Shown here: piece by piece, positions 1-64,000 of the stretch
Numbering within the stretch: the first letter of the stretch is position 1
Layout: every line of letters starts with the position of its first letter
Assembly: GCA_043821365.1 (NCBI GenBank)
Contig: JBDRCX010000006.1
Location: 352,001 to 416,000 of the forward strand
Reading direction: 5' to 3'
From: Candidatus Micrarchaeota archaeon
GTDB taxonomy: Archaea; Micrarchaeota; Micrarchaeia; Anstonellales; Bilamarchaeaceae
DNA: 64,000 bases
The notes under the pieces: generated by a model
What the model was told of the DNA's origin: nothing
The model's database searches: none
What the model saw: the letters and a program-made list of their open reading frames with translations, nothing else
Program-made: the position numbers and the translations under genes

Positions 1-699
1 TGGAGATTTGCACGTGTTGTAACTACGCCAACAGAAAAAGAAGGAACCATCTATGTCGGAGTTGTTGATCCTGGTGTTGGTGGCGAACGGAAATCCATCA
101 TTGTCCAAACTAAAAGCGGCAAATATCTTGTTGGACCTGACAATGGTTTACTTTCCATTGCTTTTCAGAATGACGGGGTCGAAGAAGCAGTCTCAATAAC
201 CAATGATGATCTCACTCTTCTGAGAATTGCAAAATCATCAACTTTCCATGGAAAGGATATTTATGGTCCAGTTGCAGCGCATTTGGCAAATGGAGTGAAA
301 ATAAGTGAATTTGGTGACAAATTGTCATCAGATCAATTGTGCAAAATTCTTCTTGAAACAAAAGCATCATCTACTCTCAGAAAAGGTTCACTTGTAGATA
401 TTGATGATTTTGGAACATTGCGTACAAATCTTCCTAATCATGTAAATGAAGACTGGATTGATAGTTTTGTGCAATTGACAATTAGGGCACTAGGACACAT
501 TCTGTTTTCTGGTAAGGTTGCACTCCGAACAAAATTTGAAGGTAGCGAAAAAGGAGAATTGATTGCATTATTGGCATCTACTGGTTGTATTGATATCGCA
601 GCTAATCTTGGAAGTGCAAGTAGTGATTTAAAAATTGGGTTCAATGGAATTCAATTAAGCGGTTTGATTCCTACAACCGAGGTGATAATTGAAAAATGA
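1..699 (+). CDS. SAM-dependent chlorinase/fluorinase family protein (SAM hydroxide adenosyltransferase, DUF62), 5'-truncated by the window edge
   Basis: Frame 1 is open from base 1: ...TIYVGVVDPGVGGERKSI...YLVGPDNGLL...SSTFHGKDIYGPVAAHLA...DIDDFG. VVDPGVG, GPDNG and TFHG are family motifs. Confidence 0.85.
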   Translation, partial: WRFARVVTTPTEKEGTIYVGVVDPGVGGERKSIIVQTKSGKYLVGPDNGLLSIAFQNDGVEEAVSITNDDLTLLRIAKSSTFHGKDIYGPVAAHLANGVKISEFGDKLSSDQLCKILLETKASSTLRKGSLVDIDDFGTLRTNLPNHVNEDWIDSFVQLTIRALGHILFSGKVALRTKFEGSEKGELIALLASTGCIDIAANLGSASSDLKIGFNGIQLSGLIPTTEVIIEK

Positions 700-785
700 A
701 AATTCAGTAGCTTATTAAACACTTTTAACTATTTTTTCTTCTCCTAATCCTGAGGTACTTCTTCAGGAAAAGTGATCATACTTGT

Positions 786-923
786 GCAGGGATAGCAAAG
801 CCTGGTCAAATGCGCAGGACTTAAGAAACTTCGCTGATGTTTGGCAGATGTCAAAGTTCCATCAAAGGTCTTGAGTTATCCTGTCGCTTAGTGCGTTCGA
901 CGGTTCAAATCCGTCTCCCTGCA
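786..923 (+). tRNA. trnL: tRNA-Leu(TAA) with a 52-nt intron at 37/38 (826-877)
   Basis: Acceptor GCAGGGA/TCCCTGC, anticodon stem CAGGA/TCCTG, TAA at 822-824, long variable arm, T-arm GACGG-TTCAAAT-CCGTC. BHB central helix CTTA/TGAG with two 3-nt bulges. Confidence 0.95.
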
Positions 924-1030
924 TTTTACACTAGTTCTGGTTTCAGCCAATCAATACAGTATTTACCATAGAAATATTCTGAATTTAAAAAATATCTAAA
1001 TTTTGAAATTAACCACGGTTAGTCGGAATA

Positions 1031-1071
1031 AAAAGGGATATTTATAAATTTACACATTTACATATATAAAT
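1031..1071 (+). promoter_or_regulatory. BRE/TATA promoter plus imperfect palindrome, candidate ArsR operator
   Basis: Purine-rich BRE, TTTATAAA at 1041-1048, then ATTTACATATATAAAT (1056-1071) directly before the arsR ATG. Confidence 0.5.
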
Positions 1072-1368
1072 ATGAAAGAACGGCTCAAACTGTTCAAGGC
1101 ACTTTCTGATGAAACACGGTTAAACATCGTTGAGTTTTTACTTGGAGGGGAGCAATGTGTTTGTTGTATCCAGCCACATGTGAAACGATCACAATCAACA
1201 GTCTCACTCCAACTAAACAAACTTGAAAATCTGGGGGTTGTAAAACAAAGAAGAGAAGGAAAGTATATCTACTATTCCATCGCTGATGAAACTATAAGAA
1301 AATTGCTTTATGCACTTGGGGTTAAGAGAGGTAAGAAAAATGGAAGAAAAGAAAAAAGGGTTTGTTGA
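1072..1368 (+). CDS. arsR: ArsR/SmtB family transcriptional regulator
   Basis: FKALSDETRLNIV...EQCVCCI...SQSTVSLQLNKLENLGVV...REGKYIYYSI: wHTH with a Cys cluster in helix 3. Confidence 0.9.
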   Translation: MKERLKLFKALSDETRLNIVEFLLGGEQCVCCIQPHVKRSQSTVSLQLNKLENLGVVKQRREGKYIYYSIADETIRKLLYALGVKRGKKNGRKEKRVC

Positions 1369-1447
1369 AAAGCTCCTTGAAAAGCTTGACCAGAAAATGG
1401 AAAGCGAATCAAAGAAGACGTGCTGTTGCAAGGGTAAATGCAAATGA
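1340..1447 (+). CDS. 35-aa Cys-tailed micropeptide, absent from the ORF track
   Basis: MEEKKKGFVEKLLEKLDQKMESESKKTCCCKGKCK*. Preceded by AGAGGT; its TGA overlaps the permease ATG (ATGA at 1444-1447). Confidence 0.65.
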   Translation: MEEKKKGFVEKLLEKLDQKMESESKKTCCCKGKCK

Positions 1448-2400
1448 GCGATCTAATCCAACAGTTCTCCCAGTGGATTGTATATGGTGTACTGGGGCTA
1501 AATGATTCAGAATTGGGTACATCCCTGGATTTTTTCATCTATGACAGCATCAAAATCATGCTTTTACTCTTCATCATGGTATTCATAATGGCTGTCATGA
1601 GGAGCTATATCTCTCAGGAAAGAATAAGGCGTGCTCTTTCAGGAAAAATTCCCATTTTCCCAAATCTCATTGCATCTGTTTTTGGTGCAGTAACACCTTT
1701 CTGTTCATGTTCATCTGTTCCTATTTTTATAAGTTTTCTTGAAGCTGGTGTGCCTCTCGGAACTGCTTTTTCATTTCTTGTAACCTCACCACTTGTAAAC
1801 GAGTATATGGTTATTCTTATGTTTGGTTTTTTTGGCTTTGAAGTTACTGCTGCTTATGTTGCTGTAGGGATACTACTCGGTGTTGTCTCAGGGATTTTTA
1901 TAAGCCAGATGAACATGGAAAAATATCTTGTTAAAGATATAACAACAAGCAATAAAACTTCAAAAACTGAAAAGAAATTCAGTTCCTTTGCCAAAAGGCT
2001 CATATTCGGGTACAATGAAGCAAAGAATATCACAAATAAGCTCTGGTTTTGGGTACTTTTGGGGGTTGGTGCTGGTGCCATCATTCATGGTTTTATCCCT
2101 GAAGAACTGATAACTTCTATTGTTAGTAGTGGGGGCATTTTTGCAGTTCCACTTGCCGTGCTTGTCGGGGTTCCAATTTATGCTAATTGCAATGCGGTTG
2201 TTCCAATAGCCGTTGTTCTTTTCCAGAAGGGGGTGCCTCTCGGAACTGCACTCGCATTTATCATGGCTGCAGCTGCGTTGAGTCTGCCTGAAGCAATAAT
2301 ACTTAGGAGAGCAATGAAACTAAAACTACTGGCTTTGTTTTTCCTGTTGGTGACTTTAGGGATAATACTGATTGGTTATCTGTTTAATTTTCTTTTTTAA
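1444..2400 (+). CDS. ArsP/DUF318-type permease
   Basis: Multi-TM protein with TPFCSCSSVP and PIYANCNAVVP motifs, downstream of arsR. Likely start 1444 (track 1438). Confidence 0.85.
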   Translation: MSDLIQQFSQWIVYGVLGLNDSELGTSLDFFIYDSIKIMLLLFIMVFIMAVMRSYISQERIRRALSGKIPIFPNLIASVFGAVTPFCSCSSVPIFISFLEAGVPLGTAFSFLVTSPLVNEYMVILMFGFFGFEVTAAYVAVGILLGVVSGIFISQMNMEKYLVKDITTSNKTSKTEKKFSSFAKRLIFGYNEAKNITNKLWFWVLLGVGAGAIIHGFIPEELITSIVSSGGIFAVPLAVLVGVPIYANCNAVVPIAVVLFQKGVPLGTALAFIMAAAALSLPEAIILRRAMKLKLLALFFLLVTLGIILIGYLFNFLF

Positions 2401-2415
2401 TCTGGCACTGGTTTC

Positions 2416-3360
2416 TTATAAAATTCTTGGTCGTTTTCCTGTGTAATCCACTGTCTCTTCAAATCGCATTCCATAATTTTTCAAGTAAAAAGAAGGTTCA
2501 ACTGCAATTGCAGAGCCAGCTATTTTATTAGTTGATTTTTTGCTTAGTTTTGGCAGTTCATGAATATCAAGACCAAGTCCATGGCCTGATGAGTGTGGCA
2601 TTTTTGGGAATCCTGATTTTTCTAATAAGTCTTGTGCCAAGCTATCTACTTCATTCCCATATTCAAATTCTGGTAGTGAGTCAATAACAAAATGACAAAT
2701 ATGTCTGAGCTTGTCATACTGTTCTTTTTTCTTCTTATCTCCATCTAAAATAAAACATCTAGTGACGTCGGAACAATAATGTTGGTATCTTACTCCATAG
2801 TCAACCATAACCAAACTTCCTATTTTTTTATTTGTAGCTTGGGTATGTGGGTATGACGTATTTTTATCAGTTGAAACAATTGGTTCAAATGCAGGTTCAA
2901 GTCCAAGTTCCATTGTTTTCATAAGCAATTGTTTTCTAAGCTCATTCTCTGTTTTTGCTTTTTTGAAATCTAGATCCTCAAATATCTCTTTTGTGTATCT
3001 AACTGCTTTTGCTATTTTTCTAATTTCACCTGGTTTTTTTCTTGCTCTTTTTTCTAACAATTGAATTGTTACATCATCAAGTCTGCAAAATGTTTTCAAT
3101 TTCTTTGCCAGCCGCAAACTTAAATTTGCACCATCAACTTCAACTTTTCTATTGTTTAATTTTTTTTGTAATTCTTTTATTGGATTTTGATAAACAGAAA
3201 CATTTCCTTGAAATTTGCTTCTAGCTAACGATTCATTCAATTCAGGTACAATTAGAGTCTTGTTTTTACCACTAATCAAAAGAAAACTATGGTCAATATC
3301 AATTCCGCTATGATAGAAAAAGTTTGCATCGAAATGTTCGCCACGATAGAGCAATAACAT
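2416..3360 (-). CDS. Xaa-Pro peptidase family M24
   Basis: VMVDYGVRYQHYCSDVTRC, HSSGHGLGLDIHE, AVEPSFY, GMRFEETV metal ligands. Confidence 0.9.
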   Translation of the reverse strand: MLLLYRGEHFDANFFYHSGIDIDHSFLLISGKNKTLIVPELNESLARSKFQGNVSVYQNPIKELQKKLNNRKVEVDGANLSLRLAKKLKTFCRLDDVTIQLLEKRARKKPGEIRKIAKAVRYTKEIFEDLDFKKAKTENELRKQLLMKTMELGLEPAFEPIVSTDKNTSYPHTQATNKKIGSLVMVDYGVRYQHYCSDVTRCFILDGDKKKKEQYDKLRHICHFVIDSLPEFEYGNEVDSLAQDLLEKSGFPKMPHSSGHGLGLDIHELPKLSKKSTNKIAGSAIAVEPSFYLKNYGMRFEETVDYTGKRPRIL

Positions 3361-3448
3361 AACCTGTCTAAACAGTCACCCATTAAATTTATTGCGCCTA
3401 AAACCACAACAAAACCAAAACTGTTTAATCATTAATTGAGAACTTCAT

Positions 3449-4294
3449 TTGGTGATTAAAGTGAAGAATACTGCTTTACTTTCAATATTTGTATTATTAC
3501 TTGCATTCGGATGTTTAGGTCCTGAGCTTCCTCAGTCTGATTATGAAGATGATTATGTGGGTTCTTCCTACGCAAAAGGTTCAGCTCTTTCAGCTGCTCC
3601 TATGCTTAGTGGTGTATCCTCTTCAGGGACTTATGTAACTAAAGAAGGTTCTATAACCCTTAAAATTTCAGAAGGAATGCTTGAATCAAAATTTGAATCT
3701 GTGCGAGATGAATTAACTAGCGAAGGAGCAACATTCAGTAATATTGACTACAATGAATACTCAACAAAAAAACAGTACACATTAACAATGAAGATAATTC
3801 CATCAAAATTTGATTCAGTCTTTGATATGCTTAAGGAATATGGCGAAGTAAAATATGTTTCTGTTGATCTTGATGATGTTACTCAACAATATACTGATCT
3901 GGAAACAAGAATAACAAATAAAGAAATTGAACTTACGCGCATCAGAGAGCTTTATAATCAGAGTTATAAAATCTCAGATCTTCTTTCAATAGAGCAAGAA
4001 CTTACAAGAGTTGAAACTGAGTATGAACTTTTAAAACAGCAAAAATCATACCTTGATTCAAAAATTCAAAAATCAACCATATATTTGACTATGTATGAAG
4101 ATAAGCCAGCTACCCAGCAATTAATCATTCCATTCGAGGGTCTTGGAAACTTATTCTTCGGTGCATTGGCAACAGCAGTTGCAATAATAGTTGCATTAAC
4201 TGGATTTATCATTCCAATTGCAGTTGTTGTTATTGCACTGTGGGTTGTCTATAAAAGATTCAAGGGCAAAAGTCATACTTCGAAAACACGTTGA
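3449..4294 (+). CDS. DUF4349-like lipoprotein with coiled coil and C-terminal TM
   Basis: Lipobox-like LAFGC; DDVTQQYTDLETRI...LLSIEQELTRVETEYE; C-terminal hydrophobic helices. Confidence 0.7.
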   Translation: MVIKVKNTALLSIFVLLLAFGCLGPELPQSDYEDDYVGSSYAKGSALSAAPMLSGVSSSGTYVTKEGSITLKISEGMLESKFESVRDELTSEGATFSNIDYNEYSTKKQYTLTMKIIPSKFDSVFDMLKEYGEVKYVSVDLDDVTQQYTDLETRITNKEIELTRIRELYNQSYKISDLLSIEQELTRVETEYELLKQQKSYLDSKIQKSTIYLTMYEDKPATQQLIIPFEGLGNLFFGALATAVAIIVALTGFIIPIAVVVIALWVVYKRFKGKSHTSKTR

Positions 4295-4599
4295 TTTCCA
4301 GCTTCGACTTCAACCATAAGTTTTATTGGTTTTTTCGAAGTAGGAAAAACAAAATCTATCTGTTGCCCTCTTCTTATTCTTTTTCTTTCAAAAACCATCT
4401 GTTCTCCACTAACCCATATTTTAACTACCACTCTATCGATATTCTTTTTGGCAGTTATGGTTAGGCAGGTGTTTTTCCCCTCTAATTTTTTCTTGTATTT
4501 GAATGGTTTTAATGATATGGAAAAAAGTATTATCACTATGATGAGAGCAAGAACAAGCCCACCATTACACAGAAGTATGGTTATCTCATCTTCCATCAA
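4273..4599 (-). CDS. hypothetical protein with N-terminal TM
   Basis: 108-aa ORF in an operon with the PIN gene (4-nt overlap); hydrophobic N-terminus. Confidence 0.6.
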   Translation of the reverse strand: MMEDEITILLCNGGLVLALIIVIILFSISLKPFKYKKKLEGKNTCLTITAKKNIDRVVVKIWVSGEQMVFERKRIRRGQQIDFVFPTSKKPIKLMVEVEAGNQRVFEV

Positions 4600-4985
4600 A
4601 CATACCCTAGTTTAGATTTTGATTTCATAGTTATTGCCTTTATCCTTGCTTCTCTCAGTCGTTTTCTTAATTTACTATCATTTGTGCATACAATCGCATT
4701 GAAAGTCTTGGCATACTCTACTATCCAATCATCAACATAATCATTATTTTCAACTATGGTTATCTTTTTGCTATTTGCAACAACAAGCTTCAAAGCAAGT
4801 CTTGCGGCCATCCCATCTTTACCAATGCGCTTACCAAGAGTTTCCAACTCAGTTATTGTTCTTGACGATATCACATAGTTGTGACTAATCTCAATAAGAT
4901 AATCCAATTCTCTGAAAATGTCTATTTTAAACTGGAAGGGAATAAGAAGAAAGTTAGTATCTAATATCACTGGTCGTTGGGACAT
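4596..4985 (-). CDS. PIN-domain protein (Fcf1/Utp24-like archaeal family)
   Basis: VILDTNFLL, YVDDWIVEYA, IVCTNDSKLRKRL. Confidence 0.85.
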   Translation of the reverse strand: MSQRPVILDTNFLLIPFQFKIDIFRELDYLIEISHNYVISSRTITELETLGKRIGKDGMAARLALKLVVANSKKITIVENNDYVDDWIVEYAKTFNAIVCTNDSKLRKRLREARIKAITMKSKSKLGYV

Positions 4986-5019
4986 GATTAGCAGACTTCC
5001 TCTAACAATATAAACTTTA

Positions 5020-5412
5020 TTATTTTATACCAAGAACCTCTCTTACTTTATCAGTGTCATTTGCTGAGGGGCATATTGCAACTTCTGTGTAATCTTGTTT
5101 TTTACTAACAATATAAACACTTTCAAGGCTTATACCTCGGTTTGCCAATTTTCTAGTAACTTTGCCCAGTTCACCTGGTCTATTTATCATCTTATATACT
5201 ATAGTTTCTGCCTCGCTTATCCTGAACTGTGGCGATTTTGACAATGCTTTAGTTGCAGTTGCAACGTCGTTAGTCAACACTCTAAAAATTGCATTATTCT
5301 GTGAGCCGTATGCTGCTATGGCTTCTATATTTACTCCAACTGAACCAAGTATCTCAGCAACAGCTGCCAATGATCCAACTTCGTTGTTTGCCACTATAGT
5401 TATCTCTTTCAT
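5020..5412 (-). CDS. tandem ACT-domain protein
   Basis: NEVGSLAAVAEILGSVGVNIEAI and NRPGELGKVTRKLANRGISLESVY. Confidence 0.85.
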   Translation of the reverse strand: MKEITIVANNEVGSLAAVAEILGSVGVNIEAIAAYGSQNNAIFRVLTNDVATATKALSKSPQFRISEAETIVYKMINRPGELGKVTRKLANRGISLESVYIVSKKQDYTEVAICPSANDTDKVREVLGIK

Positions 5413-5472
5413 TTCACCACCCTATCCATTATTTAACTCAAAATTAAATAATCTTCTCTTGTCAATCAGATT

Positions 5473-5787
5473 ATGGGCCTTAAGCAGAATATACTTGGCA
5501 AGCTTAGTGAAGTTAATGATCCTGAGCTTGGAATAAATATTGTTGATCTAGGGCTCATATACTCAGTTGATGTGAAAAGAAAAAAGAAAGATGAGCAGCA
5601 GAAAGTCTTTATCAAAATGACATTTACTACACCTGCGTGCCCACTGATTAATGATATTCTTAATGAAATAAAAACAAAACTTGACGAGTTTAAGGAATTG
5701 GATATTGAGATCTCAGTTGTTTTTGATCCTCCTTGGACACCTGATATGCTATCTAGTCGTGCAAAAATACAATTAGGGATGGTATGA
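5473..5787 (+). CDS. DUF59/SufT-like Fe-S assembly (MIP18 family) protein
   Basis: VNDPELGINIVDLGLIY, MTFTTPACP, VFDPPWTPDM. Confidence 0.9.
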   Translation: MGLKQNILGKLSEVNDPELGINIVDLGLIYSVDVKRKKKDEQQKVFIKMTFTTPACPLINDILNEIKTKLDEFKELDIEISVVFDPPWTPDMLSSRAKIQLGMV

Positions 5788-5824
5788 TGTTTATCATCTT
5801 CAAAGAGAATAAGAGGCTGGTCTA

Positions 5825-7126
5825 ATGATGTTAACATTTTATGGTGGTGCACAGGAAGTTGGTAGAGTTTGCATGCTTTTAGAAGAAAACCACAAAAATC
5901 TGCTTTTAGATTGCGGTATCAAACTCGGAGAAACAACCGAATATCCTCTTATTGATGATTCCGAACTATCAAAAATAAAAAACATTTCAATTTCTCATGC
6001 CCACCTAGATCATAGTGGTTATTTGCCACATGTATACTCAAAAAAAGCACGACCAAAGATATTCATGACAAAACCAACCAGAGATCTTGTTGGTGTATTG
6101 TTGGCTGATTACCATCGTATACAGGCAGCCAAGCATGAAGGTAAGCGTCTTTTTAGTTCAAAGGATGTTGAGGGGGTTATGCAGGATGCTAATATGGTGG
6201 AGTACAATACGCATTTTCAGGCTGGTTTTAAGCTTTGTTTCCACTCTGCTGGCCATATAATGGGCAGTGCGATGACCATGATCGAAAATGCCAATAAAAA
6301 AATACTTTTTAGTGGGGACATATGTATGCGTAAAACCCGTATCCTTGATTCTTGTGAAAGAGGATTACGGTCAGACATTCTAATAGTTGAAAACACATAT
6401 GGTTCAAGAGGCGATGCCATACCGAGTTATAGGGAAAGCTATCAGAAGCTCATCACCATAATAAAAGAAACCCTAGATAAGGGCGGACACGTAATAATCC
6501 CAAGCTTTGCAGTTGGTAGGGCACAGGAGGTTCTTCTTGCTCTGGATGATTATATGCGTTCAGGCGCAATACCGAAAACAAAGATATTTATCGACGGGAT
6601 GATTGGAAAGGCAATGAAAATTTATCGCCATAATGCTATCTATGCTAATGATGATATCAAAAGAAGGATTTTGATGAGTGAGGATGACCCTTTCAAAAGT
6701 CCCAATTTCCACCATCCTCGTTCTAAAACTCGTGAAGATGTCCTGAAGGAGCCATGCATAATAGTCACTACCTCAGGGATGCTTTCTGGAGGTCCTGTGC
6801 TGTTTTATTTGGAGAAACTTGCAGGAAACCCAAGAAATGCAATTGTTTTTGTTGGTTATCAAGCTGAGGGCACCACAGGTAGCAAGGTCATTCAAAATGA
6901 GAAAAAAATACAAATTTACGACAAAGAGATTGAACTAAAATTAAGAGTGGAAAGCATACGTCTTTCTGGTCATGCAGATTTTAATGAACTAACACAATAC
7001 TGCAGATCAATCAAAGGTCTAAAGAAAATCTTCCTTATGCATGGTGAAAAATCAGAATTGAAAGAAGTGCTGGATAATGATTATGAAGTCATAATTCCAA
7101 GACAATTAGAAACATATTCTATTTAG
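5825..7126 (+). CDS. beta-CASP metallo-beta-lactamase ribonuclease (aCPSF2-like)
   Basis: GGAQEVGR, SHAHLDHSG, AGHIMGS, VENTYG, PSFAVGRAQE, SGHAD; no KH domains. Confidence 0.9.
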   Translation: MMLTFYGGAQEVGRVCMLLEENHKNLLLDCGIKLGETTEYPLIDDSELSKIKNISISHAHLDHSGYLPHVYSKKARPKIFMTKPTRDLVGVLLADYHRIQAAKHEGKRLFSSKDVEGVMQDANMVEYNTHFQAGFKLCFHSAGHIMGSAMTMIENANKKILFSGDICMRKTRILDSCERGLRSDILIVENTYGSRGDAIPSYRESYQKLITIIKETLDKGGHVIIPSFAVGRAQEVLLALDDYMRSGAIPKTKIFIDGMIGKAMKIYRHNAIYANDDIKRRILMSEDDPFKSPNFHHPRSKTREDVLKEPCIIVTTSGMLSGGPVLFYLEKLAGNPRNAIVFVGYQAEGTTGSKVIQNEKKIQIYDKEIELKLRVESIRLSGHADFNELTQYCRSIKGLKKIFLMHGEKSELKEVLDNDYEVIIPRQLETYSI

Positions 7127-7827
7127 ATTTTCATTTTTTCATACAATTCATTCAATTTTTTTTCGTCGATAAATTCCAAAAGACGATTACAACGATCACA
7201 GCGGAAATCAATTCCAGCTGCAGATTCAAAATTTGTTATACTTGATGCCCCACAAGAAGGACAAAAATAATGGTCAGAATTTTCATTCAGTCCAATCCTG
7301 CTTGTTTGTATGGTTGCCCATTTTTCAATTTTATCATGATTCAAAGACCAACTATACGAATACCATCCAGTTTCACTGTCTTTTTCACGAATATAATTAA
7401 CCAAACCCTCGTTATGTAATTTATTGAGGGTTGCTCTAACGTCACTAATTCTTATCTTAAGCTTTTTTGCCAAATCTTCGTCACTGTTGTTCCCATAGAA
7501 GCTTTTAACCATGGAGAGTGCATTTTCCCCTCCTATTTCTATGAGTGTTTGTCTAATTCCTGCATCACTAAGTATTTTTATGACTTTTGACATTCTTTTC
7601 TGTTCTTCATGCTGTTTAAGCTTTAACAAATCTTGTGCAGCTTTTTTTGCTGCCCTCTCTAAAGCTATCTTCGATGGTTTCTTTAGTGCTATTTTCACTG
7701 ATTTTTTCTTCAAGACCACTCTTTTTGCAGTTTTTTTCTTTAAAACTACTTTCTTTACAGTTGCCTTTTTTGGCTTTGTAACAGCCTTCTTTTTAGAAGT
7801 ATTTTTCTTATTTTTTTTGATCGCCAC
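7123..7827 (-). CDS. tfe: transcription factor E (TFE alpha) with ~70-aa Lys-rich N-terminal extension
   Basis: wHTH SDEDLAKKL...VRATLNKLHNEGLV, DSETGWYSYSW, Zn ribbon CPSC...CDRC. GTG start 4 nt after GGTGA. Confidence 0.9.
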   Translation of the reverse strand: MAIKKNKKNTSKKKAVTKPKKATVKKVVLKKKTAKRVVLKKKSVKIALKKPSKIALERAAKKAAQDLLKLKQHEEQKRMSKVIKILSDAGIRQTLIEIGGENALSMVKSFYGNNSDEDLAKKLKIRISDVRATLNKLHNEGLVNYIREKDSETGWYSYSWSLNHDKIEKWATIQTSRIGLNENSDHYFCPSCGASSITNFESAAGIDFRCDRCNRLLEFIDEKKLNELYEKMKI

Positions 7828-7895
7828 ACTATCACCCTTTTTTCAACAGAACTTATTAATTACGCATTTTTTATATATAAACCTTTGCTTTTTAG

Positions 7896-9074
7896 TTATT
7901 TTTTATGAGAATAAGTGTTTTCAATCTTTTTATATATATCGATGGTTGCTCCTATGCTTTTCTCTATGGAGTACTCTTTTGCACGGATTTTAGCAGCTTT
8001 TGACATTTTTTTTCTAAGTGTTCCATTATTCAAGAGCATTTCCATTGCATTGGCAAGATCATCAATATTATCTGGTTCCACCAACAACCCTGTTTTTCCA
8101 TGTAATATTATCTCTTTTGGTCCCAATCTCTTTACGCCTATTGTTGGTAGACCCAGAGACATAGCTTCTACAAATGTTAGGCCAAATGTTTCACTATTCG
8201 AAGCTGATACAAATATGTTTCCACATGCATAAGCAGTTCCAATCTCCTTTGCATCCAAGAAACCAGTGAAAATTATGTTTTCTATCCTCAGACTCACTGC
8301 CATTTCTTTGAATTTTTTCAGATAGGGCCCACCACCAGCAACCACGAGGATTCTATCTTCTTTTTCTATTTTTTTGTATGCCTCTAATAGAATGTCTATA
8401 TTTTTTTCAAAACTGACTCTACCTAGGTATATTAGTATTTTTTTGTTATCTGGTATGTTGTGTTTTTTTCTAAACCTATTTAACTGTTCTTTTGTGTATC
8501 TGAGTTTTTTGAAATCAATTCCATTTGGGAGGTGAGTTACTTGTTTAAGTCCGTAGGATTCAAGTTCTTTTACTAATTCTGTTGTTGGAGCAGTTACAAC
8601 ATCTACTCTTTTGAAAACATGATTTATCATTTTTTTTACTGCTGTTTTACTTATACTATCAAATACTTCTGGTAGTTTTCCACTAAGTAAATGCGGGATA
8701 TAATCAGGGAAATGTGTGTGGTATGTGGCTATTGTAGGTATTTTCTTCTGTTTTGCTGCTAAGAGTCCCTGCAATCCAAGGTTTATCGGCGCATGTGCAT
8801 GAACAACATCAGGGAGTTCTTTTTCTAAAATATCGCTTATTCTTTTGTAATTCATCGATGCTACTCTGTAGCCATCATAGAATGGAAATGGTGATGAAGG
8901 TATCCAATATATTTTGAAGTTTTTTGTTTTTTTCTGGATTTTGAGGGTATTCTCTCCGGGGGCAAAAAGTATTATTTCATTTTTCTTCGAGATTTCTTTT
9001 ATTGCATCATTCAGATATATAGCCACTCCGTTGAGTTGTGGCAAGTATGTATCAGTGAAAAACGCAATCTTCAT
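7896..9074 (-). CDS. GT4 (GT-B) glycosyltransferase, monoglucosyl/diglycosyl lipid synthase-like
   Basis: MKIAFFTDTYLPQLNGVA, HAHAP, YHTHFPDY, GRVSFEKN, ETFGLTFVEAM. Confidence 0.9.
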   Translation of the reverse strand: MKIAFFTDTYLPQLNGVAIYLNDAIKEISKKNEIILFAPGENTLKIQKKTKNFKIYWIPSSPFPFYDGYRVASMNYKRISDILEKELPDVVHAHAPINLGLQGLLAAKQKKIPTIATYHTHFPDYIPHLLSGKLPEVFDSISKTAVKKMINHVFKRVDVVTAPTTELVKELESYGLKQVTHLPNGIDFKKLRYTKEQLNRFRKKHNIPDNKKILIYLGRVSFEKNIDILLEAYKKIEKEDRILVVAGGGPYLKKFKEMAVSLRIENIIFTGFLDAKEIGTAYACGNIFVSASNSETFGLTFVEAMSLGLPTIGVKRLGPKEIILHGKTGLLVEPDNIDDLANAMEMLLNNGTLRKKMSKAAKIRAKEYSIEKSIGATIDIYKKIENTYSHKK

Positions 9075-9112
9075 TATGAAAACCCTCTACAAACTAAAAT
9101 ATAAAAAGAAAA

Positions 9113-10492
9113 TTAATTAGGTATTGGCGGTAATGGAATGGTGCCATTTGCTGTTCCATTTTGCAATTCTATAATGTATTTGACAAAGTCTATTGTGGAA
9201 TTTACAAGCCCAAATATGTACTCTGGATCCATCCCAGTCGCATTTGTATAATTGTAGTTTATACATTCAAATGCCATCGTTTGGTTCTGTATGTAACTAC
9301 AGTAGGTGGTGTTTTTGTGGTATGTTGCCTGCATCATGTTGCAACTGTCTTTGCTGTTTACATCTGTCATAGTATCGCAGATATTCTGTTCTTGTTGAAT
9401 AGTAACTCCAGCTGCGGTATCACAATCCTCAAGTTTGCTTGAATTGATTATCATACTACAATAGCTTTGATTTTTGTATACACCTGCCAATTCTATGTAA
9501 CAATTATCCTTGTATCCACTATCACTTATCAAAGTGCAAATTGTCGTATCTTTTGTTGTTAGCACTAACGATATTAAACAAAGATCTCTTCTTTGTCCCG
9601 CTGAATCACACAAATCTTTTCTTTTAAGTACGAGTGCCAGGTCCATTATGCATTTGTCCCTATCATTTCCTTCTTTTTCTATATAACATTTTACTAAGTT
9701 GGTGTACTGTCCCCGTTCATTGTAAAGAATTGAAGTTATACTCTCTACTAAAGTAGATGGTTTTGTTATATTCGCCCCGCTATCTTTGAATGTTGCTTGT
9801 ATCTCATAGGTGTGTATTCTACCATTTAGGGAGTAATTAAAATATTTATTATAAACCATACCTGTTTGGTTGTCTATGCACATTCTCCAGTTGAATTTTT
9901 TTGGTGAATTTGAGGATATACCAAACCTCGCAGCATCATTGAGAGAGATACTTGAAAAATCTATTTCGTAACTGATTTCTTCGCATTCATTTCCGTTTAT
10001 GGTTGTTGTTTCCATACTAGCATCAAGATTAAGGTAATTGTTCTCAATCAAATATGTAATGTCGTTTTTGTTTTTCTCTATTATCAAATCATTGAAGAAT
10101 TTTGATGATAAAGATTCAACATAATTTTGAAGATCTAGATCTTCATTTACATATGCACAGCTTTCATTTGCAGTGAGGGGATATTTTATGCACATTATGG
10201 TTTCATTTGTGAAGAAGAATGCTCTCTTGATTGACAATGGATTCTGGACAACTATACTTCTATTATCATAGTTCTTTTCTAACAGATATTCTGTTTTATA
10301 TCCATCTGCAATTTCAGTATAAGAGAACACATAATCATTTTCTCCGAGTCCAAATCGCATTCCTTTCAAAAGCAGTTCTTCTGCAGCTGTAGTATCCTCA
10401 GGTATTAATGGTTGCTGCATTGCAACTGTAAAATAAATTGCTATGATCGCTAGTACTGCAACAACCATAATTACTATCTTTTGATATCCCAT
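9113..10492 (-). CDS. membrane-anchored secreted protein with Cys-rich repeats
   Basis: N-terminal TM; repeated D-x-C...K/D-x-x-L/Y-C units in the C-terminal half; many N-x-S/T sequons. Confidence 0.7.
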   Translation of the reverse strand: MGYQKIVIMVVAVLAIIAIYFTVAMQQPLIPEDTTAAEELLLKGMRFGLGENDYVFSYTEIADGYKTEYLLEKNYDNRSIVVQNPLSIKRAFFFTNETIMCIKYPLTANESCAYVNEDLDLQNYVESLSSKFFNDLIIEKNKNDITYLIENNYLNLDASMETTTINGNECEEISYEIDFSSISLNDAARFGISSNSPKKFNWRMCIDNQTGMVYNKYFNYSLNGRIHTYEIQATFKDSGANITKPSTLVESITSILYNERGQYTNLVKCYIEKEGNDRDKCIMDLALVLKRKDLCDSAGQRRDLCLISLVLTTKDTTICTLISDSGYKDNCYIELAGVYKNQSYCSMIINSSKLEDCDTAAGVTIQQEQNICDTMTDVNSKDSCNMMQATYHKNTTYCSYIQNQTMAFECINYNYTNATGMDPEYIFGLVNSTIDFVKYIIELQNGTANGTIPLPPIPN

Positions 10493-10557
10493 TTATTCAC
10501 CTTAATTGCTAACATGTAGAAAATAATCCTTATTAAGTATTCCTACGAATTCTATTT

Positions 10558-11106
10558 ATGAATCTTGTGCCAAAATACGTTTTTTTTACTAAGGGGGTTG
10601 GGAAAAGTAGCGAACAATTAACTTCTTTTGAATTTGCTTTACGTGATGCCGGCATTGCACCATACAATATAGTTACTGTATCAAGCATACTGCCTCCAAA
10701 CGCGAAAATAATTCCGAGAAATGAAGGTCTCAAATTATTAAAGCCAGGCCAGATTCTTTTTGTGGTGATGTCACGGTTAGCATCAAATGAACCTAATCGT
10801 CTTCTATCCGCTTCAATTGGTTGTGCCATACCTTCGAATAGAAACAAGTATGGTTATCTAAGTGAACATCATTCATTTGGTCAAACCGAGGAGAAGGCAG
10901 GTGATTATGCAGAAGACCTGGCAGCGTCGATGCTTGCATCAACAATAGGCATGGAATTTGATCCAGACAAAGCATGGAACGAGAGAGAACAATATTTCAA
11001 AATGAGTGGGCAGATAGTTAGAACAAGAAATGTTACTCAATCTGCTATCTGTGACAAACATGGGAAATGGACATCTGCTATTGCAGCTGCTGTATTGATA
11101 TTATAA
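10558..11106 (+). CDS. pdaD: pyruvoyl-dependent arginine decarboxylase
   Basis: SFEFALRDAGIAPYNIVTVSSILPP (S-S self-cleavage site), GYLSEHH, KWTSAIAAAV. Confidence 0.9.
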   Translation: MNLVPKYVFFTKGVGKSSEQLTSFEFALRDAGIAPYNIVTVSSILPPNAKIIPRNEGLKLLKPGQILFVVMSRLASNEPNRLLSASIGCAIPSNRNKYGYLSEHHSFGQTEEKAGDYAEDLAASMLASTIGMEFDPDKAWNEREQYFKMSGQIVRTRNVTQSAICDKHGKWTSAIAAAVLIL

Positions 11107-11134
11107 TAATATCTATATAACATAAAATCATTCG

Positions 11135-11572
11135 GTGATGTTGATGGGTTTATTAGATTCTATTCTTGGAAAAGATTCTTCTGTTGAAGCGCCACCAAAG
11201 GCATCTTCCAATCCATTTAGTATTTCTATTGGGTTTGTACCTTTACGTCTCTCAGCACACAACAAAAGTTCTGTTGATCTTGTTGTCAAGATAAAAAATA
11301 CCTCACATTCCCCACAAATGGTTTCTGTTGACGTACTTCTCCCAAAGGCAACAATGCTTGGTTTTGATCCTGCCTGCATAAACAAGGCTGCAGAAAAAAG
11401 ATTGGGCGAATTGCAACCAGGGGATACAGTGGAAGCGCATCTCACCATGTGGTCAAATAATCAAACAAAACAAGGTAACTATCCAATTGAAGTTTCAGTT
11501 TATTCTCACTATATCAATTATGACAAAGTTCTCAATTATGTAAAGAAGAACACGAGTATTAGGGCAGTCTAA
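11135..11572 (+). CDS. hypothetical protein, predicted beta-rich Ig-like fold
   Basis: 145-aa ORF; likely start 11144 after GGTGA. Confidence 0.6.
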   Translation: MMLMGLLDSILGKDSSVEAPPKASSNPFSISIGFVPLRLSAHNKSSVDLVVKIKNTSHSPQMVSVDVLLPKATMLGFDPACINKAAEKRLGELQPGDTVEAHLTMWSNNQTKQGNYPIEVSVYSHYINYDKVLNYVKKNTSIRAV

Positions 11573-11829
11573 TCTTCTGTTGCATTCTTGAATTCTTCTA
11601 TTGTATTAGCTAGTTTCATTCCAGATTCAGTTAGTTTTACTATTCTCTTTTTACCCTTTTGATCTATTGTGACTAAACCGCCTTTTTGTAATTTTGTTAT
11701 TAATTTTGTCACATATACGTAGGTCGTATCTGTGCTCTTAGCAAGTTTCGAAAGGTGCCAACTAACTTCACTATCTTTTAGTGAAAGTAAGATCCTACAT
11801 GGTTTTGGCCTGGCAAAAATTGCAAACAT
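11569..11829 (-). CDS. small winged-HTH (MarR-like) regulator
   Basis: HLSKLAKSTDTTYVYVTKLITKLQKGGLV...KGKKRIVKLTESG. Confidence 0.8.
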   Translation of the reverse strand: MFAIFARPKPCRILLSLKDSEVSWHLSKLAKSTDTTYVYVTKLITKLQKGGLVTIDQKGKKRIVKLTESGMKLANTIEEFKNATED

Positions 11830-11856
11830 GAGCCCCTATACGTTACGCTCTTTTTA

Positions 11857-11894
11857 AAACCTATCATTTTCGACGTTCTTCTGACGATAGGTTT
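11857..11894. promoter_or_regulatory. 9-bp inverted repeat between divergent promoters
   Basis: AAACCTATC (11857-11865), 20-nt spacer, GATAGGTTT (11886-11894); overlaps TATA-like TTTTTAAA and TTTATAAA. Confidence 0.5.
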
Positions 11895-11965
11895 ATAAAA
11901 TCTCTCTCAGTAGACGTCATAGAACTTATCAATGCTCCCGCGCGGGGGGCCAATAGGGTGACGAA

Positions 11966-12181
11966 ATGGGAACAAAAATTGGATCTGAAAGAATTTCGAG
12001 AGAAAATGGATATCTGTACTATGTTGGTAAAGACGGCTTTGTTTGGGCAGCCCCAATGAAGCACAACAAAAGAGGCAGAAAAAAGAAAGTAGGAAGTGAA
12101 AGGGTCTCCAAGGAACAAGGCTTTATGTACTACCTTGGTAAAGACGGCTTTGTTTACAAAGCAAGATTGAAAAATTCCTAA
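11966..12181 (+). CDS. Cc1-like basic chromatin protein with two internal repeats
   Basis: Repeats R-[IV]-S-[RK]-E-x-G-[YF]-[LM]-YY-[VL]-GKDGFV; resemblance to Thermoproteus Cc1 is from recall. Confidence 0.75.
   Translation: MGTKIGSERISRENGYLYYVGKDGFVWAAPMKHNKRGRKKKVGSERVSKEQGFMYYLGKDGFVYKARLKNS
12024..12155 (+). repeat. exact 21-nt direct repeat inside the Cc1-like gene
   Basis: TTGGTAAAGACGGCTTTGTTT at 12024-12044 and 12135-12155 (111-nt period). Confidence 0.95.
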
Positions 12182-12205
12182 AATTTTTCTTCTTTTTTCT
12201 TTTCC
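12182..12205 (+). terminator. oligo-T terminator after the Cc1-like gene
   Basis: TTTTTCTTCTTTTTTCTTTTCC directly after the stop codon. Confidence 0.55.
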
Positions 12206-12329
12206 TTATATTTTTTAAATCAACCTTATCCAAATCCATATAACTCGTTCTAGTCTGATGGCCATTGTCATAGGGATTAAGACGAAGAAAGTCGGGATCA
12301 GCGAAAGCTACTGACAAAAAGGTGAAAAA

Positions 12330-12716
12330 ATGCGTGTAGTAATATCGGAAAAATCTGGGAAAAGTTATCAGTTTGAACTTCCAAAAGAAAAGGAAGTAAA
12401 CATTATCGGTAAGAAGATTGGAGAAGAACTCGACGGCAACCTTGTTGGGGCCGCTGGCTATGTTCTGAAACTTACTGGTGGAAGTGACGGCAGTGGGTTT
12501 CCTATGAAACAGGAAATTGCCGGGTCTGCAAAAAAACTTACACTTACTACTAATGGCGTTGGTTTCAAAGCAGAAAGAAATGGGGAAAGACGAAGAAAAT
12601 ATGCAAGAGGAAACACTTATTCTGCTGAAATTGTGCAGGTGAATACCCAAGTAAAAAGCGAAGGACCAACCACACTTGATCAACTATTTCCAAAAATAGA
12701 CAAGGAGAAGAAATAA
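12330..12716 (+). CDS. rps6e: 30S ribosomal protein S6e
   Basis: GKKIGEELDG...LKLTGGSDGSGFPM...GERRRKYARGNTYS. Confidence 0.95.
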   Translation: MRVVISEKSGKSYQFELPKEKEVNIIGKKIGEELDGNLVGAAGYVLKLTGGSDGSGFPMKQEIAGSAKKLTLTTNGVGFKAERNGERRRKYARGNTYSAEIVQVNTQVKSEGPTTLDQLFPKIDKEKK

Positions 12717-13903
12717 TGCAAGCTGAAATGAATATTGGAATGTTAGGCCATGTTGATCATGGTAAAACAACACTGACAAAATCACTTACAGGTAAATGGA
12801 CAGATACTCACAGCGAAGAACTCAAAAGAGGGATTTCAATTAGATTGGGGTATGCGGATGCGCACATTTATCATTGTACAAAATGTAAATTATATTTGAC
12901 AAGTGAAAAATGTGGTTGCGGTGCCACAGCAAAATTATCCCGTAAAATCTCAATTGTTGATGCGCCTGGCCATGAAACTCTCATGACTATAGTGATTTCA
13001 GCAACTAGCATTCTTGATGGAGTTTTGTTTTTGATTGCTGCAAATGAACCATGCCCACAACCTCAAACAGCTGAACATCTTCTTGTTCTCAATTCAACTG
13101 GAATAAAGAACATAATTATAGTACAGACAAAAATCGATCTCGTTACCAAGGAAAAAGCTCTTGAAAATTATAAACAAATAAAAACATTCGTTAAGGGTTC
13201 AGCTGCAGAAAACGCTCCAATAATTCCAATATCTGCAAATGCTGGTCTAAATATCGACGTTCTTTTGAAAACAATAACTGAAGTTATGGAAAAACCAGCA
13301 CATGATAAAAAAGCTGAATTAAGGATGTATGTGTCACGTTCATTTGATGTTAATAGGCCTGGTACTGAGATAAAAAATCTTCAGGGTGGAGTTCTCGGAG
13401 GCTCAGTTGTTCAGGGCGCTCTTAATGTAGGGGACGAAATTGAGATAAAACCTGGTATTGTTAAAAAAGAGGGTGGGAAGCTATCTACTGTATTCTGTTC
13501 TGTTCAAAGCATGATGGAAGAAACAGAGTCTCTTAAAACTGCAGAACCAGGAGGACTTATTGCAGTTGCAACAACCCTTGACCCATCACTTACTAAATCA
13601 GACTCACTTGTTGGTTCTGTAATTGGTAAAAAAGGGGAAGTTCCTGATCCAGTAGATACTGTAAATGTAAAATATTCATTACTTAAGCGTACAGACATCC
13701 AGAATGTGCCTCTTAGGGAAAATGAAATGGTAGTTATAAATGTTCATACATCTACTGCAGTTGGTCTTTTGGTAAAACTTGCCAAAGGAATAGCAACAAT
13801 AAAATTGAAGAAGCCAACTGTTGTTTACAAGGATATGCATGTGGCCATTTCAAGGAAAGTTGGACAACGATGGCGTCTTTCTGCATGGGGTAAAGTAGTC
13901 TGA
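12716..13903 (+). CDS. eif2g: translation initiation factor 2 gamma subunit
   Basis: NIGMLGHVDHGKTT, HSEELKRGISIRLGYA, DAPGHETL, PQPQTAEH. Confidence 0.97.
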   Translation: MQAEMNIGMLGHVDHGKTTLTKSLTGKWTDTHSEELKRGISIRLGYADAHIYHCTKCKLYLTSEKCGCGATAKLSRKISIVDAPGHETLMTIVISATSILDGVLFLIAANEPCPQPQTAEHLLVLNSTGIKNIIIVQTKIDLVTKEKALENYKQIKTFVKGSAAENAPIIPISANAGLNIDVLLKTITEVMEKPAHDKKAELRMYVSRSFDVNRPGTEIKNLQGGVLGGSVVQGALNVGDEIEIKPGIVKKEGGKLSTVFCSVQSMMEETESLKTAEPGGLIAVATTLDPSLTKSDSLVGSVIGKKGEVPDPVDTVNVKYSLLKRTDIQNVPLRENEMVVINVHTSTAVGLLVKLAKGIATIKLKKPTVVYKDMHVAISRKVGQRWRLSAWGKVV

Positions 13904-13904
13904 T

Positions 13905-15872
13905 TCAATTGTTTGGAAGCATTTCAACAACATCATTTGCTCCTACTGTTATAAATATATCCTCATTTTCTACTACGTAATTCACTGTTGATTCATACAA
14001 ATCCCACATAGAGTCTGTATAATTTTGTGGTCTTATTCTAACTAGGTTTGCAGATAAACTTAGGTTATATGGTGGTTCAAGTGCCGTGGTTTTATCATGG
14101 TCAGTGAAATAAGTTGGCCACCAAGATGTGTACTGAGTGTAATAATTATTCTCATGCATTTTTATGTTTATGAAGATTTTATCCGCGTTTCCGGTGTATT
14201 CTGAGAGTGCAGTTTGTATTATTGATTCTGAGTTTGCATCTCCATGCATATAACCAAGATTTTCCTCGTATAATTTTATTTCAACTTGCTGTGGCCTTAC
14301 ATATAAAAATTTTTTGAACTCGCCTAATTTCGCTTCATTTTGATTAACTACACTTATTTTTGCTCCTTTTTCTGCATAAATTTTTTCAAGTACAGCATCT
14401 GTATTCCCTGCGCCAGTTGAACCGACTATAACTGGGGCATACCCTATTGTATCCTTTATGAACTGATATCCGCCTGGGTTTTGTGTATAATTTCCAGTTA
14501 CAAGATCAAGTTCATGTTCTTCATAAGCTTTAAGTACATTGTACAGCTCTGTCTGATTCATTTTCGAAAGGCCAATACTGTCAAAATCAGCGTAAGCAGG
14601 CATTGGCGGCCTGAAGTGATAACAGACTGTTGCATAATTGGAATTTTTTAGTTTTTGAACTAATTGCGGATGATTTTTCACTAAATTTTGAAATACAGCA
14701 TCGTCGATGTAAATATCAACAGGAACTTGGTATTCTTCATGTGTGTCTATTGTTTTTTCTATTACATCCGCACTTTTTTCAGGAAAAACCCAGTCGTGAA
14801 CATTGAGTACAAAAGTTACATATTTTTTTTCTGATGTCTGATTATTCTGAGTCAAACTGATGTTATTATTGATTGTATAATTGTTACTATCGCCAATATA
14901 TTCATGGTACATTTGGTTTATTGTTTTCCACTCTAATTTTCCAGTATCAATGTATTCTCGTTTTATTTTTCCAAGCCAATTTTCAAACAATACATCATTG
15001 TTTTCAACTCTATCTGCCGACCCAATACTCCATGCAAAATAAACCATACTAGTGTTATCCGTATTGGAAAGCGCAATGGCCTCGTCAATCACTTCGAAAA
15101 ACACATCAATGTCATTTTGATCAAAATCAGCCATTGCTCCTTCTGGTAGATTTCCTGCTTTTTCTTCGCTCAATGCATAAACCACGCCTTCAGATGGGAA
15201 ATAAACTAGTTTTCCTTGTTCGTCATTCTCAAGCCAGTTCAGTCCAGAAGAAACTTTCCACGGTCTTAATCTATCTTCTAATTCAGTTGGGTATGTGTCA
15301 TGGCAAACCCCAGGTGCTTTACAATATTTAAATTCGTCTGGCCGTTTGTTTTCAGGCAATGACATAACACAGTATGCCACACCCCCTGTAGTGAACCTAT
15401 AACCTGCATCTATTGCAGCCGTTACCCAATCTAATTCAGAACAAATTCCAGATACATGTTCAATCTCACTTCCAGTTAATTGTTCTGCTTTCTTTTTCAT
15501 CAAACTAATGGTTTGACCAAATTCCTGCTGGGTAAGGTTTTCCTTTTCAAGATTACCTCCAACATCAGCATGCACACCTATTGAATGCCCTCTATTTTTT
15601 AGTTCTAATAAAACATTATCATCCCAATTTTTGCATCCGTCTATGAACTCTTCGCTCACTTCAAAAGTTCCTCTGAGTCCATATGCTTCAAGAGTAGTTG
15701 CCATCTTTCTTACTGCCTCTGCATGTCTTTCAAATGAAGACTCTTCAAAAGCTTCATTGTTCCAGCCTTCAACATGGATCATTATGCCAACTTCTAGTTT
15801 GGGTTTGTTATCAATAAACGTACACCCGAATAAGAAAAGTCCGATTAAACAGATCAAAATACCTTTCTTCAT
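13905..15872 (-). CDS. lipoprotein with two polysaccharide-deacetylase-like (NodB-type) domains
   Basis: Lipobox LFGC; IMIHVEGW...HSIGVHAD and LNVHDWV...VCYHFRPP metal-His motifs in two modules. Confidence 0.6.
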   Translation of the reverse strand: MKKGILICLIGLFLFGCTFIDNKPKLEVGIMIHVEGWNNEAFEESSFERHAEAVRKMATTLEAYGLRGTFEVSEEFIDGCKNWDDNVLLELKNRGHSIGVHADVGGNLEKENLTQQEFGQTISLMKKKAEQLTGSEIEHVSGICSELDWVTAAIDAGYRFTTGGVAYCVMSLPENKRPDEFKYCKAPGVCHDTYPTELEDRLRPWKVSSGLNWLENDEQGKLVYFPSEGVVYALSEEKAGNLPEGAMADFDQNDIDVFFEVIDEAIALSNTDNTSMVYFAWSIGSADRVENNDVLFENWLGKIKREYIDTGKLEWKTINQMYHEYIGDSNNYTINNNISLTQNNQTSEKKYVTFVLNVHDWVFPEKSADVIEKTIDTHEEYQVPVDIYIDDAVFQNLVKNHPQLVQKLKNSNYATVCYHFRPPMPAYADFDSIGLSKMNQTELYNVLKAYEEHELDLVTGNYTQNPGGYQFIKDTIGYAPVIVGSTGAGNTDAVLEKIYAEKGAKISVVNQNEAKLGEFKKFLYVRPQQVEIKLYEENLGYMHGDANSESIIQTALSEYTGNADKIFINIKMHENNYYTQYTSWWPTYFTDHDKTTALEPPYNLSLSANLVRIRPQNYTDSMWDLYESTVNYVVENEDIFITVGANDVVEMLPNN

Positions 15873-15884
15873 TTCATGTCCTCT

Positions 15885-16739
15885 TTATTTTTTCTGCTGA
15901 AATCCAAGTCCGTTTTTTGTTATCAGTACTGGTTCAATGCTCACTGGATGGTGGACGTTATTTGCAGCATCTTTTTGTTTTTCTATTATTTTTGTCATAA
16001 GTTCTTTGATTTTATCACTTGTTACTTTTGCATTACATAAGATTATTTCCTCAGTTGTAACTGTAAACACATAGAAGAATTCTGTTTCTCCACAAAATTT
16101 TACTAAAAAGTCAAAATATTTATTTGCAACAAGTAAAAATGAAACTGCAAGGTCATCTGGTACATTCAGTGAAAATATTCCTTCGTCTTGTTTTGTTATT
16201 TTTATTTTGCCTTCCTTCATAAATCCGTCAATTTTTCTATGAAGGTTTTCCATAATTGCAACAAAAAATTGTTTATCCGGCATTCCTATTCTTCCGAAAT
16301 CAGTGTTGCTTAGATATCTGTAACCTTGCCCAGTTTGAACACCTGAAAATATGTAAATTTCATGTTCTGGCCAATTCTTGAACATTAGTGGAAGATATCC
16401 CTGGTCCCATTCCACTCCTGCTTTTTCCGCTGCTTTTTTAAGTGCAGTCGGGTATCCAGATGCAAAATATCTGTCTTTTATTAATGGATAAATATTGTTT
16501 ATTTCTGGTTTTTCAGGCATTTTTCTCTGGTTGCCACTTGCTATAATTTGTACTATTTCTTCGACTGATTTCCCTTCTTTGTGCATTTTGAAGAAATCTG
16601 CTATCTTTATTTTTGTTTCTGCTAATCCTTCCCCTTGAATACAGAACCCATCCTCAGTATACCTTGTTAATAAGAATTTTTTCCTCTCAAATACTGTTAG
16701 CAATTCAGCTTCAAATTTGTCTATCTCTAAATCGTCCAT
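15885..16739 (-). CDS. hypothetical protein, DUF1444-like
   Basis: NIYPLIK...GYRYLSNTDF...AIMENL pattern recalls DUF1444; not confirmed. Confidence 0.45.
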   Translation of the reverse strand: MDDLEIDKFEAELLTVFERKKFLLTRYTEDGFCIQGEGLAETKIKIADFFKMHKEGKSVEEIVQIIASGNQRKMPEKPEINNIYPLIKDRYFASGYPTALKKAAEKAGVEWDQGYLPLMFKNWPEHEIYIFSGVQTGQGYRYLSNTDFGRIGMPDKQFFVAIMENLHRKIDGFMKEGKIKITKQDEGIFSLNVPDDLAVSFLLVANKYFDFLVKFCGETEFFYVFTVTTEEIILCNAKVTSDKIKELMTKIIEKQKDAANNVHHPVSIEPVLITKNGLGFQQKK

Positions 16740-16804
16740 GTATTATTCTTTTGGTCTTACTTTTAAAATCTTATGAGGAATAATATGAATTCTAGTTTCT
16801 AGTC

Positions 16805-16876
16805 AAAATCGCTTTGCGATTTTAACAAGTACTTGAAACCGAGTTTCAAGTTTCGCGAAAATTCCACTGAATTTTC
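16805..16876. repeat. three tandem perfect hairpins in the tRNA-Ser 5' leader
   Basis: AAAATCGC-TTT-GCGATTTT, ACTTGAAAC-CGA-GTTTCAAGT, GAAAATTC-CACT-GAATTTTC. Confidence 0.85.
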
Positions 16877-16881
16877 ACGAT

Positions 16882-17094
16882 GCTGGGGTCGCCTAGTCCG
16901 GTAGGGCGGCAGGTTGCTATGCGCTTTTTGGAAAAAGCGCCCAAAAACAGATTGTTGAAACTGCTTCGCAGTTTGGGTGTTATCATACAAGAAGCGTGTC
17001 CAAAAACTTAACGAAAAAGTTTTGATCCAACTTTTTCCAAAAGTTGGAAACCTGTTGCGCATTGCGTTCAGGAGTTCAAATCTCCTCCCCGGCG
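16882..17094 (+). tRNA. trnS: tRNA-Ser(GCT) with a 130-nt intron at 37/38 (16920-17049)
   Basis: Acceptor GCTGGGG/CCCCGGC, anticodon GCT at 16916-16918, long variable arm GCGC-ATT-GCGT, T-arm AGGAG-TTCAAAT-CTCCT, G73. Confidence 0.9.
16920..17047. mobile_element. palindromic repeat element (MITE/REP-like) forming the tRNA-Ser intron
   Basis: Left end TGCGCTTTTTGGAAAAAGCGCCCAAAAA; right end (inverted) TTTTGATCCAACTTTTTCCAAAAGTTGG; internal hairpins. Mobility is inferred. Confidence 0.55.
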
Positions 17095-17255
17095 AACGAA
17101 GTGAGCTGGGGGGAGTTTTGTTCGGTTCGCCGAACAATCATTCCTCCCCGGCGTTTTTATTATTTACATTTAGGGTAACAAGTCCAATTCTAATAAATAG
17201 CTCAAAATCTTAATTAGCGTTTATCAATTCCTTTATTATCCTTAGTCTACAACAT

Positions 17256-17882
17256 ATGTATGTGAGAAGAAAACCAATAAGCCAAGATCATGTTGCAGAA
17301 GGGCCTAGCTTTCGCAGATTAGAACGAATTCTTGGGTCAGAACCAGCAAGAGCCTTACGGGAAAAGGATGCTGTTTTTTTAGGTCAGCTTATGCCGATAA
17401 TTGGTAAAAACCTCAAAGGAAAGAAAATCCTTGAAATTGGTCCTGGTCATGGTTTCTTTGTTGAACTTCTTAGAGATCTTGGTGCAGACGCCTATGGCAT
17501 TGATTCTGATATCAATTCCTTCTACCACTACAATAATGCACTTTTTCAAGAATCAATCATTCGTTATGGGGATGCAAGCAACATCAGTGAAAAATTCCCA
17601 AATGAGCAATTTGATTATATTGTTTCAAATGCAGTACTGTGTCGTGAAGGTTTGGTATCATCTTTACACACTGTGAATCCTGACACTGGCAAATACTTTT
17701 CTGCAGAAGAAATGGCCAATAATATACACCGGTCAGTTTTTGAAAGTTTAAAACCAGGCGGAATTACATTCCATTCAACTGCAGAACCCATTCTAGGAAA
17801 TGAACAAACGCTGCAAGATATTGGATATGTAATTCTTTGTAGGACAAAAAACAATCTCATTCTACAAAAACCTGCAAATTGA
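17256..17882 (+). CDS. class I SAM-dependent methyltransferase
   Basis: KILEIGPGHG, AYGIDSD, FDYIVSN, LKPGG. Confidence 0.85.
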   Translation: MYVRRKPISQDHVAEGPSFRRLERILGSEPARALREKDAVFLGQLMPIIGKNLKGKKILEIGPGHGFFVELLRDLGADAYGIDSDINSFYHYNNALFQESIIRYGDASNISEKFPNEQFDYIVSNAVLCREGLVSSLHTVNPDTGKYFSAEEMANNIHRSVFESLKPGGITFHSTAEPILGNEQTLQDIGYVILCRTKNNLILQKPAN

Positions 17883-17886
17883 AAAA

Positions 17887-18360
17887 TCAACCTCCGCATC
17901 CTCCACAACCGCCTCCACATGTTCCACCTGTTATTGGTGCAGATTCAACAATTGGAGCATTGCCATTTTGATCTTCTACAATTAATTTTCCACCACCCAT
18001 ACCCATGGTGCAAGTGATGCTATATGTCCCTGGTTTATCTGCAACAAATTCAATTATGTTGTCACCAGGCACCATTCTTTTTGTGATTCCATAACCCCCA
18101 ATCACTACTGTTTGCATACACCCTCTAAGTGTGTTTGTATCGCCGATTATGGTGAGTTTTGTTCCAACTGTTGTTCTGATTTCCTTTGGTGTGTAGTATC
18201 CATTTGATCCATATCCAAGGGTTATGGTTTGATTACCAGTTACAACCAGGGGTGTGCTGTTTGTGGTTCCTTCTGATTGTGATGATCCAGAAGTTGCATA
18301 TATCCCACCTATCGTTATCAACACCACTAAAATTCCAATCGCAATAATACTTTTATCCAT
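17887..18360 (-). CDS. membrane-anchored cupredoxin-domain (CupA-like) protein with Cys/Gly tail
   Basis: N-terminal TM, GCMQTV and YSITCTMGM; tail GGTCGGGCGGCGG. Start 18360 follows GGAGATGA (track 18387). Confidence 0.8.
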   Translation of the reverse strand: MDKSIIAIGILVVLITIGGIYATSGSSQSEGTTNSTPLVVTGNQTITLGYGSNGYYTPKEIRTTVGTKLTIIGDTNTLRGCMQTVVIGGYGITKRMVPGDNIIEFVADKPGTYSITCTMGMGGGKLIVEDQNGNAPIVESAPITGGTCGGGCGGCGG

Positions 18361-18371
18361 AATTTCATCTC

Positions 18372-20510
18372 CTATAATTTTAACCATTTTAGTGTCAATG
18401 CACTTGTGACAACTGAAACACTTGACAGAGCCATCGCACCACCTGCGATTATTGGCGAAAGTAAAATGCCATATGCAGGGTAAAGTAGACCAGCAGCAAT
18501 AGGTATTCCAAGAATGTTGTAAAACAATGCCCAGAACATATTCTGCTTTATTTTGTTTATCGTCGCACGTCCAAGTTTTATTGCTCTCACAACATCCATT
18601 GGATCGCTTCTCATTAATACAACAGATCCAGTTTCCATTGCAACATCTGTTCCACTTCCAATTGCAATTCCAATATCAGACTGGGCAAGAGCTGGCGCAT
18701 CATTTATACCATCACCTACCATCGCAACTGTTTTTCCATCTTCCTGTAATTGTTTCACATATTTTGCTTTATCCTGAGGAAGAACCTCTGCAAATACTTT
18801 TTCTATTCCTGCCGTGTGCGCTATTGCTTCTGCTGTTCTCTTGTTGTCACCTGTTATTAGCCATGGGTCTATTCCAAGTTTTCTAAGTTCTTTTATTGCA
18901 TGGACACTTGTTGATCTAAGGGTGTCAGCAACTCCGAAAATTGCAACTAATCTGTTATTTGCTTTCAATATCATTACTGTTTTTCCTTCATTCTGTAGTT
19001 TTGAAACAACATCCATCTCTTTTTCTGGTTTGCCAAGATAAATCGTTGCCCTTCCTATCTTTCCTTCAACACCATGTCCTGGTATTGCTTTGAACTTTGT
19101 AAGCTTCAAAAGTTTTGCTCCATTGTTTTTTGCATATTCAACTATTGCATCTGCCAATGGATGCTCTGAATTTTTTTCAACAGAATATGCCATACTAAGA
19201 GCTTCCATTTCATCGAATTTTCCAATCAGTTTGAAATCAGTTACTTTTGGTTTTCCCTCAGTTATGGTGCCAGTTTTATCAAATATTATTGCATTTATCT
19301 TATGCATGGTTTCAAGTGCTTCTGCATTCTTTATCAGAATCCCTTTCTGTGCACCTATACCAGTTCCAACCATAATTGCAGTTGGAGTGGCAAGTCCAAG
19401 TGCGCATGGGCAGGCTATGACTAATACAGAGACTGCAGCAACTAATGCAAATGATATTGTCTGACCTACAAGATACCAAATTGCAAATGTTGCTATTGCT
19501 ATAATTATAACTATCGGAACGAAAACTGCACTTATAGTATCTGCAAATCTTTGTATGTCAGCTTTGCTTCCTTGTGCGTCTTCTACTAATTTGACTATCT
19601 GTGCCAATACTGTGTTTTGGCCTATTTTCTCTGCTTTAAATTTGAAGGAACCGTGTTTGTTTATTGATCCACCAATTACTTTTGATTTTATATTTTTCTC
19701 TATTGGTATGCTCTCCCCTGTTATCATACTTTCATCAACGGCAGAGTTTCCTTCAATAATAGTCCCATCAACTGGGATTTTTTCACCTGGTTTTACTATG
19801 ATTATGTCCCCTACAATAACGTCTGCAATTGGTATCTCCATCTCTTTTTTATTTCTCAATACAATGGCTGTTTTCGGACTCAATCCCATTAGTTTTCTGA
19901 TTGCATCAGAGGTTTTTCCTTTTGCCACTGCTTCCAAATATTTTCCAAGAATAACAAGTGTAATAAGCACGGCAGCAGTCTCGAAATACTGTTCTTCAAC
20001 AAATCCAAGTATTGCAGCTACACTGTAAAAATAAGCAGCGCTGGTTCCTACTGCTATCAAGGTGTCCATACTTGCTGTTTTATTTTTTAATGCACTCCAT
20101 GCACCTAAATAGAATCCCTTTCCAGCTATGAATTGAACTGGCGTGGTTAGTATAAATAATATCAACATTTGATATGGAATATCCATGAAAAACATTCCGA
20201 TTATGAATGCAGGAACTGCTAAGATCGCACTAAAAATTAATAATTTTTTCAAGTCTGCTATTTCTTTTTCTCTGAGTTTTTTTTCGTGTTCATGATCAAC
20301 ACCAATGGTTGCATCATAGCCCTTTGATTGTATTACTTTTACCAATGAGTTCTCGTTTGTTTTATCTTCATCAAATTCTACCATTGCTTTTCCAGCAGCA
20401 TAATTTACGTTGGCAGATTTTACTCCATCCGATTTTTGCAATGCTCGTGTGAGTAATGCAGAACATGAAGCACAATGCATTCCATTTACTGATAGTTCAA
20501 TCCTCTTCAT
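18372..20510 (-). CDS. copA: Cu(I)-translocating P1B-1 ATPase
   Basis: GMHCASC HMA, TGES, CPCALGLATP, DKTGT, EHPL, GDGINDAPA, YN...MALSS. Confidence 0.97.
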   Translation of the reverse strand: MKRIELSVNGMHCASCSALLTRALQKSDGVKSANVNYAAGKAMVEFDEDKTNENSLVKVIQSKGYDATIGVDHEHEKKLREKEIADLKKLLIFSAILAVPAFIIGMFFMDIPYQMLILFILTTPVQFIAGKGFYLGAWSALKNKTASMDTLIAVGTSAAYFYSVAAILGFVEEQYFETAAVLITLVILGKYLEAVAKGKTSDAIRKLMGLSPKTAIVLRNKKEMEIPIADVIVGDIIIVKPGEKIPVDGTIIEGNSAVDESMITGESIPIEKNIKSKVIGGSINKHGSFKFKAEKIGQNTVLAQIVKLVEDAQGSKADIQRFADTISAVFVPIVIIIAIATFAIWYLVGQTISFALVAAVSVLVIACPCALGLATPTAIMVGTGIGAQKGILIKNAEALETMHKINAIIFDKTGTITEGKPKVTDFKLIGKFDEMEALSMAYSVEKNSEHPLADAIVEYAKNNGAKLLKLTKFKAIPGHGVEGKIGRATIYLGKPEKEMDVVSKLQNEGKTVMILKANNRLVAIFGVADTLRSTSVHAIKELRKLGIDPWLITGDNKRTAEAIAHTAGIEKVFAEVLPQDKAKYVKQLQEDGKTVAMVGDGINDAPALAQSDIGIAIGSGTDVAMETGSVVLMRSDPMDVVRAIKLGRATINKIKQNMFWALFYNILGIPIAAGLLYPAYGILLSPIIAGGAMALSSVSVVTSALTLKWLKL

Positions 20511-20518
20511 TTGTTCAC

Positions 20519-21448
20519 CTATGCGTATATCAGACCGTTTTTCGGACCATACATCATTATCAGTACCATCAAGCTCGCTACAATAACAGCAACAAGAAAG
20601 AATTCCGTGAATTTTACTTTGAATTCATTTGCTGGTGTTTCTCCTGCTTCTCTGTGCATCATGTAGCTTAAGCTACCTACCATCACTGCGCACAATCCGA
20701 AAAGAATATACAAGAACAATATCAGGTTGTCAGTTATCATCATGACTGAGAGCATCGCACCCATGGTTCCTGCCATTATACCTGCCATAATTCCTTCCAT
20801 CGCACCCATAATCCCAGAGTGCCGTCCTAATGCAAGTCCTGGTGCTATTCCAAGTGCCATCCCAACAACGGAACCAATAAACATCCCATTTGTTGCTCCT
20901 GCTAATGCACCTGCTAGAAATCCACTCATCATCCCAAGTGTCATACCAACCATCATACCATTAGCACAGGTTAGGTTTCTCCAATAACATCGTATGTGGT
21001 AATATGACGTAAGTGTCATGAGTACCCCCCCACCAAGAAGTATAAAAAGAGGTAGGTACGGTCTAACTAACTGGAGACTAGTTGGATAAATAATGAACAT
21101 AATAATGGACAAAATCAACATAAGTGCCCCAGATCCAATGGCATACTCTGATAAACGTGATTCAACTATGGTCTGTGGTTTACCCGCTAGGATGTTTTTC
21201 AAGTATTCGACTACTCTTTTGAATTGTCCTCTATTGTAATCACGAGCTTCTTTTTCTGGAAATCCTTTTTCTGCAAGTTTTTGTTTTATTTCAGGTAGCT
21301 GTTCATCACTACATCTAATTATTACTCTTCCATTTGTTGCATCTATGTCCACTATTTCACTACCATTCTGAGTTACTGTTCTCTCTATTAATGTTTCACA
21401 TGCTCCACATGTCATTCCTTTCAATTCGAGTTTATGTTCTTTTGACAT
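20519..21448 (-). CDS. HMA domain fused to a Met/Gly-rich multi-TM domain
   Basis: GMTCGAC at the N-terminus; TM segments CANGMMVGMTLGMMSG and GIMGAMEGIMAGIMAGTMGAM. Confidence 0.75.
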   Translation of the reverse strand: MSKEHKLELKGMTCGACETLIERTVTQNGSEIVDIDATNGRVIIRCSDEQLPEIKQKLAEKGFPEKEARDYNRGQFKRVVEYLKNILAGKPQTIVESRLSEYAIGSGALMLILSIIMFIIYPTSLQLVRPYLPLFILLGGGVLMTLTSYYHIRCYWRNLTCANGMMVGMTLGMMSGFLAGALAGATNGMFIGSVVGMALGIAPGLALGRHSGIMGAMEGIMAGIMAGTMGAMLSVMMITDNLILFLYILFGLCAVMVGSLSYMMHREAGETPANEFKVKFTEFFLVAVIVASLMVLIMMYGPKNGLIYA

Positions 21449-21648
21449 TACAACACCACATATCCTTCGTTTGCTATTGCTTTCCTTACTTCTGTTTCTA
21501 CTGATTCATTAGCACAAGTAAATTTTACTGATCCATTTTTCTCACTCACCTCTACATTACTCACCCCGTCTATTTCTGATAATACATCCGTCAACAACAT
21601 CTCACATGATTTACAATGCATTCCATTTACTTTCAATTTTTGTTCCAT
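21448..21648 (-). CDS. copZ: CopZ-like copper chaperone
   Basis: 66 aa, GMHCKSC. Confidence 0.9.
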   Translation of the reverse strand: MEQKLKVNGMHCKSCEMLLTDVLSEIDGVSNVEVSEKNGSVKFTCANESVETEVRKAIANEGYVVL

Positions 21649-21693
21649 TTTTTCACCTTATCTAAATATGATTTCAATCAAGTAATCACACAT

Positions 21694-22143
21694 CTACTGT
21701 ACTATCAATTTTCCAGGACTCCACATCCTCATCCCACAGTTGTATTCATAGGTTCCTGGTTTGGTTGGAGTAAATTCTATAATCCCTTCCTGGCCATTTT
21801 TTGATACTGTCTGCAAATTCAATCCATATATGTAAAGTACTGCTCCACAGCCCACATATGGTTCAGTAGTAAAATGTATTCTGACAAGATTGCCTGATTT
21901 AACAACAACTTCACTTTTGTCATATGTTCCATCTGCTTTTGCTTTGATGTAAACATCCTGTGCCTGTTGTGATTGGCTAACTACTGGTAAGCTTTGGGTT
22001 GTTTGGCTATCCGCTACCGAATTCGATATATCACTCGGTACCGAGGCAGCGCCAAATACCATATAACCGCCTACTAGGAGCATAATCACCAAACCAACGA
22101 AAGAGTATATCGTTGTTTTTTCAATTTTAATTTCATCATCCAT
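21694..22143 (-). CDS. membrane-anchored cupredoxin-domain (CupA-like) protein
   Basis: N-terminal TM, VGCGAVL and YEYNCGMRM. Confidence 0.8.
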   Translation of the reverse strand: MDDEIKIEKTTIYSFVGLVIMLLVGGYMVFGAASVPSDISNSVADSQTTQSLPVVSQSQQAQDVYIKAKADGTYDKSEVVVKSGNLVRIHFTTEPYVGCGAVLYIYGLNLQTVSKNGQEGIIEFTPTKPGTYEYNCGMRMWSPGKLIVQ

Positions 22144-22144
22144 G

Positions 22145-22188
22145 TTGTTTCATTTGGCTGAAACAATATATATTAAATAATGAAACAA
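22145..22188. promoter_or_regulatory. operator palindrome over the copper-operon promoter
   Basis: TTGTTTCA-N6-TGAAACAA (22145-22166) plus a third TGAAACAA (22181-22188), flanking a minus-strand TATA (22165-22177). Confidence 0.65.
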
Positions 22189-22274
22189 TCATTTTCCACC
22201 TTATGACAAGAATGTAAAACATTCTTGACTGTCGCGAACCAACGCGGCAGATTTCTCAAAAAGAGGTTCGCTCC

Positions 22275-22754
22275 ATGGAGATCAGAAAAAAGATCATATT
22301 AGGTCTAGTAACTGTAGCTATTTTTATCTTCCTAACGACTGTGTTAGCATTTGTATTTGCACTTTATTCTCAAGGACAAGAAGTACCAGAAATACTAAAT
22401 CCATTCATTCACTTTCATATTGAATTTATGATCCTAATGGGTGTTTTTGGTTTGCTCTCTGGTCTTATTGTTTACAGTATAATGTCACAAACTTTGGAAA
22501 AACAAAAACAGATTGTCAAAACAAATACTGGGATAATAATGAAATTCTTGAGTGGTGACGAGCGTGAAATTCTTCAGCTTTTATTAACTAAAGATGGAAT
22601 GACAACCCAAAGTGAAATTGCCAAACTCCCTGGTATGAGCCGTCTCAAAGCGCATCGTATTGTAAAAAAACTGGAGACTCGAGGAATTATATACATTGAA
22701 AAATATGGTAAAATCAACATGATTAGAATTGTTAATGAATTAAAAGAAATTTAA
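22275..22754 (+). CDS. membrane-tethered winged-HTH transcriptional regulator
   Basis: Two N-terminal TM helices; C-terminal LSGDEREIL...TQSEIAK...SRLKAHRIVKKLETRGII. Confidence 0.8.
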   Translation: MEIRKKIILGLVTVAIFIFLTTVLAFVFALYSQGQEVPEILNPFIHFHIEFMILMGVFGLLSGLIVYSIMSQTLEKQKQIVKTNTGIIMKFLSGDEREILQLLLTKDGMTTQSEIAKLPGMSRLKAHRIVKKLETRGIIYIEKYGKINMIRIVNELKEI

Positions 22755-22764
22755 ACTCAGAAAA

Positions 22765-23958
22765 CTAGTTTCCAAATAAATTCTTTTTTAGAATCTCTAA
22801 AACCTGGTCTGAGTGCGGGCCAAGTCTTATCAAAGTTGTTTGGCCTCTCACTCCTTTTCCACTTGGAGTTGTAATTATTAATCCTAAAACTTCAAGGTCA
22901 TTTAGATATTCTTTATACCATCTTGAGCTTCTAGGTCTTTTTCTTGTCATCTTACATGTTCTTTCATACTCCTCATAGACTTCTCCAGACAATAACATAC
23001 CTGTATTTTCCGTACCTTCAAGCCTAGAATATTTACTTCCACTGTTTGTAAGGTTGGCAATTGCATAAAGGACAAGCTGATGCATCTCGGGGAGAGTGTT
23101 TATTGTTTCAAGTGTTATATCAAGTTCCACTTTCTTTCTTGCAGCTTCAACATCAGTATCAGATATTTTTTCTCGTTTATCATGTTGTACCATTTCAGCT
23201 GCTTTGTTCAACAGTTTAAGGGCATATCTTGCATCACCATTTTCTTGTGAAGTGATTGCAGCAGCAAGGTTTATGGCAGAGTCATCCACAGTATCTGCTA
23301 CAAATGCACTTTCTATTCGCTGATTCAATATTTTCCTGAGCTGCTCTGCAGTATATGGTTGAAATATCATTTCTGTTTCATATAAACTACTTCTACTTCT
23401 TGGGTCTAGAGAGTCTTTGAAAGAAAGTCTGTTTGAAATTCCTATCATACTTACTCCGCCTTTTTTTACTTCATCGTTTGAGCGTGTAAGGGTATATACA
23501 AGGTCATCAAGATCTTTGACCATATCTATTTCGTCTAATACTATTATCAGTTGCTCTCCTTTTGATGCAACCTCAACTAGTTTTTCATATAAAAACGGTA
23601 AACCAAATCCAGCCTTTTCCAATTCAGGTACATAATCTTTCAAAATACGTTGGAGAATTCTATATCTTGAATTATAAATTCTGCAATTTATGTAATGTAT
23701 GCTGCCCTTATCTTTGCTTTTAGCACCATTAAATTCTTCCATTACTCTTTTGGTAGTGCATGTTTTTCCTGTGCCTGTTTTCCCATAAATAATAAGATTT
23801 CTTGGCTTTTGCTCTTTCAATGCAGGGGAAATTATGGTCATTATGTCATAAAGCTGTTGCTCTCTGAAGTGTAAGTCTTTTGGTACATAATGAGGAGATA
23901 AGACTGATGCATCCTTGAAGATGGTCTTCTCTGATAGTATTTTATCAAAAGAAGTCAT
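22765..23958 (-). CDS. cdc6: Orc1/Cdc6 replication initiator
   Basis: GKTGTGKT, LDEIDM, GDARYAL, C-terminal wHTH. Confidence 0.95.
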   Translation of the reverse strand: MTSFDKILSEKTIFKDASVLSPHYVPKDLHFREQQLYDIMTIISPALKEQKPRNLIIYGKTGTGKTCTTKRVMEEFNGAKSKDKGSIHYINCRIYNSRYRILQRILKDYVPELEKAGFGLPFLYEKLVEVASKGEQLIIVLDEIDMVKDLDDLVYTLTRSNDEVKKGGVSMIGISNRLSFKDSLDPRSRSSLYETEMIFQPYTAEQLRKILNQRIESAFVADTVDDSAINLAAAITSQENGDARYALKLLNKAAEMVQHDKREKISDTDVEAARKKVELDITLETINTLPEMHQLVLYAIANLTNSGSKYSRLEGTENTGMLLSGEVYEEYERTCKMTRKRPRSSRWYKEYLNDLEVLGLIITTPSGKGVRGQTTLIRLGPHSDQVLEILKKNLFGN

Positions 23959-24070
23959 GTTTTGTTGTTGTTGGCATTTGTTTATAAAACCAGAATAGTG
24001 GAAGTTTGGGTCATTTGCTTAGATTTTAATAGCTTATCCTATACAATGAAACCTATTGGAGGCGAATTAT

Positions 24071-24463
24071 ATGATAGTAGGTGAAAGAATACTAGAAGTA
24101 AGTGGAACTAAAGTTCCAAAAATGAACATACAAGGCCTTAACATCAACATATCTCTTGAAGATGTTAAACTTGAAGAAGAAACATTGGAGTTGACTTATG
24201 TTTATACTGCCAGCTACCAAAAAGAAGTTGGCACTCTTAAGATAAAAGGAGTCCTTTTGGCTAAAGAAGATGAAACAAAGTCAAAAGCAATTCTTGATAC
24301 TTGGAAGAAGAGCAAAAAAGTTCCAGATGATTACGCAACCACTGTGCTCAGTGCAATCAATTATAGTGGAAGTGCAAATGGAACTCTAATTGCAAGGGTT
24401 TTGGGCCTTACTGCTCCGTTAATCCCACCAAAAATCCAACTTTCAAAGACTGCTAAAAAATAA
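24071..24463 (+). CDS. conserved hypothetical archaeal protein
   Basis: ORF track 24056; likely ATG at 24071 after GGAGG. Confidence 0.65.
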   Translation: MIVGERILEVSGTKVPKMNIQGLNINISLEDVKLEEETLELTYVYTASYQKEVGTLKIKGVLLAKEDETKSKAILDTWKKSKKVPDDYATTVLSAINYSGSANGTLIARVLGLTAPLIPPKIQLSKTAKK

Positions 24464-24466
24464 TTT

Positions 24467-24880
24467 TTATTTTTCTGATAATTTTTTTAAGGCAGTTAAG
24501 GCTGCCTCTTTTCTTTCATACTGAACAAAAATATGATCATGATGATAGGCAGAAACAGCATTACAGCTTATTTTTTCTTTTGCAAGTGCATCTGCTATTT
24601 TAGCCATAAATCCAACAGCCATCAAATCTGAATTGACTTCAAGTGTTATGAGGGCAAAAGGTCCCTGGATTCTTTCTGTAAGGTCTTTCATATCGTCAAG
24701 AATATCATCAGAAAAAATAACAGTTAATCCCTCCTTCTCTTTATACACACAAACAATATAATCAAGATAACCACTAAGGTTCATCAGATACTGATCATCA
24801 AAAGATCCAATGAAATATTTTTCATTCTTTAAGTTTGGTTTCATATTTTTTAATAATTCATCGAGGTTGCTTATTGTCAT
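24467..24880 (-). CDS. ACT-domain protein (DUF2241/ACT_7-like)
   Basis: LDELLKNMKP...EKEGLTVI...ITLEVNSDLMAVGFMAKI...NAVSAYHHDHIFV. Confidence 0.85.
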   Translation of the reverse strand: MTISNLDELLKNMKPNLKNEKYFIGSFDDQYLMNLSGYLDYIVCVYKEKEGLTVIFSDDILDDMKDLTERIQGPFALITLEVNSDLMAVGFMAKIADALAKEKISCNAVSAYHHDHIFVQYERKEAALTALKKLSEK

Positions 24881-24888
24881 AATACCAC

Positions 24889-25968
24889 CTAAACAAAAAC
24901 AGCGCTCCCCTTACATGTAAAGAAAACAGCCAAATGTTGGGGCAATTCCATGGTTTCATCCTTTTTGAATGGTCCGACGCCAATCATCTCTAGCAGGGGC
25001 ACATTTTCAACAAATCGTATTCTCATTCTTTTATCTGTTCCAAATACAGCATCTTTCCACGGATTGAATTTTTCAATATCATTGAATACTTTTGCAATCA
25101 AACCAGTGTCCCCATGGATACTATTCGGTACACGTATCAATTTGCTTAGATCCTGGGTCACACCAACATCAGTATCAACAGAATGAATTGGTAATCCATC
25201 TGCAACTACTTTTAATCTTTTTACAATGTCATTGAATTTCAATGATGTTTTGCTCCAGTTTCCTTCATTTATACCACTTATGAAAAACTCTCTATTTTTT
25301 TCTTTTGAAAATAATCTTGAAATTGCAGTTGGATTTTCTTTAATCAATTTAATAACATCACGTGCCATTCTTCCTCTGTACCCACTTTCATCTGGTCGTG
25401 GGCCTGTTAATCTCTTATCGTCTCCAATTGTGAAAAACTGAGTGTAATTCAGTCCCTGGCCCATAACATAATCAACAAGTTCTCGTCTTTCATCTCCTCC
25501 AATAGATAGGAATGCAGGATCTCTGACATGGACATGGTAGCCACGATTTCCTGAGAAAACAACTGCTATGTGTTCTTTTTTAATACCAAAATCATTGATA
25601 AGAAAGTCCCCAACTAACCGAATAAGATCTCCCTTAACTTCATCAAGCTTGGCATATACGCCATATTTTCCTTCTGCATGTATGTCTAGATCAAAAACAA
25701 GATCTGCTGCTTTCCATTGTTTCTTTTGTATTGGGGTGGCTCCTGGAAAGTCATAATATGCAGTTGAATGGGAAACAAATAATGGGGTGTTGGTTGCCAA
25801 ATATCGTCTGAATTCTCCTACTGTTGTAAAATTTAAATGCCTTGCATCTATCTTTTTAATATTCCCAAATCCAAATTCACGTTTTTCAATCCCTGGTATT
25901 TGGAAATCTGCATTTTCGTAGTATGAAGCGAATATTTTTTTAACTACTAAAGCATCCTGTCGGTTCAT
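24889..25968 (-). CDS. priS: DNA primase catalytic subunit
   Basis: REFGFG, ADLVFDLD, VFSGNRGYHVHV, LIRVPNSIHGDTG. Confidence 0.95.
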   Translation of the reverse strand: MNRQDALVVKKIFASYYENADFQIPGIEKREFGFGNIKKIDARHLNFTTVGEFRRYLATNTPLFVSHSTAYYDFPGATPIQKKQWKAADLVFDLDIHAEGKYGVYAKLDEVKGDLIRLVGDFLINDFGIKKEHIAVVFSGNRGYHVHVRDPAFLSIGGDERRELVDYVMGQGLNYTQFFTIGDDKRLTGPRPDESGYRGRMARDVIKLIKENPTAISRLFSKEKNREFFISGINEGNWSKTSLKFNDIVKRLKVVADGLPIHSVDTDVGVTQDLSKLIRVPNSIHGDTGLIAKVFNDIEKFNPWKDAVFGTDKRMRIRFVENVPLLEMIGVGPFKKDETMELPQHLAVFFTCKGSAVFV

Positions 25969-26891
25969 TTTTTTGTTCCCTCTGTTTTCAATCCAGGCCA
26001 GTTTAATGGATGCCCTATTCTACAAACAGCACAACAAAGTCCATATGTCATTATCGTAGCACATGATGGTACATTGTAGCCTTTTTTCTTTATGTGGCCT
26101 ATTTGGTATCTTGTAATCTTTTCACTAAAATCAGGCAAATTTGAATAAAGCTGATTTATTTGATCCTCATTCATTCCAATCCCAAGCAAGTAAGTCACCA
26201 GATACCATCTTGCATGGTGAGGAAGGTTATTGTGTTTTTTGATTTCTTCTAGCAGTTTTTCAATACACGGTGGATGACTTTCAACATTGATAATAATCTT
26301 GGTTTCTGCCTTTGGAATCTCATTAAGCAGTTTCTGCCCAGCTTTTTTTATCATTTCTGGTGGGTCTCTTACCAAAGGTATGTTCTCAATATGTTTCTTT
26401 GCTGCTTCTTCTATTAGTCTTTTTTTCTCATCATTTGTTATTTCTACCAACCCGCTGAAAAGCTTTCTATTTATCAGCCTATAATGGGGGTTTTTGATGC
26501 TATACTTAAGGTAGGTTGGCAGATCTATCAAAATTCTATTTTTTTCTGTTTTTGTTTCAATCCCAAAGACTAAACCAACCTTCTCTATCATCTGTTGGTT
26601 TTCATGGTCAAGGTGTGCCCTCACCATTTTGGATTCATTCACTGCAAATCGGTTTGTTAGGAAATTATTTTTCAGTTGCCCTAAAATCATTCTGGCAGCT
26701 GCAAATGAGGCAATTTCTTCTTTTTTATCTAATTCGTGCAAAAGCATTTTCGGGCTGCTTTTTTCAGTCAATGCTTTCTTTATTCTCTCTACACCAAGAT
26801 CAATAATCCGTTCACTAAGATCCACTCCTTTTATGTATGCTTTAGCGCTTTCGCTGAACGGGTATCTTAGTGCGAATTCCAGCCCTTCCAT
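25965..26891 (-). CDS. priL: DNA primase large subunit
   Basis: RYPF, HPPCI, HHARWYL, YNVPSC...CCAVC...HPL Fe-S motif; adjacent to priS. Confidence 0.9.
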   Translation of the reverse strand: MEGLEFALRYPFSESAKAYIKGVDLSERIIDLGVERIKKALTEKSSPKMLLHELDKKEEIASFAAARMILGQLKNNFLTNRFAVNESKMVRAHLDHENQQMIEKVGLVFGIETKTEKNRILIDLPTYLKYSIKNPHYRLINRKLFSGLVEITNDEKKRLIEEAAKKHIENIPLVRDPPEMIKKAGQKLLNEIPKAETKIIINVESHPPCIEKLLEEIKKHNNLPHHARWYLVTYLLGIGMNEDQINQLYSNLPDFSEKITRYQIGHIKKKGYNVPSCATIMTYGLCCAVCRIGHPLNWPGLKTEGTKK

Positions 26892-27402
26892 ACTTTCTTT
26901 TCTCCTTTTTGACTTTTATACTCTTGCTTATGAAATCGAATAATTCATAGCCAATGTCAAATATAATTATTCCCAGGAAATAATCCCATCTACCGATTAT
27001 AATGAGAATTGCTGATCCTACCTTCAAGAATGGGCGATATTTAACAAGCGGTCTTAATCTTCCGATGTAGTCTTGTTCGTCTAAGAAAGCAAGTACCATG
27101 AAGTAAATTAACCAGATCCCTTCTATTTGTGGAAATCCAAAGACTACTAATGCACAAATAGTAACCAAGAAACCAAATCTATGTGTAAATGTGTCTATTT
27201 TTCTTGCAAGTATCTGTGCCAATAAAGCCCCAAGGAACAAAAGACCAAAACTAGCTGAACTAGTGACAAACCCAACTAAAATTCCATATGCAAATGCCAA
27301 TGGTATTTTATGCCAGATGGAAGTCTTTCTGTCATCTTCCATCCAATCCACTACCTTTACGAGAAGACCAGCTAAAAATGCAAGAGCTAATAATTCAAAC
27401 AT
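26842..27402 (-). CDS. hypothetical membrane protein
   Basis: Multiple hydrophobic helices, KIDTFTH, AFLDE. Confidence 0.7.
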   Translation of the reverse strand: MFELLALAFLAGLLVKVVDWMEDDRKTSIWHKIPLAFAYGILVGFVTSSASFGLLFLGALLAQILARKIDTFTHRFGFLVTICALVVFGFPQIEGIWLIYFMVLAFLDEQDYIGRLRPLVKYRPFLKVGSAILIIIGRWDYFLGIIIFDIGYELFDFISKSIKVKKEKRKYGRAGIRTKIPVQRKR

Positions 27403-27406
27403 ATTA

Positions 27407-28315
27407 TCACTTCAAGAACTTTTTCATAATCAATGGAACTGCAATCGAAGCATCACAATCAACTGTTATATGGTTTGCTTTTTCTTTAATCTTTCCCCAT
27501 GAAATACCCTCTGTTGTCCTTGCTCCGCTTAATGATCCATCCCAAGGGGATGAGGTTGTCACATAAACAGCATAATCAAAACCATCTCTAAGTAAATTCA
27601 CACCTATTGCATGGTGTTTTGAAATTCCACCACCAAGAATAATTCCACCTGTTTTTTTTGCATTCATTGCCATTTGAGCAAGTTGGTTCATGTCCTTGGT
27701 TACATCAATACCAAAATCTTTTCTTTTTTGTTTAAAGAAATATGTCTGCAGTCCAATTGCAGAATCAGTTATTCCTGGGCAGAAAACAGGAATTTTATTT
27801 TTAGTACACCAGTGAAGAAAAGAATCTTCGTTTGTTTTTTCACCTATTTTATGTGCAATTTGTGATGGCGAAACTTTCCTATCTGGTTGACTTTGATATA
27901 ATTCTTCAAAAACTGGTTGCATGAATTTTTCAAGATGAACATAACATTCATTTGGCACCAAAATATTACCAATTCTATTTATGCCTTTTTGGTGGAGTTC
28001 TTTATCATCCATCATAAAATCCCCAATCAAATACTTCTTTGATGAGCGGATAAGGTCATGATCTATACTGCCTCCTGCAGTTATTATAACATCAACAAAC
28101 TTTTTTTTGCACATCTCTGTGAAAATACCCCGCAATCCAGATGCCACCATATTTGAGGTAAATGTTAGAAATACGGTTGCACCTTCCTTTTTCATTTTCG
28201 CAACTATATCAATAGCATTTCCAATATTTGTTGCTTGGAATCCTGTAGATGCATAATCATAATCTCCTAAATTAATGTCTTTAACATCCATCTTATCATC
28301 TCTTTGCAAGTTCAT
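27407..28315 (-). CDS. dys: deoxyhypusine synthase
   Basis: GFQATNIG, TSNMVASGLR, RIGNI, PGITDSAIG, GGGISKHH, DGSLSGA...EGISWGK. Likely start 28291. Confidence 0.95.
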   Translation of the reverse strand: MNLQRDDKMDVKDINLGDYDYASTGFQATNIGNAIDIVAKMKKEGATVFLTFTSNMVASGLRGIFTEMCKKKFVDVIITAGGSIDHDLIRSSKKYLIGDFMMDDKELHQKGINRIGNILVPNECYVHLEKFMQPVFEELYQSQPDRKVSPSQIAHKIGEKTNEDSFLHWCTKNKIPVFCPGITDSAIGLQTYFFKQKRKDFGIDVTKDMNQLAQMAMNAKKTGGIILGGGISKHHAIGVNLLRDGFDYAVYVTTSSPWDGSLSGARTTEGISWGKIKEKANHITVDCDASIAVPLIMKKFLK

Positions 28316-29075
28316 CTGCTAAATCAGAAGCACAAAAATTAAATCCAAATTTTTTCTTTAATCTTTTCCCTGCCTGTCCATTCATACAAGCCCCAACAAA
28401 AGCAGAGTTCAAAGCAGGATTTTTACAAAACAAAGCAGCAATCAGACCAGCAAGAACATCACCGGTGCCCCCTTTTGTCATACCTTGATTGTGCACTTTA
28501 TTCACCATTGTTCTTTTACCATCAGAAACAATATCTCCTGCTGGATCCTTTTTGATTATCACCACACCATAGCTATCTGCCATCTTTTGCACATTCTTTT
28601 TTGTGCCTTTACACTCAAAAAGTGCGGTAAATTCTTTTTCATGTGGTGTTAGTATTGTTGAGCCTGGTTTCAGTTGACAGAGTTTTCCTTTAATGAGTCT
28701 AAGTCCATCTCCATCTATAACAAGCCGTTTACTATTTTTTATTAGGTAATCAACATCTACCTTTGCATTTGCAAGTCCAATACCAAAAAGAACACAATCA
28801 CATTTTTTGACAATGTTAAGATCATAAACAAACATGGCTTCAGGTATTGTTTTGATGGCGTTAATCAAATAAGGATCCTTTTCACCAGGGTAAAAATAAA
28901 GTAAATCCACAAAACGTCTTGCAGCTAAAATGGAAAACATTGGAGCTCCTTGATATTCTTTGCTTCCACCAACTATCAAAAGTTTCCCATTCTGTCCTTT
29001 ATGAGAATATTTTGGCGGAACATATGATTTCATGGCTGCCATACTTTCTATGGAACGCTGGATAATTAAAATCAT
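28296..29075 (-). CDS. nnrD: ADP-dependent NAD(P)H-hydrate dehydratase
   Basis: HKGQNGKLLIVGGSKEYQGAP, VIDGDGL, LTPHEKEF, KGGTGDVLAG. Confidence 0.9.
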   Translation of the reverse strand: MILIIQRSIESMAAMKSYVPPKYSHKGQNGKLLIVGGSKEYQGAPMFSILAARRFVDLLYFYPGEKDPYLINAIKTIPEAMFVYDLNIVKKCDCVLFGIGLANAKVDVDYLIKNSKRLVIDGDGLRLIKGKLCQLKPGSTILTPHEKEFTALFECKGTKKNVQKMADSYGVVIIKKDPAGDIVSDGKRTMVNKVHNQGMTKGGTGDVLAGLIAALFCKNPALNSAFVGACMNGQAGKRLKKKFGFNFCASDLADELAKR

Positions 29076-29083
29076 GCGTGTAA

Positions 29084-29887
29084 TCAGAAATTATACTTCC
29101 TGATCTTTTTGTTAATTGTTTCAGCTTCTCTAAGTGCAGCTTCTGCAGCTCCTCCCCCTTTTTCAAATGCATATGCTATTGATGATGATGCATTTATTCT
29201 GTGTATTGGTAAATAGTCTTTTATTGCATTCAAAACCATATCAAGGTCTCCACCCTGTGCACCGATTCCAGGAATTAAGAATGGCACCTTTCCATTTGTT
29301 TTTTTAGCAAGAACCCGTATTGAATCAGAAGTTGCACCTACGACAGCACCACATCCCCATTCAACTGCTTTTTCCATTACTTTTTCATATACTCTTGCCT
29401 TTCCTTCACATCTAAGTTCTTGGAAATCATTTGCTCCTGCGTTTGATGTTTTACAAAGTACATAGGCTAATTTTCCTTCTCGTAAAAATGGCAAAACAGA
29501 ATCCGAACCCATATACGGACTTACAGTAACTGCATCAGCACCCCAGAAATCATATGCTTCTTTTGCATATGCTTCACTTGATTTTCCAATATCTCCTCTT
29601 TTAACATCTAAAATGATTGGAATTTTATTTTTGTAGTTTGACATAAGAGTTTGTAGGGCTCCCAGTCCATCAAATCCATATTGTGCAAAATAAGCATAGT
29701 TTGGTTTTATTGCTGCAATTGCATTCTCATCTATCAACTTATCTAGTATATCAGAAAAAAAGTGTTCTATTGCTACTTTTGTTGGGAATGCAGGTAACGA
29801 AACCATGATTCTTTGTAAATCAGGGTCAATACCAAAACAAAGAACAGTCTTATTTTCTTTTGCAAATTGAATTAATTTCTCTCGCAT
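29084..29887 (-). CDS. pyrF: orotidine-5'-phosphate decarboxylase
   Basis: LCFGIDP, KPNYAYF, ILDVKRGDIGKS, VSPYMG, LIPGIGAQGG. Confidence 0.95.
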   Translation of the reverse strand: MREKLIQFAKENKTVLCFGIDPDLQRIMVSLPAFPTKVAIEHFFSDILDKLIDENAIAAIKPNYAYFAQYGFDGLGALQTLMSNYKNKIPIILDVKRGDIGKSSEAYAKEAYDFWGADAVTVSPYMGSDSVLPFLREGKLAYVLCKTSNAGANDFQELRCEGKARVYEKVMEKAVEWGCGAVVGATSDSIRVLAKKTNGKVPFLIPGIGAQGGDLDMVLNAIKDYLPIHRINASSSIAYAFEKGGGAAEAALREAETINKKIRKYNF

Positions 29888-30021
29888 AATTATCTATACA
29901 ATCTGCTGTTTAAATTGGTTTTGTCTATTTTGCTTTTTTCACAGCACCATTAAGCAAATAATATAAAGTGGTTCTATCTAGTAATACTACTCTCAGCTAT
30001 AGTTGTCTGAGTATGTTATTT

Positions 30022-30197
30022 GGGGTCGTGGCGTAAGGCGTGCACGCAATCCGGTAGCGCGGCTGGCTCCAGATCTCTCTTGCAAATGCAAGAATTTTGA
30101 GCCGCGAAATCAGCATGTTAGAGTTCAACAAACTTTTTTAGTAAAAGAGTTGACAAAAAACTAGCTAAAAAAGTGCGAAAAGATCTCTACGACCCCA
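30022..30197 (+). tRNA. trnW: tRNA-Trp(CCA) with three introns: 15/16 (30037-30049), 37/38 (30073-30108), ~58/59 (30129-30182)
   Basis: Spliced: GGGGTCG TG GCGT AATCCGGTA GCGC G GCTGG CTCCAGA TCAGC ATGT TAGAG TTCAAAT CTCTA CGACCCC A. The 15/16 intron has a perfect H helix GCGT/ACGC. Confidence 0.85.
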
Positions 30198-30277
30198 TTT
30201 TGCTCTTGTAAAATGCGGAACCATTGAATCAAATTCATTATGGCCCCATTTTGCTTATATGTTATTGAGGTGTTATA

Positions 30278-31123
30278 ATGAGGGATCTTATATTATTTGG
30301 TATTTTAACAATTCTATTATTCGGGTGCATTAATCCATATCAACCAGAACAAAACACCACTCCATCTGTTATAACTAGTCTTGATAACACCTCAAATATC
30401 CAACTAGTTCTTCCTGAAAATTACGCAGTTCAAGCAGGTGATCATGTTTGGGTAGACTATACGCTATGGGTAGATGGAGAAGTTCTTGATACAAGCAATG
30501 CAACATTAGCTAATGAATCGGGTATTTACAATCCAGGAAGAAATTACAAACCAATTGACTTTGATGCTACTTTGAATTCTGGTATGATCAAAGGATTTGT
30601 TTTGAACATATTAGGGATGGTTGTAAATGAAACCCTAACTTTCCAAGTTGCTCCTAAGTATGGTTATGGGCCACATGATCAAAATAAAATGATTATTGTA
30701 CCTCGCTATTATGAACAGCCGTTATATGAAACCGTACCACTTGCATATTTCGAGTCAATTGGTATGAATGTAACTAATGGCACTTCAGTTTCATCTGATC
30801 CACTTGTTTTTGTATCAGATATTAATGATGAAAATGTCACATTGTTCTATCTTCTTATGGCTGGGCAACAATTCTCTCAAAACGGGCTGCCAAGAAAGGT
30901 GATAAACGTTAGTAATGTTTCTGCAAATATTGAAATCCTGCTTCAAACTAACAAAACATATTCCATTCCACATCCTGAGACTGGAGTAACAACCCAATTC
31001 CTTGTGACTGACATAACAGATAGTAACATTACTTTAGATAGCAATCATTATCTGGCTAATAAAACACTTACTTTCAAAGTAACAGTAATTAAAATTCAAC
31101 ATGGAGATTTAGTTAGTGAGTAG
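30278..31123 (+). CDS. FKBP-type peptidyl-prolyl isomerase, lipoprotein
   Basis: Lipobox LFGC; GDHVWVDYT, LDTS, MIKGF, YGYG, DSNHYLANKTLTFKV. Confidence 0.85.
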   Translation: MRDLILFGILTILLFGCINPYQPEQNTTPSVITSLDNTSNIQLVLPENYAVQAGDHVWVDYTLWVDGEVLDTSNATLANESGIYNPGRNYKPIDFDATLNSGMIKGFVLNILGMVVNETLTFQVAPKYGYGPHDQNKMIIVPRYYEQPLYETVPLAYFESIGMNVTNGTSVSSDPLVFVSDINDENVTLFYLLMAGQQFSQNGLPRKVINVSNVSANIEILLQTNKTYSIPHPETGVTTQFLVTDITDSNITLDSNHYLANKTLTFKVTVIKIQHGDLVSE

Positions 31124-33782
31124 TGGTAAAATGGATTGGCACTCACTTCAGCCTGATGAGTTATTTACTAAGTTAAAAACAAATAAAAAGGGTCTTTCAT
31201 CGAAGGCAGCTACAGATAGGCTAGCTGAGTACGGGCCAAACTCTATTGCAATCAAAAAAACAACCTCACCGTTGACTATATTTGTAAATCAGTTCAAGAA
31301 TATGCTTGTTTTATTATTGCTTTTTGCAGCATTTGTTTCCTTTACAGTTAGTTTTCTAAATCCACACGAAGCTGATTTTCTTGATGGCATTCTTATTTTT
31401 GCAATTGTCATAGCAAATGCTGTTTTTGGTTTTGTTCAGGAATATAAGGCTGAGAAAAGTATCGAAGCTCTCACTAAAATGTCAGCTCCAAAAGCAACAG
31501 TAATGAGAAATGGTAAGGAGATTGAAATAACATCTGATGGTGTTGTTCCAGGGGATATTCTTATTCTTGAAGAAGGTGATAAGGTTGCAGCAGACGGCAG
31601 GTTAATCGAATGTTTTTCCATGTATGCTGACGAATCAATGCTTACTGGGGAATCAGTTCCTTCTGATAAAAAAGCCGGTATTTTATCTGAGAAAACACCT
31701 CTTGCAGAAAGAAGCAACATGGTGTTCATGAATTCAATTATCACCCGTGGTAAGGGTGCTGTTCTTGTTGTTGGTACGGGTTTGAATACAGAAGTTGGTA
31801 AGATTGCAAAGGAAATTTCAGATGCCCCTGAGAAAGTCACACAATTCCAAGTAGAAATAGAAGATTTAGGTAAAAAAGTTTCCATTCTTACTTTGGGAGT
31901 TCTGATAATCATTATTGCTACAGAATTCATACTTCGTACGGGGGATATCCTATTCATCTTTATGGCAGCAGTTGCCCTTGGTGTTGCAGCAATTCCAGAA
32001 GGTTTGCCTGCAGTGGTGACTCTTGCACTTTCCATTGCAACAAATCGCATGCTAAAACAAAATGCATTGATGAGGCGGCTTTCTACAGTGCAAGATCTTG
32101 GTTCTGTTGATATTATATGTACTGATAAAACAGGTACACTAACCGAAAATACAATGACTGTTGTCAGAATGTATGTTCCAGATACTCATTTTGATATTCT
32201 TGGAAAAGGACATGAGACTGATGGAAAATTTGTTGTTCGTGGTGATGGGAACAACACAAATATAGACATGCTTCTAAGGTGTGCCATTCTTTGTAATGAT
32301 GCACATAAGACTGAAGGCGGAAAATTCAAGGGAGATCCAACTGAAGTTGCAGTTCTTATTCCTGCCTATAAGGCAGGCCTAAATGTAGATCAAATACGTA
32401 AAAAATTCAAAAAAGTAGGTGAAGTTTCTTTTTCTGGAGATCGAAAAATGATGTCAACAGCAAATAATGATGCTAAGACATCCTATTCTTTTGTGAAAGG
32501 TGCTCCAGAAGTTGTCATCTCAAGATGTAATAAGGTCCTTATAGACGGTAAAATTAAGAAGCTTTCAAACAAGGATCGTTCATTCCTCATAAAACACAAT
32601 ACAAATATGGCATCAGATGCACTAAGGGTACTTGCATTTGCCTATAAAGAAAAACCAAAATCTTTCGAAGAAAAGGACATGGAAAATGACCTTGTATTTC
32701 TTGGTTTGATGGGCATGATTGATCCACCTCGTGCAGGTGTAAAAGAAGCAATTGCTGATTGTCGTTCTGCAGGTATAAGAGTGATTATGGTCACAGGTGA
32801 CAATATCCATACTGCTTCTGCAATTGGCAAGGGCCTTGGTTTTGCAGGTGCAAGTCTTAATGGTAATGAACTTGATAAGATGTCAGAAGAAGAAATCAAG
32901 CGAGTTATAGAAAGGGTTGACATCTATGCAAGAACTAGTCCAAAACATAAAGTTCTCCTTTTGAAGGCATTACAAAGCAACAATCACATCGTGTGTATGA
33001 CTGGTGATGGTGTAAATGATGCTGCAGCTATCAAAAATTCTGATGTTGGTATTGCAATGGGCATTAGAGGTACAGAAGTTACCAAACAGGCAAGTGACAT
33101 CGTTATTCTTGATGATAATTTCATAACAATAAGAAATGCAATATCTGAGGGCAGAAGCACATTTGACAACATAAGAAAATTTGTTGTTTATCTTTTGGGT
33201 GCCAATATTGCAGAAGTTATTATTGTTTTCATAGCCACTGTTACTGCTCTTGGTATATCTCCAAAAATTGCTGTTCAGCTTTTATGGATAAATCTTGTTA
33301 CTGATGGTCTTCCTGCTCTGGCCCTTGGTGTTGATCCTGCTCCTGAAAATGTTATGAAGAGAGGTCCAAGAGAAAAAAGCGAGAGGATGGTAAACAAACA
33401 AACAATCTATTTCCTTGCAATACTTGGTCTTAGTGGTGCGATTGCTTTACTTGGTCTTTATTCCCATATGCTTGCACTTGGCGATGCAGTAAGGGCATAC
33501 TCATTATTATTCACATCTTTTGTTGTAATGGAGATGGTAACAGTCTATGTTGTGAGGTGGAGATATAACACTGCACTTCTCTCAAACAAATGGTTACACT
33601 CGGCAGTACTTATGTCGTTTGTTCTTCAGCTTGCTCTTATCTACGGGCCATTTGGCAGTCTATTTGGAGTTGTACCATTGATCCTAGATGATTGGTTAAA
33701 ATTAGGTATAACAATGATTGGTTATCTAGTTCTGGTTTTCGCAGCAATCGGGCTTGAAAAAATTATAATAAAAAATAAATAA
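31116..33782 (+). CDS. P2A-type Ca2+/cation-transporting ATPase
   Basis: DESMLTGES, VAAIPEGLP, ICTDKTGTLT, KGAPE, TGDGVND, INLVTDGLPALAL. Confidence 0.95.
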   Translation: MSSGKMDWHSLQPDELFTKLKTNKKGLSSKAATDRLAEYGPNSIAIKKTTSPLTIFVNQFKNMLVLLLLFAAFVSFTVSFLNPHEADFLDGILIFAIVIANAVFGFVQEYKAEKSIEALTKMSAPKATVMRNGKEIEITSDGVVPGDILILEEGDKVAADGRLIECFSMYADESMLTGESVPSDKKAGILSEKTPLAERSNMVFMNSIITRGKGAVLVVGTGLNTEVGKIAKEISDAPEKVTQFQVEIEDLGKKVSILTLGVLIIIIATEFILRTGDILFIFMAAVALGVAAIPEGLPAVVTLALSIATNRMLKQNALMRRLSTVQDLGSVDIICTDKTGTLTENTMTVVRMYVPDTHFDILGKGHETDGKFVVRGDGNNTNIDMLLRCAILCNDAHKTEGGKFKGDPTEVAVLIPAYKAGLNVDQIRKKFKKVGEVSFSGDRKMMSTANNDAKTSYSFVKGAPEVVISRCNKVLIDGKIKKLSNKDRSFLIKHNTNMASDALRVLAFAYKEKPKSFEEKDMENDLVFLGLMGMIDPPRAGVKEAIADCRSAGIRVIMVTGDNIHTASAIGKGLGFAGASLNGNELDKMSEEEIKRVIERVDIYARTSPKHKVLLLKALQSNNHIVCMTGDGVNDAAAIKNSDVGIAMGIRGTEVTKQASDIVILDDNFITIRNAISEGRSTFDNIRKFVVYLLGANIAEVIIVFIATVTALGISPKIAVQLLWINLVTDGLPALALGVDPAPENVMKRGPREKSERMVNKQTIYFLAILGLSGAIALLGLYSHMLALGDAVRAYSLLFTSFVVMEMVTVYVVRWRYNTALLSNKWLHSAVLMSFVLQLALIYGPFGSLFGVVPLILDDWLKLGITMIGYLVLVFAAIGLEKIIIKNK

Positions 33783-33790
33783 AAATTAGG

Positions 33791-34243
33791 CTAAGAACAT
33801 TTACCAACAAGTGCTTTTGTTCCTGTTTGTTTTATAGCGGTAATTGTCCCTTTGTTGTATGTAATAACAACATTATCATAGGTGAATGGGGTACCTGCTG
33901 CACCACATGTTGAACCTAGGGTTGCTGTTACTGTTGCAACTTCACCACTGGTAAAGTTCTTTGCAGTTGAATAAACAGAAGCGCCACCGACGGATATGTC
34001 TGTAACTTCTAATCTATCTAAATCATTATTTGCCAATTCTAACTGCATCGTAGTTCCACTTACTACAAATGTTTTTATAGCAAACGGAGAGGTTGATCCC
34101 CAATAGTTTTTACTTTGGGTTTCAAGTGAACCGGCACCAAGGCCTGCGAATCCACCTACGAGGTATACAACAATCAATGCCACAACCAGCACAACTGCCA
34201 GTATGACCAGATATTCTGTCGAAACTTGTCCTTTTCTAAACAT
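33791..34243 (-). CDS. archaeal type IV pilin (class III signal peptide), probable major pilin
   Basis: MFRKG/QVSTEYLVILAVVLVVALIV; ATG 34243 after AGGAGGTG. Confidence 0.85.
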   Translation of the reverse strand: MFRKGQVSTEYLVILAVVLVVALIVVYLVGGFAGLGAGSLETQSKNYWGSTSPFAIKTFVVSGTTMQLELANNDLDRLEVTDISVGGASVYSTAKNFTSGEVATVTATLGSTCGAAGTPFTYDNVVITYNKGTITAIKQTGTKALVGKCS

Positions 34244-34321
34244 ACTACACCTCCTAATTGCTTGACTATTCATCTGAACACTTAAAAATCTTCTGTCTAG
34301 CTCTATTCTTTGGATTATTAA

Positions 34322-35365
34322 TTATATGTCTCCAAAACCAGACAAAAGTGTTCCTACAACGAATTTAGCCAATAAGTAAAATGCTATTGAACATGCGGAA
34401 AATATTGGGAAATATTTCACTCCATAAATTACCCTACCCCTACCTATTATGCCTATTAAACACGACATAAGCAGGCTAGTTAAAACTAAAACTACCAAAG
34501 ATGTTAGATACATCTGGTCAGGAGTTATAAGTACCTTACCTGAAAAAGATGGAAGACTGGCAATCCCAACATCAGCAACATCATTTTCTGGTTGTATCTT
34601 CAAGAAAACAGTAAGAAAGTGGGTTGATACTGATAACAAAAATGGCATGACCAGAATGACTATGAACCCAAGAAAAATAGTATAGCTTCTTGTGGTTGTT
34701 GTCAGTTCTGCTCTTAGGTCTTGTATTTTTCTAATCTCATCTGCACTTGAATTAAGAAGCCTGGCGAGATGGCCACCAGATCGAATACCTTTTATGAATA
34801 GATTAATAGTTCTTTTCAATATTGAAGAATCAAAATACACTTCTATTGTTTGTAAAGAATCAATCATGGAAGCGGTCCCACTTGCTTTTCCAGTACTTAA
34901 TCTAATTTCTTCATAAAGAGCTCCGAATTCTGGCCTTGCTGCTTTTGTAAATGCCATAAATGGGCTCATACCTGCTCTCATATTTGAAGCAGTCAATAGG
35001 AGAAAATCCGGCAGAACCTTTTCTAATGAAGTTGTTCTGTCAGCTATTTTGAAATACAACCTCAAATATGCTACAGTAAACACCGGAACTGCAGTACCAA
35101 AAAACAACCCAAGTGCAATTAGTCCAGTTTCTAAGTTTGCAATGGGATTATACCATATCAAATACAGTAATACAAGAATCATTCCAAGTGCCAAACTAAG
35201 CAGAACTCTTTTCCCAGCCCATGTTTCAGGGTCCTCTCTTATACCTGCATGGTTAAGTTTTCTACCAAAAAATTTAATCAAACCAGTTGGCAAAGCACAG
35301 CCTATTCTTCGATATGGTCTTTGTTCCATTATTGGGTTTTTTTTCTTAGCCATATCAACCACCAA
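34322..35365 (-). CDS. type IV pilus assembly platform protein (TadC/GspF-like)
   Basis: LPDFLLLTASNMRAGMSP, GGHLARLL; multiple TMs. Confidence 0.85.
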   Translation of the reverse strand: MVVDMAKKKNPIMEQRPYRRIGCALPTGLIKFFGRKLNHAGIREDPETWAGKRVLLSLALGMILVLLYLIWYNPIANLETGLIALGLFFGTAVPVFTVAYLRLYFKIADRTTSLEKVLPDFLLLTASNMRAGMSPFMAFTKAARPEFGALYEEIRLSTGKASGTASMIDSLQTIEVYFDSSILKRTINLFIKGIRSGGHLARLLNSSADEIRKIQDLRAELTTTTRSYTIFLGFIVILVMPFLLSVSTHFLTVFLKIQPENDVADVGIASLPSFSGKVLITPDQMYLTSLVVLVLTSLLMSCLIGIIGRGRVIYGVKYFPIFSACSIAFYLLAKFVVGTLLSGFGDI

Positions 35366-36251
35366 AAAGTTCTGGTCTAGTAGAATTCATGTATCCGATC
35401 ATGACTATTTGAAGAAATGCTGATCCGCCAACTAGAAGACCAACAGTAAATAAGTCAACGCCTAATCCACCGAATGCAGATAAAAGTACCATGAATGTAA
35501 CTCCCAATGAAGGTACTACTGCTGCCACGAGCATATACATCAAAAGCATAAAATTCAGGTTTGCAGAATAATTTTTTATTTCCCTATAGTTGGCAGCTTC
35601 AAGTGCATCGGCAATGCCTCCAAGTGCATTTTTCATGCTTGCACCTGACTCAAGTGCGTTTACCATCTGCCAAACTGTTCTTTTTGTGTATTCACTCTCA
35701 CTTTTCAATGCAAGGTGTTTGAGTGCATCAATCTCTGATGTTCCAGTTTCTATTTCCCTAACTACGGTGTCCATTGCTGCAGACACCTGCCTGTAATCAC
35801 TTGTTGCAACATTCTTTATTGAATCAAAAAGCGGAATACCACTGTCAACATCCATTATTATTTCACGAAGTGCAAACAAAAGGTCTTTGTTTTCAAGCAT
35901 AGCTATTTTTTTTAATAGTATGGCAGGATAGATGAGATGAAGCATGAAAAAAACAGTCATTATTCCTAACCCAGCCCCAAGCGAAGTACGTATGATCTCA
36001 TCCAAATCTGGTTTGGTTGAAAGTGCCAGAAGCATAATTAAACAAAAGAAAAAACCATATAAAAATGATGAAATAAATGATCCAACAACATAGCTTTCTG
36101 CGCTAAAGTCATACCCTAATTTGGATATTGTTGTTTTAAGTCCTGGCTGCAAACTAATCAAAATTTTCCCAAGCCCTCGTAATCTTCTTCCTAGTCTTCC
36201 AACTGCTCTAAATGATATTAATAAGAATGGTATTCTAGGTGGATTCATCAA
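35355..36251 (-). CDS. type IV pilus assembly platform protein (TadB/GspF-like)
   Basis: LLFALREI...DSGIPLFDSI...ALESGASM; multiple TMs. Confidence 0.85.
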   Translation of the reverse strand: MMNPPRIPFLLISFRAVGRLGRRLRGLGKILISLQPGLKTTISKLGYDFSAESYVVGSFISSFLYGFFFCLIMLLALSTKPDLDEIIRTSLGAGLGIMTVFFMLHLIYPAILLKKIAMLENKDLLFALREIIMDVDSGIPLFDSIKNVATSDYRQVSAAMDTVVREIETGTSEIDALKHLALKSESEYTKRTVWQMVNALESGASMKNALGGIADALEAANYREIKNYSANLNFMLLMYMLVAAVVPSLGVTFMVLLSAFGGLGVDLFTVGLLVGGSAFLQIVMIGYMNSTRPELFGG

Positions 36252-37975
36252 AGCACCTTTGATGGAGTGGCTTTATTTGAAACTGACTTTAGAAAACCAG
36301 CTTCATCAGCATAATATGCTTTCATTACCTTCCCTATTTCTTCAATATGTTCAAGCTTGTGTTTTACCATCCACTGAAGAACCATTTGTTTGTCTTTTTG
36401 ATCATCTTCAACTTCTTTTTCAGTCATACCTGTGTGTATATTCATCTGCTCAACATATCTGTGAGGTGATTTAACAAACTGGAAACTATCGTTTCTTGGC
36501 CTCCACAAATATATTTTATTTACCTCAGGATTACCACTACTTGATGCGATCTCTGAAACCTCTAATGTCCTTCTAATATTTCTTCTTCTATCTCTATATT
36601 GTACTACTAGCAAATGAATATCTTCAATTTCAGAAGCAGGAACCTCTATTGGTGGTTCAACAAGTCTTTTGATAACTTGCGAACCAGTGTCTGCGTGAAT
36701 TGTAGAGTAAACACTGTGTCCAGTGTGCATTGCTTCAAAAAGAACTTCAGCTTCTTTTTTCCTTCTAATTTCCCCCATGACTATTCTATCTGGTCTCATT
36801 CTCAATGCATTAACAACAAGGTCAAGCATTGTTACTTCTCCTGCCCCTTCTGGATTCGGGAGTCTGGTTACCAGAGGTACCCAATTCCATTGATAAGTTG
36901 GGAGCATAAGTTCTCTTGTATCCTCTATAGTCACTATCCTCTGGAATGGTTGGATCAATGACAAAAGTCCATTGAGTGCACTTGTTTTTCCGCTTGCCGT
37001 TCCACCTGCAATAAGAACATTCATCTCATATTGCATTGCCTGCCAAAGTAATGCAGCCATTTCAGTTGACATTGAAGTATTTTCTGGTTTTAGGTAACTT
37101 ACAATGGTCCACGGGTTCTTTGCAAACAATCTCATTGTTATTGTATTTCCATGTGCAGAAACAGGATAAAGTGTTGCATTGACTCTGTCACCATTGGCAA
37201 GGTGTGCATCAAGTATTGGGTTAAGCATACTTATTTGCCTCCCAACTTTTCTTGCTATTTGTTCTGAATAATTTCTTGTTGCTTCTTCGGTGTTCAAATA
37301 GATGTTTGTCCTCATCCATCCATACTTCTTATGATAAACAGCAACAGGAAGATTGCATGAATTTATGATTATCTCCTCAAGTTTTGGGTCACCTATCAAA
37401 AGTTCCAGTTCGCCAAGACCATACATCTCATTTACTACAAGATCGGAAATTAATTCAAGTGCATCTGATTTTGGATTAAGATCTTTCTTTATTCTTTGTT
37501 TTATCAGTTCTCTTCTGTATAAGAATTTCTCACTCATACCTTCTTCACTTGAAGTTGTTTCAATTGGCAAATCCTTTGCAATATCCATTTTTAGATATTC
37601 AAGATAGACTCGAGTATGGGGCGTTACCCGCGGTCTCCGTATGCTATACATTGGCCTTCTTTCTTCTTCTGATTTAAGAACCCAAATAGATTCGCTTGTG
37701 TGGGCTCCAGTTGCAGGTATCAAATATTCCTCTATTTTTTTTCCATCCTCGTGTTTTGTCTCTTCTTTTGGCAAGTCTTTTATTGTCATCCATGGTTGTT
37801 CAATCATGTTTGCAGCATAATGAGTTTTTGCAAGTCCTGCTTTCTCAAGTAAAAGTGCCACTCTTTCCACGCTTTCTTCTTCCCACGGTAATTCTCTTGC
37901 TAATTTTCTATAATTCGCTTTCTTGTTTTTTCGAACAATCTCAACCATCTTATCTATTATCGTGGTTACTAGCAT
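36248..37975 (-). CDS. secretion/pilus assembly ATPase (CpaF/VirB11/FlaI family)
   Basis: GGTASGKT, TIEDTREL, LRMRPDRIVMGEIR, MHTGH. Confidence 0.95.
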   Translation of the reverse strand: MLVTTIIDKMVEIVRKNKKANYRKLARELPWEEESVERVALLLEKAGLAKTHYAANMIEQPWMTIKDLPKEETKHEDGKKIEEYLIPATGAHTSESIWVLKSEEERRPMYSIRRPRVTPHTRVYLEYLKMDIAKDLPIETTSSEEGMSEKFLYRRELIKQRIKKDLNPKSDALELISDLVVNEMYGLGELELLIGDPKLEEIIINSCNLPVAVYHKKYGWMRTNIYLNTEEATRNYSEQIARKVGRQISMLNPILDAHLANGDRVNATLYPVSAHGNTITMRLFAKNPWTIVSYLKPENTSMSTEMAALLWQAMQYEMNVLIAGGTASGKTSALNGLLSLIQPFQRIVTIEDTRELMLPTYQWNWVPLVTRLPNPEGAGEVTMLDLVVNALRMRPDRIVMGEIRRKKEAEVLFEAMHTGHSVYSTIHADTGSQVIKRLVEPPIEVPASEIEDIHLLVVQYRDRRRNIRRTLEVSEIASSSGNPEVNKIYLWRPRNDSFQFVKSPHRYVEQMNIHTGMTEKEVEDDQKDKQMVLQWMVKHKLEHIEEIGKVMKAYYADEAGFLKSVSNKATPSKVL

Positions 37976-38009
37976 GTTCTATCCTCTCCTAGTAGGTTTT
38001 AATTTATTC

Positions 38010-38843
38010 TTATTTTCCAATTCGTCTTGTTATGCTGAATGGTCCCTGCGTGTAATCTATAGTTGCATCATATTCATACCCTTTTTTTGTGGCTGGGTCT
38101 ATCGGAGGCAAGGTTACTTTCCATGAAGTTTCAGCTCTTATGTCCTCAGAATTCATATACAATGAACCAAAATTACTGCTTTGCTGCCCAACTTTTATGG
38201 TCATAGCACTACCACCCACATATTCTACTTTGAAAGTGTTTACTTGATTTGGAAAAACCTTTCCTTCTTCAACTTCAGTACCGTTCAAATCTGTATAAGT
38301 TATGGTGACGTTCAACGTTCCGTTTTCATCAAATGCCATGTGTGTAACATTTTCACGTACTGCAGTTATTGTAAAGTTTATCTCGTATGATGTGGCATCA
38401 GTACCACCATCCTTTGTGAATAATGTCTCATTTGTGGCATGATCATTTGTGTAAACATACTCCTCATTTATGAAAATTCTTATGGTTCCATTTGTAAGAT
38501 TGGTAAAATTGGTGTTTATTGTGCTTGCAGTCTGTATTGCAACTTCACTTACTAAAAATGCTTCATAGGCAGAAATCTGAGATGAAAAATTCTGACTTTC
38601 GAGTGTGTCTGCTATTGTTAGCTCAGTGCTGGTATTCTTCTGGTCAATATAGAGTTGAGGTCCAATAATCGAATTAAGTTCATAAGCAATATCATCAAGC
38701 AGGAATGCACCGTATGTTAGTGGCAATGGTTCAAGCAAAGTTCTTTCAGTACTAAGCTGTCCGTTACGTAAAGATATCACTAACATTATGAGTACCATGA
38801 TCAAGCTTACAGACAAAATGGTTATTACAAATCCACGGCGCAT
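38010..38843 (-). CDS. pilin-like protein (class III signal peptide)
   Basis: MRRG/FVITILSVSLIMVLIML. Confidence 0.7.
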   Translation of the reverse strand: MRRGFVITILSVSLIMVLIMLVISLRNGQLSTERTLLEPLPLTYGAFLLDDIAYELNSIIGPQLYIDQKNTSTELTIADTLESQNFSSQISAYEAFLVSEVAIQTASTINTNFTNLTNGTIRIFINEEYVYTNDHATNETLFTKDGGTDATSYEINFTITAVRENVTHMAFDENGTLNVTITYTDLNGTEVEEGKVFPNQVNTFKVEYVGGSAMTIKVGQQSSNFGSLYMNSEDIRAETSWKVTLPPIDPATKKGYEYDATIDYTQGPFSITRRIGK

Positions 38844-38856
38844 TCATACACTCTTT

Positions 38857-39270
38857 TTATGGCTCTTTTCTAAGCCATGATTCTGATTTTATTATATACC
38901 TGCTATTTTCGTAGATAATAGGGCTTGCAGTTGTTTGCACATCGAGTCCAAATGTCTCATTACAGTCGTTTTTAATCGCATTTGTTATGACATATCCTTT
39001 ATCATCTATTATTGTTATCTCTATACACGCAAGGTTTGGTGTTGCTTCTATAACATCCTGCATCAAAGTAGTATTGCCTTCAATTGCATAGTCGAGTCTT
39101 CCTGTTTTTTGAAGAACAGTAACTGTATCCATTGTGAGTTGTTTTAGGTATACTCCTTCTGGTGCTCTCGGATTGTGACTTTGGCTTGCAATTATTATCA
39201 TTGCAAACATGATAACTGATATTGCAACTGTTGCATCAAGTGTGATTGCAAATCCTTTCATCCTCCCCAA
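38857..39270 (-). CDS. pilin-like protein (class III signal peptide)
   Basis: MGRMKG/FAITLDATVAISVIMF. Confidence 0.75.
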   Translation of the reverse strand: MGRMKGFAITLDATVAISVIMFAMIIIASQSHNPRAPEGVYLKQLTMDTVTVLQKTGRLDYAIEGNTTLMQDVIEATPNLACIEITIIDDKGYVITNAIKNDCNETFGLDVQTTASPIIYENSRYIIKSESWLRKEP

Positions 39271-39767
39271 ACCTCCATGTGTACTATTACTGGTTCTCCG
39301 TCCAAAATAGCAAGTCGATCAAAGTTCAGGGAATTATTGAGTGCAACTTCAAAATTACCAAATTCATAGTGTATTATGTTTCCAGTGATATCTGTGATCC
39401 GCATTGCAAACTCATATTTTTGCATGCCAAGTCTATCCTTTACAGTTGAATACGCAGTTGCATTTTCTGCAACTAATTTTTCAATTTTTAATCTGTTCAG
39501 TTCATTTCTTCCATTTACAAGTCCTATTGCTTTTACCTCGCCATCTATTTGAGGGAGCATCTCCCAACTTTCTGGTTCTCCTGGTGTTGCCAGTAAGGAT
39601 TCAGATGCAAAAAATGCACTTGTTTCCATTGCAGTTTGTTTATTGGCAAGATTCCATCGTATTCCGACAATATTCCACATGGCAAGATAAAGCAGTAGTA
39701 TGAACATCAACGCGGCAAGACCTACAGTGAAGTCAAAAGTCCATATCTGTCCTTTACTTGATGATAT
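39258..39767 (-). CDS. pilin-like protein; inferred ATA start at 39767
   Basis: In-frame extension SSSKG/QIWTFDFTVGLAALMF lies upstream of the track start (39710); ATA is directly preceded by an in-frame TAG and by GGTGA at 5-nt spacing. Confidence 0.7.
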   Translation of the reverse strand: MSSSKGQIWTFDFTVGLAALMFILLLYLAMWNIVGIRWNLANKQTAMETSAFFASESLLATPGEPESWEMLPQIDGEVKAIGLVNGRNELNRLKIEKLVAENATAYSTVKDRLGMQKYEFAMRITDITGNIIHYEFGNFEVALNNSLNFDRLAILDGEPVIVHMEVWGG

Positions 39768-40143
39768 CTATCTCACCTTGGTTGTTTGTTACTATCACTT
39801 CTTTTTCATCAAGTGTGCTCTCATTTACGTTTCCATTAATTAGAGGTGCACTTCCTGATGCATATGGTCGGTATGATGTAACTGCATGGTCAGTTATTGT
39901 GATGTTCTCTTCATTCAAAACATTTGTTACTGTGAAATTGTAACTTGCCCCATCCCCAGCAAGGTAAACATAATTGATTACAGCAGCTACTGAATTTGCA
40001 TTTCTAAAAGAATTTATTTTATCTTGAGTTTGAAAAAGATTAAGGCCACCATCATAGTAAATTGCAAAAACCACAAGAAAAATTGTAAACAATGCCGAAT
40101 AAACTATCATGAATTCTGATGAAACTTGTGCTCTCATCATCAT
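39754..40143 (-). CDS. pilin-like protein (class III signal peptide)
   Basis: MMRA/QVSSEFMIVYSALF. Confidence 0.75.
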   Translation of the reverse strand: MMMRAQVSSEFMIVYSALFTIFLVVFAIYYDGGLNLFQTQDKINSFRNANSVAAVINYVYLAGDGASYNFTVTNVLNEENITITDHAVTSYRPYASGSAPLINGNVNESTLDEKEVIVTNNQGEIDIIK

Positions 40144-42383
40144 CTACCTATGTTTTGGAATATGTAAGTAAGAGTTTGTGCATTTGGTGCAAAATAATAA
40201 TCTCCGTGTGTAAGCAAGGCAATATTAGTTAATTCAACTTCATCCACATCATACCCAAATCCTATTGTGTAAACAACTATGTCCCTGTCTCTACAATAAA
40301 CTGCGCCAGTTATTGAATTTCCTGTATTTGCTTTTCCATCAGTAAGTAAAACTATAACTTTGTTTGCCTCAGGTCTTGCTCTTGCAGAGGTAAGTTCATC
40401 TGCTGCATCTTCTAAACCACACTGGATACATGTATTCCCATATGGACTGAGCGTATCAATTGCATTTTTCAATGCTTGTTGGTTTGCCGGATCCATATCT
40501 TTCAATAGTTCATCAAGTGTTGAGCTTGTGCTATAAGATACAAGGCCTGCTTGGATATTGTTACCAGCAATATCAATGAAGATTTTCGATGAATTCTTTG
40601 TTGCTGCCATCTTTGTTGGTGGTTGTTGGAATGAAAATTCTCTATTATACGCATAGCATCCGCTTGAGCTTCTCTTCAACCAAAGATCTATGGTAAATGG
40701 TGTTTCATATCCGGAAATATCCACCTCTTCTGTCAAAAATCCATAGTATGTGGAGGTTCTACTCCCAGTTGCTATTTCATTCCCATCGATAGTTGCACGG
40801 TAATAAACTGTACATCCCCATGAACTTGCTCTGATTTCTGTTGAAAGGTCTGCAATATCTCCATCTGTCTGCTCTATTGTTATACTCTTCACCCATGACC
40901 ATCCAGTACTAGATGCCCATACACTGTTACTATTGGTTACCTCGGTAATATATTCGTCCATCGACCCTGATCTATCAAGCACAAGCATTAAGTCAACATC
41001 AACAATTCCAAAACTATCATTGTAAATCCCACCAATGTTTCCTAGAGAATCAGTGCATTGATGGTAAGCAGTATGGTATCCAACTGGTAGGGGACCAACA
41101 TTGTATGTAAAGTTCTCTGTTGGTGAATCCCACGATCCATCTGTTGGGAGGGAAGGGGACCACATACCATCATCTATTTTTACATTACATCCTTGCATGT
41201 CACTATTCCCAGTGTATGCATCTGTTGCGGTTCCACCAACTGTAATATTTGAAAGTGTTGTTGGCCATTCTGTATGGTTCATACTTATCACAATTGGCCC
41301 AAGCACATCCGATTCACTTACCATAAAATAGTAATATGCTATTGGTCCAAGATTGTTCCAAACATCAGTACATCTTGTTCTAATCGTGTGTGGACCAAGT
41401 GCAAAACCTTCAGTATAATTGTAAACTGACAATTCTATGGTTTCATCATATGCTCCATCCATTGGAAGCATATCTTGCCAACTATCCTCGTTATCAGCAT
41501 CAATTTCACAACCTTTTATTGTACTGTTCCCAGTAAGCTCATCGCTTGCATTTACAAATATTGCAAGTGGTTCTAGTTTGATTGCAGGTGTCGGATCCTG
41601 GTAAATGTTCACAACAAACGGTCCAAGCAAATCCTCTTCTGGTTCAGGTTCATAATAAGGAATAACATAAACAGTCACAGGTACATCAACATTCTCAGTA
41701 TACCCCAAAGAGTCTAATGCAATCAGTTCTATTTTTCCAACATAGGTTCCACCTGCATCAAATGTTGATGTAAATTCCAAATCTATTGTTTCAGAATCAT
41801 CAACAGTTAAGGAAAATGAACTTGGGACCCCGGTCATTTGTACATCCGGATTGTTCCATGTTGTTACTGTATTAACATCAAAATCTCTCACCCAAATATT
41901 TTTTACTGAAAATGAAATGCTTTCTGTGCTATTGCTATCCATTACAACATAAATTCTATTTTTACTAAGTTCCATCATAGCGTCCCCTATACGGACTCTA
42001 TTACCCTCAGATACCACCCAGACCCAATGGCCACCTGGGCTTGATGGAAGATACCCTCTTACATTAAAATTTTCAAGTGAAACATGATCAGTTCCAGCTG
42101 CTCTTATTCTAATTGATTTATTGACAACTACTGAATATTCAGGTTCATACGTACTTGGTAGTTGTACGTATACTAATTTTTTGGAACCTTCGCCTTGGGC
42201 ATAAACTTCTTTTGCAGCTGAGCTTAAATCCAATAAAGAATTTCTTGCATTGGTGTTATCATTCATATTCTGTATTGTCGTTATTTGTCCTTGTGACATT
42301 ACAACTATTACAATAAGTACAAGCATGGCAATTGTTAAGATTATAAGAAACTCCATGCTTGTTTGAGCTTTAGAACTTTGCAA
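40140..42383 (-). CDS. large pilin-like adhesin with Ig-like repeats and split vWA domain
   Basis: SKA/QTSMEFLII; DLMLVLDRSGSM (MIDAS), VIVLLTDG, VYTIGFG; GP-x-V repeated modules. Confidence 0.8.
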   Translation of the reverse strand: MQSSKAQTSMEFLIILTIAMLVLIVIVVMSQGQITTIQNMNDNTNARNSLLDLSSAAKEVYAQGEGSKKLVYVQLPSTYEPEYSVVVNKSIRIRAAGTDHVSLENFNVRGYLPSSPGGHWVWVVSEGNRVRIGDAMMELSKNRIYVVMDSNSTESISFSVKNIWVRDFDVNTVTTWNNPDVQMTGVPSSFSLTVDDSETIDLEFTSTFDAGGTYVGKIELIALDSLGYTENVDVPVTVYVIPYYEPEPEEDLLGPFVVNIYQDPTPAIKLEPLAIFVNASDELTGNSTIKGCEIDADNEDSWQDMLPMDGAYDETIELSVYNYTEGFALGPHTIRTRCTDVWNNLGPIAYYYFMVSESDVLGPIVISMNHTEWPTTLSNITVGGTATDAYTGNSDMQGCNVKIDDGMWSPSLPTDGSWDSPTENFTYNVGPLPVGYHTAYHQCTDSLGNIGGIYNDSFGIVDVDLMLVLDRSGSMDEYITEVTNSNSVWASSTGWSWVKSITIEQTDGDIADLSTEIRASSWGCTVYYRATIDGNEIATGSRTSTYYGFLTEEVDISGYETPFTIDLWLKRSSSGCYAYNREFSFQQPPTKMAATKNSSKIFIDIAGNNIQAGLVSYSTSSTLDELLKDMDPANQQALKNAIDTLSPYGNTCIQCGLEDAADELTSARARPEANKVIVLLTDGKANTGNSITGAVYCRDRDIVVYTIGFGYDVDEVELTNIALLTHGDYYFAPNAQTLTYIFQNIGR

Positions 42384-43089
42384 CGTTCTTCAACTCCTTT
42401 CCAATCGCTATTCCGTTATCTGTAAGTTTAAATGTTCTTACTTGGTCAGTGTGCCTTGTGTCTCTCATTTTTACTATTTCAAGTGCTCTTATCCGGTGCC
42501 TTCCATCTCTAAGATTATATGTTTGTATAATACCATCACTTAAGAATCCTGATCGCCCTCTGTGTGGGTCATTTGGCATTATTGGTGTTTCTGATGTGAC
42601 TAAAGTTGTTGCATCCCAAGCTCGTAACATTTCAAACAAACCAAGTATCGATACATTTGCCCTGTATCTTTTTTCGAATAACATTTCAAATGCTGTTAAT
42701 GAATCAACTACTATTCTTTTTGCACCAAGAGATTCTACCGTATCTCTTATTGATCCTCCGCCTTCTTCCATAATTTTAAGTACTTCGTGGGGTTCATAGC
42801 GGATTATAGTAAACATTTTTTTCTTTTCAAGTGCATCCAAATTCCATCCAAAACCATGAGCATGTTGGTGTATTTGTTGTTTTGATTCTGCAAAACTTAT
42901 CAAAACTCCTGGGTCTTTGTACTTACTTGCACCAAAATAAAGATATTGTAAACATAATGTTGTTTTGCAGGTTCCAGTGCCTCCACGTATCATTATTGCA
43001 CTATTTTTTGGCAACCCACCATTCACCATCTCATCCAGTCCATTGATGCCAGATGGGATTCTTTCTAGGATACAGGGTTTTTTTACCAT
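42370..43089 (-). CDS. KaiC/RAD55-family ATPase
   Basis: RIPSGINGLDEMVNGG, GGTGTCKT, RIVVDSL, LEIVKMR. Confidence 0.9.
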   Translation of the reverse strand: MVKKPCILERIPSGINGLDEMVNGGLPKNSAIMIRGGTGTCKTTLCLQYLYFGASKYKDPGVLISFAESKQQIHQHAHGFGWNLDALEKKKMFTIIRYEPHEVLKIMEEGGGSIRDTVESLGAKRIVVDSLTAFEMLFEKRYRANVSILGLFEMLRAWDATTLVTSETPIMPNDPHRGRSGFLSDGIIQTYNLRDGRHRIRALEIVKMRDTRHTDQVRTFKLTDNGIAIGKELKNVAKF

Positions 43090-43180
43090 GGCATTTACTC
43101 TACATTATCTTTTATAAAAACTCGTTATTGACAAATTTTGAAACTAGTATTTATAAACATTAACAACCATAGGAGAACAC

Positions 43181-44548
43181 ATGAATCCAAAACCACCACT
43201 GTCACGTAGGTTTATTGATGTTCCAAAAATAGTTTCAGAGGGTCGTACAAGAGAATTTTTTCCAAGACTTTTACCGAACATTGAAACTATTAGAGGTACT
43301 GATTTCCCTCTTTTTGGTGCAAATGGTAGGGTGTACCTTGATTCAGGTGCTACAAGCCAAGAACCAAAAACTGTTATGGAACGTATGATGAATTATCGTA
43401 CTAGTACTATTAGAGGGAGTAATCACTCGAAAATGTCTGTTGAAGCACGAAGAGCGCAAGAAGAATATGAAAATGCCAAATCAAAGCTTCGAAGATTCTT
43501 TGAAGCTAATAATTATCATATAGTGTTTACCAGTGGTACAACTGGTTCATCAAATCTTCTTGCAACTCGTTTTGCATATGATAGGGACACTGTTGTTCTT
43601 ATGACTGGGGCAGAACACAATTCACAAATCGTTACAGCTAGGAATTTTGCATCTGCTTCTGGGGTTAGGTATGGTTATGTGCCAGTTTCATTAGATGGAC
43701 GTATGGACATTGATAAATTAAGATACGTTACCCGACAACATACTGGTACTATACTGCTTAATCTTGTTCATGTTTCAAATGTAACCGGCGTAGTAAATGA
43801 TGTTGAAATGATCCGAAAAGCAGTTGGAGATAGAGTTTTTATATATCTTGATATGGCACAATCTGCTGGCCATATACCAATTGATCTTGATTCTCTAGGT
43901 GTTGATTTTGCTGGGGTCTCTGCACATAAAATGTATGGACCAACTGGTATTGGAGCGTTTTTTGTAAGTGAAAGAGGAGAACGCCATCTAACTAATTTAG
44001 TGAGTGGTGGCAGTGCAGTAAATTTGGTTTCAGAAAATGTAATTGCTTATGCTAATAGCCCTGAACGTTTTGAACCAGGCACACAAAACATAGAAGGAGC
44101 TATAGAATGGGGCTATGCACTTGATTATTTATCTTATATTGGAATGGTAAAAATTGCAGCTCATGATGAAGAACTCGGTGAATACTTTGGTCAAGAATTA
44201 GCTAAGATTGGAGGTCTTATTCTACATTCGCCAAATACTACAGAAGGCCGTGTTCCAATTTTTGTCTTCAACATGCGATCTCTTCACTATACTGATCTTG
44301 CAAAAGAACTAGACGATCGCGGTATTAGTGTTAGGGATGGTTGTTTTTGTGCTCATTTGCTCATGTCAAGATTATTGGGCAAACCACCAGAAGTTATGGA
44401 TTTAATGGCTTCATTATTCGCTGCAACTGGTGGAGATCCAAGCATGCTTCCAGGGGCTGTTCGTGCTTCATTTGCATTTTACAATAATCTTCAAGACGCA
44501 CATAAAGCAGTTATGACGATTAATGCCATTGCGGAGAGATATTGGTAG
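43181..44548 (+). CDS. SufS-like cysteine desulfurase (class V aminotransferase)
   Basis: YLDSGATSQ, FTSGTT, HVSNVTG, SAHKMYGPTG, RDGCFCAH, RASF. Confidence 0.9.
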   Translation: MNPKPPLSRRFIDVPKIVSEGRTREFFPRLLPNIETIRGTDFPLFGANGRVYLDSGATSQEPKTVMERMMNYRTSTIRGSNHSKMSVEARRAQEEYENAKSKLRRFFEANNYHIVFTSGTTGSSNLLATRFAYDRDTVVLMTGAEHNSQIVTARNFASASGVRYGYVPVSLDGRMDIDKLRYVTRQHTGTILLNLVHVSNVTGVVNDVEMIRKAVGDRVFIYLDMAQSAGHIPIDLDSLGVDFAGVSAHKMYGPTGIGAFFVSERGERHLTNLVSGGSAVNLVSENVIAYANSPERFEPGTQNIEGAIEWGYALDYLSYIGMVKIAAHDEELGEYFGQELAKIGGLILHSPNTTEGRVPIFVFNMRSLHYTDLAKELDDRGISVRDGCFCAHLLMSRLLGKPPEVMDLMASLFAATGGDPSMLPGAVRASFAFYNNLQDAHKAVMTINAIAERYW

Positions 44549-44606
44549 TATTTAAAAATTCTCCCTTGTACATTATTTCAATACTTGTTCTCCCGAAGTG
44601 ATTTTG

Positions 44607-45233
44607 ATGGATAATCAAAAAGAAGCTATACAGACCGGTACTACGACAGTCGGTTTGGTATGTAAAGATGGTGTCGTTTTAGCCAGTGACCGAAGAGCCA
44701 CAATGGGGTATCTTATTGCAAGCAAAGATATTGATAAAGTCTATCAAGTTTCTGATCGTATTGCAATGACTATTGCAGGTGGAGTCGGTGATGCACAAAC
44801 ATTAATCAGATGGATGACTGCAGAACTTAAACTCTATGAACTTAAGAATGAAAAACCAGCAACAGTTGAAGCAGCAGCCACATTATTGGCAAACATACTC
44901 ACACAATATAAGTTCTATCCATTTTTTGTCCAACTGCTTATCGGTGGTATGGATGAAAGACCAAGGCTTTTTTCAGTTGATATGCTTGGTGGTGTTACTG
45001 AAGAAAAATTAACATCAACTGGAAGTGGTTCTCCTATTGCCTATGGTGTTTTGGAAGAACTTTATAGAGAGGATAAAGATATTCACTCAAACCTTACCAT
45101 TGCTGCAAAAGCAGTAAGTGCAGCTATGAAAAGAGATGCTGCAAGCGGTGAACGTGTTGATTTGACGATGGTAACAAAAACAGGTTTCACGAGATTATCA
45201 AAAGACGAAGTCTCAAAACTTCTAAATGCATAA
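44607..45233 (+). CDS. psmB: proteasome beta subunit
   Basis: TG/TTTVGL, ASDRRATMG, AGGVGDAQ, TGSGSPIAYG, RDAASG. Confidence 0.97.
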   Translation: MDNQKEAIQTGTTTVGLVCKDGVVLASDRRATMGYLIASKDIDKVYQVSDRIAMTIAGGVGDAQTLIRWMTAELKLYELKNEKPATVEAAATLLANILTQYKFYPFFVQLLIGGMDERPRLFSVDMLGGVTEEKLTSTGSGSPIAYGVLEELYREDKDIHSNLTIAAKAVSAAMKRDAASGERVDLTMVTKTGFTRLSKDEVSKLLNA

Positions 45234-45311
45234 TTTTTTTGTTTTTTAATTTATCTGTCTTTTCATTACTTCCAAGTAATCTATATAAAATAAAAAATCA
45301 GAGGTGTTTCA

Positions 45312-47207
45312 TTGCACTACAAAGACATTGTAAAAAGAATAAGCGAAATAATGCCTCCTCAATGTGAGGTTACAAAAGTTGAACCAGAAGGTCTATCTAC
45401 AGTCATATATATAAAAAATATAAATGCTTTTTATTCAAATGATCGTTTGATAAAAGAACTAGCCAGTGCACTTAAGAAAAAGGTAACGATAAGAGTTGAC
45501 CCAACTGAACTTACTGAAATTAGTGAAGCGAAATCAATCATCGAATCAACTGTTCCAAAAGAAGCAGATATCAAGAACATAACATTTGTTCCTGAAATGT
45601 GCGAAGTACGTATAGAAGCAATAAAACCAGGGCTTGTTATTGGTAAAGGGGGATCAGTACTCAAAGAAATTATGCTCAAAACAAGATGGGCACCAGTTAC
45701 ATTGCGTTCGCCTACCATGCCTTCAGCAACAATTGATGGTATCCGTAAGATCAATGTTCTTGAGGCTCCAGAACGCAAAAAATTCTTAGTTAATATTGGT
45801 AAAAAAATCTGCCAGCCAACTCCTGCAGGTGATTGGATAAGAATAATGGCTCTTGGTGGTTTTAGGGAAATCGGTCGTTCATGTTTACTTGTACAGACTC
45901 CAAACAGCAAAGTTTTGCTTGATGTTGGTGTAAACACTGCAACATCAGATCCAACTCGCGCCTATCCATATTTGAATATGGCAGGGTTTTCTCTTGAAGA
46001 AATTGATGCTGTAGTGATAAGCCATGGGCATATGGATCACATGGGCTTTTTACCCTATTTGTATGCCTATGGGTATAATGGCCCCGTCTATTGCACTCCT
46101 CCAACAAGAGACTTCATGGTGCTTTTACAACAAGATTATCTTAATTTGTGCAAAAAAGCATTCAATGTCGATGCACCATATACAAAAAAAGACATTTACA
46201 AGGAACTTCGAAATGTGATAACTGTTGATTATGAAGAAGTAGTTGACATTACCCCCGAAATCAAAATGACCCTCTACAATGCAGGTCATATATTGGGCAG
46301 TGCAAGTATACATCTTCATATCGGAGAGGGTGCACACAATCTTGTTTATTCTGGTGATATTAAATTTGGTTTTACAAGACTGTTCGATCCTGCAACAACT
46401 CATTTCCCAAGGCTTGAAACATTGCTTATTGAAAGTACATATGGGGGCAGAAATGACATTTCAGTAAACAGATTTGATAGTGAAACAAAATTATTCAATA
46501 TAATAAAGGAAACAATTGCAAAAAGGGGAAAAGTTCTTATTCCTGTTTTTGCTGTTGGTAGATCTCAGGAAATTATGCTTGTTCTTGAGGATCTTGTAAG
46601 GAGAGAACCAGATTTCAACATACCAATTTATATCGACGGTATGATTCTTGAAGCATCTGCAATACACACTGCATATCCAGAATATTTAAGAGAACAACTC
46701 CAGCGCAGAATTCTCTCTGACCGCAGTCCTTTTGAGTCTCCACTGATAAAAGTTGCAAAAGGAACATCCAAAGAGGAAATTGTTAATGGAGAACCAGCAA
46801 TCATTCTTGCCCCATCAGGTATGCTTACTGGTGGTCCTTCATACGAATACCTTAAGCTCATGTCTGACAATCCAAACAATACTCTTGTTTTTGTTGGTTA
46901 TCAAAGTGCACTTTCATTAGGTAGCAAAATACAACAGGGAATGAAAGAATTACCTATTCTTGGGGACGATGGTAAGATGAAGACATTGAAAATCAATATG
47001 CGTGTTGAAACTGCAGAAGGGTTTTCAGGACATAGTGATCGGGCCCAACTTATGGCATATCTTAAAAATCTTCGTCCAACTCCTGAAAGAATAATGACAA
47101 TGCACGGAGATTGGGGTAAAACTGAAGAATTTGCCCGTTCAATTGGCATGATGCTGAGAAAGGATTCGAGGGCTCTTGCTGATCTTGAAGCAACTAGGCT
47201 AAAGTGA
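45312..47207 (+). CDS. fttA: aCPSF1/FttA beta-CASP ribonuclease with KH domains
   Basis: N-terminal KH (KPGLVIGKGG), GGFREIGRS, SHGHMDH, ESTYGG, GFSGHSD; next to psmB, as is typical in archaea. Confidence 0.95.
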   Translation: MHYKDIVKRISEIMPPQCEVTKVEPEGLSTVIYIKNINAFYSNDRLIKELASALKKKVTIRVDPTELTEISEAKSIIESTVPKEADIKNITFVPEMCEVRIEAIKPGLVIGKGGSVLKEIMLKTRWAPVTLRSPTMPSATIDGIRKINVLEAPERKKFLVNIGKKICQPTPAGDWIRIMALGGFREIGRSCLLVQTPNSKVLLDVGVNTATSDPTRAYPYLNMAGFSLEEIDAVVISHGHMDHMGFLPYLYAYGYNGPVYCTPPTRDFMVLLQQDYLNLCKKAFNVDAPYTKKDIYKELRNVITVDYEEVVDITPEIKMTLYNAGHILGSASIHLHIGEGAHNLVYSGDIKFGFTRLFDPATTHFPRLETLLIESTYGGRNDISVNRFDSETKLFNIIKETIAKRGKVLIPVFAVGRSQEIMLVLEDLVRREPDFNIPIYIDGMILEASAIHTAYPEYLREQLQRRILSDRSPFESPLIKVAKGTSKEEIVNGEPAIILAPSGMLTGGPSYEYLKLMSDNPNNTLVFVGYQSALSLGSKIQQGMKELPILGDDGKMKTLKINMRVETAEGFSGHSDRAQLMAYLKNLRPTPERIMTMHGDWGKTEEFARSIGMMLRKDSRALADLEATRLK

Positions 47208-47242
47208 AAAGAAACCAAGGTTTCCTTTCTAACCTTCCTTTG

Positions 47243-48238
47243 CTATTCTAACATTATTCCTTCTTTTATTTCAATTAATCTTCCTAATGCTTCATCAAGA
47301 GTTTCAACTTCTATAGCTTTGATTCCAATGCTTTTTGGAGTCACATTTAGGTTTGTTTCTATTTCTTTTACTGCTATTATGGGTATTTTCTTTTTCATGG
47401 ACTCAAATACTGGTATCCCACCGCATGCAGAATGTGGAATGACAAGCGCAGAAACATCTTCAATTCCAATTCCTTTTTTAGATATTTTAGGTGCTCTGGA
47501 AAGTCCAATTAACACGCAACCTAAGTAAGCAGGGGATATTGCTTCTTCACCTGCTCTCCAATAAACTACTTCATCTTTGAGATTCAGTTTCCAATCTTTT
47601 TCAGAAACAAGAGGAGCATGCGCAGCTGGCATCTTGTATTTCTTTACTACATAATGGGAAACAACGGCTTCCAGTGCACCGACTGGGTTTGGTAGTTTTC
47701 CTTTGTAATATTCTTCCCATAGCTTAGGATCAGAATCTATCTGGATGCTGAGTGCTATGCTTTGTGCTCCTTTTGCAATTAATTTTTTGATTGGTTTGTC
47801 GAATTGTGTTAGGTCTTTTATGCTGCCATAGGCAACTCCATTTTTTATTATTGCTTCAGCACCAACTTTTTTCCCTGTCATTTCAATTCCAACAACATTT
47901 ATGCCGCCATCTGCATGCAATCCATTCACTGTATTTTTTAGTAATGCCATTGCACCTTTATCATCATTTTTTTCAACTACAACGCCTATTCTGTTTCCTT
48001 TTGACGGATCTAATTTTATCTCTCCTCGAAAAAACATATCAAAAAGAGTTCCTTCAGTATACACAATATTCTCTCTCATAAGATTGAGGACGCCACCATT
48101 TACTACATTTGGATGTGTTATTGTATAATCTGAAATAGAAGCTATCAGATTTGCAAATGGTGTGGCATCACCTAAGTATCCACCTACCGAAGCCTTTATT
48201 CCAGTTGGAATCATTAATGTGGTTATGAATGCGCACAT
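47243..48238 (-). CDS. DUF3326 family protein
   Basis: LMIPTGIKASVGGYLGDATP, ITHPNVVNGG, PNPVGALEAVVSH. Confidence 0.8.
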   Translation of the reverse strand: MCAFITTLMIPTGIKASVGGYLGDATPFANLIASISDYTITHPNVVNGGVLNLMRENIVYTEGTLFDMFFRGEIKLDPSKGNRIGVVVEKNDDKGAMALLKNTVNGLHADGGINVVGIEMTGKKVGAEAIIKNGVAYGSIKDLTQFDKPIKKLIAKGAQSIALSIQIDSDPKLWEEYYKGKLPNPVGALEAVVSHYVVKKYKMPAAHAPLVSEKDWKLNLKDEVVYWRAGEEAISPAYLGCVLIGLSRAPKISKKGIGIEDVSALVIPHSACGGIPVFESMKKKIPIIAVKEIETNLNVTPKSIGIKAIEVETLDEALGRLIEIKEGIMLE

Positions 48239-48372
48239 AGTATCGTTACTCCATTTTTCTCAACTCTGATTACACCACTGCGAAGACATTTCATTTTTTT
48301 CATTGCTTTATCTATTGTTTTCCAGTTTTTTGATTTTACAAATATGAAATCTGTTTTTGCTTTTTTACCCAT
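48223..48372 (-). CDS. 49-aa Lys-rich small protein, absent from the ORF track
   Basis: MGKKAKTDFIFVKSKNWKTIDKAMKKMKCLRSGVIRVEKNGVTILCAHS*; overlaps the DUF3326 start; upstream GGGTGA. Confidence 0.45.
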   Translation of the reverse strand: MGKKAKTDFIFVKSKNWKTIDKAMKKMKCLRSGVIRVEKNGVTILCAHS

Positions 48373-48469
48373 GATTTGTTCACCCAGTGTGGCTTTTTAT
48401 ATACTTAACGCAATTCAAGAAGCTTTAAAAGACTTTTTACGTTATACCTTCAATTCTTAGGTAGATACT

Positions 48470-48553
48470 ATGAAACCATTGTCCATAGACGAAGAAGATT
48501 TTGATGAGGACGACGATTTCGAAGAAGATGAATGGGGCGAAGAGGATGATTGA
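48470..48553 (+). CDS. acidic micropeptide 1 (27 aa)
   Basis: MKPLSIDEEDFDEDDDFEEDEWGEEDD*; preceded by AGGTAGA. Confidence 0.7.
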   Translation: MKPLSIDEEDFDEDDDFEEDEWGEEDD

Positions 48554-48554
48554 T

Positions 48555-48638
48555 ATGATATTTAAAATCGATGAAGAAGACGATTTTGATGAAAATGATG
48601 ATTCAGAAGATGAATGGACAGACGAGGAAGATGATTAA
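48555..48638 (+). CDS. acidic micropeptide 2 (27 aa)
   Basis: MIFKIDEEDDFDENDDSEDEWTDEEDD*; starts 2 nt after stop 1. Confidence 0.7.
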   Translation: MIFKIDEEDDFDENDDSEDEWTDEEDD

Positions 48639-48715
48639 TGCGTCCCTTATCCATTGATGAAGAAGAAGACCTAGATGATGATTTCGAAGATGAAGATTGG
48701 GGCGAGGAAGATTAA
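48638..48715 (+). CDS. acidic micropeptide 3 (25 aa)
   Basis: MRPLSIDEEEDLDDDFEDEDWGEED*; TAATG stop/start overlap. Confidence 0.7.
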   Translation: MRPLSIDEEEDLDDDFEDEDWGEED

Positions 48716-48730
48716 TTTTTATTTTTTCTA
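48716..48730 (+). terminator. oligo-T terminator after the micropeptide triplet
   Basis: TTTTTATTTTTTCT directly after the third stop codon. Confidence 0.5.
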
Positions 48731-48787
48731 ATGTTTTTAAACCTCTCTTAGGATAATATAACCTATTCTTGAGTGTTTCTCAGGTGT

Positions 48788-48990
48788 GGGCCCGTAGCTC
48801 AGTGCGGTTTTTTGGAAAAAAAAGCGCGAGTAGCTTGGATAGAGCGGCAGCCTTCTAACTTAAGGAAAAGATAAATGGCCAGTTTTGGTTCAACATTTTC
48901 CTAAAAGGTTGAAAGCTGTAGGCCAGGGGTTCAAAAGCTTTGCGCTGGCGCGCAAAATTTGCCAGCAAGCTGACAATCCCCTCGGGCCCG
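48788..48990 (+). tRNA. trnR: tRNA-Arg(TCT) with three introns: 15/16 (48803-48833), 37/38 (48858-48913), 59/60 (48936-48976)
   Basis: Spliced: GGGCCCG TA GCTC AGCTTGGATA GAGC G GCAGC CTTCTAA GCTGT AGGCC AGGGG TTCAAAT CCCCT CGGGCCC G. BHB at 15/16 (GCTC/GAGT) and at 59/60 (h' GCTT/AAGC). Confidence 0.9.
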
Positions 48991-49075
48991 TTTTGGTTTG
49001 TTTGTGGAACCAAGGTTCCACACCTCATTTTATTTATTGGGAGTAGACTAATTACAAGAACCAAAGATCAAAAAT

Positions 49076-49666
49076 CTAACTCATCACATCAGATAAAATT
49101 TGATATGCTCTTGCAGTGTCTGCTTGTTTTACCACTAATATTGTATCAGTGTAGCACGAAATAAATTCAACTATATTTATTCCTTCTGAAGCAAGTGCAC
49201 TCAGAATATGGGATATTACACCAGGAACTTCTTCAAGATCTTCTGGACTTTCTATTGTTATTAAATTAAGATTTTCTTCGCTTTTCCAAATCATCTTTTT
49301 CGGAATTTTTTCAAAATCTTTTTGTTCAAGTATATAAGTCACATGCCTACCAGATTTTGCATGGGAAAGTGGTTTTAGTTCATCAATCTCTTTTTTTGTT
49401 ATGGCGACAACTACTTTATTTTTTATTATCATCGAACTCTTTTTCAAGACATTCAATATTCTTCCTTCCAAATCATCCTGCATTTTTTCTATTCTTTTAC
49501 TGCTTCTGATGAGTGCCATTTTTATTGCATCTTCATTCTCACTGCCTATGTCGTCAGCTATTTTTCTGGCCAGTGAAGAATAATTGACAATCCCAGCACG
49601 AATAATATCTTTGAGAAAAGGGCGTTGCTTTAAGTATAACCAAACCAACTCAGATGTACTTGTCAT
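49076..49666 (-). CDS. ACT-domain regulatory protein, divergent from the arg operon
   Basis: N-terminal IVNYSSLARKI...AIKMALIR; C-terminal PGVISHILSALASEGINIVEFISCYTD. Confidence 0.8.
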   Translation of the reverse strand: MTSTSELVWLYLKQRPFLKDIIRAGIVNYSSLARKIADDIGSENEDAIKMALIRSSKRIEKMQDDLEGRILNVLKKSSMIIKNKVVVAITKKEIDELKPLSHAKSGRHVTYILEQKDFEKIPKKMIWKSEENLNLITIESPEDLEEVPGVISHILSALASEGINIVEFISCYTDTILVVKQADTARAYQILSDVMS

Positions 49667-49724
49667 AGTTCTATTTGGAACAAGTATGTCTATAAATGTA
49701 ACATCTGTCGCGTAATATTTAAAT

Positions 49725-51098
49725 ATGAATTTTTACCCACACTCTACCATGAAAGATGCACTAATAAAATTTCTCACTAGTTTAGGTCTTCAAAATGAGC
49801 TTGAACTTTACCTACGCTTGTTCAAGCAAGTGCAACCACACAAATTCGCAGTTGTAAAAATAAGTGGAGCTACACTTTCAGAAAAAATGGATACAGTTGC
49901 AGAAGATCTTGCGTTTCTTTCCAAGTTAGGTCTTTGTCCAATAGTTATTCACGGTGGCGGCAAACCGATAGATGAAGCTCTTAATAAAAAAGGATTAGAA
50001 ATCAAAAAAGTCAATGGTATGCGTATTACTAATAAGGAAGTAATGCTTGTAACCTCTAAAGTTCTAAATAAACTCACAAATCAACTCGTTTCTCTTATTA
50101 ACAAGAAAGGCGGTCATGCTTTGAATATCAATGATTTTGGCATGATTAAACTCAAAAAAAGTGGATCGGTTGGTGGGGTTGACCTTGGCCTTGTAGCAGA
50201 AATAACTGACATAAATATAAATAAGTTTAAGGAATTGTGCGATTTCGGGTATATGCCTGTTCTAGCATCCATGGGTAATATTGATGGCACTTCATTCAAT
50301 GTCAATGCTGATATTCTTGCAAATGCCATTGTCAAAAAAACCAGACCAAAGAAATTTATCCTACTTACTGATACTGGTGGAATATTGGATAAACAAGGGC
50401 AAATAATTTCAGTTATTGATGTTCAATATGATCTTGAACAATTGGTCAATGGAAAGATTATCAGCGATGGCATGCTTTTAAAAGTGCGAGAAATAAAAAA
50501 ACTTCTCCAATTTGTTCCGGATACTGTAGTGGAAATCTGTTCACCTGAAAATCTTCTAAAAGAACTTTTTACTGTCAAAGGAAGTGGGACATTTGTTCGC
50601 TATGGTGGCAATTTTTTGGTCAAGAATAACTTTAAGGAACTGAATACAAAAAAGATCCAGAAGCTTTTGGTAGATAGCTTCTGCAAGGTTCTTAGTGACG
50701 ATTACTTTGACCAACCTATTGATCTTGTAATAGCTGATAAGGATTATTCAGCTGTTGCAATAATAAAGAAAATCTCGGGGCAGCCCTATTTGGATAAATT
50801 TGCAGTTTCAAAAAATGCACAGGGAAATGGTCTTGGCAAAACCGTTTGGTCTATTGTCAAAAAACACTATCCTTCGCTGATATGGCGTTCAAGTTTGGAC
50901 AATCCTATAAATAGCTGGTACTTCAAGAATGCAGATGGAGTTCATAAGAGTGATAAGTGGGCTATTTTTTGGTATAATCTACAACCTTCAACAGTACTGA
51001 TTCAAACAATTTCTAACATAGTTCCTACGTTGGTGAAAAAATGCGATGTGTTTTTTCTGAACCAAAACAACAATTTTGATATGGTGAAAAAATGTTAA
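49725..51098 (+). CDS. argB: acetylglutamate kinase fused to a NAT (DUF619-type) domain, NAGS/K-like
   Basis: VVKISGA, IHGGGKPID, GMRIT, NVNAD, KELFTVKGSGT; C-terminal YLDKFAV...QGNGLG...WRS...NSWYF...W. Confidence 0.9.
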   Translation: MNFYPHSTMKDALIKFLTSLGLQNELELYLRLFKQVQPHKFAVVKISGATLSEKMDTVAEDLAFLSKLGLCPIVIHGGGKPIDEALNKKGLEIKKVNGMRITNKEVMLVTSKVLNKLTNQLVSLINKKGGHALNINDFGMIKLKKSGSVGGVDLGLVAEITDININKFKELCDFGYMPVLASMGNIDGTSFNVNADILANAIVKKTRPKKFILLTDTGGILDKQGQIISVIDVQYDLEQLVNGKIISDGMLLKVREIKKLLQFVPDTVVEICSPENLLKELFTVKGSGTFVRYGGNFLVKNNFKELNTKKIQKLLVDSFCKVLSDDYFDQPIDLVIADKDYSAVAIIKKISGQPYLDKFAVSKNAQGNGLGKTVWSIVKKHYPSLIWRSSLDNPINSWYFKNADGVHKSDKWAIFWYNLQPSTVLIQTISNIVPTLVKKCDVFFLNQNNNFDMVKKC

Positions 51099-52231
51099 TC
51101 CAAGAAGAGAAAAAATATATCATGAGTGCCTATACTCGTTATCCATTAACAATAATAACTGGGGTTGGGTGTCATGCGTATGCTTCAGATGGAAATTGGT
51201 ACTTGGACATGGTTGGTGGCATTGCGTGTTGTCCGTTGGGTCATCAACACCCAGCAGTAAAAGATGCAATTTTGAGCCAGGTCAATAAGCTTACTAATGT
51301 TAGTAATCTTTTCTATACTGAGGAACAAATTGAACTGGCAAAAAAACTTGTCTCTCTTTCTGGATTGAAAAAATGTTTTTTTAGTAACAGTGGTACTGAG
51401 GCTAATGAGGCCGCAATTAAACTAGCAATTGCCAGCACTAAGAAACACGAATTCGTGGTTTGTCAGAATTCTTTTCATGGTCGTACATTTGGTAGTTTAT
51501 CTGCTACGTACGGTAAAAATTACACACAAAAATTTAGCCCACTTCTATCAAAGTTTGATTTTGTTCCATATGGTGATCTATCTGCAATATCAAACGCAAT
51601 AAATGAGAAAACAGCAGCAATACTACTTGAACCAATACAAGGCGAAGCAGGAATTATACTGCCCCATCATGATTATCTAAAAGAATTATCTGAACTTTGT
51701 GAATCAAAGGGAGTGCTATTTATGTTAGATGAAGTCCAAACAGGCAATGGGCGGACCGGTACCTATTTTGAATATCTTTCCCATGGCATAAAACCAGATA
51801 TTGTTACAACTGCAAAAGGTCTGGCAAATGGTCTTCCAATTGGAGTAACATTATCAAATGGTGTTGATTTTGAACCAGGTGACCATGCATCTACATTCGG
51901 AGGCAATTCATTTGTTTGTGCCGTTGCATCTTCTGTTGTTTCAACTATTTCAAAAAATGGGATGATGGAAAATGCTGCAGTTCAGGGAGACTATATTAAA
52001 AATCAAATTCTTAAATTTGATAAAAAAGAAGTAAAGGAAGTTCGGGGCAAGGGACTTATGATTGGTATTGAATTAGATAAACCAGCAAAAGAAAAAATAT
52101 CTAAATTTATGAAACACGGAGTGTTGGTAAATGTTGTAAATGAGAATACCATCAGATTACTTCCGCCTCTTATACTGGTTCAAAAACAAGCAGATCAATT
52201 CCTTTCTGCATTTAACGAGGTAGTATCATGA
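51092..52231 (+). CDS. argD: acetylornithine aminotransferase
   Basis: LDMVGGIA, SNSGTEANE, FHGRT, LEPIQGEAG, DEVQTG, TAKGLANG, STFGGN. Confidence 0.93.
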   Translation: MLIQEEKKYIMSAYTRYPLTIITGVGCHAYASDGNWYLDMVGGIACCPLGHQHPAVKDAILSQVNKLTNVSNLFYTEEQIELAKKLVSLSGLKKCFFSNSGTEANEAAIKLAIASTKKHEFVVCQNSFHGRTFGSLSATYGKNYTQKFSPLLSKFDFVPYGDLSAISNAINEKTAAILLEPIQGEAGIILPHHDYLKELSELCESKGVLFMLDEVQTGNGRTGTYFEYLSHGIKPDIVTTAKGLANGLPIGVTLSNGVDFEPGDHASTFGGNSFVCAVASSVVSTISKNGMMENAAVQGDYIKNQILKFDKKEVKEVRGKGLMIGIELDKPAKEKISKFMKHGVLVNVVNENTIRLLPPLILVQKQADQFLSAFNEVVS

Positions 52232-53130
52232 TCAAAGCAGCGGTTTTGGGTGCTTCTGGTTATTCTGGTAATGAATTAGTCAGCATTTTAGCTAATCATC
52301 CACAGGTTGATCTTGACTTCATACAAAGTAAAAATAATATTGGTAAAAAAGTAACTGGCATCTATCCAGATTCAAAAGTAAATCTCACCTACTCTGATCC
52401 ATCTCTAGAAGAACTCAACAAAGTCGATGTTGTTTTCCTTGCCCTTCCAAAAGAAGAATCACTACGTCTAGCATCAAAACTATCAACTCTAATCATCGAT
52501 CTGAGTCCGGCACATCGATTTCATTCTGAGTATGTTTATGGTCTCCCAGAAATTAATAGAGAAAAAATCAAATCAGCCAATAAAATAGCCAACCCTGGAT
52601 GTTATGCAACTGTTTCGCTTCTGGGTATTTTGCCGTTAACCAAAGTCCAAGTCAATGCCATTGCTTTTGATTGTAAAAGTGGCTATTCAGGTGGTGGTAA
52701 GAGTGTAAAATATGATTTCCAGGAAAATTCTATCCCATACTCTCTTGTTGATCACTATCAAAAACCAGAAATTGCCCAATTTGTTGATGTTCCTTTTTCA
52801 TTTACACCTCATGTTGTTAATGCGTTTCGTGGTCTGATAGCAACTGTTCACATATTTGGTGAATTTGATGATTTGGAATTATTATACCAAAAATTCTACG
52901 AAAAAGAACCGTGTGTTAAAGTTATCAATAGCATACCTGATTTCAAATCAGTTTCTAAGACCCCCTATTGCATGATCGGTGGGATTTCTAAGATGAAGGA
53001 CCATCACATTCTAATAAGTGCTATTGATAATTTGCTAAAAGGTGCTGCTTCACAGGCAGTTCAGAATATGAATATTCGATTTGGTTTTGATGAAAAAACC
53101 AGTTTAGATATTTTTGAGGTGAACTTATGA
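52228..53130 (+). CDS. argC: N-acetyl-gamma-glutamyl-phosphate reductase
   Basis: [42 protein letters not shown]. Confidence 0.95.
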
Positions 53131-54365
53131 ATAAAAAAGTAGTTTTGGCATATTCGGGAGGTTTGGATACCTCGTGTATCCTTAAGTGGTTAGTGGAAAA
53201 AGGATATGAAGTCATAGCATATGTTGGAGATGTTGGGCAGAATGAAGACTTTGAAGTAGTGAAGAAAAAAGCTCTTGAAATTGGTGCATCTAAAGTCTAT
53301 GTTGAAAATTTGCAAAAAGAATTTGTAACTGATTTTATTTTTCCAGCAATAAAAGCAAATGCAATTTATGAAAGTAGATATCTTCTTGGTACTTCACTTG
53401 CACGTCCAGTGATTGCAAGAAAGCAGATGGAAATTGCAGAGAGAGAAAATGCAGAATATGTTTCTCATGGTGCAACCGGGAAAGGCAATGATCAAGTTCG
53501 TTTTGAGCTTACTTATTACGCTCTCAATCCAAAAATCAAGGTCATAGCACCATGGAAAGACTCAGACTTCTTAGCCAAATTCAAAGGCAGAAAAGATCTT
53601 ATTAATTATGCAAATGAAAAAGGGATTCCAATCAAAGCAACTCATGACAAACCATACAGTACTGACGCAAACCTTATGCACATAAGTTATGAATCTGGGA
53701 TGTTAGAAGATCCAAAAACTGCTCCAACTCCGGCAATGTTTGAGTGGACAAAATCACCAAAAGATGCTCCTGATAAAGAAACACACCTTGAAATTCATTT
53801 CAAAGATGGACTTCCAATTAAGGTTGTGAATAAGGAAAATGGGGCTGCAGTGACAGATCCTCTCGAGCTATTAGTTTATTTGAATGAAGTCGGAGCAGAA
53901 AATGGTGTTGGTCGTATTGATATTGTAGAGAACCGTTTTGTTGGTATAAAATCACGTGGAGTTTATGAAACTCCTGGAGTTACGATCTTACGTGCTGCAC
54001 ATTTGGATATAGAATCCATTGCAATGGATCGAGAAGTTATGCGATTGCGTGATATGCTTGAACCAAAATTCTCAGAATTTGTCTATAATGGTTTTTGGTT
54101 TAGTCCTGAGATGGATTTTCTAAATGCTGCAATAAATAAAAGTCAAGAACTTATTGACGGTGTTGTGTATCTTAGTTTGTACAAGGGTAACATAACAATA
54201 ATTGGTAGAGAATCACCAAGTTCACTTTACGACAAGGATCTTTCAAGCATGGATATTGAAGGTGGATTCAATCAAAGTGATTCAGCAGGGTTTATTAAGA
54301 TCAATGCAATTCGATTGATGGCACACAATGCGATTATACATCATAAGAAAAAGCACGGTAATTAG
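53127..54365 (+). CDS. argG: argininosuccinate synthase
   Basis: [48 protein letters not shown]. Confidence 0.97.
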
Positions 54366-54379
54366 TGCAGGTGGTTTTG

Positions 54380-55573
54380 ATGCTTTGGGGAGGAAGATTT
54401 TCTAAAGATCCTAAGAAAAATTTGCTGTTATTCAACAGTTCAGACAATATTTCTGTTGATGAAAAACTTGTTGGATACGATATTGTGGGGAGCATTGCAC
54501 ATGTTAAAATGCTTAATAAGCAAAAGCTTCTCAACAATACTGAAGCAAATGCAATAATCAAAGCACTAAATGAAGTTCTTGCTGAATGGAAATCTGGCAA
54601 ATTTAAATTAGACCCAAATCTTGAAGATGTGCACATGAATGTTGAAGTTGCAGTTACAAAAAAAACACCATTTGGCAAAAAAATGCATACTGCAAGATCA
54701 AGAAATGATCAAATAAATTTAGATATGCGTTTGTACATGCGCGATAATGTGACTAAATTTATTTCGTCATTAAGAACTCTTCAAAAAGCATTCAATTCCC
54801 AAAATAAAATCGAAATACCTGCCCATACCCACACCAGAGTAGCTCAGCCAATTACAACTAAACTCTATTACGATGGCTATTCAACTTCTCTGAATAAAGA
54901 TATCGAACGCCTTAACCAGCTTTACAAAAGAATAAACAAATCACCATTAGGTGCATGTGCAATTTCAGGAACCACCCTTCCAATAGACAGAGATTATACT
55001 GCCAATTTACTTGGTTTTGATGGTATTGAAAAAAATCCAGTCGAAACAATAAGTTCAAGAGGGGAATTGGAAGCAGAATTTGCTTTCATATGCACTCTTA
55101 TTGCCATACAATTATCTCGTTTTGCAGAAGATATGATCTGGTTCAGTTATGTTGGTTTAGTTGAACTACCAGAAGAATACTGTACTGGTAGTAGCATAAT
55201 GCCAAACAAATCAAATCCAGATGTTTTTGAGCTTATTCGTGGGAGATCTGCAAAAGTCCAAGGGAATCTTGTTACTTTACTCACTCTTTTGAAAGGAACT
55301 CCAACAGGACACAATGCAGATACTCAAGAATCAAAAAAAGCAATTATGGAATCAATTGAAACAGTTTCTAGCTGCACTGCTATCCTAGCTGACATAATAC
55401 CGCAGATAAAATGGAATAAAAAGAAAGCCAAAAAGCTGATAGATCAAGGATATGCAAGAGCCACTCTTCTTGCAGATGATCTTGTAAAAAAAGGGATCTC
55501 ATTTAGAGAAGCTCATGAGAAAATTGGTAAATTGATAAAAAGACTCGAAAAAGAAGGAAAATATATCGAGTAA
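54380..55573 (+). CDS. argH: argininosuccinate lyase
   Basis: MLWGGRF, EDVH, HTARSRNDQ, SPLGACA, GSSIMPNKSNPD, FREAH. Confidence 0.95.
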   Translation: MLWGGRFSKDPKKNLLLFNSSDNISVDEKLVGYDIVGSIAHVKMLNKQKLLNNTEANAIIKALNEVLAEWKSGKFKLDPNLEDVHMNVEVAVTKKTPFGKKMHTARSRNDQINLDMRLYMRDNVTKFISSLRTLQKAFNSQNKIEIPAHTHTRVAQPITTKLYYDGYSTSLNKDIERLNQLYKRINKSPLGACAISGTTLPIDRDYTANLLGFDGIEKNPVETISSRGELEAEFAFICTLIAIQLSRFAEDMIWFSYVGLVELPEEYCTGSSIMPNKSNPDVFELIRGRSAKVQGNLVTLLTLLKGTPTGHNADTQESKKAIMESIETVSSCTAILADIIPQIKWNKKKAKKLIDQGYARATLLADDLVKKGISFREAHEKIGKLIKRLEKEGKYIE

Positions 55574-56203
55574 CTAATCATCGTGGTGTATACTGTTTCT
55601 GAATAGTAAAAACAAAATGATCAATGCAGCAACACCTAAAAGTAATACAACTGGTAATAAAAATCCAAGGGGATTTTCTGTACCTGTTTTTACAATAACG
55701 TTTTCCAATCCCTCATTTTGTGGTTCTTGGTTATTTTGTGGTGGTTGAGTATTGTTAACTGCTGGTGGTTCTTCATCTGGAATAACCACTGGTTCTTCTG
55801 GTATTATGGTTGGTTCTTCTGATTGCTCCTCTGGTTCAGTTATATTCTGTCCAGGGAATACATCCGGGGCATCTGATTCCCCACATTGTTCTTCTTGTGG
55901 GCAATAATTTGGTATCATCATCTGCATACATTCTGCGCCCATTTCACTAGGTGACACAACAGGACATTCAACCACTCTACCATCTGGTTTGTAGAATGTA
56001 CTTCCTGCTCCTGGTAATGAAGAAACTACTCTTACAACATTTCCATTACATGTGTAAACTGCTTCTACATTTGCTTCTTTACATTTTGCTGCTGCTGTAT
56101 CCTTAGCAAATTGCTCCCCATTGTCACCTGATTCCCAAATTACAGCAAAACTAAGGGTTAGCATCAATAATACAAATAACACATGCTTTTTCATATACAC
56201 CAA
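55574..56203 (-). CDS. secreted Cys-rich protein with Pro/Glu linker and C-terminal TM
   Basis: Signal peptide, 6 Cys, EEP/PPQNN low-complexity linker, C-terminal hydrophobic anchor. Confidence 0.7.
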   Translation of the reverse strand: MVYMKKHVLFVLLMLTLSFAVIWESGDNGEQFAKDTAAAKCKEANVEAVYTCNGNVVRVVSSLPGAGSTFYKPDGRVVECPVVSPSEMGAECMQMMIPNYCPQEEQCGESDAPDVFPGQNITEPEEQSEEPTIIPEEPVVIPDEEPPAVNNTQPPQNNQEPQNEGLENVIVKTGTENPLGFLLPVVLLLGVAALIILFLLFRNSIHHDD

Positions 56204-56228
56204 TTTATGAAGCAGGCAAATTAAAAAT

Positions 56229-56504
56229 CTACCTCTTAGCCGTAACCATAATCAAATGATATCCAAATTCTGTTTTTACAGGCTTTGATACCACTCCAAC
56301 TGGCAATGAAAAGGCTGCTTCTTCAAATTCCTTTACCATCTGCCCCTTTCCAAAGAATCCTAGTTTTCCTCCATTTTCTCCGCTTGGGCATTTGGAGTGC
56401 TTTTTTGCAATCTTTACAAAATCTGCTCCGTTGTCAATCTCTTTTTTCAACTTATTTGCTGTTTTTTCATCATCCACTAAAATGTGGCTTGCGTTTACCT
56501 GCAT
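56229..56504 (-). CDS. ppiC: parvulin-type peptidyl-prolyl isomerase
   Basis: [15 protein letters not shown]...[23 protein letters not shown]. Confidence 0.95.
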
Positions 56505-56559
56505 GATTTCCCCCCAGAGGCAATGCCTCTAGAACCCCTAATTTATGAGGTTGTTAATA

Positions 56560-57735
56560 TCAAGGTTGTATCCATTCAATTTCATAATATTCATATTCGC
56601 TTCCAGGAAGATCAATTGCTTTTATCACGTAATAAGTGACACTGCTTTCCCTATCTCCAATCCCCATTATCATTTCCAGTCCGTATTGGTTACACTCTGC
56701 CAAAGCCTTTGCAAGTTCTTCTCCACCAATGCATTCATCCTCAGTGAGCGAGTACATCAAATATCGTGGTGTTCCGTCTTTTGGAGTTTCTATCCCTCCT
56801 TTTTTACGGTGATAACAAACAAAATCTAACCTTGGTTTTTTCGGATTAATTTCTATCGAAGTCTTCTTTCCTGGAATTGCAAGTATGAATGTTTTTTTCA
56901 CACTATGAGCTACTCTAATAGCCCTTGCCCATTCCGAAATTATCTGTTTATGCTTTCTTGGGAAAACATGAATAACGTGTTTGGAGTGCATCCATTCGTC
57001 TTCACTTCTTATTGGCGATGCACCTGGGAAATATATTCTGAAATGAGTACCGAATTTGAACCCAGTTTTTATTACATACCCTCGTTTTCTCCAATCCTCA
57101 TATACAGAATACATATCTGAGAAAAACTTCATTCGCTTTTTTGCTATTTTTTCTACATCTCCTACTTTTAGATTTTTTAAGGTTAATTCACCATGCTTCA
57201 GGAGGTAAATTGTTTCGTAAATATCAAGTTTTGATATTTTGCCTCTATGTGCTGCTTTGTAAGTTCCAAATTGTCCTATCCAATACCTTTCATATAATTC
57301 CTTTCCAACTCTTTCATCATCAACTATTGTGATGAGGTCATTTGGGAAGAAAAGTCCTTGGAATGAATACGAATCTATGTCGAAATGCCCTCCTTTGTAC
57401 TTAACGGATATGGATCTCCCATAATTTCCTTCTGCTTCTGTTGCATTCCTGAGTATTAGTCCTTTATCACGATAATCTTTATAGGTCAAATATCTTGCTA
57501 GTAACCTCTTATTTTTTACAAATAGTGCTGCAACGTCATTAAAACCAAATTCATTCCCAACATCATCATAGCATCTGCCATTGCGAATATCCATGATATA
57601 CAGAGCTTCCTCTGGTGTTAGGTAAATTATCCCCCTTTTCATCTGGCCGTAAAAACCGTTTTGTAGAGAAGAAACAGCTGATGGTTCCTTCACAAACAAA
57701 GTACGCTTTTTTCGGTCCAGCTCAAGTTTTATCAT
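56560..57735 (-). CDS. endA: tRNA splicing endonuclease, three-unit epsilon type
   Basis: ~390 aa; partial N unit (LTPEEALY...YKDYRDKG), full catalytic unit (YEDWRKRGY..KTGFKFG.HFRIY, MHS, VAHSVKK), GTYK loop, C-terminal structural unit. Confidence 0.9.
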   Translation of the reverse strand: MIKLELDRKKRTLFVKEPSAVSSLQNGFYGQMKRGIIYLTPEEALYIMDIRNGRCYDDVGNEFGFNDVAALFVKNKRLLARYLTYKDYRDKGLILRNATEAEGNYGRSISVKYKGGHFDIDSYSFQGLFFPNDLITIVDDERVGKELYERYWIGQFGTYKAAHRGKISKLDIYETIYLLKHGELTLKNLKVGDVEKIAKKRMKFFSDMYSVYEDWRKRGYVIKTGFKFGTHFRIYFPGASPIRSEDEWMHSKHVIHVFPRKHKQIISEWARAIRVAHSVKKTFILAIPGKKTSIEINPKKPRLDFVCYHRKKGGIETPKDGTPRYLMYSLTEDECIGGEELAKALAECNQYGLEMIMGIGDRESSVTYYVIKAIDLPGSEYEYYEIEWIQP

Positions 57736-57834
57736 ACACAAACCTCTCGAGCGGAAATTCCGAATTACAATAATTATCTGTGGCTAAGGGTATTAAGCCC
57801 TTTTGGTCTCCTGTTTTTGGGATTACAAACTCCA

Positions 57835-58476
57835 TTATTCGAATTTCAAATCCATAAGTTCTGTGAAGTCTGTTATTACCATCGTCCCTTCATTCACTGT
57901 TATTCTAGCAGGAGATTTTACAATTATCAACTTCATATTTGCTGCCAAAACTGCTTTTGCACCAGAAACAGAATCTTCAATTGCAACACACTCTTCTGGT
58001 TTTAATCCTAATTTTCTTGCTGCATGTAAAAATGGTTCAGGGTCTGGTTTGCGTTTTTCCAATTCATCTCCGCTTACAATAAGATCAAAAAACTTACTAA
58101 GGTTAAAAATGTCAAGTGCAGCCTGTACGTTTGTTCTATGACTACCAGAAACAATTGCGATTTTTAATTTTTTTTCTTTAATTTTTTCAAGAAATTTAAC
58201 TATTCCTGGGGTTAGTGTCAATCTTCCTTCCCTAACTGCTTTTTCATAATTTGATTTTCTTTTTTGTACGAGGTCATCTACTTTTTCAGGTATTTTATAT
58301 TCATCTACCAAAACTTCAAAGATATGTTTAGATCCTGTACCTGCAAACTCATTATACCATCTCTCTTCACTTACCTCAACACCATAAGGTTTAAGAAGCT
58401 CTAAAAACGTCTCCATATGTAGCTTTTCTGATTGCACTACCACGCCGTCAAAATCAAAAAGTATGCCTTTTATTAT
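57835..58476 (-). CDS. HAD-superfamily phosphatase; inferred ATA start at 58476
   Basis: Motif I FDFDG lies upstream of the track start (58443); KPDPEPF, IEDSVSG. An in-frame TAA directly precedes ATA ATA AAA GGC. Confidence 0.85.
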   Translation of the reverse strand: MIKGILFDFDGVVVQSEKLHMETFLELLKPYGVEVSEERWYNEFAGTGSKHIFEVLVDEYKIPEKVDDLVQKRKSNYEKAVREGRLTLTPGIVKFLEKIKEKKLKIAIVSGSHRTNVQAALDIFNLSKFFDLIVSGDELEKRKPDPEPFLHAARKLGLKPEECVAIEDSVSGAKAVLAANMKLIIVKSPARITVNEGTMVITDFTELMDLKFE

Positions 58477-58528
58477 TTAATCATCTCCAAACATGCATTT
58501 TATTAACCATAGGTTACAATAAAATTTC

Positions 58529-59257
58529 ATGAGATTAATCATATTAAGCTTACTGGTTTTTGGATTATTGCTATTCGGATGCTTTGAACCACCAATAGAT
58601 CAAAATCAAACAAACACTACTAATAACACAACAATTATTCAACCAGTTAAAACACCATCATTTACTATCACAAGTCCAACTTCCTATGAATCAATCTACA
58701 CCCAAGAAGAAACTGCAGATGTGACTTTGTCTTTCAATACTCAAAATCTTGTTCTAAAACAACCTGGAGGAGTTGCGAAAAGTGGCGAAGGCCATTTCAA
58801 AGTAACTGTGGATGCTGATCCAGCTGTAACAATAACCTCGAAGAATTATGTTATCGCAGGTTTGGGGCTTGGAGAACACACCATAAGCGTTGATCTGTGG
58901 ACAAATGACAAAAAATCATATGGCATTTCAAAACAAGTAACTTTCACAGTGGAGAAAGAAGAATTGCCAGCATACGAACCACAAACCTATACAGTTACAA
59001 TAAATGATTTCTCTTACAGTCCAGCCGAATTAACTGTAAAAAGAACTGATAGTGTCATCTTTGTGAACTCAGGCAATTTCCCAAGATCCGCAACATGTTT
59101 TATTGGTGGTGCGGAAGTATTCGATACTGAGGTTCTTGGGCCTGGTAAAAATGCCACAATTGTCATGAATGAAGTATTGTCATGTGAGTACTACGCAGTT
59201 ACCCATCCAATAATGAAAGGAATGATAATTGTTGAACCAAATGGTAGAGAAGATTAG
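58529..59257 (+). CDS. lipoprotein with C-terminal plastocyanin-like domain
   Basis: Lipobox LFGC; VTINDFSYSPAELTVK, YYAVTHPIMKG. Confidence 0.75.
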   Translation: MRLIILSLLVFGLLLFGCFEPPIDQNQTNTTNNTTIIQPVKTPSFTITSPTSYESIYTQEETADVTLSFNTQNLVLKQPGGVAKSGEGHFKVTVDADPAVTITSKNYVIAGLGLGEHTISVDLWTNDKKSYGISKQVTFTVEKEELPAYEPQTYTVTINDFSYSPAELTVKRTDSVIFVNSGNFPRSATCFIGGAEVFDTEVLGPGKNATIVMNEVLSCEYYAVTHPIMKGMIIVEPNGRED

Positions 59258-59526
59258 TATTCTATCTCTACTTCTCCTTTTTTTATCCAAATTTGACAGG
59301 CCAATCTTTCATTAGTTTGGCAACTTTTTTTTGCTAAAAGAAGTTCCTCAGTTGGACTTTTACCATTTAGATTTTCCATCCCCTTAATTATCTTGCATAT
59401 GCAAGTTCCGCATGTTCCAGACTCACAACCAAAAAGCATTCCTGTGTCCCTTACATGGTCTAAGAGCCTAGATCCATCTGGAATATCAAGTGTAATATTA
59501 TCATTGATTATCTTTACTTTTGCCAT
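59254..59526 (-). CDS. [2Fe-2S] ferredoxin
   Basis: FGCESGTCGTC...ERLACQ. Confidence 0.92.
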   Translation of the reverse strand: MAKVKIINDNITLDIPDGSRLLDHVRDTGMLFGCESGTCGTCICKIIKGMENLNGKSPTEELLLAKKSCQTNERLACQIWIKKGEVEIEY

Positions 59527-59553
59527 AAAAATCTCCTTTGATTTTTATTATTG

Positions 59554-59678
59554 TTGAGAATGCGTCGCATTCTCGACTGTCATGGAGTTTTGCTCCATAG
59601 CATGATTGTTTCGTAATTGTTCGAATTTCGAACAATTTGCGCCTTGAAATAGCATTTCAAGTGCGTAACGATCAATGC
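59554..59678. ncRNA. free-standing multi-hairpin structured element
   Basis: Four perfect hairpins, two of them closed by an outer helix; one arm (CTTGAAA/TTTCAAG) is shared with the hairpin at 16831-16851. Transcription not shown. Confidence 0.45.
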
Positions 59679-59684
59679 ATAGGA

Positions 59685-60326
59685 TCACTCTGGTTCGTCA
59701 TTAAACAATTTCGTCTGTTTTATTCTCTCCATTGTTTTCCATCGTTTTCTTGTAAATGGGTCTAGAAGCTTCCTTTTTTCTTTATTTTTAAGTGCACCTA
59801 TTGTTCTTTGGTCAGATGGATATCCACTACCAAATTCGCCTGTTATGTGTGCTATATCAACAATCTTTTTATCTCTTATAACTTTTGCACATATTGATGC
59901 TGCAGCAACAATGGGATATTTCTCATCTGCTTTATGTTCTGCTTCAAATTTCTTTATTCCGAACTTTTCCATTCTTTTTCTAAAAGTCCACGAGTATCTA
60001 TCCGGCATGTCTATCATTACGTCGCCATCTTCAGCCTTTTTTATAAGGTCAGCCATAACTTGCGCTTCAATATCATTCAGACTCATTGTTTTCATTAGTT
60101 TATCAAGATCAGTTGCACTTACTTCAATCCATTTGAACAGACAGAACTTTTTCAGTTCCTCATAAACAGTTTCCCTTTGTTTTGGTGTAAGTGCTTTAGA
60201 ATCTTTTGTTGCGGTTTTTTTTAATAATTTTTCGTGTTCACGCTTACAAAGAGCAATACATATGACTAATGGACCTATGACAGATCCTCTTCCAGCTTCA
60301 TCAATTCCGGATATATATGAGAACAT
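59685..60326 (-). CDS. rnhB: ribonuclease HII
   Basis: GIDEAGRGSVIGPLV, KDSK, EHKAD, AAASICAKV, GSGYPSD. Confidence 0.97.
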   Translation of the reverse strand: MFSYISGIDEAGRGSVIGPLVICIALCKREHEKLLKKTATKDSKALTPKQRETVYEELKKFCLFKWIEVSATDLDKLMKTMSLNDIEAQVMADLIKKAEDGDVMIDMPDRYSWTFRKRMEKFGIKKFEAEHKADEKYPIVAAASICAKVIRDKKIVDIAHITGEFGSGYPSDQRTIGALKNKEKRKLLDPFTRKRWKTMERIKQTKLFNDEPE

Positions 60327-60391
60327 AAGTAGGAAATATTAGGCAATAATAGATTAAAAATAAAGAGGTTGAAAGCCAAAGGCTTTCCTAT

Positions 60392-60649
60392 CTAGTATGT
60401 TATGTTTCTTTTTTCTACGATGATAAAGTCCCCAACTGCCAAAACGCTTTCGTATGGGACGTGGACCAATCCATCGTCTTTTTTCAATTTTGAGGCTAAA
60501 TTGCTGTCTGGGTTTGGTTCAATCACTAGCGTTTCAATCTTCCCACTAGACTCATTGACTTCAAGGTCTACCAATCTTCCAAAATCGTCTCCTTCGTTTG
60601 TGACTAATTTCTTCCCAGAAAGTTGTCTTGCTATAAGATACTTGGCCAT
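60392..60649 (-). CDS. PRC-barrel domain protein
   Basis: LSGKKLVTNEGDDFGRLVDL...VPYESVLAVGDFIIV; ATG 60649 after GGTGA. Confidence 0.85.
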   Translation of the reverse strand: MAKYLIARQLSGKKLVTNEGDDFGRLVDLEVNESSGKIETLVIEPNPDSNLASKLKKDDGLVHVPYESVLAVGDFIIVEKRNITY

Positions 60650-60717
60650 TCTATCACCATTCAAATAAATGTTCTATTGGCGATTTGCAGTTTAACTTTA
60701 TAAATATTCCTTAAATT

Positions 60718-62151
60718 TTATGCTCCGGATTTAAAATCCAGCGTATGTAATCGAACTTGTTTCATTTCATATACTGGAACTAGGGCAGGGGTTGGTACAT
60801 GCCCCTGTTTTATCTGAAAATCTGTTCTATCCTGGAATGTCCCTGAATTTATAACTAATGTTCCTCTGTATTGGGTGTACCCGTTCTTATGGACATGGCC
60901 GCAATGGAAAACGTCAGGGGGGTCGTCTATTATCATATAATCGTTGTCTTCGGGAATTATCAAATTCCCGCCGTAAATCGGTGATAAATGTCTTCTTTTT
61001 AGATATTCAACCATTACTTTTTCAGGATGAGTATATGTCGTCTGTGGAATATTTGCTATCATGGAGTCTATTGAGGTTCCGTGATACATAAGGTGTTTTA
61101 TTCCTTCCACATTGAAGCATGATGGGTTACCAACTCGTGTTACATTTGATGTCACATACTCCTTGCTTATTGCTGGTTGTGGTTCTCCTCTTCTTACTGC
61201 ATCATGATTTCCTGGACCAACTATAACTTCAATGTAATCAGGCAAATTTTCGATAAAATCATCAAACATCTTATATTGTTGGAATACGTCCTTTACAATA
61301 AGTTCATTTTCTTGGTTTGGATAAATTCCAATCCCATCAACAATATCGCCTGCAATTGCAAGGTATTTCACTTTTCCTGCAAGTTCTTTTGCCTCTCCTT
61401 TTCCATGAAGCCAGTCAACAAAGACATTCAAATATTTATCGAGGAAATATCTACTTCCAAAATGTATATCTGATAGATATGCTATTGCAACATCATTCTC
61501 TACTTTTTTCTTCTCTCTTATAACTGGCAAGTCTGGCCATTCTATATCCTCTGCAATAAGGTATGGTTCAAGTACTTTTCCAGTTATTGCTATAATATCG
61601 TCTAATATCACAGACTTGGCCTTTCCCATGACTTTTTCATTGAATTTTGATGATGAGATGACAACCTTAAACGTTCCGCTCAGATCCTCAATTTCAAACA
61701 ATAAATTGCCTTTTTTCGTTTCTCTTTTATTACTTATAAAAACAATTACCCGTACGCGTTCATTAAGATGTTTTTTTATATCTGCAAGATCTGCTGTGGG
61801 TACTGAATTACTTCGTCTAAGCATTTTTGAAATCCTTTCAAATCTGTTTCTGAAGTGTGCTATAAAATTATCAACTTCGCCTTTTGTTCTTGATTTTCCT
61901 GTTACGTCTAATGAGTGGTTTATTTTTACGTCTGAAGAATATTCTTTTGCAACTGGTGAAAACTCCGCCTTTCTTATGACTTCAACTTGCGATTCTTTCT
62001 TTGGTTTAATTAGTTCTTCTATGTCTTCTTTTGAAACAAATGGTTTACCCAATCCAATTATCTTCTTTAATAATTCATCCGATGAATTGGCTTTCAAAAA
62101 ATTTTCTGCATCGACAGTAAGTCTGATTCCTTTTCCAACTAATTCATCCAT
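60718..62151 (-). CDS. polB: DNA polymerase D small subunit DP1
   Basis: SDIHFGS, GDIVDG, PGNHD, YHG, RRHLSP, GHVH, NSGTFQ; OB fold. Confidence 0.95.
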   Translation of the reverse strand: MDELVGKGIRLTVDAENFLKANSSDELLKKIIGLGKPFVSKEDIEELIKPKKESQVEVIRKAEFSPVAKEYSSDVKINHSLDVTGKSRTKGEVDNFIAHFRNRFERISKMLRRSNSVPTADLADIKKHLNERVRVIVFISNKRETKKGNLLFEIEDLSGTFKVVISSSKFNEKVMGKAKSVILDDIIAITGKVLEPYLIAEDIEWPDLPVIREKKKVENDVAIAYLSDIHFGSRYFLDKYLNVFVDWLHGKGEAKELAGKVKYLAIAGDIVDGIGIYPNQENELIVKDVFQQYKMFDDFIENLPDYIEVIVGPGNHDAVRRGEPQPAISKEYVTSNVTRVGNPSCFNVEGIKHLMYHGTSIDSMIANIPQTTYTHPEKVMVEYLKRRHLSPIYGGNLIIPEDNDYMIIDDPPDVFHCGHVHKNGYTQYRGTLVINSGTFQDRTDFQIKQGHVPTPALVPVYEMKQVRLHTLDFKSGA

Positions 62152-62158
62152 TTACCCA

Positions 62159-62404
62159 CTAACGTTCATTGTGGCTTTCTAGAGCACTGATAACTGCCCA
62201 TATCTGAGTCCTAGCATGGGCTGGCATGTTTATGTCCTCAGTTATTCCCTCGATAATGTAGATCGCAGCACTGATTTTCACGCTTTTTTCTTCTTCACTA
62301 TCAAGACGTGCTTTTGCTTCAGTTAATGCTCTTCTTATATTCTTTGGAATTCCGGTATCATTAGCTAGTTCGCCTACCATCCCACTTATTTCTTCTAACT
62401 CCAT
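62159..62404 (-). CDS. UPF0147 family protein
   Basis: DTGIPKNIRR...DINMPAHARTQIWAVISALE. Confidence 0.9.
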   Translation of the reverse strand: MELEEISGMVGELANDTGIPKNIRRALTEAKARLDSEEEKSVKISAAIYIIEGITEDINMPAHARTQIWAVISALESHNER

Positions 62405-62501
62405 AACATCACCTGGAAGGCATAAATATTTGCCAAAATTGGTAATAGGAGATTTAATTGCAAAAGTAATTTAAATTAGCCCTTAAATATGGATAAAAAA
62501 T

Positions 62502-62790
62502 TGGGCCTGCTGAGAGCCGCATGATTTCAAGTCTAAACCAGAAATCATTTTGAATACCTGTGCGACTTTTTAGGAAAAAGTCGCCCAAAAACGTGCTTGC
62601 TAATTTTCGCAAAGCGAAAATGGTTTACACCGAAAATCCGAAAGGATTTTCAAACAACCAATTTTTGGGCGCTTTTTTTTCAAAAAGCGCACCTCAGGAC
62701 CTACGGCTTTCATAGGTACTCGCCAGTCTTATACTGTGCTAGAACGTGCCATATAAGACCGTCGCTCTAACCTGGCTGAGCTACAGGCCC
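62502..62790 (-). tRNA. trnI: tRNA-Ile(TAT) with three introns: 37/38 (62709-62751), 53/54 (62555-62692), 59/60 (62516-62548)
   Basis: Spliced: GGGCCTG TA GCTC AGCCAGGTTA GAGC G ACGGT CTTATAA GCCGT AGGTC CTGAG TTCAAAT CTCAG CAGGCCC A. All three junctions fold as BHB; C4-G69, U12-A23 and A73 are Ile-like. Confidence 0.9.
62561..62691. mobile_element. MITE-like element with ~30-bp terminal inverted repeats forming the tRNA-Ile 53/54 intron
   Basis: TGCGACTTTTTAGGAAAAAGTCGCCCAAAAA (62561-62591) and the inverted TTTTTGGGCGCTTTTTTTTCAAAAAGCGCA (62662-62691) around two hairpins. Mobility is inferred. Confidence 0.6.
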
Positions 62791-62835
62791 AATAGGATAT
62801 GGTGTGTTGCTCAACTTTTTTAAATGAAAGCGAAA

Positions 62836-63681
62836 TTATATTGCAACCAGTACGACGCCCAGAATTAGCAAAAAGAGCGCAGAAATTTTCAAAACCAAGC
62901 TTTTTCTGTCTATTTCCTCCTTCAAAAGTTTTGGATTTAGTTTAGTTATTAATGTAGCTCCTAAGAATACAAATAATGCCTGGGTTGTGGTGAAAGCAGT
63001 AACCAACGAAACAAAAGCAATGCTACATGCAACTATGTAGAGATATGATGCAACATCTGATAATAATCCAGTTCCAATTGCAAATGTTGTAAGTTTTTTG
63101 GATATGAAATCTATTTTTTTACGCCATATAAAGAAAAGAACAATCAAAATTGGTATTGCTGCCATTCTCACCCAAAAAAGTACGGTTATTGAATCTGCTT
63201 CTGAAAGTGCCATCTTTGCTCCAACATCACTAAATGCAAAAAGAATACTTGATGCTAGGACAATAACTGCTTCTTTTCTGAAAACACTTCCCTGAAAAGA
63301 AAGCAATATTGCACCCAGAACAGAAACTAAAATTCCAAAATACTGTACTGTAGTTAAGATTTCACCAAGCATAATAGCTGAAACTATTGCAGTGAATATG
63401 GGATTGGTTAAAAGAAGTGCTGATGTTTTTGACACCTCACTTTCACTCAGACCACTAAAATATGCATAGTAAGCACCATACCAAAAAATACCAGAAATTA
63501 ATGCAATTGCTGAAAATGAAACTGGAAATATGGGATAAATTATAGCAACAGTAATAATGCTACTTATGAGCATTCCTATCATTGTTGTTTGTTTATTGAT
63601 TTTGAAAAGAGTATATTTGCTGATGAGATTTCCAGTTGCCCATAGGAAAGCAGCACCTATGGCAAGCAATGCCCAAATCAT
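62836..63681 (-). CDS. EamA/DMT family transporter
   Basis: Ten hydrophobic helices in two repeats; ESEVS...NPIFTAIVSAIMLGE. Confidence 0.85.
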   Translation of the reverse strand: MIWALLAIGAAFLWATGNLISKYTLFKINKQTTMIGMLISSIITVAIIYPIFPVSFSAIALISGIFWYGAYYAYFSGLSESEVSKTSALLLTNPIFTAIVSAIMLGEILTTVQYFGILVSVLGAILLSFQGSVFRKEAVIVLASSILFAFSDVGAKMALSEADSITVLFWVRMAAIPILIVLFFIWRKKIDFISKKLTTFAIGTGLLSDVASYLYIVACSIAFVSLVTAFTTTQALFVFLGATLITKLNPKLLKEEIDRKSLVLKISALFLLILGVVLVAI

Positions 63682-63732
63682 AGGTTAGTATATCATCGAA
63701 ACCGTAATAAAGCGGTTTGGAGAATATTATTT

Positions 63733-64000
63733 ATGTACAAATCTCTTACTGGTAAAGAACCTGCAGCTAGCATACTGGAAGATGCTCAAAATTCTCTTAT
63801 AAAATTAGGAAAAAAACCAGTACTTGCAATTGTTTTAGCAGGAAATGATCCTGCATCTGAAGTCTATGTAAAAAAGAAAATAGATCGGGCAGCTGCTATT
63901 GGCATTGAAACAAGATTGGAACGTCTTCCTGATAATGTAAGTGAAAAAGAATTACTTGATCTTGTAAAAAGACTCAATACAGACAATTCTGTGGATGGTT
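63733..64000 (+). CDS. folD: bifunctional methylene-THF dehydrogenase/cyclohydrolase, 3'-truncated by the window edge
   Basis: KPVLAIVLAGNDPASEVYVKKK...IGI...ELLDLVKRLNTDNSVDG. Confidence 0.9.
   Translation, partial: MYKSLTGKEPAASILEDAQNSLIKLGKKPVLAIVLAGNDPASEVYVKKKIDRAAAIGIETRLERLPDNVSEKELLDLVKRLNTDNSVDG

Follow-up and report, generated by a model that had tools for sequence, protein, structure and literature searches.

Four tRNA genes within a 64,000-nt stretch of a Micrarchaeota genome (the window) are interrupted by members of one repeat family, and we consider it likely, at a probability of roughly 70%, that these are bulge-helix-bulge (BHB) type spliced introns of a genus-specific family which has multiplied among tRNA genes and has reached the 23S rRNA gene. 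The transcript would be cut by an epsilon-type tRNA splicing endonuclease (EndA) that is encoded in the window and the exons would be rejoined by the RNA ligase RtcB, and new copies would be made by copying into fresh sites, with occasional precise loss. We infer from the sequence that splicing occurs at these sites and even that these tRNA genes are used.

Interrupted tRNA genes of the window

The genome under study is AT-rich (36% G+C), 1.198 Mb in size and 87% complete; its source organism is a tiny Micrarchaeota archaeon of groundwater. The window tRNA genes for Ser, Trp, Arg and Ile were detected in unspliced form neither by ARAGORN nor by Rfam. Following removal of the ten inferred introns, ARAGORN returned standard cloverleaves for all four, i.e., Ser(GCU), Trp(CCA), Arg(UCU) and Ile(UAU) (Table 1), and many other copies elsewhere in the genome likewise give ARAGORN tRNAs once the introns are taken out. 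The earlier note had listed seven copies of a palindromic motif, and all seven were found, each at an intron end of these four genes; the common intron start (G)TGCG(C/G)TTTTT(T)G is true for all three introns for which it had been described. Within the window the family is confined to tRNA introns as proposed, in that the full-element covariance model, applied with filters off, matches the four tRNA genes only. A fifth tRNA gene, Leu(UAA), was assigned by ARAGORN with introns allowed as Leu(taa) with a 52-nt intron, and this anticodon-loop intron carries a diverged unit (GAAACTT..AAGTTC, followed by CATCAAA).

Table 1. Interrupted tRNA genes, their introns and the endonuclease gene in the window.
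Feature	Position	Strand	Remark
tRNA-Leu(UAA) gene	786..923	+	Rfam tRNA match, 44.8 bits
tRNA-Ser(GCU) gene	16882..17094	+	exons 16882-16919 and 17050-17094; predicted spliced product 83-nt class II tRNA-Ser(gct)
Full-length element, Ser 37/38 intron, 130 nt	16920..17049	+	unit A 16921-16948 (GCGC stem); inverted unit B 17020-17047 (CAAC/GTTG stem)
tRNA-Trp(CCA) gene	30022..30197	+	three introns; predicted spliced product 73-nt tRNA-Trp(cca)
tRNA-Trp(CCA) introns	30037-30049 (13 nt), 30074-30109 (36 nt), 30129-30182 (54 nt)	+	
T-loop (58/59) intron of tRNA-Trp, 54 nt	30129..30182	+	degenerate unit A (30129-30160) at start
tRNA-Arg(UCU) gene	48788..48990	+	three introns; predicted spliced product 74-nt tRNA-Arg(tct); model R1 match of 36.2 bits across 48802-48912
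tRNA-Arg(UCU) introns	48803-48834, 48859-48914, 48935-48975	+	
D-loop intron of tRNA-Arg, 32 nt	48803..48834	+	starts with degenerate unit A (TGCGGTTTTTTGGAAAAAAAAGCGC) without CAAAA tail
Anticodon-loop intron of tRNA-Arg, 56 nt	48859..48914	+	terminates in inverted unit B (48878-48912): GTTTTGG, then hairpin TTCAAC..GTTGAA
Epsilon-type tRNA splicing endonuclease EndA, 393 aa	56560..57741	-	presumed excision enzyme
tRNA-Ile(UAU) gene	62502..62790	-	three introns; predicted spliced product 75-nt tRNA-Ile(tat)
tRNA-Ile(UAU) introns (37/38, 53/54, 59/60)	62709-62751, 62555-62692, 62516-62548	-	
Full-length element, Ile 53/54 intron, 138 nt	62555..62692	-	unit A (62662-62691), hairpins I and II, unit B (62561-62591)

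Structure of the repeat unit and of the predicted splice junctions

The repeat unit is a hairpin in which a freely covarying outer stem encloses a T-run, a G-rich loop and an A-run, all of them conserved, and which is followed by a CAAAA(A)C tail. Units following a strict pattern (four paired outer bases, T4-9, a short loop, A4-9 and CAAAA within 5 nt) occur 52 times in the genome compared to a mean of 2.6 expected from ten order-3 Markov genomes, which is a 20-fold excess. Among 81 core-plus-tail matches collected with no stem requirement, all four outer pairs are formed in 50 (5.8 expected with the arms shuffled) and 17 different stem tetramers are represented; variation within the unit is greatest at its outermost bases, and conservation is seen in the inner core, loop and tail. 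In unit A the hairpin foot is 1-2 nt away from the 5' splice site, in the inverted unit B it is 0-8 nt away from the 3' splice site, and both tails are directed inward. As the loop is G-rich on the tail-carrying strand in 46 of 51 units, B units are truly reverse complements of A units at the DNA level.

About 12 introns of the genome are full-length, i.e., they comprise 105-140 nt and are built from unit A, two inner hairpins and an inverted unit B, and many introns carry unit A alone. Copies from the D-loop, 37/38 and 53/54 positions of different tRNAs align over their full length with an identical order of the four hairpins and with the linker motifs TTGTTGA and TAGCAAG in fixed order, confirming one homologous family concentrated in tRNA introns at different positions. 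Model R1 yields 96-121 bits for copies in different tRNAs and 60-109 bits for copies in other species, and both-sided changes are present in 10 of the 24 pairs of the model. The Ile 53/54 element is the top match in the genome (121 bits); the Ser 37/38 element reaches 69.8 bits in sense and 50.5 bits in antisense. The identity between full-length paralogues is only 60-78%, which argues against a recent burst.

At Ile 53/54 the BHB is canonical, with an H helix of CCTG/CAGG (4/4 pairs) and an h' helix of TGCG/CGCA in which one end hairpin contributes its 5' arm and the opposite one its 3' arm. The Trp D-loop intron also has a canonical BHB and several other introns are near-canonical; a strict BHB (4-bp H helix and 3-nt bulge) was not found at the Ser 37/38, Arg 37/38 and Arg D-loop junctions. 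In the H helix of Ser 37/38 three of the pairs are G-U, and the two ends do not form an h' helix. The earlier suggestion that the inverted ends supply the h' helix is thus correct for Ile 53/54 but not a general rule, since the end stems at Ser 37/38 are non-complementary. More broadly, the central BHB helix consists of the end of exon 1 paired to four bases that follow unit B on its 3' side; a canonical hBHBh' results in short forms, where a second copy of the 3' arm of unit A is paired to the 5' arm. Site-specific H pairs can further be read from the sequences of Pro(CGG), Gly(CCC), Leu(CAG) and Ala(GGC) and of the 23S insert, in which H is CATG/CATG.

The broad-specificity, epsilon-type EndA to which the earlier note had referred is encoded within the window: the protein contains two tRNA_int_endo stretches and matches over its full length PDB 4FZ2, the three-unit EndA of Candidatus Micrarchaeum acidiphilum ARMAN-2 (E = 3.5e-132). 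In vitro, the ARMAN-2 enzyme cleaves BHB motifs of the strict as well as of the relaxed kind (PMC3239211). EndA is encoded by each of the five relatives examined, among them G008, for which no match to the full-length element was obtained. Besides the junctions without a strict BHB and the low identity of the paralogues, two features weigh against the intron reading: the conservation of core, loop and tail would seem to exceed what EndA apparently needs for recognition, and T5-T7 runs within tRNA genes should impede archaeal transcription.

Distribution, orientation and origin of the copies

Model R1 matches were obtained in 18 of 24 genomes of the genus (0-27 per genome) and in none of 16 that represent other genera of the same order; within this sampling the family is thus restricted to one genus. 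The more matches a genome has, the fewer of its tRNAs are detected by Rfam (Spearman -0.59, the genomes being non-independent). Sites were compared with the sister-species genomes G005, G007, G008, G015 and G024. Ser(GCU) is filled in the genome under study and in G015, where it is collinear, and is without intron in G005, G024, G007 and G008. The Trp T-loop intron is present in G024 and G015, and in G007 and G005 the BLAST match ends before the intron site. In Ile(UAU), G008 has the 37/38 intron only and an uninterrupted T-arm, different 58/59 introns occupy the T-arm in G007, G005 and G015, and the 53/54 site that holds the full intron in the genome under study carries a 56-nt short form in G024. 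A 53-nt insert in the 23S rRNA gene is missing from G005, G007 and G024. The insertions in Ser(GCU), the Ile(UAU) T-arm and 23S are all clean. Since sister species have vacant orthologous sites, gain or loss of the introns took place during evolution; the earlier note had proposed to look for such empty alleles, and intron content varies among sister species. Contigs from other samples contained no strain-level polymorphism.

The earlier note had interpreted the family as a non-autonomous element of the MITE or REP type that inserts into tRNA genes and is neutralised by splicing. Understood as a DNA transposon, such an element would insert anywhere, be moved in trans by a transposase and survive in tRNA and rRNA genes since splicing removes it. 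This interpretation, which we regard as unlikely, has points in its favor. Like MITEs and the REP elements associated with RAYT or IS200-IS605 (HUH) transposases, the family is short, non-coding and multi-copy, it is composed of hairpin units with palindromic ends that are inverted repeats at the DNA level, some copies lie in intergenic spacers, a unit subtype has exact matches on viral-classed contigs (with genes for a terminase and a portal protein on one of these), and both the range of copy numbers within a single genus and the empty orthologous sites suit a mobile element. The repeat family and its empty sites are supported, but the MITE or REP reading is not: there is no target-site duplication at the three resolved insertions, the outermost bases vary most, and many introns possess unit A only. 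A transposon would also be unable to bring the site-specific 4-nt complement to its own exon that each copy shows. No long copy carrying a gene exists in the genome, as no A-to-B pair 200-8000 nt apart encloses one. The proposed search for a HUH/RAYT-type transposase did not yield an enzyme that tracks the family: of 31 genomes in the genus, 7 contain a Y1/HUH transposase (Y1_Tnp), none of them being one of the six high-copy genomes (G006, G011, G015, G019, G022, G024), and the enzyme thus does not follow copy number. The hairpins at IS200/IS605 ends are recognized on one strand and are not tail-inward inverted units.

In the genome under study, the eight aligned and 2-4 further full-length copies are sense to their host tRNA (10-12 of 12), as are the best copies in 11 of 11 other species, which a transposon with symmetric ends that is blind to orientation does not predict. 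Of 23 copies, 20 fold more stably in sense than in antisense (mean -3.7 kcal/mol, Wilcoxon p = 2e-4), which points to a constraint at the RNA level. Spread at the RNA level, or otherwise oriented by transcription, fits these data better than a cut-and-paste DNA transposon. Copying by RNA only cannot, however, produce unit B as the reverse complement of unit A, and no reverse transcriptase was found in the 87% complete genome.

Copies outside introns bear on a further explanation. The locations of 51 strict entries were assigned by reading their flanks: 36 lie in tRNA introns, within 22 tRNA genes, 1 in the 23S rRNA intron, 3 adjoin tRNA ends, and 11 are elsewhere, for the most part in intergenic spacers. 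The expected concentration in tRNA introns was therefore seen, but not exclusivity, as about a fifth of strict units is in tRNA leaders or trailers and intergenic spacers, where "intron" has no explanatory force. Hairpin feet are 2-3 nt from the 5' ends of tRNA-Ala(GGC) and tRNA-His and 1-3 nt from the 3' ends of tRNA-His, tRNA-Leu(CAA) and an RNase P RNA candidate, and at C6:209940 of the genome under study, as on two viral-classed contigs, B-type units are located 0-12 nt upstream of a Shine-Dalgarno sequence and ATG. The unit might hence be primarily a cellular and viral RNA-end signal, i.e., a site of endonucleolytic cleavage at the hairpin foot and/or an oligo-T terminator, which is used at intron ends, at the ends of tRNAs and RNase P RNA and just upstream of ribosome-binding sites, introns being one setting among these. 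The foot always points towards RNA that is kept, namely the exons on either side of an intron and the tRNAs and RNase P RNA candidate whose ends it adjoins, and the conservation of core and tail beyond BHB needs would be accounted for. We rate this explanation as slightly less probable still than the transposon, as the unit is at the end of only 3-4 of about 22 tRNAs examined, the others having plain leaders and T-run trailers, as differing presence at the same site between close species means that the unit is dispensable there, and as some intergenic copies, read directly from the sequence, adjoin very short open frames only. That similar hairpins arose independently without copying, favored by the splicing enzyme, is highly improbable: the low complexity of T-run/A-run hairpins, the AT-rich genome and the variable outer stems would allow it, but it is contradicted by the full-length alignments with their inner hairpins and ordered linkers, by the R1 scores across tRNAs and species and by the excess over Markov expectation.

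Relation to known systems

Fujishima et al. reportedly described in 2010 a transposition of tRNA introns on a large scale in Thermoproteales. Intron families common to different tRNA genes are known from this order, and summaries of this work infer late gains for the shared introns and consider BHB junctions to restrict the sites at which they persist (PMC4090602; 10.64898/2026.10.13.758758). Spliced introns that spread among genes in this manner fit the Micrarchaeota family better than a DNA MITE. The present host is a DPANN lineage with an epsilon2 EndA, in contrast to the (alpha-beta)2 EndA of Thermoproteales. Compared with what these summaries describe, the Micrarchaeota family is modular, with inverted tailed hairpin units and two inner hairpins, it occurs also in 23S rRNA, at tRNA ends and in intergenic positions, and the present data document that its orientation is strictly sense and its empty sites are clean.

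In enzyme and intron positions there is a resemblance to ARMAN-2, in which the EndA architecture is identical (PMC3239211; PDB 4FZ2), over half of the tRNA genes are interrupted, BHB junctions are relaxed, T-arm introns occur at 53/54 and 59/60 and tRNA-Ile(UAU) has a 37/38 intron (PMC3239211). The passages considered here deal with intron positions and enzyme specificity and mention no repeated homologous family or terminal hairpin unit, and the introns assayed in that study measure 13-25 nt, in contrast to the far longer full-length introns described here (PMC3239211). The 23S insert resembles the archaeal BHB introns of crenarchaeal rRNA and cbf5 pre-mRNA in being a short, BHB-flanked insert outside tRNA that would be removed by the same EndA and ligase; it differs from them in belonging to a repeat family of tRNA introns and in being absent from three sister species. 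Intron spread is a known phenomenon and the family is not a new kind of mobile element; it is a second natural system for studying the spread of enzyme-spliced archaeal introns.

Intron-disrupted tRNA genes and their repeated elements

The window corresponds to C6:352001-416000 of the source genome (G000; 1.198 Mb, 36% G+C, six contigs, 87% complete), DNA of which is found in groundwater and biofilm metagenomes. ARAGORN at default settings reports no tRNA in the window and Rfam at the gathering threshold only one, and the exons of multi-intron tRNAs at 20 loci were not recovered by Rfam at E <= 1. Ten introns within four window tRNA genes were inferred by sequence reading, and once these are excised ARAGORN returns standard cloverleaves for Ser(GCU), Trp(CCA), Arg(UCU) and Ile(UAU). 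The copies of the palindromic motif listed for the window in the earlier note all sit at intron ends according to this reading and the spliced folds, and its claim that they are confined to tRNA introns there also held, as R1, a covariance model of the full-length element, run unfiltered across the entire window, hits nothing but the four named tRNA genes. A single-deletion ARAGORN scan, which resolves single-intron genes and is noisy for anticodon-loop introns, for which it gives many alternative anticodons, was used only as a sign that a tRNA spans the junction. The tRNA-Ile in use in this lineage has a genomically encoded UAU anticodon (window 62752-62790 and orthologues), and its 37/38 intron is common to G000 and all five relatives examined.

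The repeated unit is a hairpin with an outer stem of 4-6 bp that is variable in sequence yet paired, a core in which a T-run of 4-7 pairs with an A-run, a short loop that is G-rich on the tail-bearing strand (GG, AGG, GGT, AG or AGT in 46/51 units), and a CAAAA(A)C tail following after 0-5 nt. The strict pattern has 52 copies in the genome, compared with 2.6 on average over ten order-3 Markov genomes. All four outer pairs are present in 50 of the 81 hits to core plus tail, for which no stem pairing was demanded, with 5.8 expected if arms are shuffled among the hits; this excess together with the 17 different stem tetramers among these hits supports the hairpin by covariation. The complementarity between loops of paired units was rejected as covariation, since compensation is lacking in the two exceptions (CGT and C loops) and too few cases are available.

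Many units occur as inverted pairs, 70-130 nt apart. In the alignment, the full-length element begins at the intron 5' end with unit A, its CAAAA(A)C tail pointing inward, a TTGTTGA-like linker and hairpin I (AAAAYCC..GGRTTTT), and continues with hairpin II (ATTTTCG..CGAAAAT), a TAGCAAG-like linker, GTTTTG and the inverted unit B at the 3' end. R1 was built from eight copies, on which it scores 96-121 bits, and it gives 55-70 bits on four more copies in G000 tRNAs; identity between paralogues is 60-78%. The host tRNAs are given in the table, several of their anticodons being read by eye. Homologous introns are therewith found in different tRNA isotypes and positions of one genome, the pattern by which Thermoproteales-type transposed families are recognized.

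Positions of the repeats, introns, flanking modules and splicing endonuclease in the window and in contigs C3 and C6 of the source genome (G000)
Feature	Sequence	Position	Strand	Remarks
tRNA-Leu(UAA)	window	786-923		fifth window tRNA; diverged unit within its intron
Ser 37/38 intron	window	16920-17049		units at both ends
Trp T-loop intron	window	30129-30182		unit at 5' end
Arg D-loop intron	window	48803-48834		unit at 5' end
Arg anticodon-loop intron	window	48859-48914		unit at 3' end
Ile 53/54 intron	window	62555-62692	minus	units at both ends
EndA	window	56560-57741	minus	393 aa; PDB 4FZ2 match end to end, E = 3.5e-132
Full-length element				D-loop of Gln(CUG)
Full-length element				37/38 of Thr(CGU), Thr(UGU), Pro(CGG), Ser(GCU), Gly(CCC), Asn(GUU)
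Full-length element				53/54 of Ile(UAU)
Full-length element				two sites in T-arm of Pro(GGG)
Full-length element				T-loop of class II tRNA read as Ser(GGA)
Leader module	window	16850-16881
Leader module	C6	327260-327294
Leader module	C3	26727-26780
Second cassette	window	48991-49030
Second cassette	C3	57980-58024
Second cassette	C6	463308-463345
Second cassette	C6	111805-111850
Conserved trailer	window	30198-30255
Conserved trailer	C3	~74880-74940		tRNA-Pro(CGG)

Oriented by MAFFT from sequence alone, the eight model copies are all sense to the tRNA (8/8), two to four more G000 copies score higher on the sense strand, and when the best R1 match was excised in 11 other species, ARAGORN recovered a tRNA on the match strand in 11/11 cases, some of which are orthologues. 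The sense strand also folds more stably than the antisense strand in 20/23 copies (mean -3.7 kcal/mol, p = 2e-4). A first MAFFT alignment had placed the Ser element antisense, which was overruled by nhmmer and the covariance model, the A-side linker GATTGTTGA confirming the sense orientation. Intergenic copies are mostly half-elements, so the strand preference of the covariance model is weak there and was not relied on.

Splice-site geometry and the splicing endonuclease

Besides the paired units there are single-unit introns, many with unit A alone and few with unit B alone. By direct reading, the Ala(GGC) 37/38, Leu(CAG) D-loop and Pro(CGG) 53/54 introns have one common layout, in which the hairpin (5' arm, loop, 3' arm) and its tail are followed by a repetition of the 3' arm, a 4-nt complement of the end of exon 1, and two further bases. 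This layout gives a canonical hBHBh' motif, in which H is the central helix between the end of exon 1 and intron bases and the 5' arm of the unit provides one strand of h', the helix within the intron. When strict BHB geometry was scored by script on the ten window introns, H and h' were perfect in the 13-nt Trp D-loop intron and in Ile 53/54, where H is CCTG/CAGG (4/4) and the A arm forms with the B arm a 4-bp h' (TGCG/CGCA). H reaches 3/4 in the Trp T-loop, Arg T-loop, Ile 37/38 and Ile 59/60 introns, and the strict score is poor for the Ser 37/38, Arg 37/38 and Arg D-loop introns. The proposal that the inverted ends supply h' thus applies to some copies, such as Ile 53/54, while in the remaining ones both ends retain separate hairpins next to the splice site. 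The 4-nt stretch 3' of unit B that pairs with exon 1 varies by site (CAGG, CATG, CGGA, GGAA, GACC) and is therefore part of each insertion and not of the repeat.

The structure matched by the window EndA, the tRNA splicing endonuclease, is 4FZ2, the three-unit epsilon2 EndA of ARMAN-2. Passages of the ARMAN-2 paper describe in vitro cleavage of both strict and relaxed BHB motifs by that enzyme and state that 56% of the tRNA genes of this organism are disrupted, introns at 53/54 plus 59/60 included (PMC3239211). By analogy with the breadth shown for the ARMAN-2 enzyme, the window EndA is predicted to be able to cut non-canonical positions and relaxed motifs. Its relatives are found in genomes labelled Candidatus Micrarchaeota, Bilamarchaeum or Bilamarchaeaceae. 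A second, short EndA-like gene (171-aa frame; G000:C6:480614-480853) is present beside this self-sufficient epsilon2 enzyme.

Units and modules outside introns

The strict entries lie for the most part in introns (36/51, spread over 22 tRNA genes); three adjoin tRNA ends (the Ala(GGC) leader, the His leader and the Leu(CAA) trailer), one is in a 23S rRNA insert, and 11 are elsewhere, chiefly in spacers between ORFs. Genome-wide, the units are concentrated in tRNA introns but not confined to them. tRNA-His carries an additional weaker unit in its trailer, and another weaker unit begins 2 nt past the 3' end of an RNase P RNA candidate (G000:C6:111852-112172), which covers the full model length and is sub-threshold with 37.5 bits compared with a gathering score of 84. 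A role of the units as general tRNA end-processing signals was rejected, as a unit adjoins an end in only 3-4 of the 22 tRNAs examined; in most tRNAs the leader is ordinary and the trailer a T-run.

Other repeated modules adjoin tRNA genes. A leader module, TTCGCGAAAAT(T/C)..GA(A/T)TTTTCACGAT, lies directly 5' of tRNA-Ser(GCU), tRNA-Leu(CAG) and another tRNA-Leu, and may be a promoter or leader-processing element. A second cassette is found 3' of several tRNAs and 5' of the RNase P RNA candidate and consists of TTTT(G/T)GTTTGTTTG followed by a GC-rich hairpin (GTGGAACC..GGTTCCAC or GGGGGnACGCCCCC). tRNA-Trp and tRNA-Pro(CGG) have a trailer of ~60 nt in common, GACCCCATTTT..TAAAATG..GGAACCATTGAA..TTCA..GGCCCCATTTT. 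Furthermore, the intergenic units at C6:186918-186945 and C6:707615-707644 have in common a 12-nt block outside the hairpin foot, (A/C)CTCATTTCCGC, and a TTGCTA linker inside, which points to a larger composite repeat with no tie to tRNAs, as far as the sequence of these two places goes.

One subtype of the unit, GAAAC..GTTTC-ATCAAAA, occurs nearly identical at four places in G000 and, 91-97% identical, at several places in three other genomes of the genus (G005, G007, G024). An exact-pattern scan found it also on nine contigs classed as viral, one of which encodes terminase and portal protein and another an MCM helicase; on these two contigs the unit is just upstream of a Shine-Dalgarno sequence and ATG, as at G000 C6:209940. 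Several of the nine contigs have 18-25% G+C and A-only loops, and the units on such AT-rich contigs may be chance or convergent terminator hairpins. Only those on the contigs L175, L176, L177 and L179 look like true units, and they are a lead and not evidence of transfer. L176 (IMGVR_UViG_3300025141_000017, 239 kb, 20% G+C) and L179 (GVMAG-M-3300010151-7), the two dense-array contigs (18-20% G+C), carry this subtype in both orientations, nine in 11 kb and four in 2 kb, with some A/B pairs ~60 nt apart; homology and convergence are both possible sources.

Turnover in the genus and the origin of the copies

R1 matches were found in 18 of 24 other genomes of the genus, with 0-27 per genome; the 16 genomes searched in the order's other genera gave no match. 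R1-free genomes contain 26-39 Rfam-detectable tRNAs, save one 73% complete genome, and genomes with at least 15 matches contain 13-18; the two numbers are correlated with a Spearman coefficient of -0.59, the genomes being related and so not independent. Empty orthologous alleles, which the earlier note suggested looking for in tRNAs, were seen in relatives at Ser(GCU), at the Ile(UAU) T-arm and in 23S rRNA, and locus orthology is backed by the conserved neighbourhood with EndA. Ser(GCU) is intronless in G005, G024, G007 and G008 and carries a collinear element of 79% identity in G015. The EndA of G024 is nearer to that of G000 than is the EndA of G015 (91% vs 86% identity), yet the Ser site of G024 is empty, a pattern that suggests precise loss in G024. 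The T-arm of Ile(UAU) has no intron in G008, three different 58/59 introns in G007, G005 and G015 (two with a unit at the start), a 56-nt unit-bearing 53/54 intron plus a 59/60 intron in G024, and the 138-nt element at 53/54 plus a 59/60 intron in G000. The G000 23S rRNA contains a 53-nt insert with a unit at its start and H = CATG/CATG, and the 23S rRNA of G005, G007 and G024 aligns without it. Judged from these alignments, the site differences between close relatives reflect gains or losses, fitting a family of the Thermoproteales type. Among contigs of four DNA runs compared over window 43500-63400, none joins the exons of tRNA-Arg or tRNA-Ile across an intron; one biofilm-metagenome contig spans tRNA-Arg with all three introns and shows no difference, and metagenome contigs break within the Ile element, as expected for a repeat.

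The earlier note had explained the family as a non-autonomous MITE/REP-like DNA element that inserts into tRNA genes and is neutralised by splicing. Terminal inverted repeats are indeed present, units A and B being reverse complements with loop and tail included. However, filled and empty sites show no target-site duplication at the Ser 37/38, Ile 53/54 and 23S insertions: the Ser insertion point is ambiguous by 1 nt and that at Ile 53/54 is unambiguous, and what looks like a repeat at the 23S insert is the palindromic H helix CATG. In G000, unit pairs spaced by 200-8000 nt occur only inside two multi-intron tRNA genes, and no unit pair encloses a gene as an autonomous copy would. A Y1/HUH transposase (Y1_Tnp) is present in 7/31 genomes, with one gene in G000 (C3:96659-97006), and does not track copy number; none was found at E <= 0.001 in the high-copy genomes G006, G011, G015, G019, G022 and G024 (75-88% complete). 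The outermost bases are usually needed by a transposase, and here they are the variable part. Antisense full-length copies were not found, every orientable one being sense to its tRNA. The tests of orientation, folding, Y1/HUH transposase, autonomous copies and variable ends together argue against a MITE or a REP/RAYT-type element. The observation of the earlier note is confirmed, and its mobile-element interpretation is supported in part.

We infer excision of the introns and the route of their spread. A more speculative reading, to which we give a probability of about one in five, is a transcription-oriented mobile intron; a related one takes the hairpin-plus-tail unit for a general "cut at my foot" signal of RNA processing common to host and virus. 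In the first of these, the excised intron RNA would be guided by the 4-nt complement beside unit B to any transcript with which it can make a BHB, the splicing enzymes would re-insert it there (cutting by EndA, ligation by RtcB), and fixation in DNA would follow. Such re-insertion would account for the strict sense orientation, the clean insertions and the site-specific H pairs, and also for the copies in tRNA leaders and trailers, in operon spacers and on contigs classed as viral. Against a route through RNA only stand the B units, which are true reverse complements of A units, and the reverse transcriptase domain RVT_1 (PF00078), of which G000 (87% complete) yielded no match.

The closest described phenomenon is the sharing of introns in Thermoproteales, where similar introns common to different tRNAs were read as intron transposition by a mechanism called unknown in the passages concerned (PMC4090602; 10.64898/2026.10.13.758758), and among described organisms ARMAN-2, which has an epsilon2 EndA, comes closest (PMC3239211). 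In Asgard genomes, a 2026 census turned up no general route by which such introns arrive (10.64898/2026.10.13.758758). No description of the present family or of its hairpin unit was found in passages of the ARMAN-2 paper (PMC3239211) or in the full-text literature searched. In practical terms, standard tRNA finders overlook more than half of the tRNA genes here (18 Rfam hits vs 39 in an element-free relative), which skews estimates of completeness and decoding for DPANN genomes. How protein-spliced archaeal introns spread to new sites is an open question, for which this genus offers a tractable case with a recognisable family whose anatomy is defined and whose copies number in the dozens, clean filled and empty orthologous sites in close species, strict sense orientation and an EndA relative of solved structure. 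The question of how BHB introns spread thereby becomes a set of testable predictions that set insertion at the RNA level against insertion at the DNA level.

Follow-up and report, generated by a model that had tools for sequence, protein, structure and literature searches.

Introduction

The acidic C-terminal tails of E. coli SSB (...DDDIPF) and of the phage T7 proteins gp2.5 and gp4 end in or contain Phe or Trp, and acidic aromatic tails of the SSB type find their binding sites in basic pockets on polymerases and further proteins of replication. In DSS1/Sem1 (PF05160), Trp and Phe are embedded in runs of Asp and Glu. DSS1 is an acidic, aromatic and disordered protein that competes with DNA; it occupies the basic DNA-binding surfaces of partners such as BRCA2 and RPA (PMC11329725, PMC7641332) and binds many complexes (PMC6218214). 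Competition with DNA has also been described for the acidic regions of histone chaperones (PMC10987829).

Acidic runs at the beginning of a protein have a further effect, on translation. N-terminal sequences rich in Asp and Glu abort translation in bacteria, where this is used for sensing (bioRxiv 10.1101/2021.02.02.429294), and the same abortion is seen in eukaryotes (PMC9718836). E. coli mgtL exploits the abortion that occurs at Asp/Glu runs after the start (bioRxiv 10.1101/2021.02.02.429294; PMC9718836).

LysW and ArgW, the amino-group carriers, are small acidic proteins with an EDWGE motif. LysW measures ~50-60 aa in total and consists of a globular N-terminal domain of the zinc-ribbon type and a C-terminal EDWGE with the acceptor Glu.

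Proteins of fewer than 30-50 residues are routinely omitted from archaeal annotation. The peptide family described here is a clean case of such an omission, in the little-known DPANN archaea. Its members combine an extreme content of Asp and Glu with Trp and Phe at conserved places, and they were compared with each of the systems above.

Results

Three tandem acidic ORFs

The window, that is, the whole stretch of 64,000 nucleotides analysed here, carries three short ORFs, together with candidate signals for their expression:

48424-48431, plus strand: TATA-box-like element TTTAAAAG in a conserved block, a putative promoter element by the archaeal consensus
48459-48464, plus strand: Shine-Dalgarno-like AGGTAG, 5 nt 5' of the ORF1 start; AGGTG in relatives
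48470-48553, plus strand: ORF1, 27 aa, translation MKPLSIDEEDFDEDDDFEEDEWGEEDD; family profile match, E = 4.8e-7
48555-48638, plus strand: ORF2, 27 aa, translation MIFKIDEEDDFDENDDSEDEWTDEEDD; family profile match, E = 1.5e-4
48638-48715, plus strand: ORF3, 25 aa, translation MRPLSIDEEEDLDDDFEDEDWGEED; family profile match, E = 5.6e-8
48716-48727, plus strand: T-run TTTTTATTTTTT, a probable archaeal intrinsic terminator of the micro-operon

The initial annotation had proposed three tandem, paralogous micropeptides on the plus strand at 48470-48715, and the translations that it quoted are exact. Some of its figures needed adjustment. Asp and Glu account for 63%, 63% and 60% of the residues of ORF1, ORF2 and ORF3, not for the ~70% first estimated, and ORF1 and ORF2 are separated by 1 nt (TGA-T-ATG) instead of 2 nt. 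The TAATG overlap between the stop of ORF2 and the start of ORF3 was given correctly, as was the oligo-T end of the micro-operon, which is TTTTTATTTTTT. Each peptide has one basic residue, and the net charges are about -16.5, -16.5 and -14.5, respectively. ORF1 and ORF3 share a reading frame and ORF2 lies in another, so that the three ORFs are not one broken gene. The copies differ from one another at many nucleotides, and ORF2 has positional orthologues at two loci of relatives (L003 and L004).

The genome from which the window is taken (1.2 Mb, 6 contigs, 87% complete) was searched for similar sequences. It has 8,357 ORFs that start with ATG and measure 18-60 aa, and none but these three consists of at least 45% Asp/Glu. 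No 20-aa window with at least 14 Asp/Glu was found in any long ORF of the whole genome, and none of 29 control loci (3.2 kb each) from other families of the phylum has an acidic micro-ORF. The three ORFs are far more than would be expected by chance.

Expression signals

The block conserved upstream of the first ORF reads (C/G)TTTAAAAG..CTTTC..TATACC..AGGTG..ATG. A TATA-like hexamer is present at -62 to -30 in 41 of 48 unique loci, mostly 44-47 nt before the first ATG; an initial TATA candidate, TTTATATA at ~48399, was dropped for the conserved TTTAAAAG at 48424-48431. At 38 of 48 unique loci GGTG occurs at -16 to -3 relative to the first ATG, compared with ~16% of the genome's long ORFs in a crude count. 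No 16S rRNA 3' end, with which the Shine-Dalgarno site could be paired, was detected in the assembly. The later copies have candidate ribosome-binding sites in the last codons of the ORF before them, which are rich in GAGGA, and GAGGATGA within the end of ORF1 could serve ORF2 as a Shine-Dalgarno site.

A run of at least five T within 40 nt past the last stop was found in 41 of 49 unique loci. The predicted fold of 48452-48730 did not differ significantly from that of shuffled sequences (z = -0.56), and a structured RNA or attenuator was rejected on this result. The signals taken together point to a tiny transcription unit of its own, which would consist of a TATA box, a short leader with a Shine-Dalgarno site, one to three coupled copies of the gene and an oligo-T terminator.

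Distribution of the family

The first matching micro-ORFs in genomes of the same genus were found by a DNA search. A 28-position profile was made from an alignment of 29 copies, and genomes were searched with it in six frames. The profile matched all 25 genomes of the same genus, 46 of the 73 genomes of the same taxonomic family and 2 of the 19 genomes of one sister family. It matched none of ~237 other genomes of the phylum, and nothing beyond the two families even at E <= 10. Genomes with no match are often incomplete, and the family is thus "not found" in them rather than absent. Each positive genome has a single locus with one to three tandem copies. A profile search across genomes had been suggested with the initial annotation, and its outcome is a family confined to one archaeal lineage.

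In a search of 1.84 billion representative proteins, the profile gave only eight matches, all of 30-42 aa and clearly members of this family, which are either unnamed or titled "hypothetical protein". No long fused form carrying the motif was among these 1.84 billion proteins, and the family is therefore not the tail of some larger protein of which a fused version could be detected. None of 29 members matched any Pfam family at E <= 10, a PDB sequence search with the family profile returned no chain at E <= 10, and a feature search of the ESM Atlas gave just unnamed clusters, with scores of 0.80-0.82 that correspond to chance level. No description of such archaeal peptides was found in the literature, for which the coverage of subscription journals was limited.

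The same DNA is present in independent groundwater and biofilm metagenomes, and DNA runs from independent groundwater samples confirm the assembly. In the only RNA data set that shares words with the 1.9-kb stretch around the ORFs, a metatranscriptome, the single contig corresponds to 49242-49409, in the neighbouring ACT-domain gene, and nothing lies on the ORFs.

From these comparisons the ORFs appear to belong to a genuine, lineage-specific family of stand-alone micro-proteins of 23-35 aa in Micrarchaeota, in a Bilamarchaeaceae-like family and one sister family. The earlier proposal of an undescribed family of small proteins is borne out: the copies are paralogous and coupled, the promoter, Shine-Dalgarno site, frame and Trp are conserved, and annotation offers only "hypothetical protein".

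Coding potential and selection

Conservation statistics were calculated from 59 distinct copies. The family consensus is M-[KR]-P-[LMF]-[RK]-[ILM]-D-E-E-E-D-[WF]-E-D-[DE]-D-[F/S/T]-E-D-E-E-W-[EG]-E-E-E, or, with one residue per position, M-K-P-L-R-I-D-E-E-E-D-W-E-D-E-D-F-E-D-E-E-W-E-E-E-E. The start ATG is invariant in the 59 copies, the length stays within 23-35 aa and the Trp (TGG) near the end is retained in 55 of them. Members from other genera frequently have a C-terminal EEF. Bulky hydrophobic or aromatic residues recur every 5-6 positions. The bulky hydrophobic ones stand at about positions 4, 6, 12, 17 and 22, a spacing from which we infer that no amphipathic helix is formed. The Asp/Glu run begins at codon 6-7 in nearly all members.

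Variation is concentrated at third codon positions, the mean entropy being 0.43, 0.43 and 1.54 bits for positions 1, 2 and 3, and all four codons are used for the Pro at position 3. The acidic residues themselves are specified column by column, with Asp in column 7 of 54 of the 59 copies (GAC in 31 and GAT in 23) and Glu in columns 8, 10 and 26 of 53. Since the codons for these two residues are told apart by the third base alone, such a preference reflects selection that acts on the peptide and not on purine-rich DNA or RNA. The comparison of dN/dS suggested with the initial annotation gave a pooled NG86 value of ~0.2, in keeping with purifying selection; with such short sequences and a dS close to saturation, the estimate is noisy.

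These data bear on an explanation that dispenses with genes, in which the locus is a purine-rich GAN-repeat element of DNA or RNA and the open frame is a by-product. GAN-rich sequence does by itself leave one frame open. A repeat element would not, however, have the ATG, the Shine-Dalgarno site, the stop position and the TGG all conserved, nor a third codon position that varies 3.6 times more than positions 1 and 2, nor Asp and Glu chosen column by column. The size is fixed at 23-35 aa with no expansions, Tandem Repeats Finder detected no array in 48300-48900 at a score of at least 30, and nothing alike occurs at the control loci or elsewhere in the genome. We consider a non-coding repeat very improbable. 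Expansion of a tandem repeat was ruled out by the same absence of an array and by the stable length over ~59 copies. The initial annotation had itself named a simple GAW-repeat expansion as the alternative, with neither frame nor Trp conserved in relatives, but start, frame, length and Trp are all kept there. The three ORFs are very probably real protein-coding genes under selection, and sequence alone could hardly provide stronger comparative support for coding.

Genomic neighbourhood

Three further genes of the window are needed for the comparison of neighbourhoods:

48788-48990, plus strand: tRNA-Arg(TCT) gene with three inserts, called by ARAGORN after in-silico removal of the inserts
60718-62151, minus strand: PolD small subunit DP1 (Pfam), a displaced ancestral neighbour
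62159-62404, minus strand: UPF0147 (Pfam), a displaced ancestral neighbour

With the inserts in place, the tRNA at 48788-48990 was missed by both ARAGORN and Rfam; at orthologous loci with a single intron, ARAGORN calls tRNA-Arg directly. At 41 of 47 unique loci a tRNA 5' motif lies at most 600 nt 3' of the ORFs; this is a rough, motif-based count and not one of validated tRNA calls.

About 20 genus-level loci were surveyed with 6-kb flanks. The genes that recur downstream on the same strand are UPF0147 and PolD DP1 and DP2, and the upstream genes are variable. In ~10 genera, named relatives too, the peptide gene, tRNA-Arg, UPF0147, DP1 and DP2 lie on one strand, and peptide gene, tRNA-Arg, UPF0147 and PolD DP1-DP2 appears from this to be the ancestral order. 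The PolD-type order is broken in ~7 of the 20 loci. UPF0147 is present in 197 of 201 genomes of the phylum, and no acidic micro-ORF lies beside it in other families, which marks the peptide gene as a lineage-specific addition to this neighbourhood.

In the window the order has been broken by rearrangement. The PolD operon lies 13 kb off, beyond an arginine operon of the acetyl type, and the first protein gene downstream of the ORFs is on the opposite strand; the peptide genes are still kept, in three copies. On the other side, the micro-operon is bounded by a divergent block made up of a 49-aa Lys-rich ORF (48223-48372) and DUF3326, so that it sits between this block and the tRNA gene. The Lys-rich ORF is part of a DUF3326 block found in just three genomes. 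Further upstream in the window lies aCPSF1/FttA, which together with a phosphoribosyltransferase is an upstream neighbour within the genus only; the adjacency of both was treated as synteny. A paired basic micro-ORF was considered and rejected, since just 7 of 56 loci have a Lys/Arg-rich micro-ORF at a distance of up to 500 nt, and these ORFs are not conserved.

The PolD neighbourhood may likewise be inherited synteny rather than a functional link. A complex prediction for DP1, UPF0147 and the peptide scored 0.00 in both runs and weighs neither for nor against binding, and the predicted fold of the peptide is uncertain.

A possible role as leader ORFs

The ancestral arrangement allows the ORFs to be read as leaders of the genes behind them, with a peptide that is itself functionless. 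The initial annotation mentioned neither this reading nor the neighbourhood of PolD. The Asp/Glu run from codon 7 would cause ribosomes to drop off (intrinsic ribosome destabilisation, cf. E. coli mgtL) at a rate set by Mg2+ or charged tRNA, and the progress of the ribosome would tune read-through past the T-run into tRNA-Arg, UPF0147 and PolD. In many genera the ORFs are indeed directly 5' of these genes on the same strand, with the T-run between. Like MgtL-type leaders, the ORFs are very short and precede same-strand genes, and the stretch rich in Asp, Glu and Pro is present in their first ~10 codons, just after the start. Single conserved residues would not contradict a leader function, as arrest and leader peptides may also carry them; in TnaC these are W12, D16 and P24.

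Several features of the locus do not agree with such a role. A leader does not need one to three tandem copies, and conservation extends over the whole 25-30 aa, including the C-terminal part that would be absent from any abortive product; MgtL-type leaders differ in both respects. The T-run that follows the Micrarchaeota ORFs, again in distinction from MgtL-type leaders, is not accompanied by significant or alternative RNA structure. The ORFs are kept even where a same-strand protein gene does not follow: in the window, and at several loci besides, the protein gene that comes next is unrelated or has the opposite orientation. The downstream tRNA motif is missing from 6 of 47 loci, and the tRNA has a TATA-like element of its own, as judged by eye. 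Moreover, ribosome destabilisation is not known from archaea. A cis-acting sensor is the main alternative to a trans-acting peptide, but we regard it as fairly unlikely; if the ORFs did act through ribosome destabilisation, the sensing principle would be extended to archaea.

Carrier proteins and RiPP precursors

The peptides might also be substrates of modification, either as amino-group carriers of the LysW/ArgW kind or as precursors of RiPPs. As in LysW and ArgW, an EWGE-type motif is found in a small acidic protein, with EDWGE in ORF3 and DEWGE in ORF1, and an acetylglutamate-kinase/NAT gene begins 1 kb downstream. Membership of the LysW/ArgW group nevertheless failed on the domain, the C-terminal motif and the ligase. 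No member has a Cys or a zinc ribbon, and a length of 23-35 aa leaves the globular N-terminal domain of LysW without a counterpart. The EDWGE-like motif is internal, with 2-10 more residues after it, and unconserved: Gly follows the Trp in no more than 14 of 59 copies, and the last residue of a member may be D, E, F, Y, G or L. The RimK-type ligase (LysX/ArgX, PF08443) gave no match in the 87%-complete genome, compared with matches in 13 of 14 control genomes. The arginine genes are of the acetyl type (ArgB-NAT, argD, argC, argG and argH), and the adjacency of this operon to the peptide genes is limited to this genome and those nearest to it.

RiPP precursors had been listed among the possible roles in the initial annotation. 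They now seem unlikely, as Cys is absent from the peptides, Ser and Thr are scarce in them, and a conserved maturase-type neighbour is lacking. More broadly, no maturase, protease, exporter or modification enzyme is among the conserved neighbours, which are tRNA-Arg, UPF0147, DP1/DP2, aCPSF1 and the phosphoribosyltransferase. A modified peptide or carrier protein of either kind is scarcely credible.

Discussion

In the peptides the precise arrangement of Asp, Glu, Trp and Phe is conserved, and their genes seem ancestrally to stand at the head of the polymerase D gene cluster. Our tentative reading, in which doubt still slightly outweighs confidence when the statement is taken as a whole with its mechanism, is that they are disordered polyanions that act in trans, mimic nucleic acid and use aromatic residues as anchors on a basic protein surface. 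The micro-operon would yield one to three coupled peptide copies, and copy number and translational coupling fit a product that is needed in quantity. The products have a net charge of about -15 and are in all likelihood disordered. Such a peptide would bind the basic, nucleic-acid-binding surface of a partner by charge, with the Trp and Phe side chains as anchors, and once bound it would be a nucleic-acid mimic, a competitor or a chaperone. Action in trans is favoured by the state of the window, where the genes persist in three copies despite the 13-kb displacement of the PolD operon and the opposite orientation of the next protein gene. The ancestral site just 5' of tRNA-Arg, UPF0147 and PolD makes the replication machinery the first place to seek the partner.

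Full-length synthesis is not to be assumed for these peptides, since Asp/Glu runs after the start destabilise ribosomes in bacteria and eukaryotes. The conserved bulky residues might accordingly serve the continuity of translation, or interact with the ribosomal tunnel, instead of binding a partner.

A less specific role for the same polyanions would be that of a soluble bulk buffer or carrier for Mg2+, Ca2+ and other metal cations or for polyamines, with no specific protein partner. Such a buffer, and likewise a decoy for basic chromatin proteins, had been proposed in the initial annotation, and both are conceivable. The charge density is extreme and unique in the genome, and the multiple copies suggest a dosage effect. 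Buffering alone, however, has no use for column-specific Asp and Glu, an invariant Trp, a fixed spacing of aromatic residues or the N-terminal M-K-P-L-R-I, and the conserved neighbours include neither a transporter nor a metal-related gene. A buffer is in our judgement improbable.

The trans-acting polyanion can be cast in a more definite form, which we think unlikely as a complete statement: the free-standing nucleic-acid mimics would be a new accessory or regulatory part of the replisome, with Trp and Phe docking on PolD or on a protein that binds single-stranded DNA or otherwise takes part in replication. If so, they would be an archaeal functional counterpart of DSS1 and of the acidic tails of SSB, encoded as separate genes of 25-30 codons, and the ribosomes of these archaea would routinely finish poly-Asp/Glu chains that abort in bacteria and eukaryotes. 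Binding to any replication protein or other nucleic-acid-binding protein would make these the first free-standing acidic nucleic-acid-mimic peptides described in archaea. Chemical synthesis is feasible for peptides of this length, and the question can thus be tested directly.

Among known systems, DSS1/Sem1 is similar in being small, disordered and very acidic, and also in its link to genome maintenance, which for the present family is suggested by the PolD neighbourhood. The differences are considerable. No homology is detectable, neither Pfam nor PDB giving a match at E <= 10. DSS1 has ~70-90 aa, two acidic/aromatic binding sites and a C-terminal helix, whereas the peptides have 23-35 aa, a third of that size, and have only one acidic segment, with no helix at the C-terminus. 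DSS1 also binds PCI-domain complexes. The peptides are archaeal, occur in one lineage only and are encoded in one to three tandem copies, and the eukaryotic partners of DSS1 (the proteasome lid, BRCA2 and TREX-2) are without established counterparts here.

The tails of the SSB type share other features with the family. Many members outside the genus end in EEF, and the ancestral position of the peptide gene is beside PolD. Those tails, in contrast, belong to larger proteins, whereas the peptide is free-standing. The likeness to DSS1, SSB tails and similar proteins is one of composition. In its proposed mode of action the family comes closest to DSS1/Sem1 or the acidic tails of replication proteins, yet it belongs to neither, failing on every feature of membership that was tested.

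Gene order around the peptide genes

Downstream of the hyper-acidic peptide genes lie the following features.

49725-55573, acetyl-type arginine operon (ArgB-NAT fusion, argD, argC, argG and argH)
60718-62151, minus strand, PolD DP1
62159-62404, minus strand, UPF0147

In relatives, UPF0147 and PolD DP1 directly follow the peptide gene, whereas in the segment 49725-62404 of the window the arginine operon and other genes keep these two apart from the peptide genes; a rearrangement or inversion has thus taken place in this sub-lineage. UPF0147 (PF03685) was present in 197 of 201 genomes of the phylum, and PolD DP1-DP2 was located immediately downstream of it at the loci examined. UPF0147, which is uncharacterised, may have a connection with polymerase D.

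The other flank was occupied by a two-gene block.

47243-48238, minus strand, DUF3326 gene
48223-48372, minus strand, Lys-rich ORF of 49 aa (MGKKAKTDF...)

Where this block lies, most genomes of the genus have a phosphoribosyltransferase gene instead. The Lys-rich ORF shares 16 nt with the 5' end of the DUF3326 gene, shows 65-78% identity in two close relatives (loci L003 and L004) and had no Pfam match.

tRNA genes with inserts or a probable intron

48788-48990, plus strand, tRNA-Arg(TCT) gene with three inserts
786-923, plus strand, tRNA match (Rfam)

In the tRNA-Arg(TCT) gene downstream of the peptide genes, the D-loop region holds an insert of ~32 nt, a second of ~56 nt follows the anticodon, and the T-loop contains a third of ~40 nt. 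With the inserts in place, it was called neither by ARAGORN nor by the Rfam gathering search; after their removal in silico, ARAGORN returned tRNA-Arg(tct). The second tRNA gene, for which ARAGORN gave no call, is probably intron-containing as well, because its Rfam match is 138 nt long against a 71-position model.

Acidic and basic segments

An Arg/Gly-rich in-frame extension (MGRGRGR...) was observed ahead of the usual peptide start in some relatives' copies of the acidic family (L017/L041 (G021:C10), P0005 and P0008). It reflects an alternative start or else arises as a side effect of the upstream copy that overlaps it.

Across the whole 1.2-Mb genome (G000), no 20-residue window with at least 14 Asp/Glu was found in any ORF of at least 80 aa. 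Acidic tails of the kind common in other organisms appear to be absent from the larger proteins of G000.

Follow-up and report, generated by a model that had tools for sequence, protein, structure and literature searches.

The window analysed here is a stretch of 64,000 nucleotides from the genome of a Micrarchaeota archaeon, and near its end lies a tRNA gene with the anticodon UAU that is interrupted by three predicted introns. This gene occupies the minus strand from 62790 (G1) to 62502 (discriminator A73); read from 62790, the strand begins with GGGCCTGTAGCTCAG and finishes with CAGGCCCA. In coordinates that count from the first base of the gene (S1 = 62790), the exons lie at S1-39, S83-98, S237-242, and S276-289, and their joining would convert a precursor of 289 nt into a tRNA of 75 nt (39 + 16 + 6 + 14 nt). 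ARAGORN recognized the joined exons as a 75-nt tRNA-Ile(tat) with all four stems fully paired: an acceptor stem of 7 bp, a D stem of 4 bp, an anticodon stem of 5 bp that includes one G.U pair, and a T stem of 5 bp. The T loop is TTCAAAT and the anticodon loop CTTATAA; exon 1 supplies C32, U33, U34, A35, U36, and A37 of the latter, with the anticodon TAT at 62755-62753. The folding energy of the cloverleaf is -29.1 kcal/mol, compared to -30.2 kcal/mol for the minimum free energy (MFE) structure. The predicted junction of exons 1 and 2 is GGUCUUAUA-AGCCGU (UUAUA-AGCCG; here and below a hyphen marks the splice site), and the other predicted junctions are CCUGAG-UUCAAA and UUCAAA-UCUCAG. CCA is not encoded in the gene. 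The analysis of the joined exons thus bears out the original prediction for this locus, which had described a perfect cloverleaf with TAT at 62753-62755, A37 and A38, A73, and a C4-G69 pair.

The features of the locus, along with related sites elsewhere in the genome, are listed in Table 1. An A/T box similar to the TATA-like box, and at the same distance upstream, is found in five homologues of the gene (L002, L004, L005, L010, and L011).

Table 1. Coordinates of the tRNA-Ile(UAU) gene, its flanking signals, and related features (window positions unless a contig of the genome, G000, is given)
Feature	Coordinates	Strand	Remarks
TATA-like box (TTTAAAAAAG)	62816..62825	-	about 26-35 nt upstream of G1
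Exon 1	62752..62790	-	positions 1-37: acceptor 5' strand, D arm, anticodon stem 5' strand
Intron A	62709..62751	-	43 nt, canonical position 37/38
Exon 2	62693..62708	-	positions 38-53: A38, GCCGU (anticodon stem 3' strand), variable loop AGGUC, CUGAG (T-stem 5' strand)
Intron B	62555..62692	-	138 nt, position 53/54
Exon 3	62549..62554	-	six bases TTCAAA, T-loop positions 54-59
Intron C	62516..62548	-	33 nt, position 59/60
Exon 4	62502..62515	-	T60, CUCAG (T-stem 3' strand), CAGGCCC (acceptor 3' strand), A73
T-run (ATTTTTT)	62495..62501	-	directly after A73; likely terminator
Gene for ε2-type three-unit tRNA splicing endonuclease, 393 aa	56563..57741	-	5 kb from the tRNA gene
Copies of the intron B repeat	G000 C6:717583-717836, C6:368882-369093, C1:18244-18311, C6:14244-14289, C6:734168-734202
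Misnamed intron-bearing tRNAs	G000 C6:24258-24384, C3:58025-58150, C6:368881-369095

The gene was missed by ARAGORN, with and without its intron mode, and by the Rfam tRNA model at its gathering score, as had been predicted for standard tRNA scans. At a permissive threshold, the Rfam model gave a wrong, partial match of 95 nt at the locus (16.4 bits, E 1.4). The only tRNA of the window that Rfam detected is a tRNA-Leu(UAA) at 786-923 (plus strand) with a 52-nt intron (44.8 bits). A strict structure-based tRNA scan yielded 26 loci, of which this locus is the only one with TAT. Two permissive structure-based scans, as well as a permissive enumeration of bulge-helix-bulge (BHB) motifs, returned hundreds of chance matches in the AT-rich DNA and were dropped. 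In its intron mode, ARAGORN also misnames other tRNAs of the genome, reporting tRNA-Lys(CUU) as Ser(gga), tRNA-Lys(UUU) as 'Stop(tta)', and tRNA-Ser(GCU) as Pro(tgg), which makes automatic tRNA tables for this lineage unreliable.

Splice sites were assigned by the BHB rule, according to which two 3-nt bulges flank a 4-bp helix and the cut falls after the second base of the bulge; at the canonical 37/38 position, this rule reproduces the 31:39 pairing of the anticodon stem. At intron A the anticodon stem acts as outer helix; C32-A35 (CUUA) pairs with UAUG, apart from one U.U mismatch, to form the central helix, which is flanked by the bulges UA-U and AA-A, and the inner helix GGCAC/GUACC has 5 bp with one mismatch. 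The register of intron A is supported by conservation, in that YTA(A/G/T)GAA-A is the 3' end of most 37/38 introns in tRNA-Ile(UAU) genes across DPANN archaea, and this conserved intron end pairs with C32-A35. At intron B the central helix CCUG/CAGG is perfect and is followed by an inner helix of 4 bp, but there is no outer helix, making this a relaxed BHB. At intron C the T stem serves as outer helix; UUCA/UGCG makes up the central helix, between the bulges AA-A and GC-U, and an inner helix of 7-8 bp follows. All three introns have two 3-nt bulges and a 4-bp central helix, with 4/4 pairs at B and, the bulges being in register, 3/4 at A and C. The prediction of three BHB-bounded introns stands as to their number and their motifs; its wording was too strict for the central helices of A and C, with one mismatch each, and for B with its missing outer helix. 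Neither is the strict hBHBh' form found at C, which gains its outer helix only after removal of B. The relaxed forms at B and C, together with the central-helix mismatches at A and C, require an enzyme of broad specificity, and the need of the full intron C motif for adjacent G53 and U54 indicates that C is probably cut after B.

Other readings of the intron sequences were rejected. Placing intron C at 60/61, with a T loop of TTCAAAA, leaves 2/4 central pairs and a T loop unlike that of the homologues. A long perfect helix in the anticodon region (GTCTTATA/TATAAGAC, S32-39 with S58-65) gives no tRNA when taken as a stem. Intron A does not read as a box C/D or H/ACA RNA: it has no RUGAUGA box and CUGA is absent from this copy, and an H/ACA hairpin would not fit into the short homologous introns of 25-27 nt.

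An enzyme of suitable specificity is likely encoded in the window itself. Judged by its sequence, the ε2-type endonuclease is the likely enzyme for cutting all three introns: it contains the Pfam domains tRNA_int_endo and tRNA_int_endo_N and matches the ARMAN-2 EndA structure PDB 4FZ2 over its full length (residues 5-393 versus 4-387, E 3.5e-132). The ARMAN-2 ε2 endonuclease cuts strict and relaxed BHB motifs at both canonical and non-canonical sites (PMC3239211, PMC3488258, PMC12397907). The genome also contains a second EndA-like ORF of 163 aa (G000 C6:480404-480892; L148:1291-1782, plus strand) whose catalytic domain matches tRNA_int_endo (E 3.4e-12); such a gene, perhaps for a paralogue or partner subunit, is unexpected beside an ε2 enzyme. 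The ligase RtcB is encoded in the genome (470 bits). Its match consists of two segments separated by about 1.4 kb inside a single open frame of 910 aa (G000 C6:673872-676544, plus strand), which suggests an intein or other insertion in the ligase gene.

From these components a pathway can be proposed. The 289-nt precursor would be transcribed from the TATA-like promoter and cleaved by the ε2 endonuclease at the BHB motifs at 37/38, 53/54, and 59/60, with intron C probably removed after intron B, once the closed T stem can act as its outer helix. RtcB would then ligate the four exons, and CCA would be added later. The mature tRNA would be charged by IleRS and would read AUA through U34-A pairing, with some modification of U34 presumably keeping it off AUG. 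In the tRNA-Ile(UAU) of Mycoplasma mobile, U34 is reportedly unmodified.

We examined how AUA is otherwise served in this genome, an assembly of 1.198 Mb in 6 contigs (36% G+C, 87% complete) that belongs to the Micrarchaeota, order Anstonellales. The usual archaeal route to AUA decoding employs a tRNA-Ile(CAU) and the enzyme TiaS, the tRNA-Ile2 agmatidine synthetase. Among 613 long ORFs, ATA makes up 9182 of 21706 isoleucine codons (42%; 33.4 per 1000 codons). The TiaS_FLD domain (PF08489) has no match in this 87%-complete genome, nor in any of the 40 from its genus, which include 16 with a completeness of 90% or more; this agrees with the expectation, raised at the outset, that tiaS would be absent. 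Across the 121 genomes of the order there is one strong match, and four archaeal control genomes were positive. The lone strong match (L025, G036:C132:1-1832) comes from a contig of 1.8 kb in a bin that is 75% complete and has a UAU gene as well, and for these reasons it is probably a contaminant of the bin. Two CAU tRNAs were found in the genome by a census that is not exhaustive for intron-hidden tRNAs, one an initiator (A1-U72, anticodon stem CUGGG/CCCAG once a non-canonical intron is removed) and the other an elongator. The scans for intron-hidden tRNAs proved either too noisy or too strict, so it is likely rather than proven that the genome has no third CAU tRNA, the tRNA-Ile(CAU), which might be concealed by D-arm introns. 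No tRNA-Ile(CAU) was seen within this incomplete census.

These limits bear on the possibility that AUA is chiefly read by an undetected tRNA-Ile(CAU), its C34 modified by TiaS or an analogue, leaving the UAU tRNA a minor or redundant role. The incompleteness of the genome, the number of its tRNAs that are hidden by introns, and the strong TiaS match in G036 would all accommodate such a tRNA. Against it stand the uniform lack of TiaS_FLD in the genus, the small contig and the UAU-bearing bin from which the G036 match derives, and the report that ARMAN genomes lack both TiaS and tRNA-Ile(CAU) (PMC3239211), and we consider it very unlikely. The absence of TiaS, the heavy use of ATA, and the failure of a non-exhaustive census to find a tRNA-Ile(CAU) support the alternative strategy of AUA decoding that had been proposed from the sequence. 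We conclude that the locus is very probably a real, functional tRNA-Ile(UAU) gene whose product appears to be the sole reader of AUA, through U34-A pairing, and to replace the route of TiaS and agmatidine-modified tRNA-Ile(CAU).

Comparative data were obtained by a BLAST search of the 289 nt against 40 relatives, which found the gene throughout the genus. Ten homologues (L002-L011) were spliced in silico by alignment to the mature sequence, and each gave a 75-nt tRNA that ARAGORN identified as Ile(tat), a conservation that places the locus far beyond chance. The D loop varies, and the T stem shows a compensatory change from U50-A64 to G50-C64. The homologues also differ in the number of their introns, from two (L004, L008, L009, and L011) up to four in L005 (G024:C3), which has an extra D-loop intron of 86 nt. 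Three of them (L004, L008, and L011) lack the 53/54 intron and have a continuous C(T/G)GAG-TTCAAA in its place, and this direct sequence fixes the borders of intron B and the T loop TTCAAAT. In intron C of the homologues the 3' end TGCGGC-T is kept, the inner hairpin being replaced by other sequences. Such precise presence and absence of introns over unchanged exons indicates that these are real introns and not products of decay.

The distribution of the gene extends well beyond the genus. A pattern for the 5' half of the UAU tRNA matched in 78 of the 121 genomes of the order, representing 33 of 41 genera, compared to 0 matches for the reversed control pattern. Order genomes that gave no match to the 5' half may carry D-arm introns, as does G031, where the gene (L023, G031:C1) is interrupted by an insert that separates its D arm from the anticodon stem. 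When one genome per species was scanned with the pattern, UAU genes were found in Woesearchaeota, Micrarchaeota, Iainarchaeota, Aenigmarchaeota, Pacearchaeota, and Nanohalarchaeota, as well as in one Asgard genome and several bacteria.

Internally, intron B consists of four hairpins in series, each with an A/T stem and a GC core, and spacers of the CCAAAA type lie between them. Pieces of this intron are repeated, in either orientation, at about 10 other places in the genome and at many in sister genomes, and the family is also present in other tRNA introns of the genome. One copy occupies the same 53/54 site in tRNA-Pro(GGG), which bears a 59/60 intron as well. A dispersed repeat family of this kind could indicate a pseudogene that was inactivated by mobile hairpin repeats, with AUA being read by something else, and the imperfect BHB motifs at A and C, the lack of an outer helix at B, and a search of metagenome contigs that found no spliced or intron-less copy are compatible with such a reading. 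Inactivation is nonetheless highly improbable. Each of the four exons is intact and together they form a faultless cloverleaf, the inserts coincide precisely with BHB sites and share their positions with those of tRNA-Pro(GGG), ten homologues retain the same exons with a compensatory change, and an endonuclease of broad specificity is present; furthermore, no other reader of AUA was found by the non-exhaustive tRNA census, yet ATA is a major isoleucine codon of the genome.

We also considered what indicates that the functional tRNA-Ile(UAU) proposed here is charged with isoleucine. Similarity of the tRNA body proved uninformative as a test of isoleucine identity, since the mature sequence is identical at 62 of 75 positions to the genome's own tRNA-Ile(GAU) and at 64 of 75 to its tRNA-Lys(CUU). 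The discriminator is A73 in this tRNA and in tRNA-Ile(GAU), compared to G73 in tRNA-Lys(CUU). A73, A37, A38, and C4-G69 are all present, but none is specific for charging with isoleucine. As to codon usage, the 23 ATA sites of FttA, a gene of the window, were aligned with 28 orthologues from the order and correspond to V (34%), I (31%), L (18%), and M (2%). This profile is like that of ATT/ATC sites and unlike that of ATG sites (M 40%), and it indicates that ATA is used as isoleucine; the abundance of ATA noted at the outset is confirmed by the codon counts, and its sites fall at positions typical of Ile, Val, and Leu. Taken with the codon evidence, the sequence features A35, U36, A37, A38, and A73 point to isoleucine identity. 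Charging with another amino acid, either methionine, as where mitochondrial AUA encodes Met, or lysine, as the Lys-like body and the acceptor stems shared with tRNA-Lys(CUU) might suggest, is scarcely credible in view of the I/V/L profile of the ATA sites, the A73 shared with tRNA-Ile(GAU), and an A35 that is incompatible with a lysine anticodon.

Intron A has a further feature. A 9-bp complementarity, with 2 G.U pairs, links a segment of its loop, CGTTCTAGC (62738-62746, minus strand), with the D-arm 3' half, GTTAGAGCG (62763-62771), and this pairing appears in the MFE structure of the whole precursor. Among archaeal UAU matches, 44 of 55 have an intron at 37/38. Of 62 distinct introns from archaeal tRNA-Ile(UAU) genes, 26 have the motif YTCTR within their first 22 nt, as against 4.2 expected from shuffles, the sequences being related to one another; this enrichment toward the 5' end extends across DPANN. 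The longest intron/D-arm helix has a mean of 6.75 bp compared to 5.21 bp for shuffles, again among related sequences and with a D arm that is invariant. It is conceivable, but in our judgment unlikely, that the anticodon-adjacent intron is kept in most archaeal tRNA-Ile(UAU) genes since it is needed before splicing, with the pairing of CGYUCUAG..ACA to the D arm leading to modification of U34 or U36, as in eukaryotes, and so preventing the misreading of AUG.

The substitution of a UAU tRNA for TiaS is already known, including in this phylum. Fujishima et al. (2011, NAR 39:9695, PMC3239211) reported that ARMAN-2, -4, and -5, which represent Micrarchaeota and Parvarchaeota, have tRNA-Ile(UAU) and lack tRNA-Ile(CAU) and TiaS; the strategy thus extends beyond the few archaea, such as Nanoarchaeum and Korarchaeum, that the original prediction named. 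A later survey names only these two for archaeal UAU (PMC6000648), and is probably where the notion of rarity came from. The closest parallel is ARMAN-2 (Ca. Micrarchaeum acidiphilum), a member of the same phylum that likewise has a UAU tRNA with a 37/38 BHB intron and no TiaS (PMC3239211). The ARMAN-2 substrate, however, was described with a single 25-nt strict hBHBh' intron (PMC3239211), whereas the gene described here, from a different order (Anstonellales), has three introns (two to four in sister species), two of them in the T arm and one of these composed of 138 nt of repeat modules. In Nanoarchaeum equitans and Ca. Korarchaeum cryptofilum, as here, a UAU tRNA-Ile replaces the agmatidine route (PMC6000648); these belong to other phyla. 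The Korarchaeum gene also has an intron, a single one being reported as against the three found here, and resembles its own tRNA-Ile(GAU) (PMC6000648).

Parallels are also found further afield. In Thermoproteales, as here, a tRNA can contain up to three BHB introns, some at non-canonical sites, which are served by an endonuclease of broad specificity (Sugahara 2008; Fujishima 2010; PMC4090602), and related introns occur at the same position of different tRNAs (PMC4090602). The Thermoproteales are of another phylum and have an (αβ)2 enzyme (PMC4090602), compared to the ε2 enzyme and the intron interior of short hairpin modules seen in our genome. Eukaryotic tRNA-Ile(UAU) similarly reads AUA with UAU and has an intron beside the anticodon, and that of Cyanidioschyzon merolae also has three introns, in different arms (PMC9602550). 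Eukaryotes make Ψ34/Ψ36 in an intron-dependent manner; their splicing enzyme, like the domain of life, differs from that considered here (PMC9602550). Mycoplasma mobile is another prokaryote without the C34-modifying enzyme in which UAU reads AUA; it is a bacterium, its tRNA has no introns, and it has lost TilS rather than TiaS (PMC3575796).

Our understanding of AUA decoding is thus unchanged by this gene, which is an expected character of the lineage and not a rare private trait. What is particular to the locus is its three-intron architecture, including a T-arm intron built of hairpin modules. The gene offers a natural 289-nt substrate with three introns for studying how far the activity of the ε2 endonuclease reaches and in what order it cuts. 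The data extend the ARMAN observation to a whole order of Micrarchaeota, in which the UAU gene is found in 78 of 121 sampled genomes and a strong TiaS match in one of 121. They also complete the decoding table of a lineage whose metagenome-assembled genomes routinely report only about 20 tRNAs, which makes the 'missing' ones an artefact of annotation.
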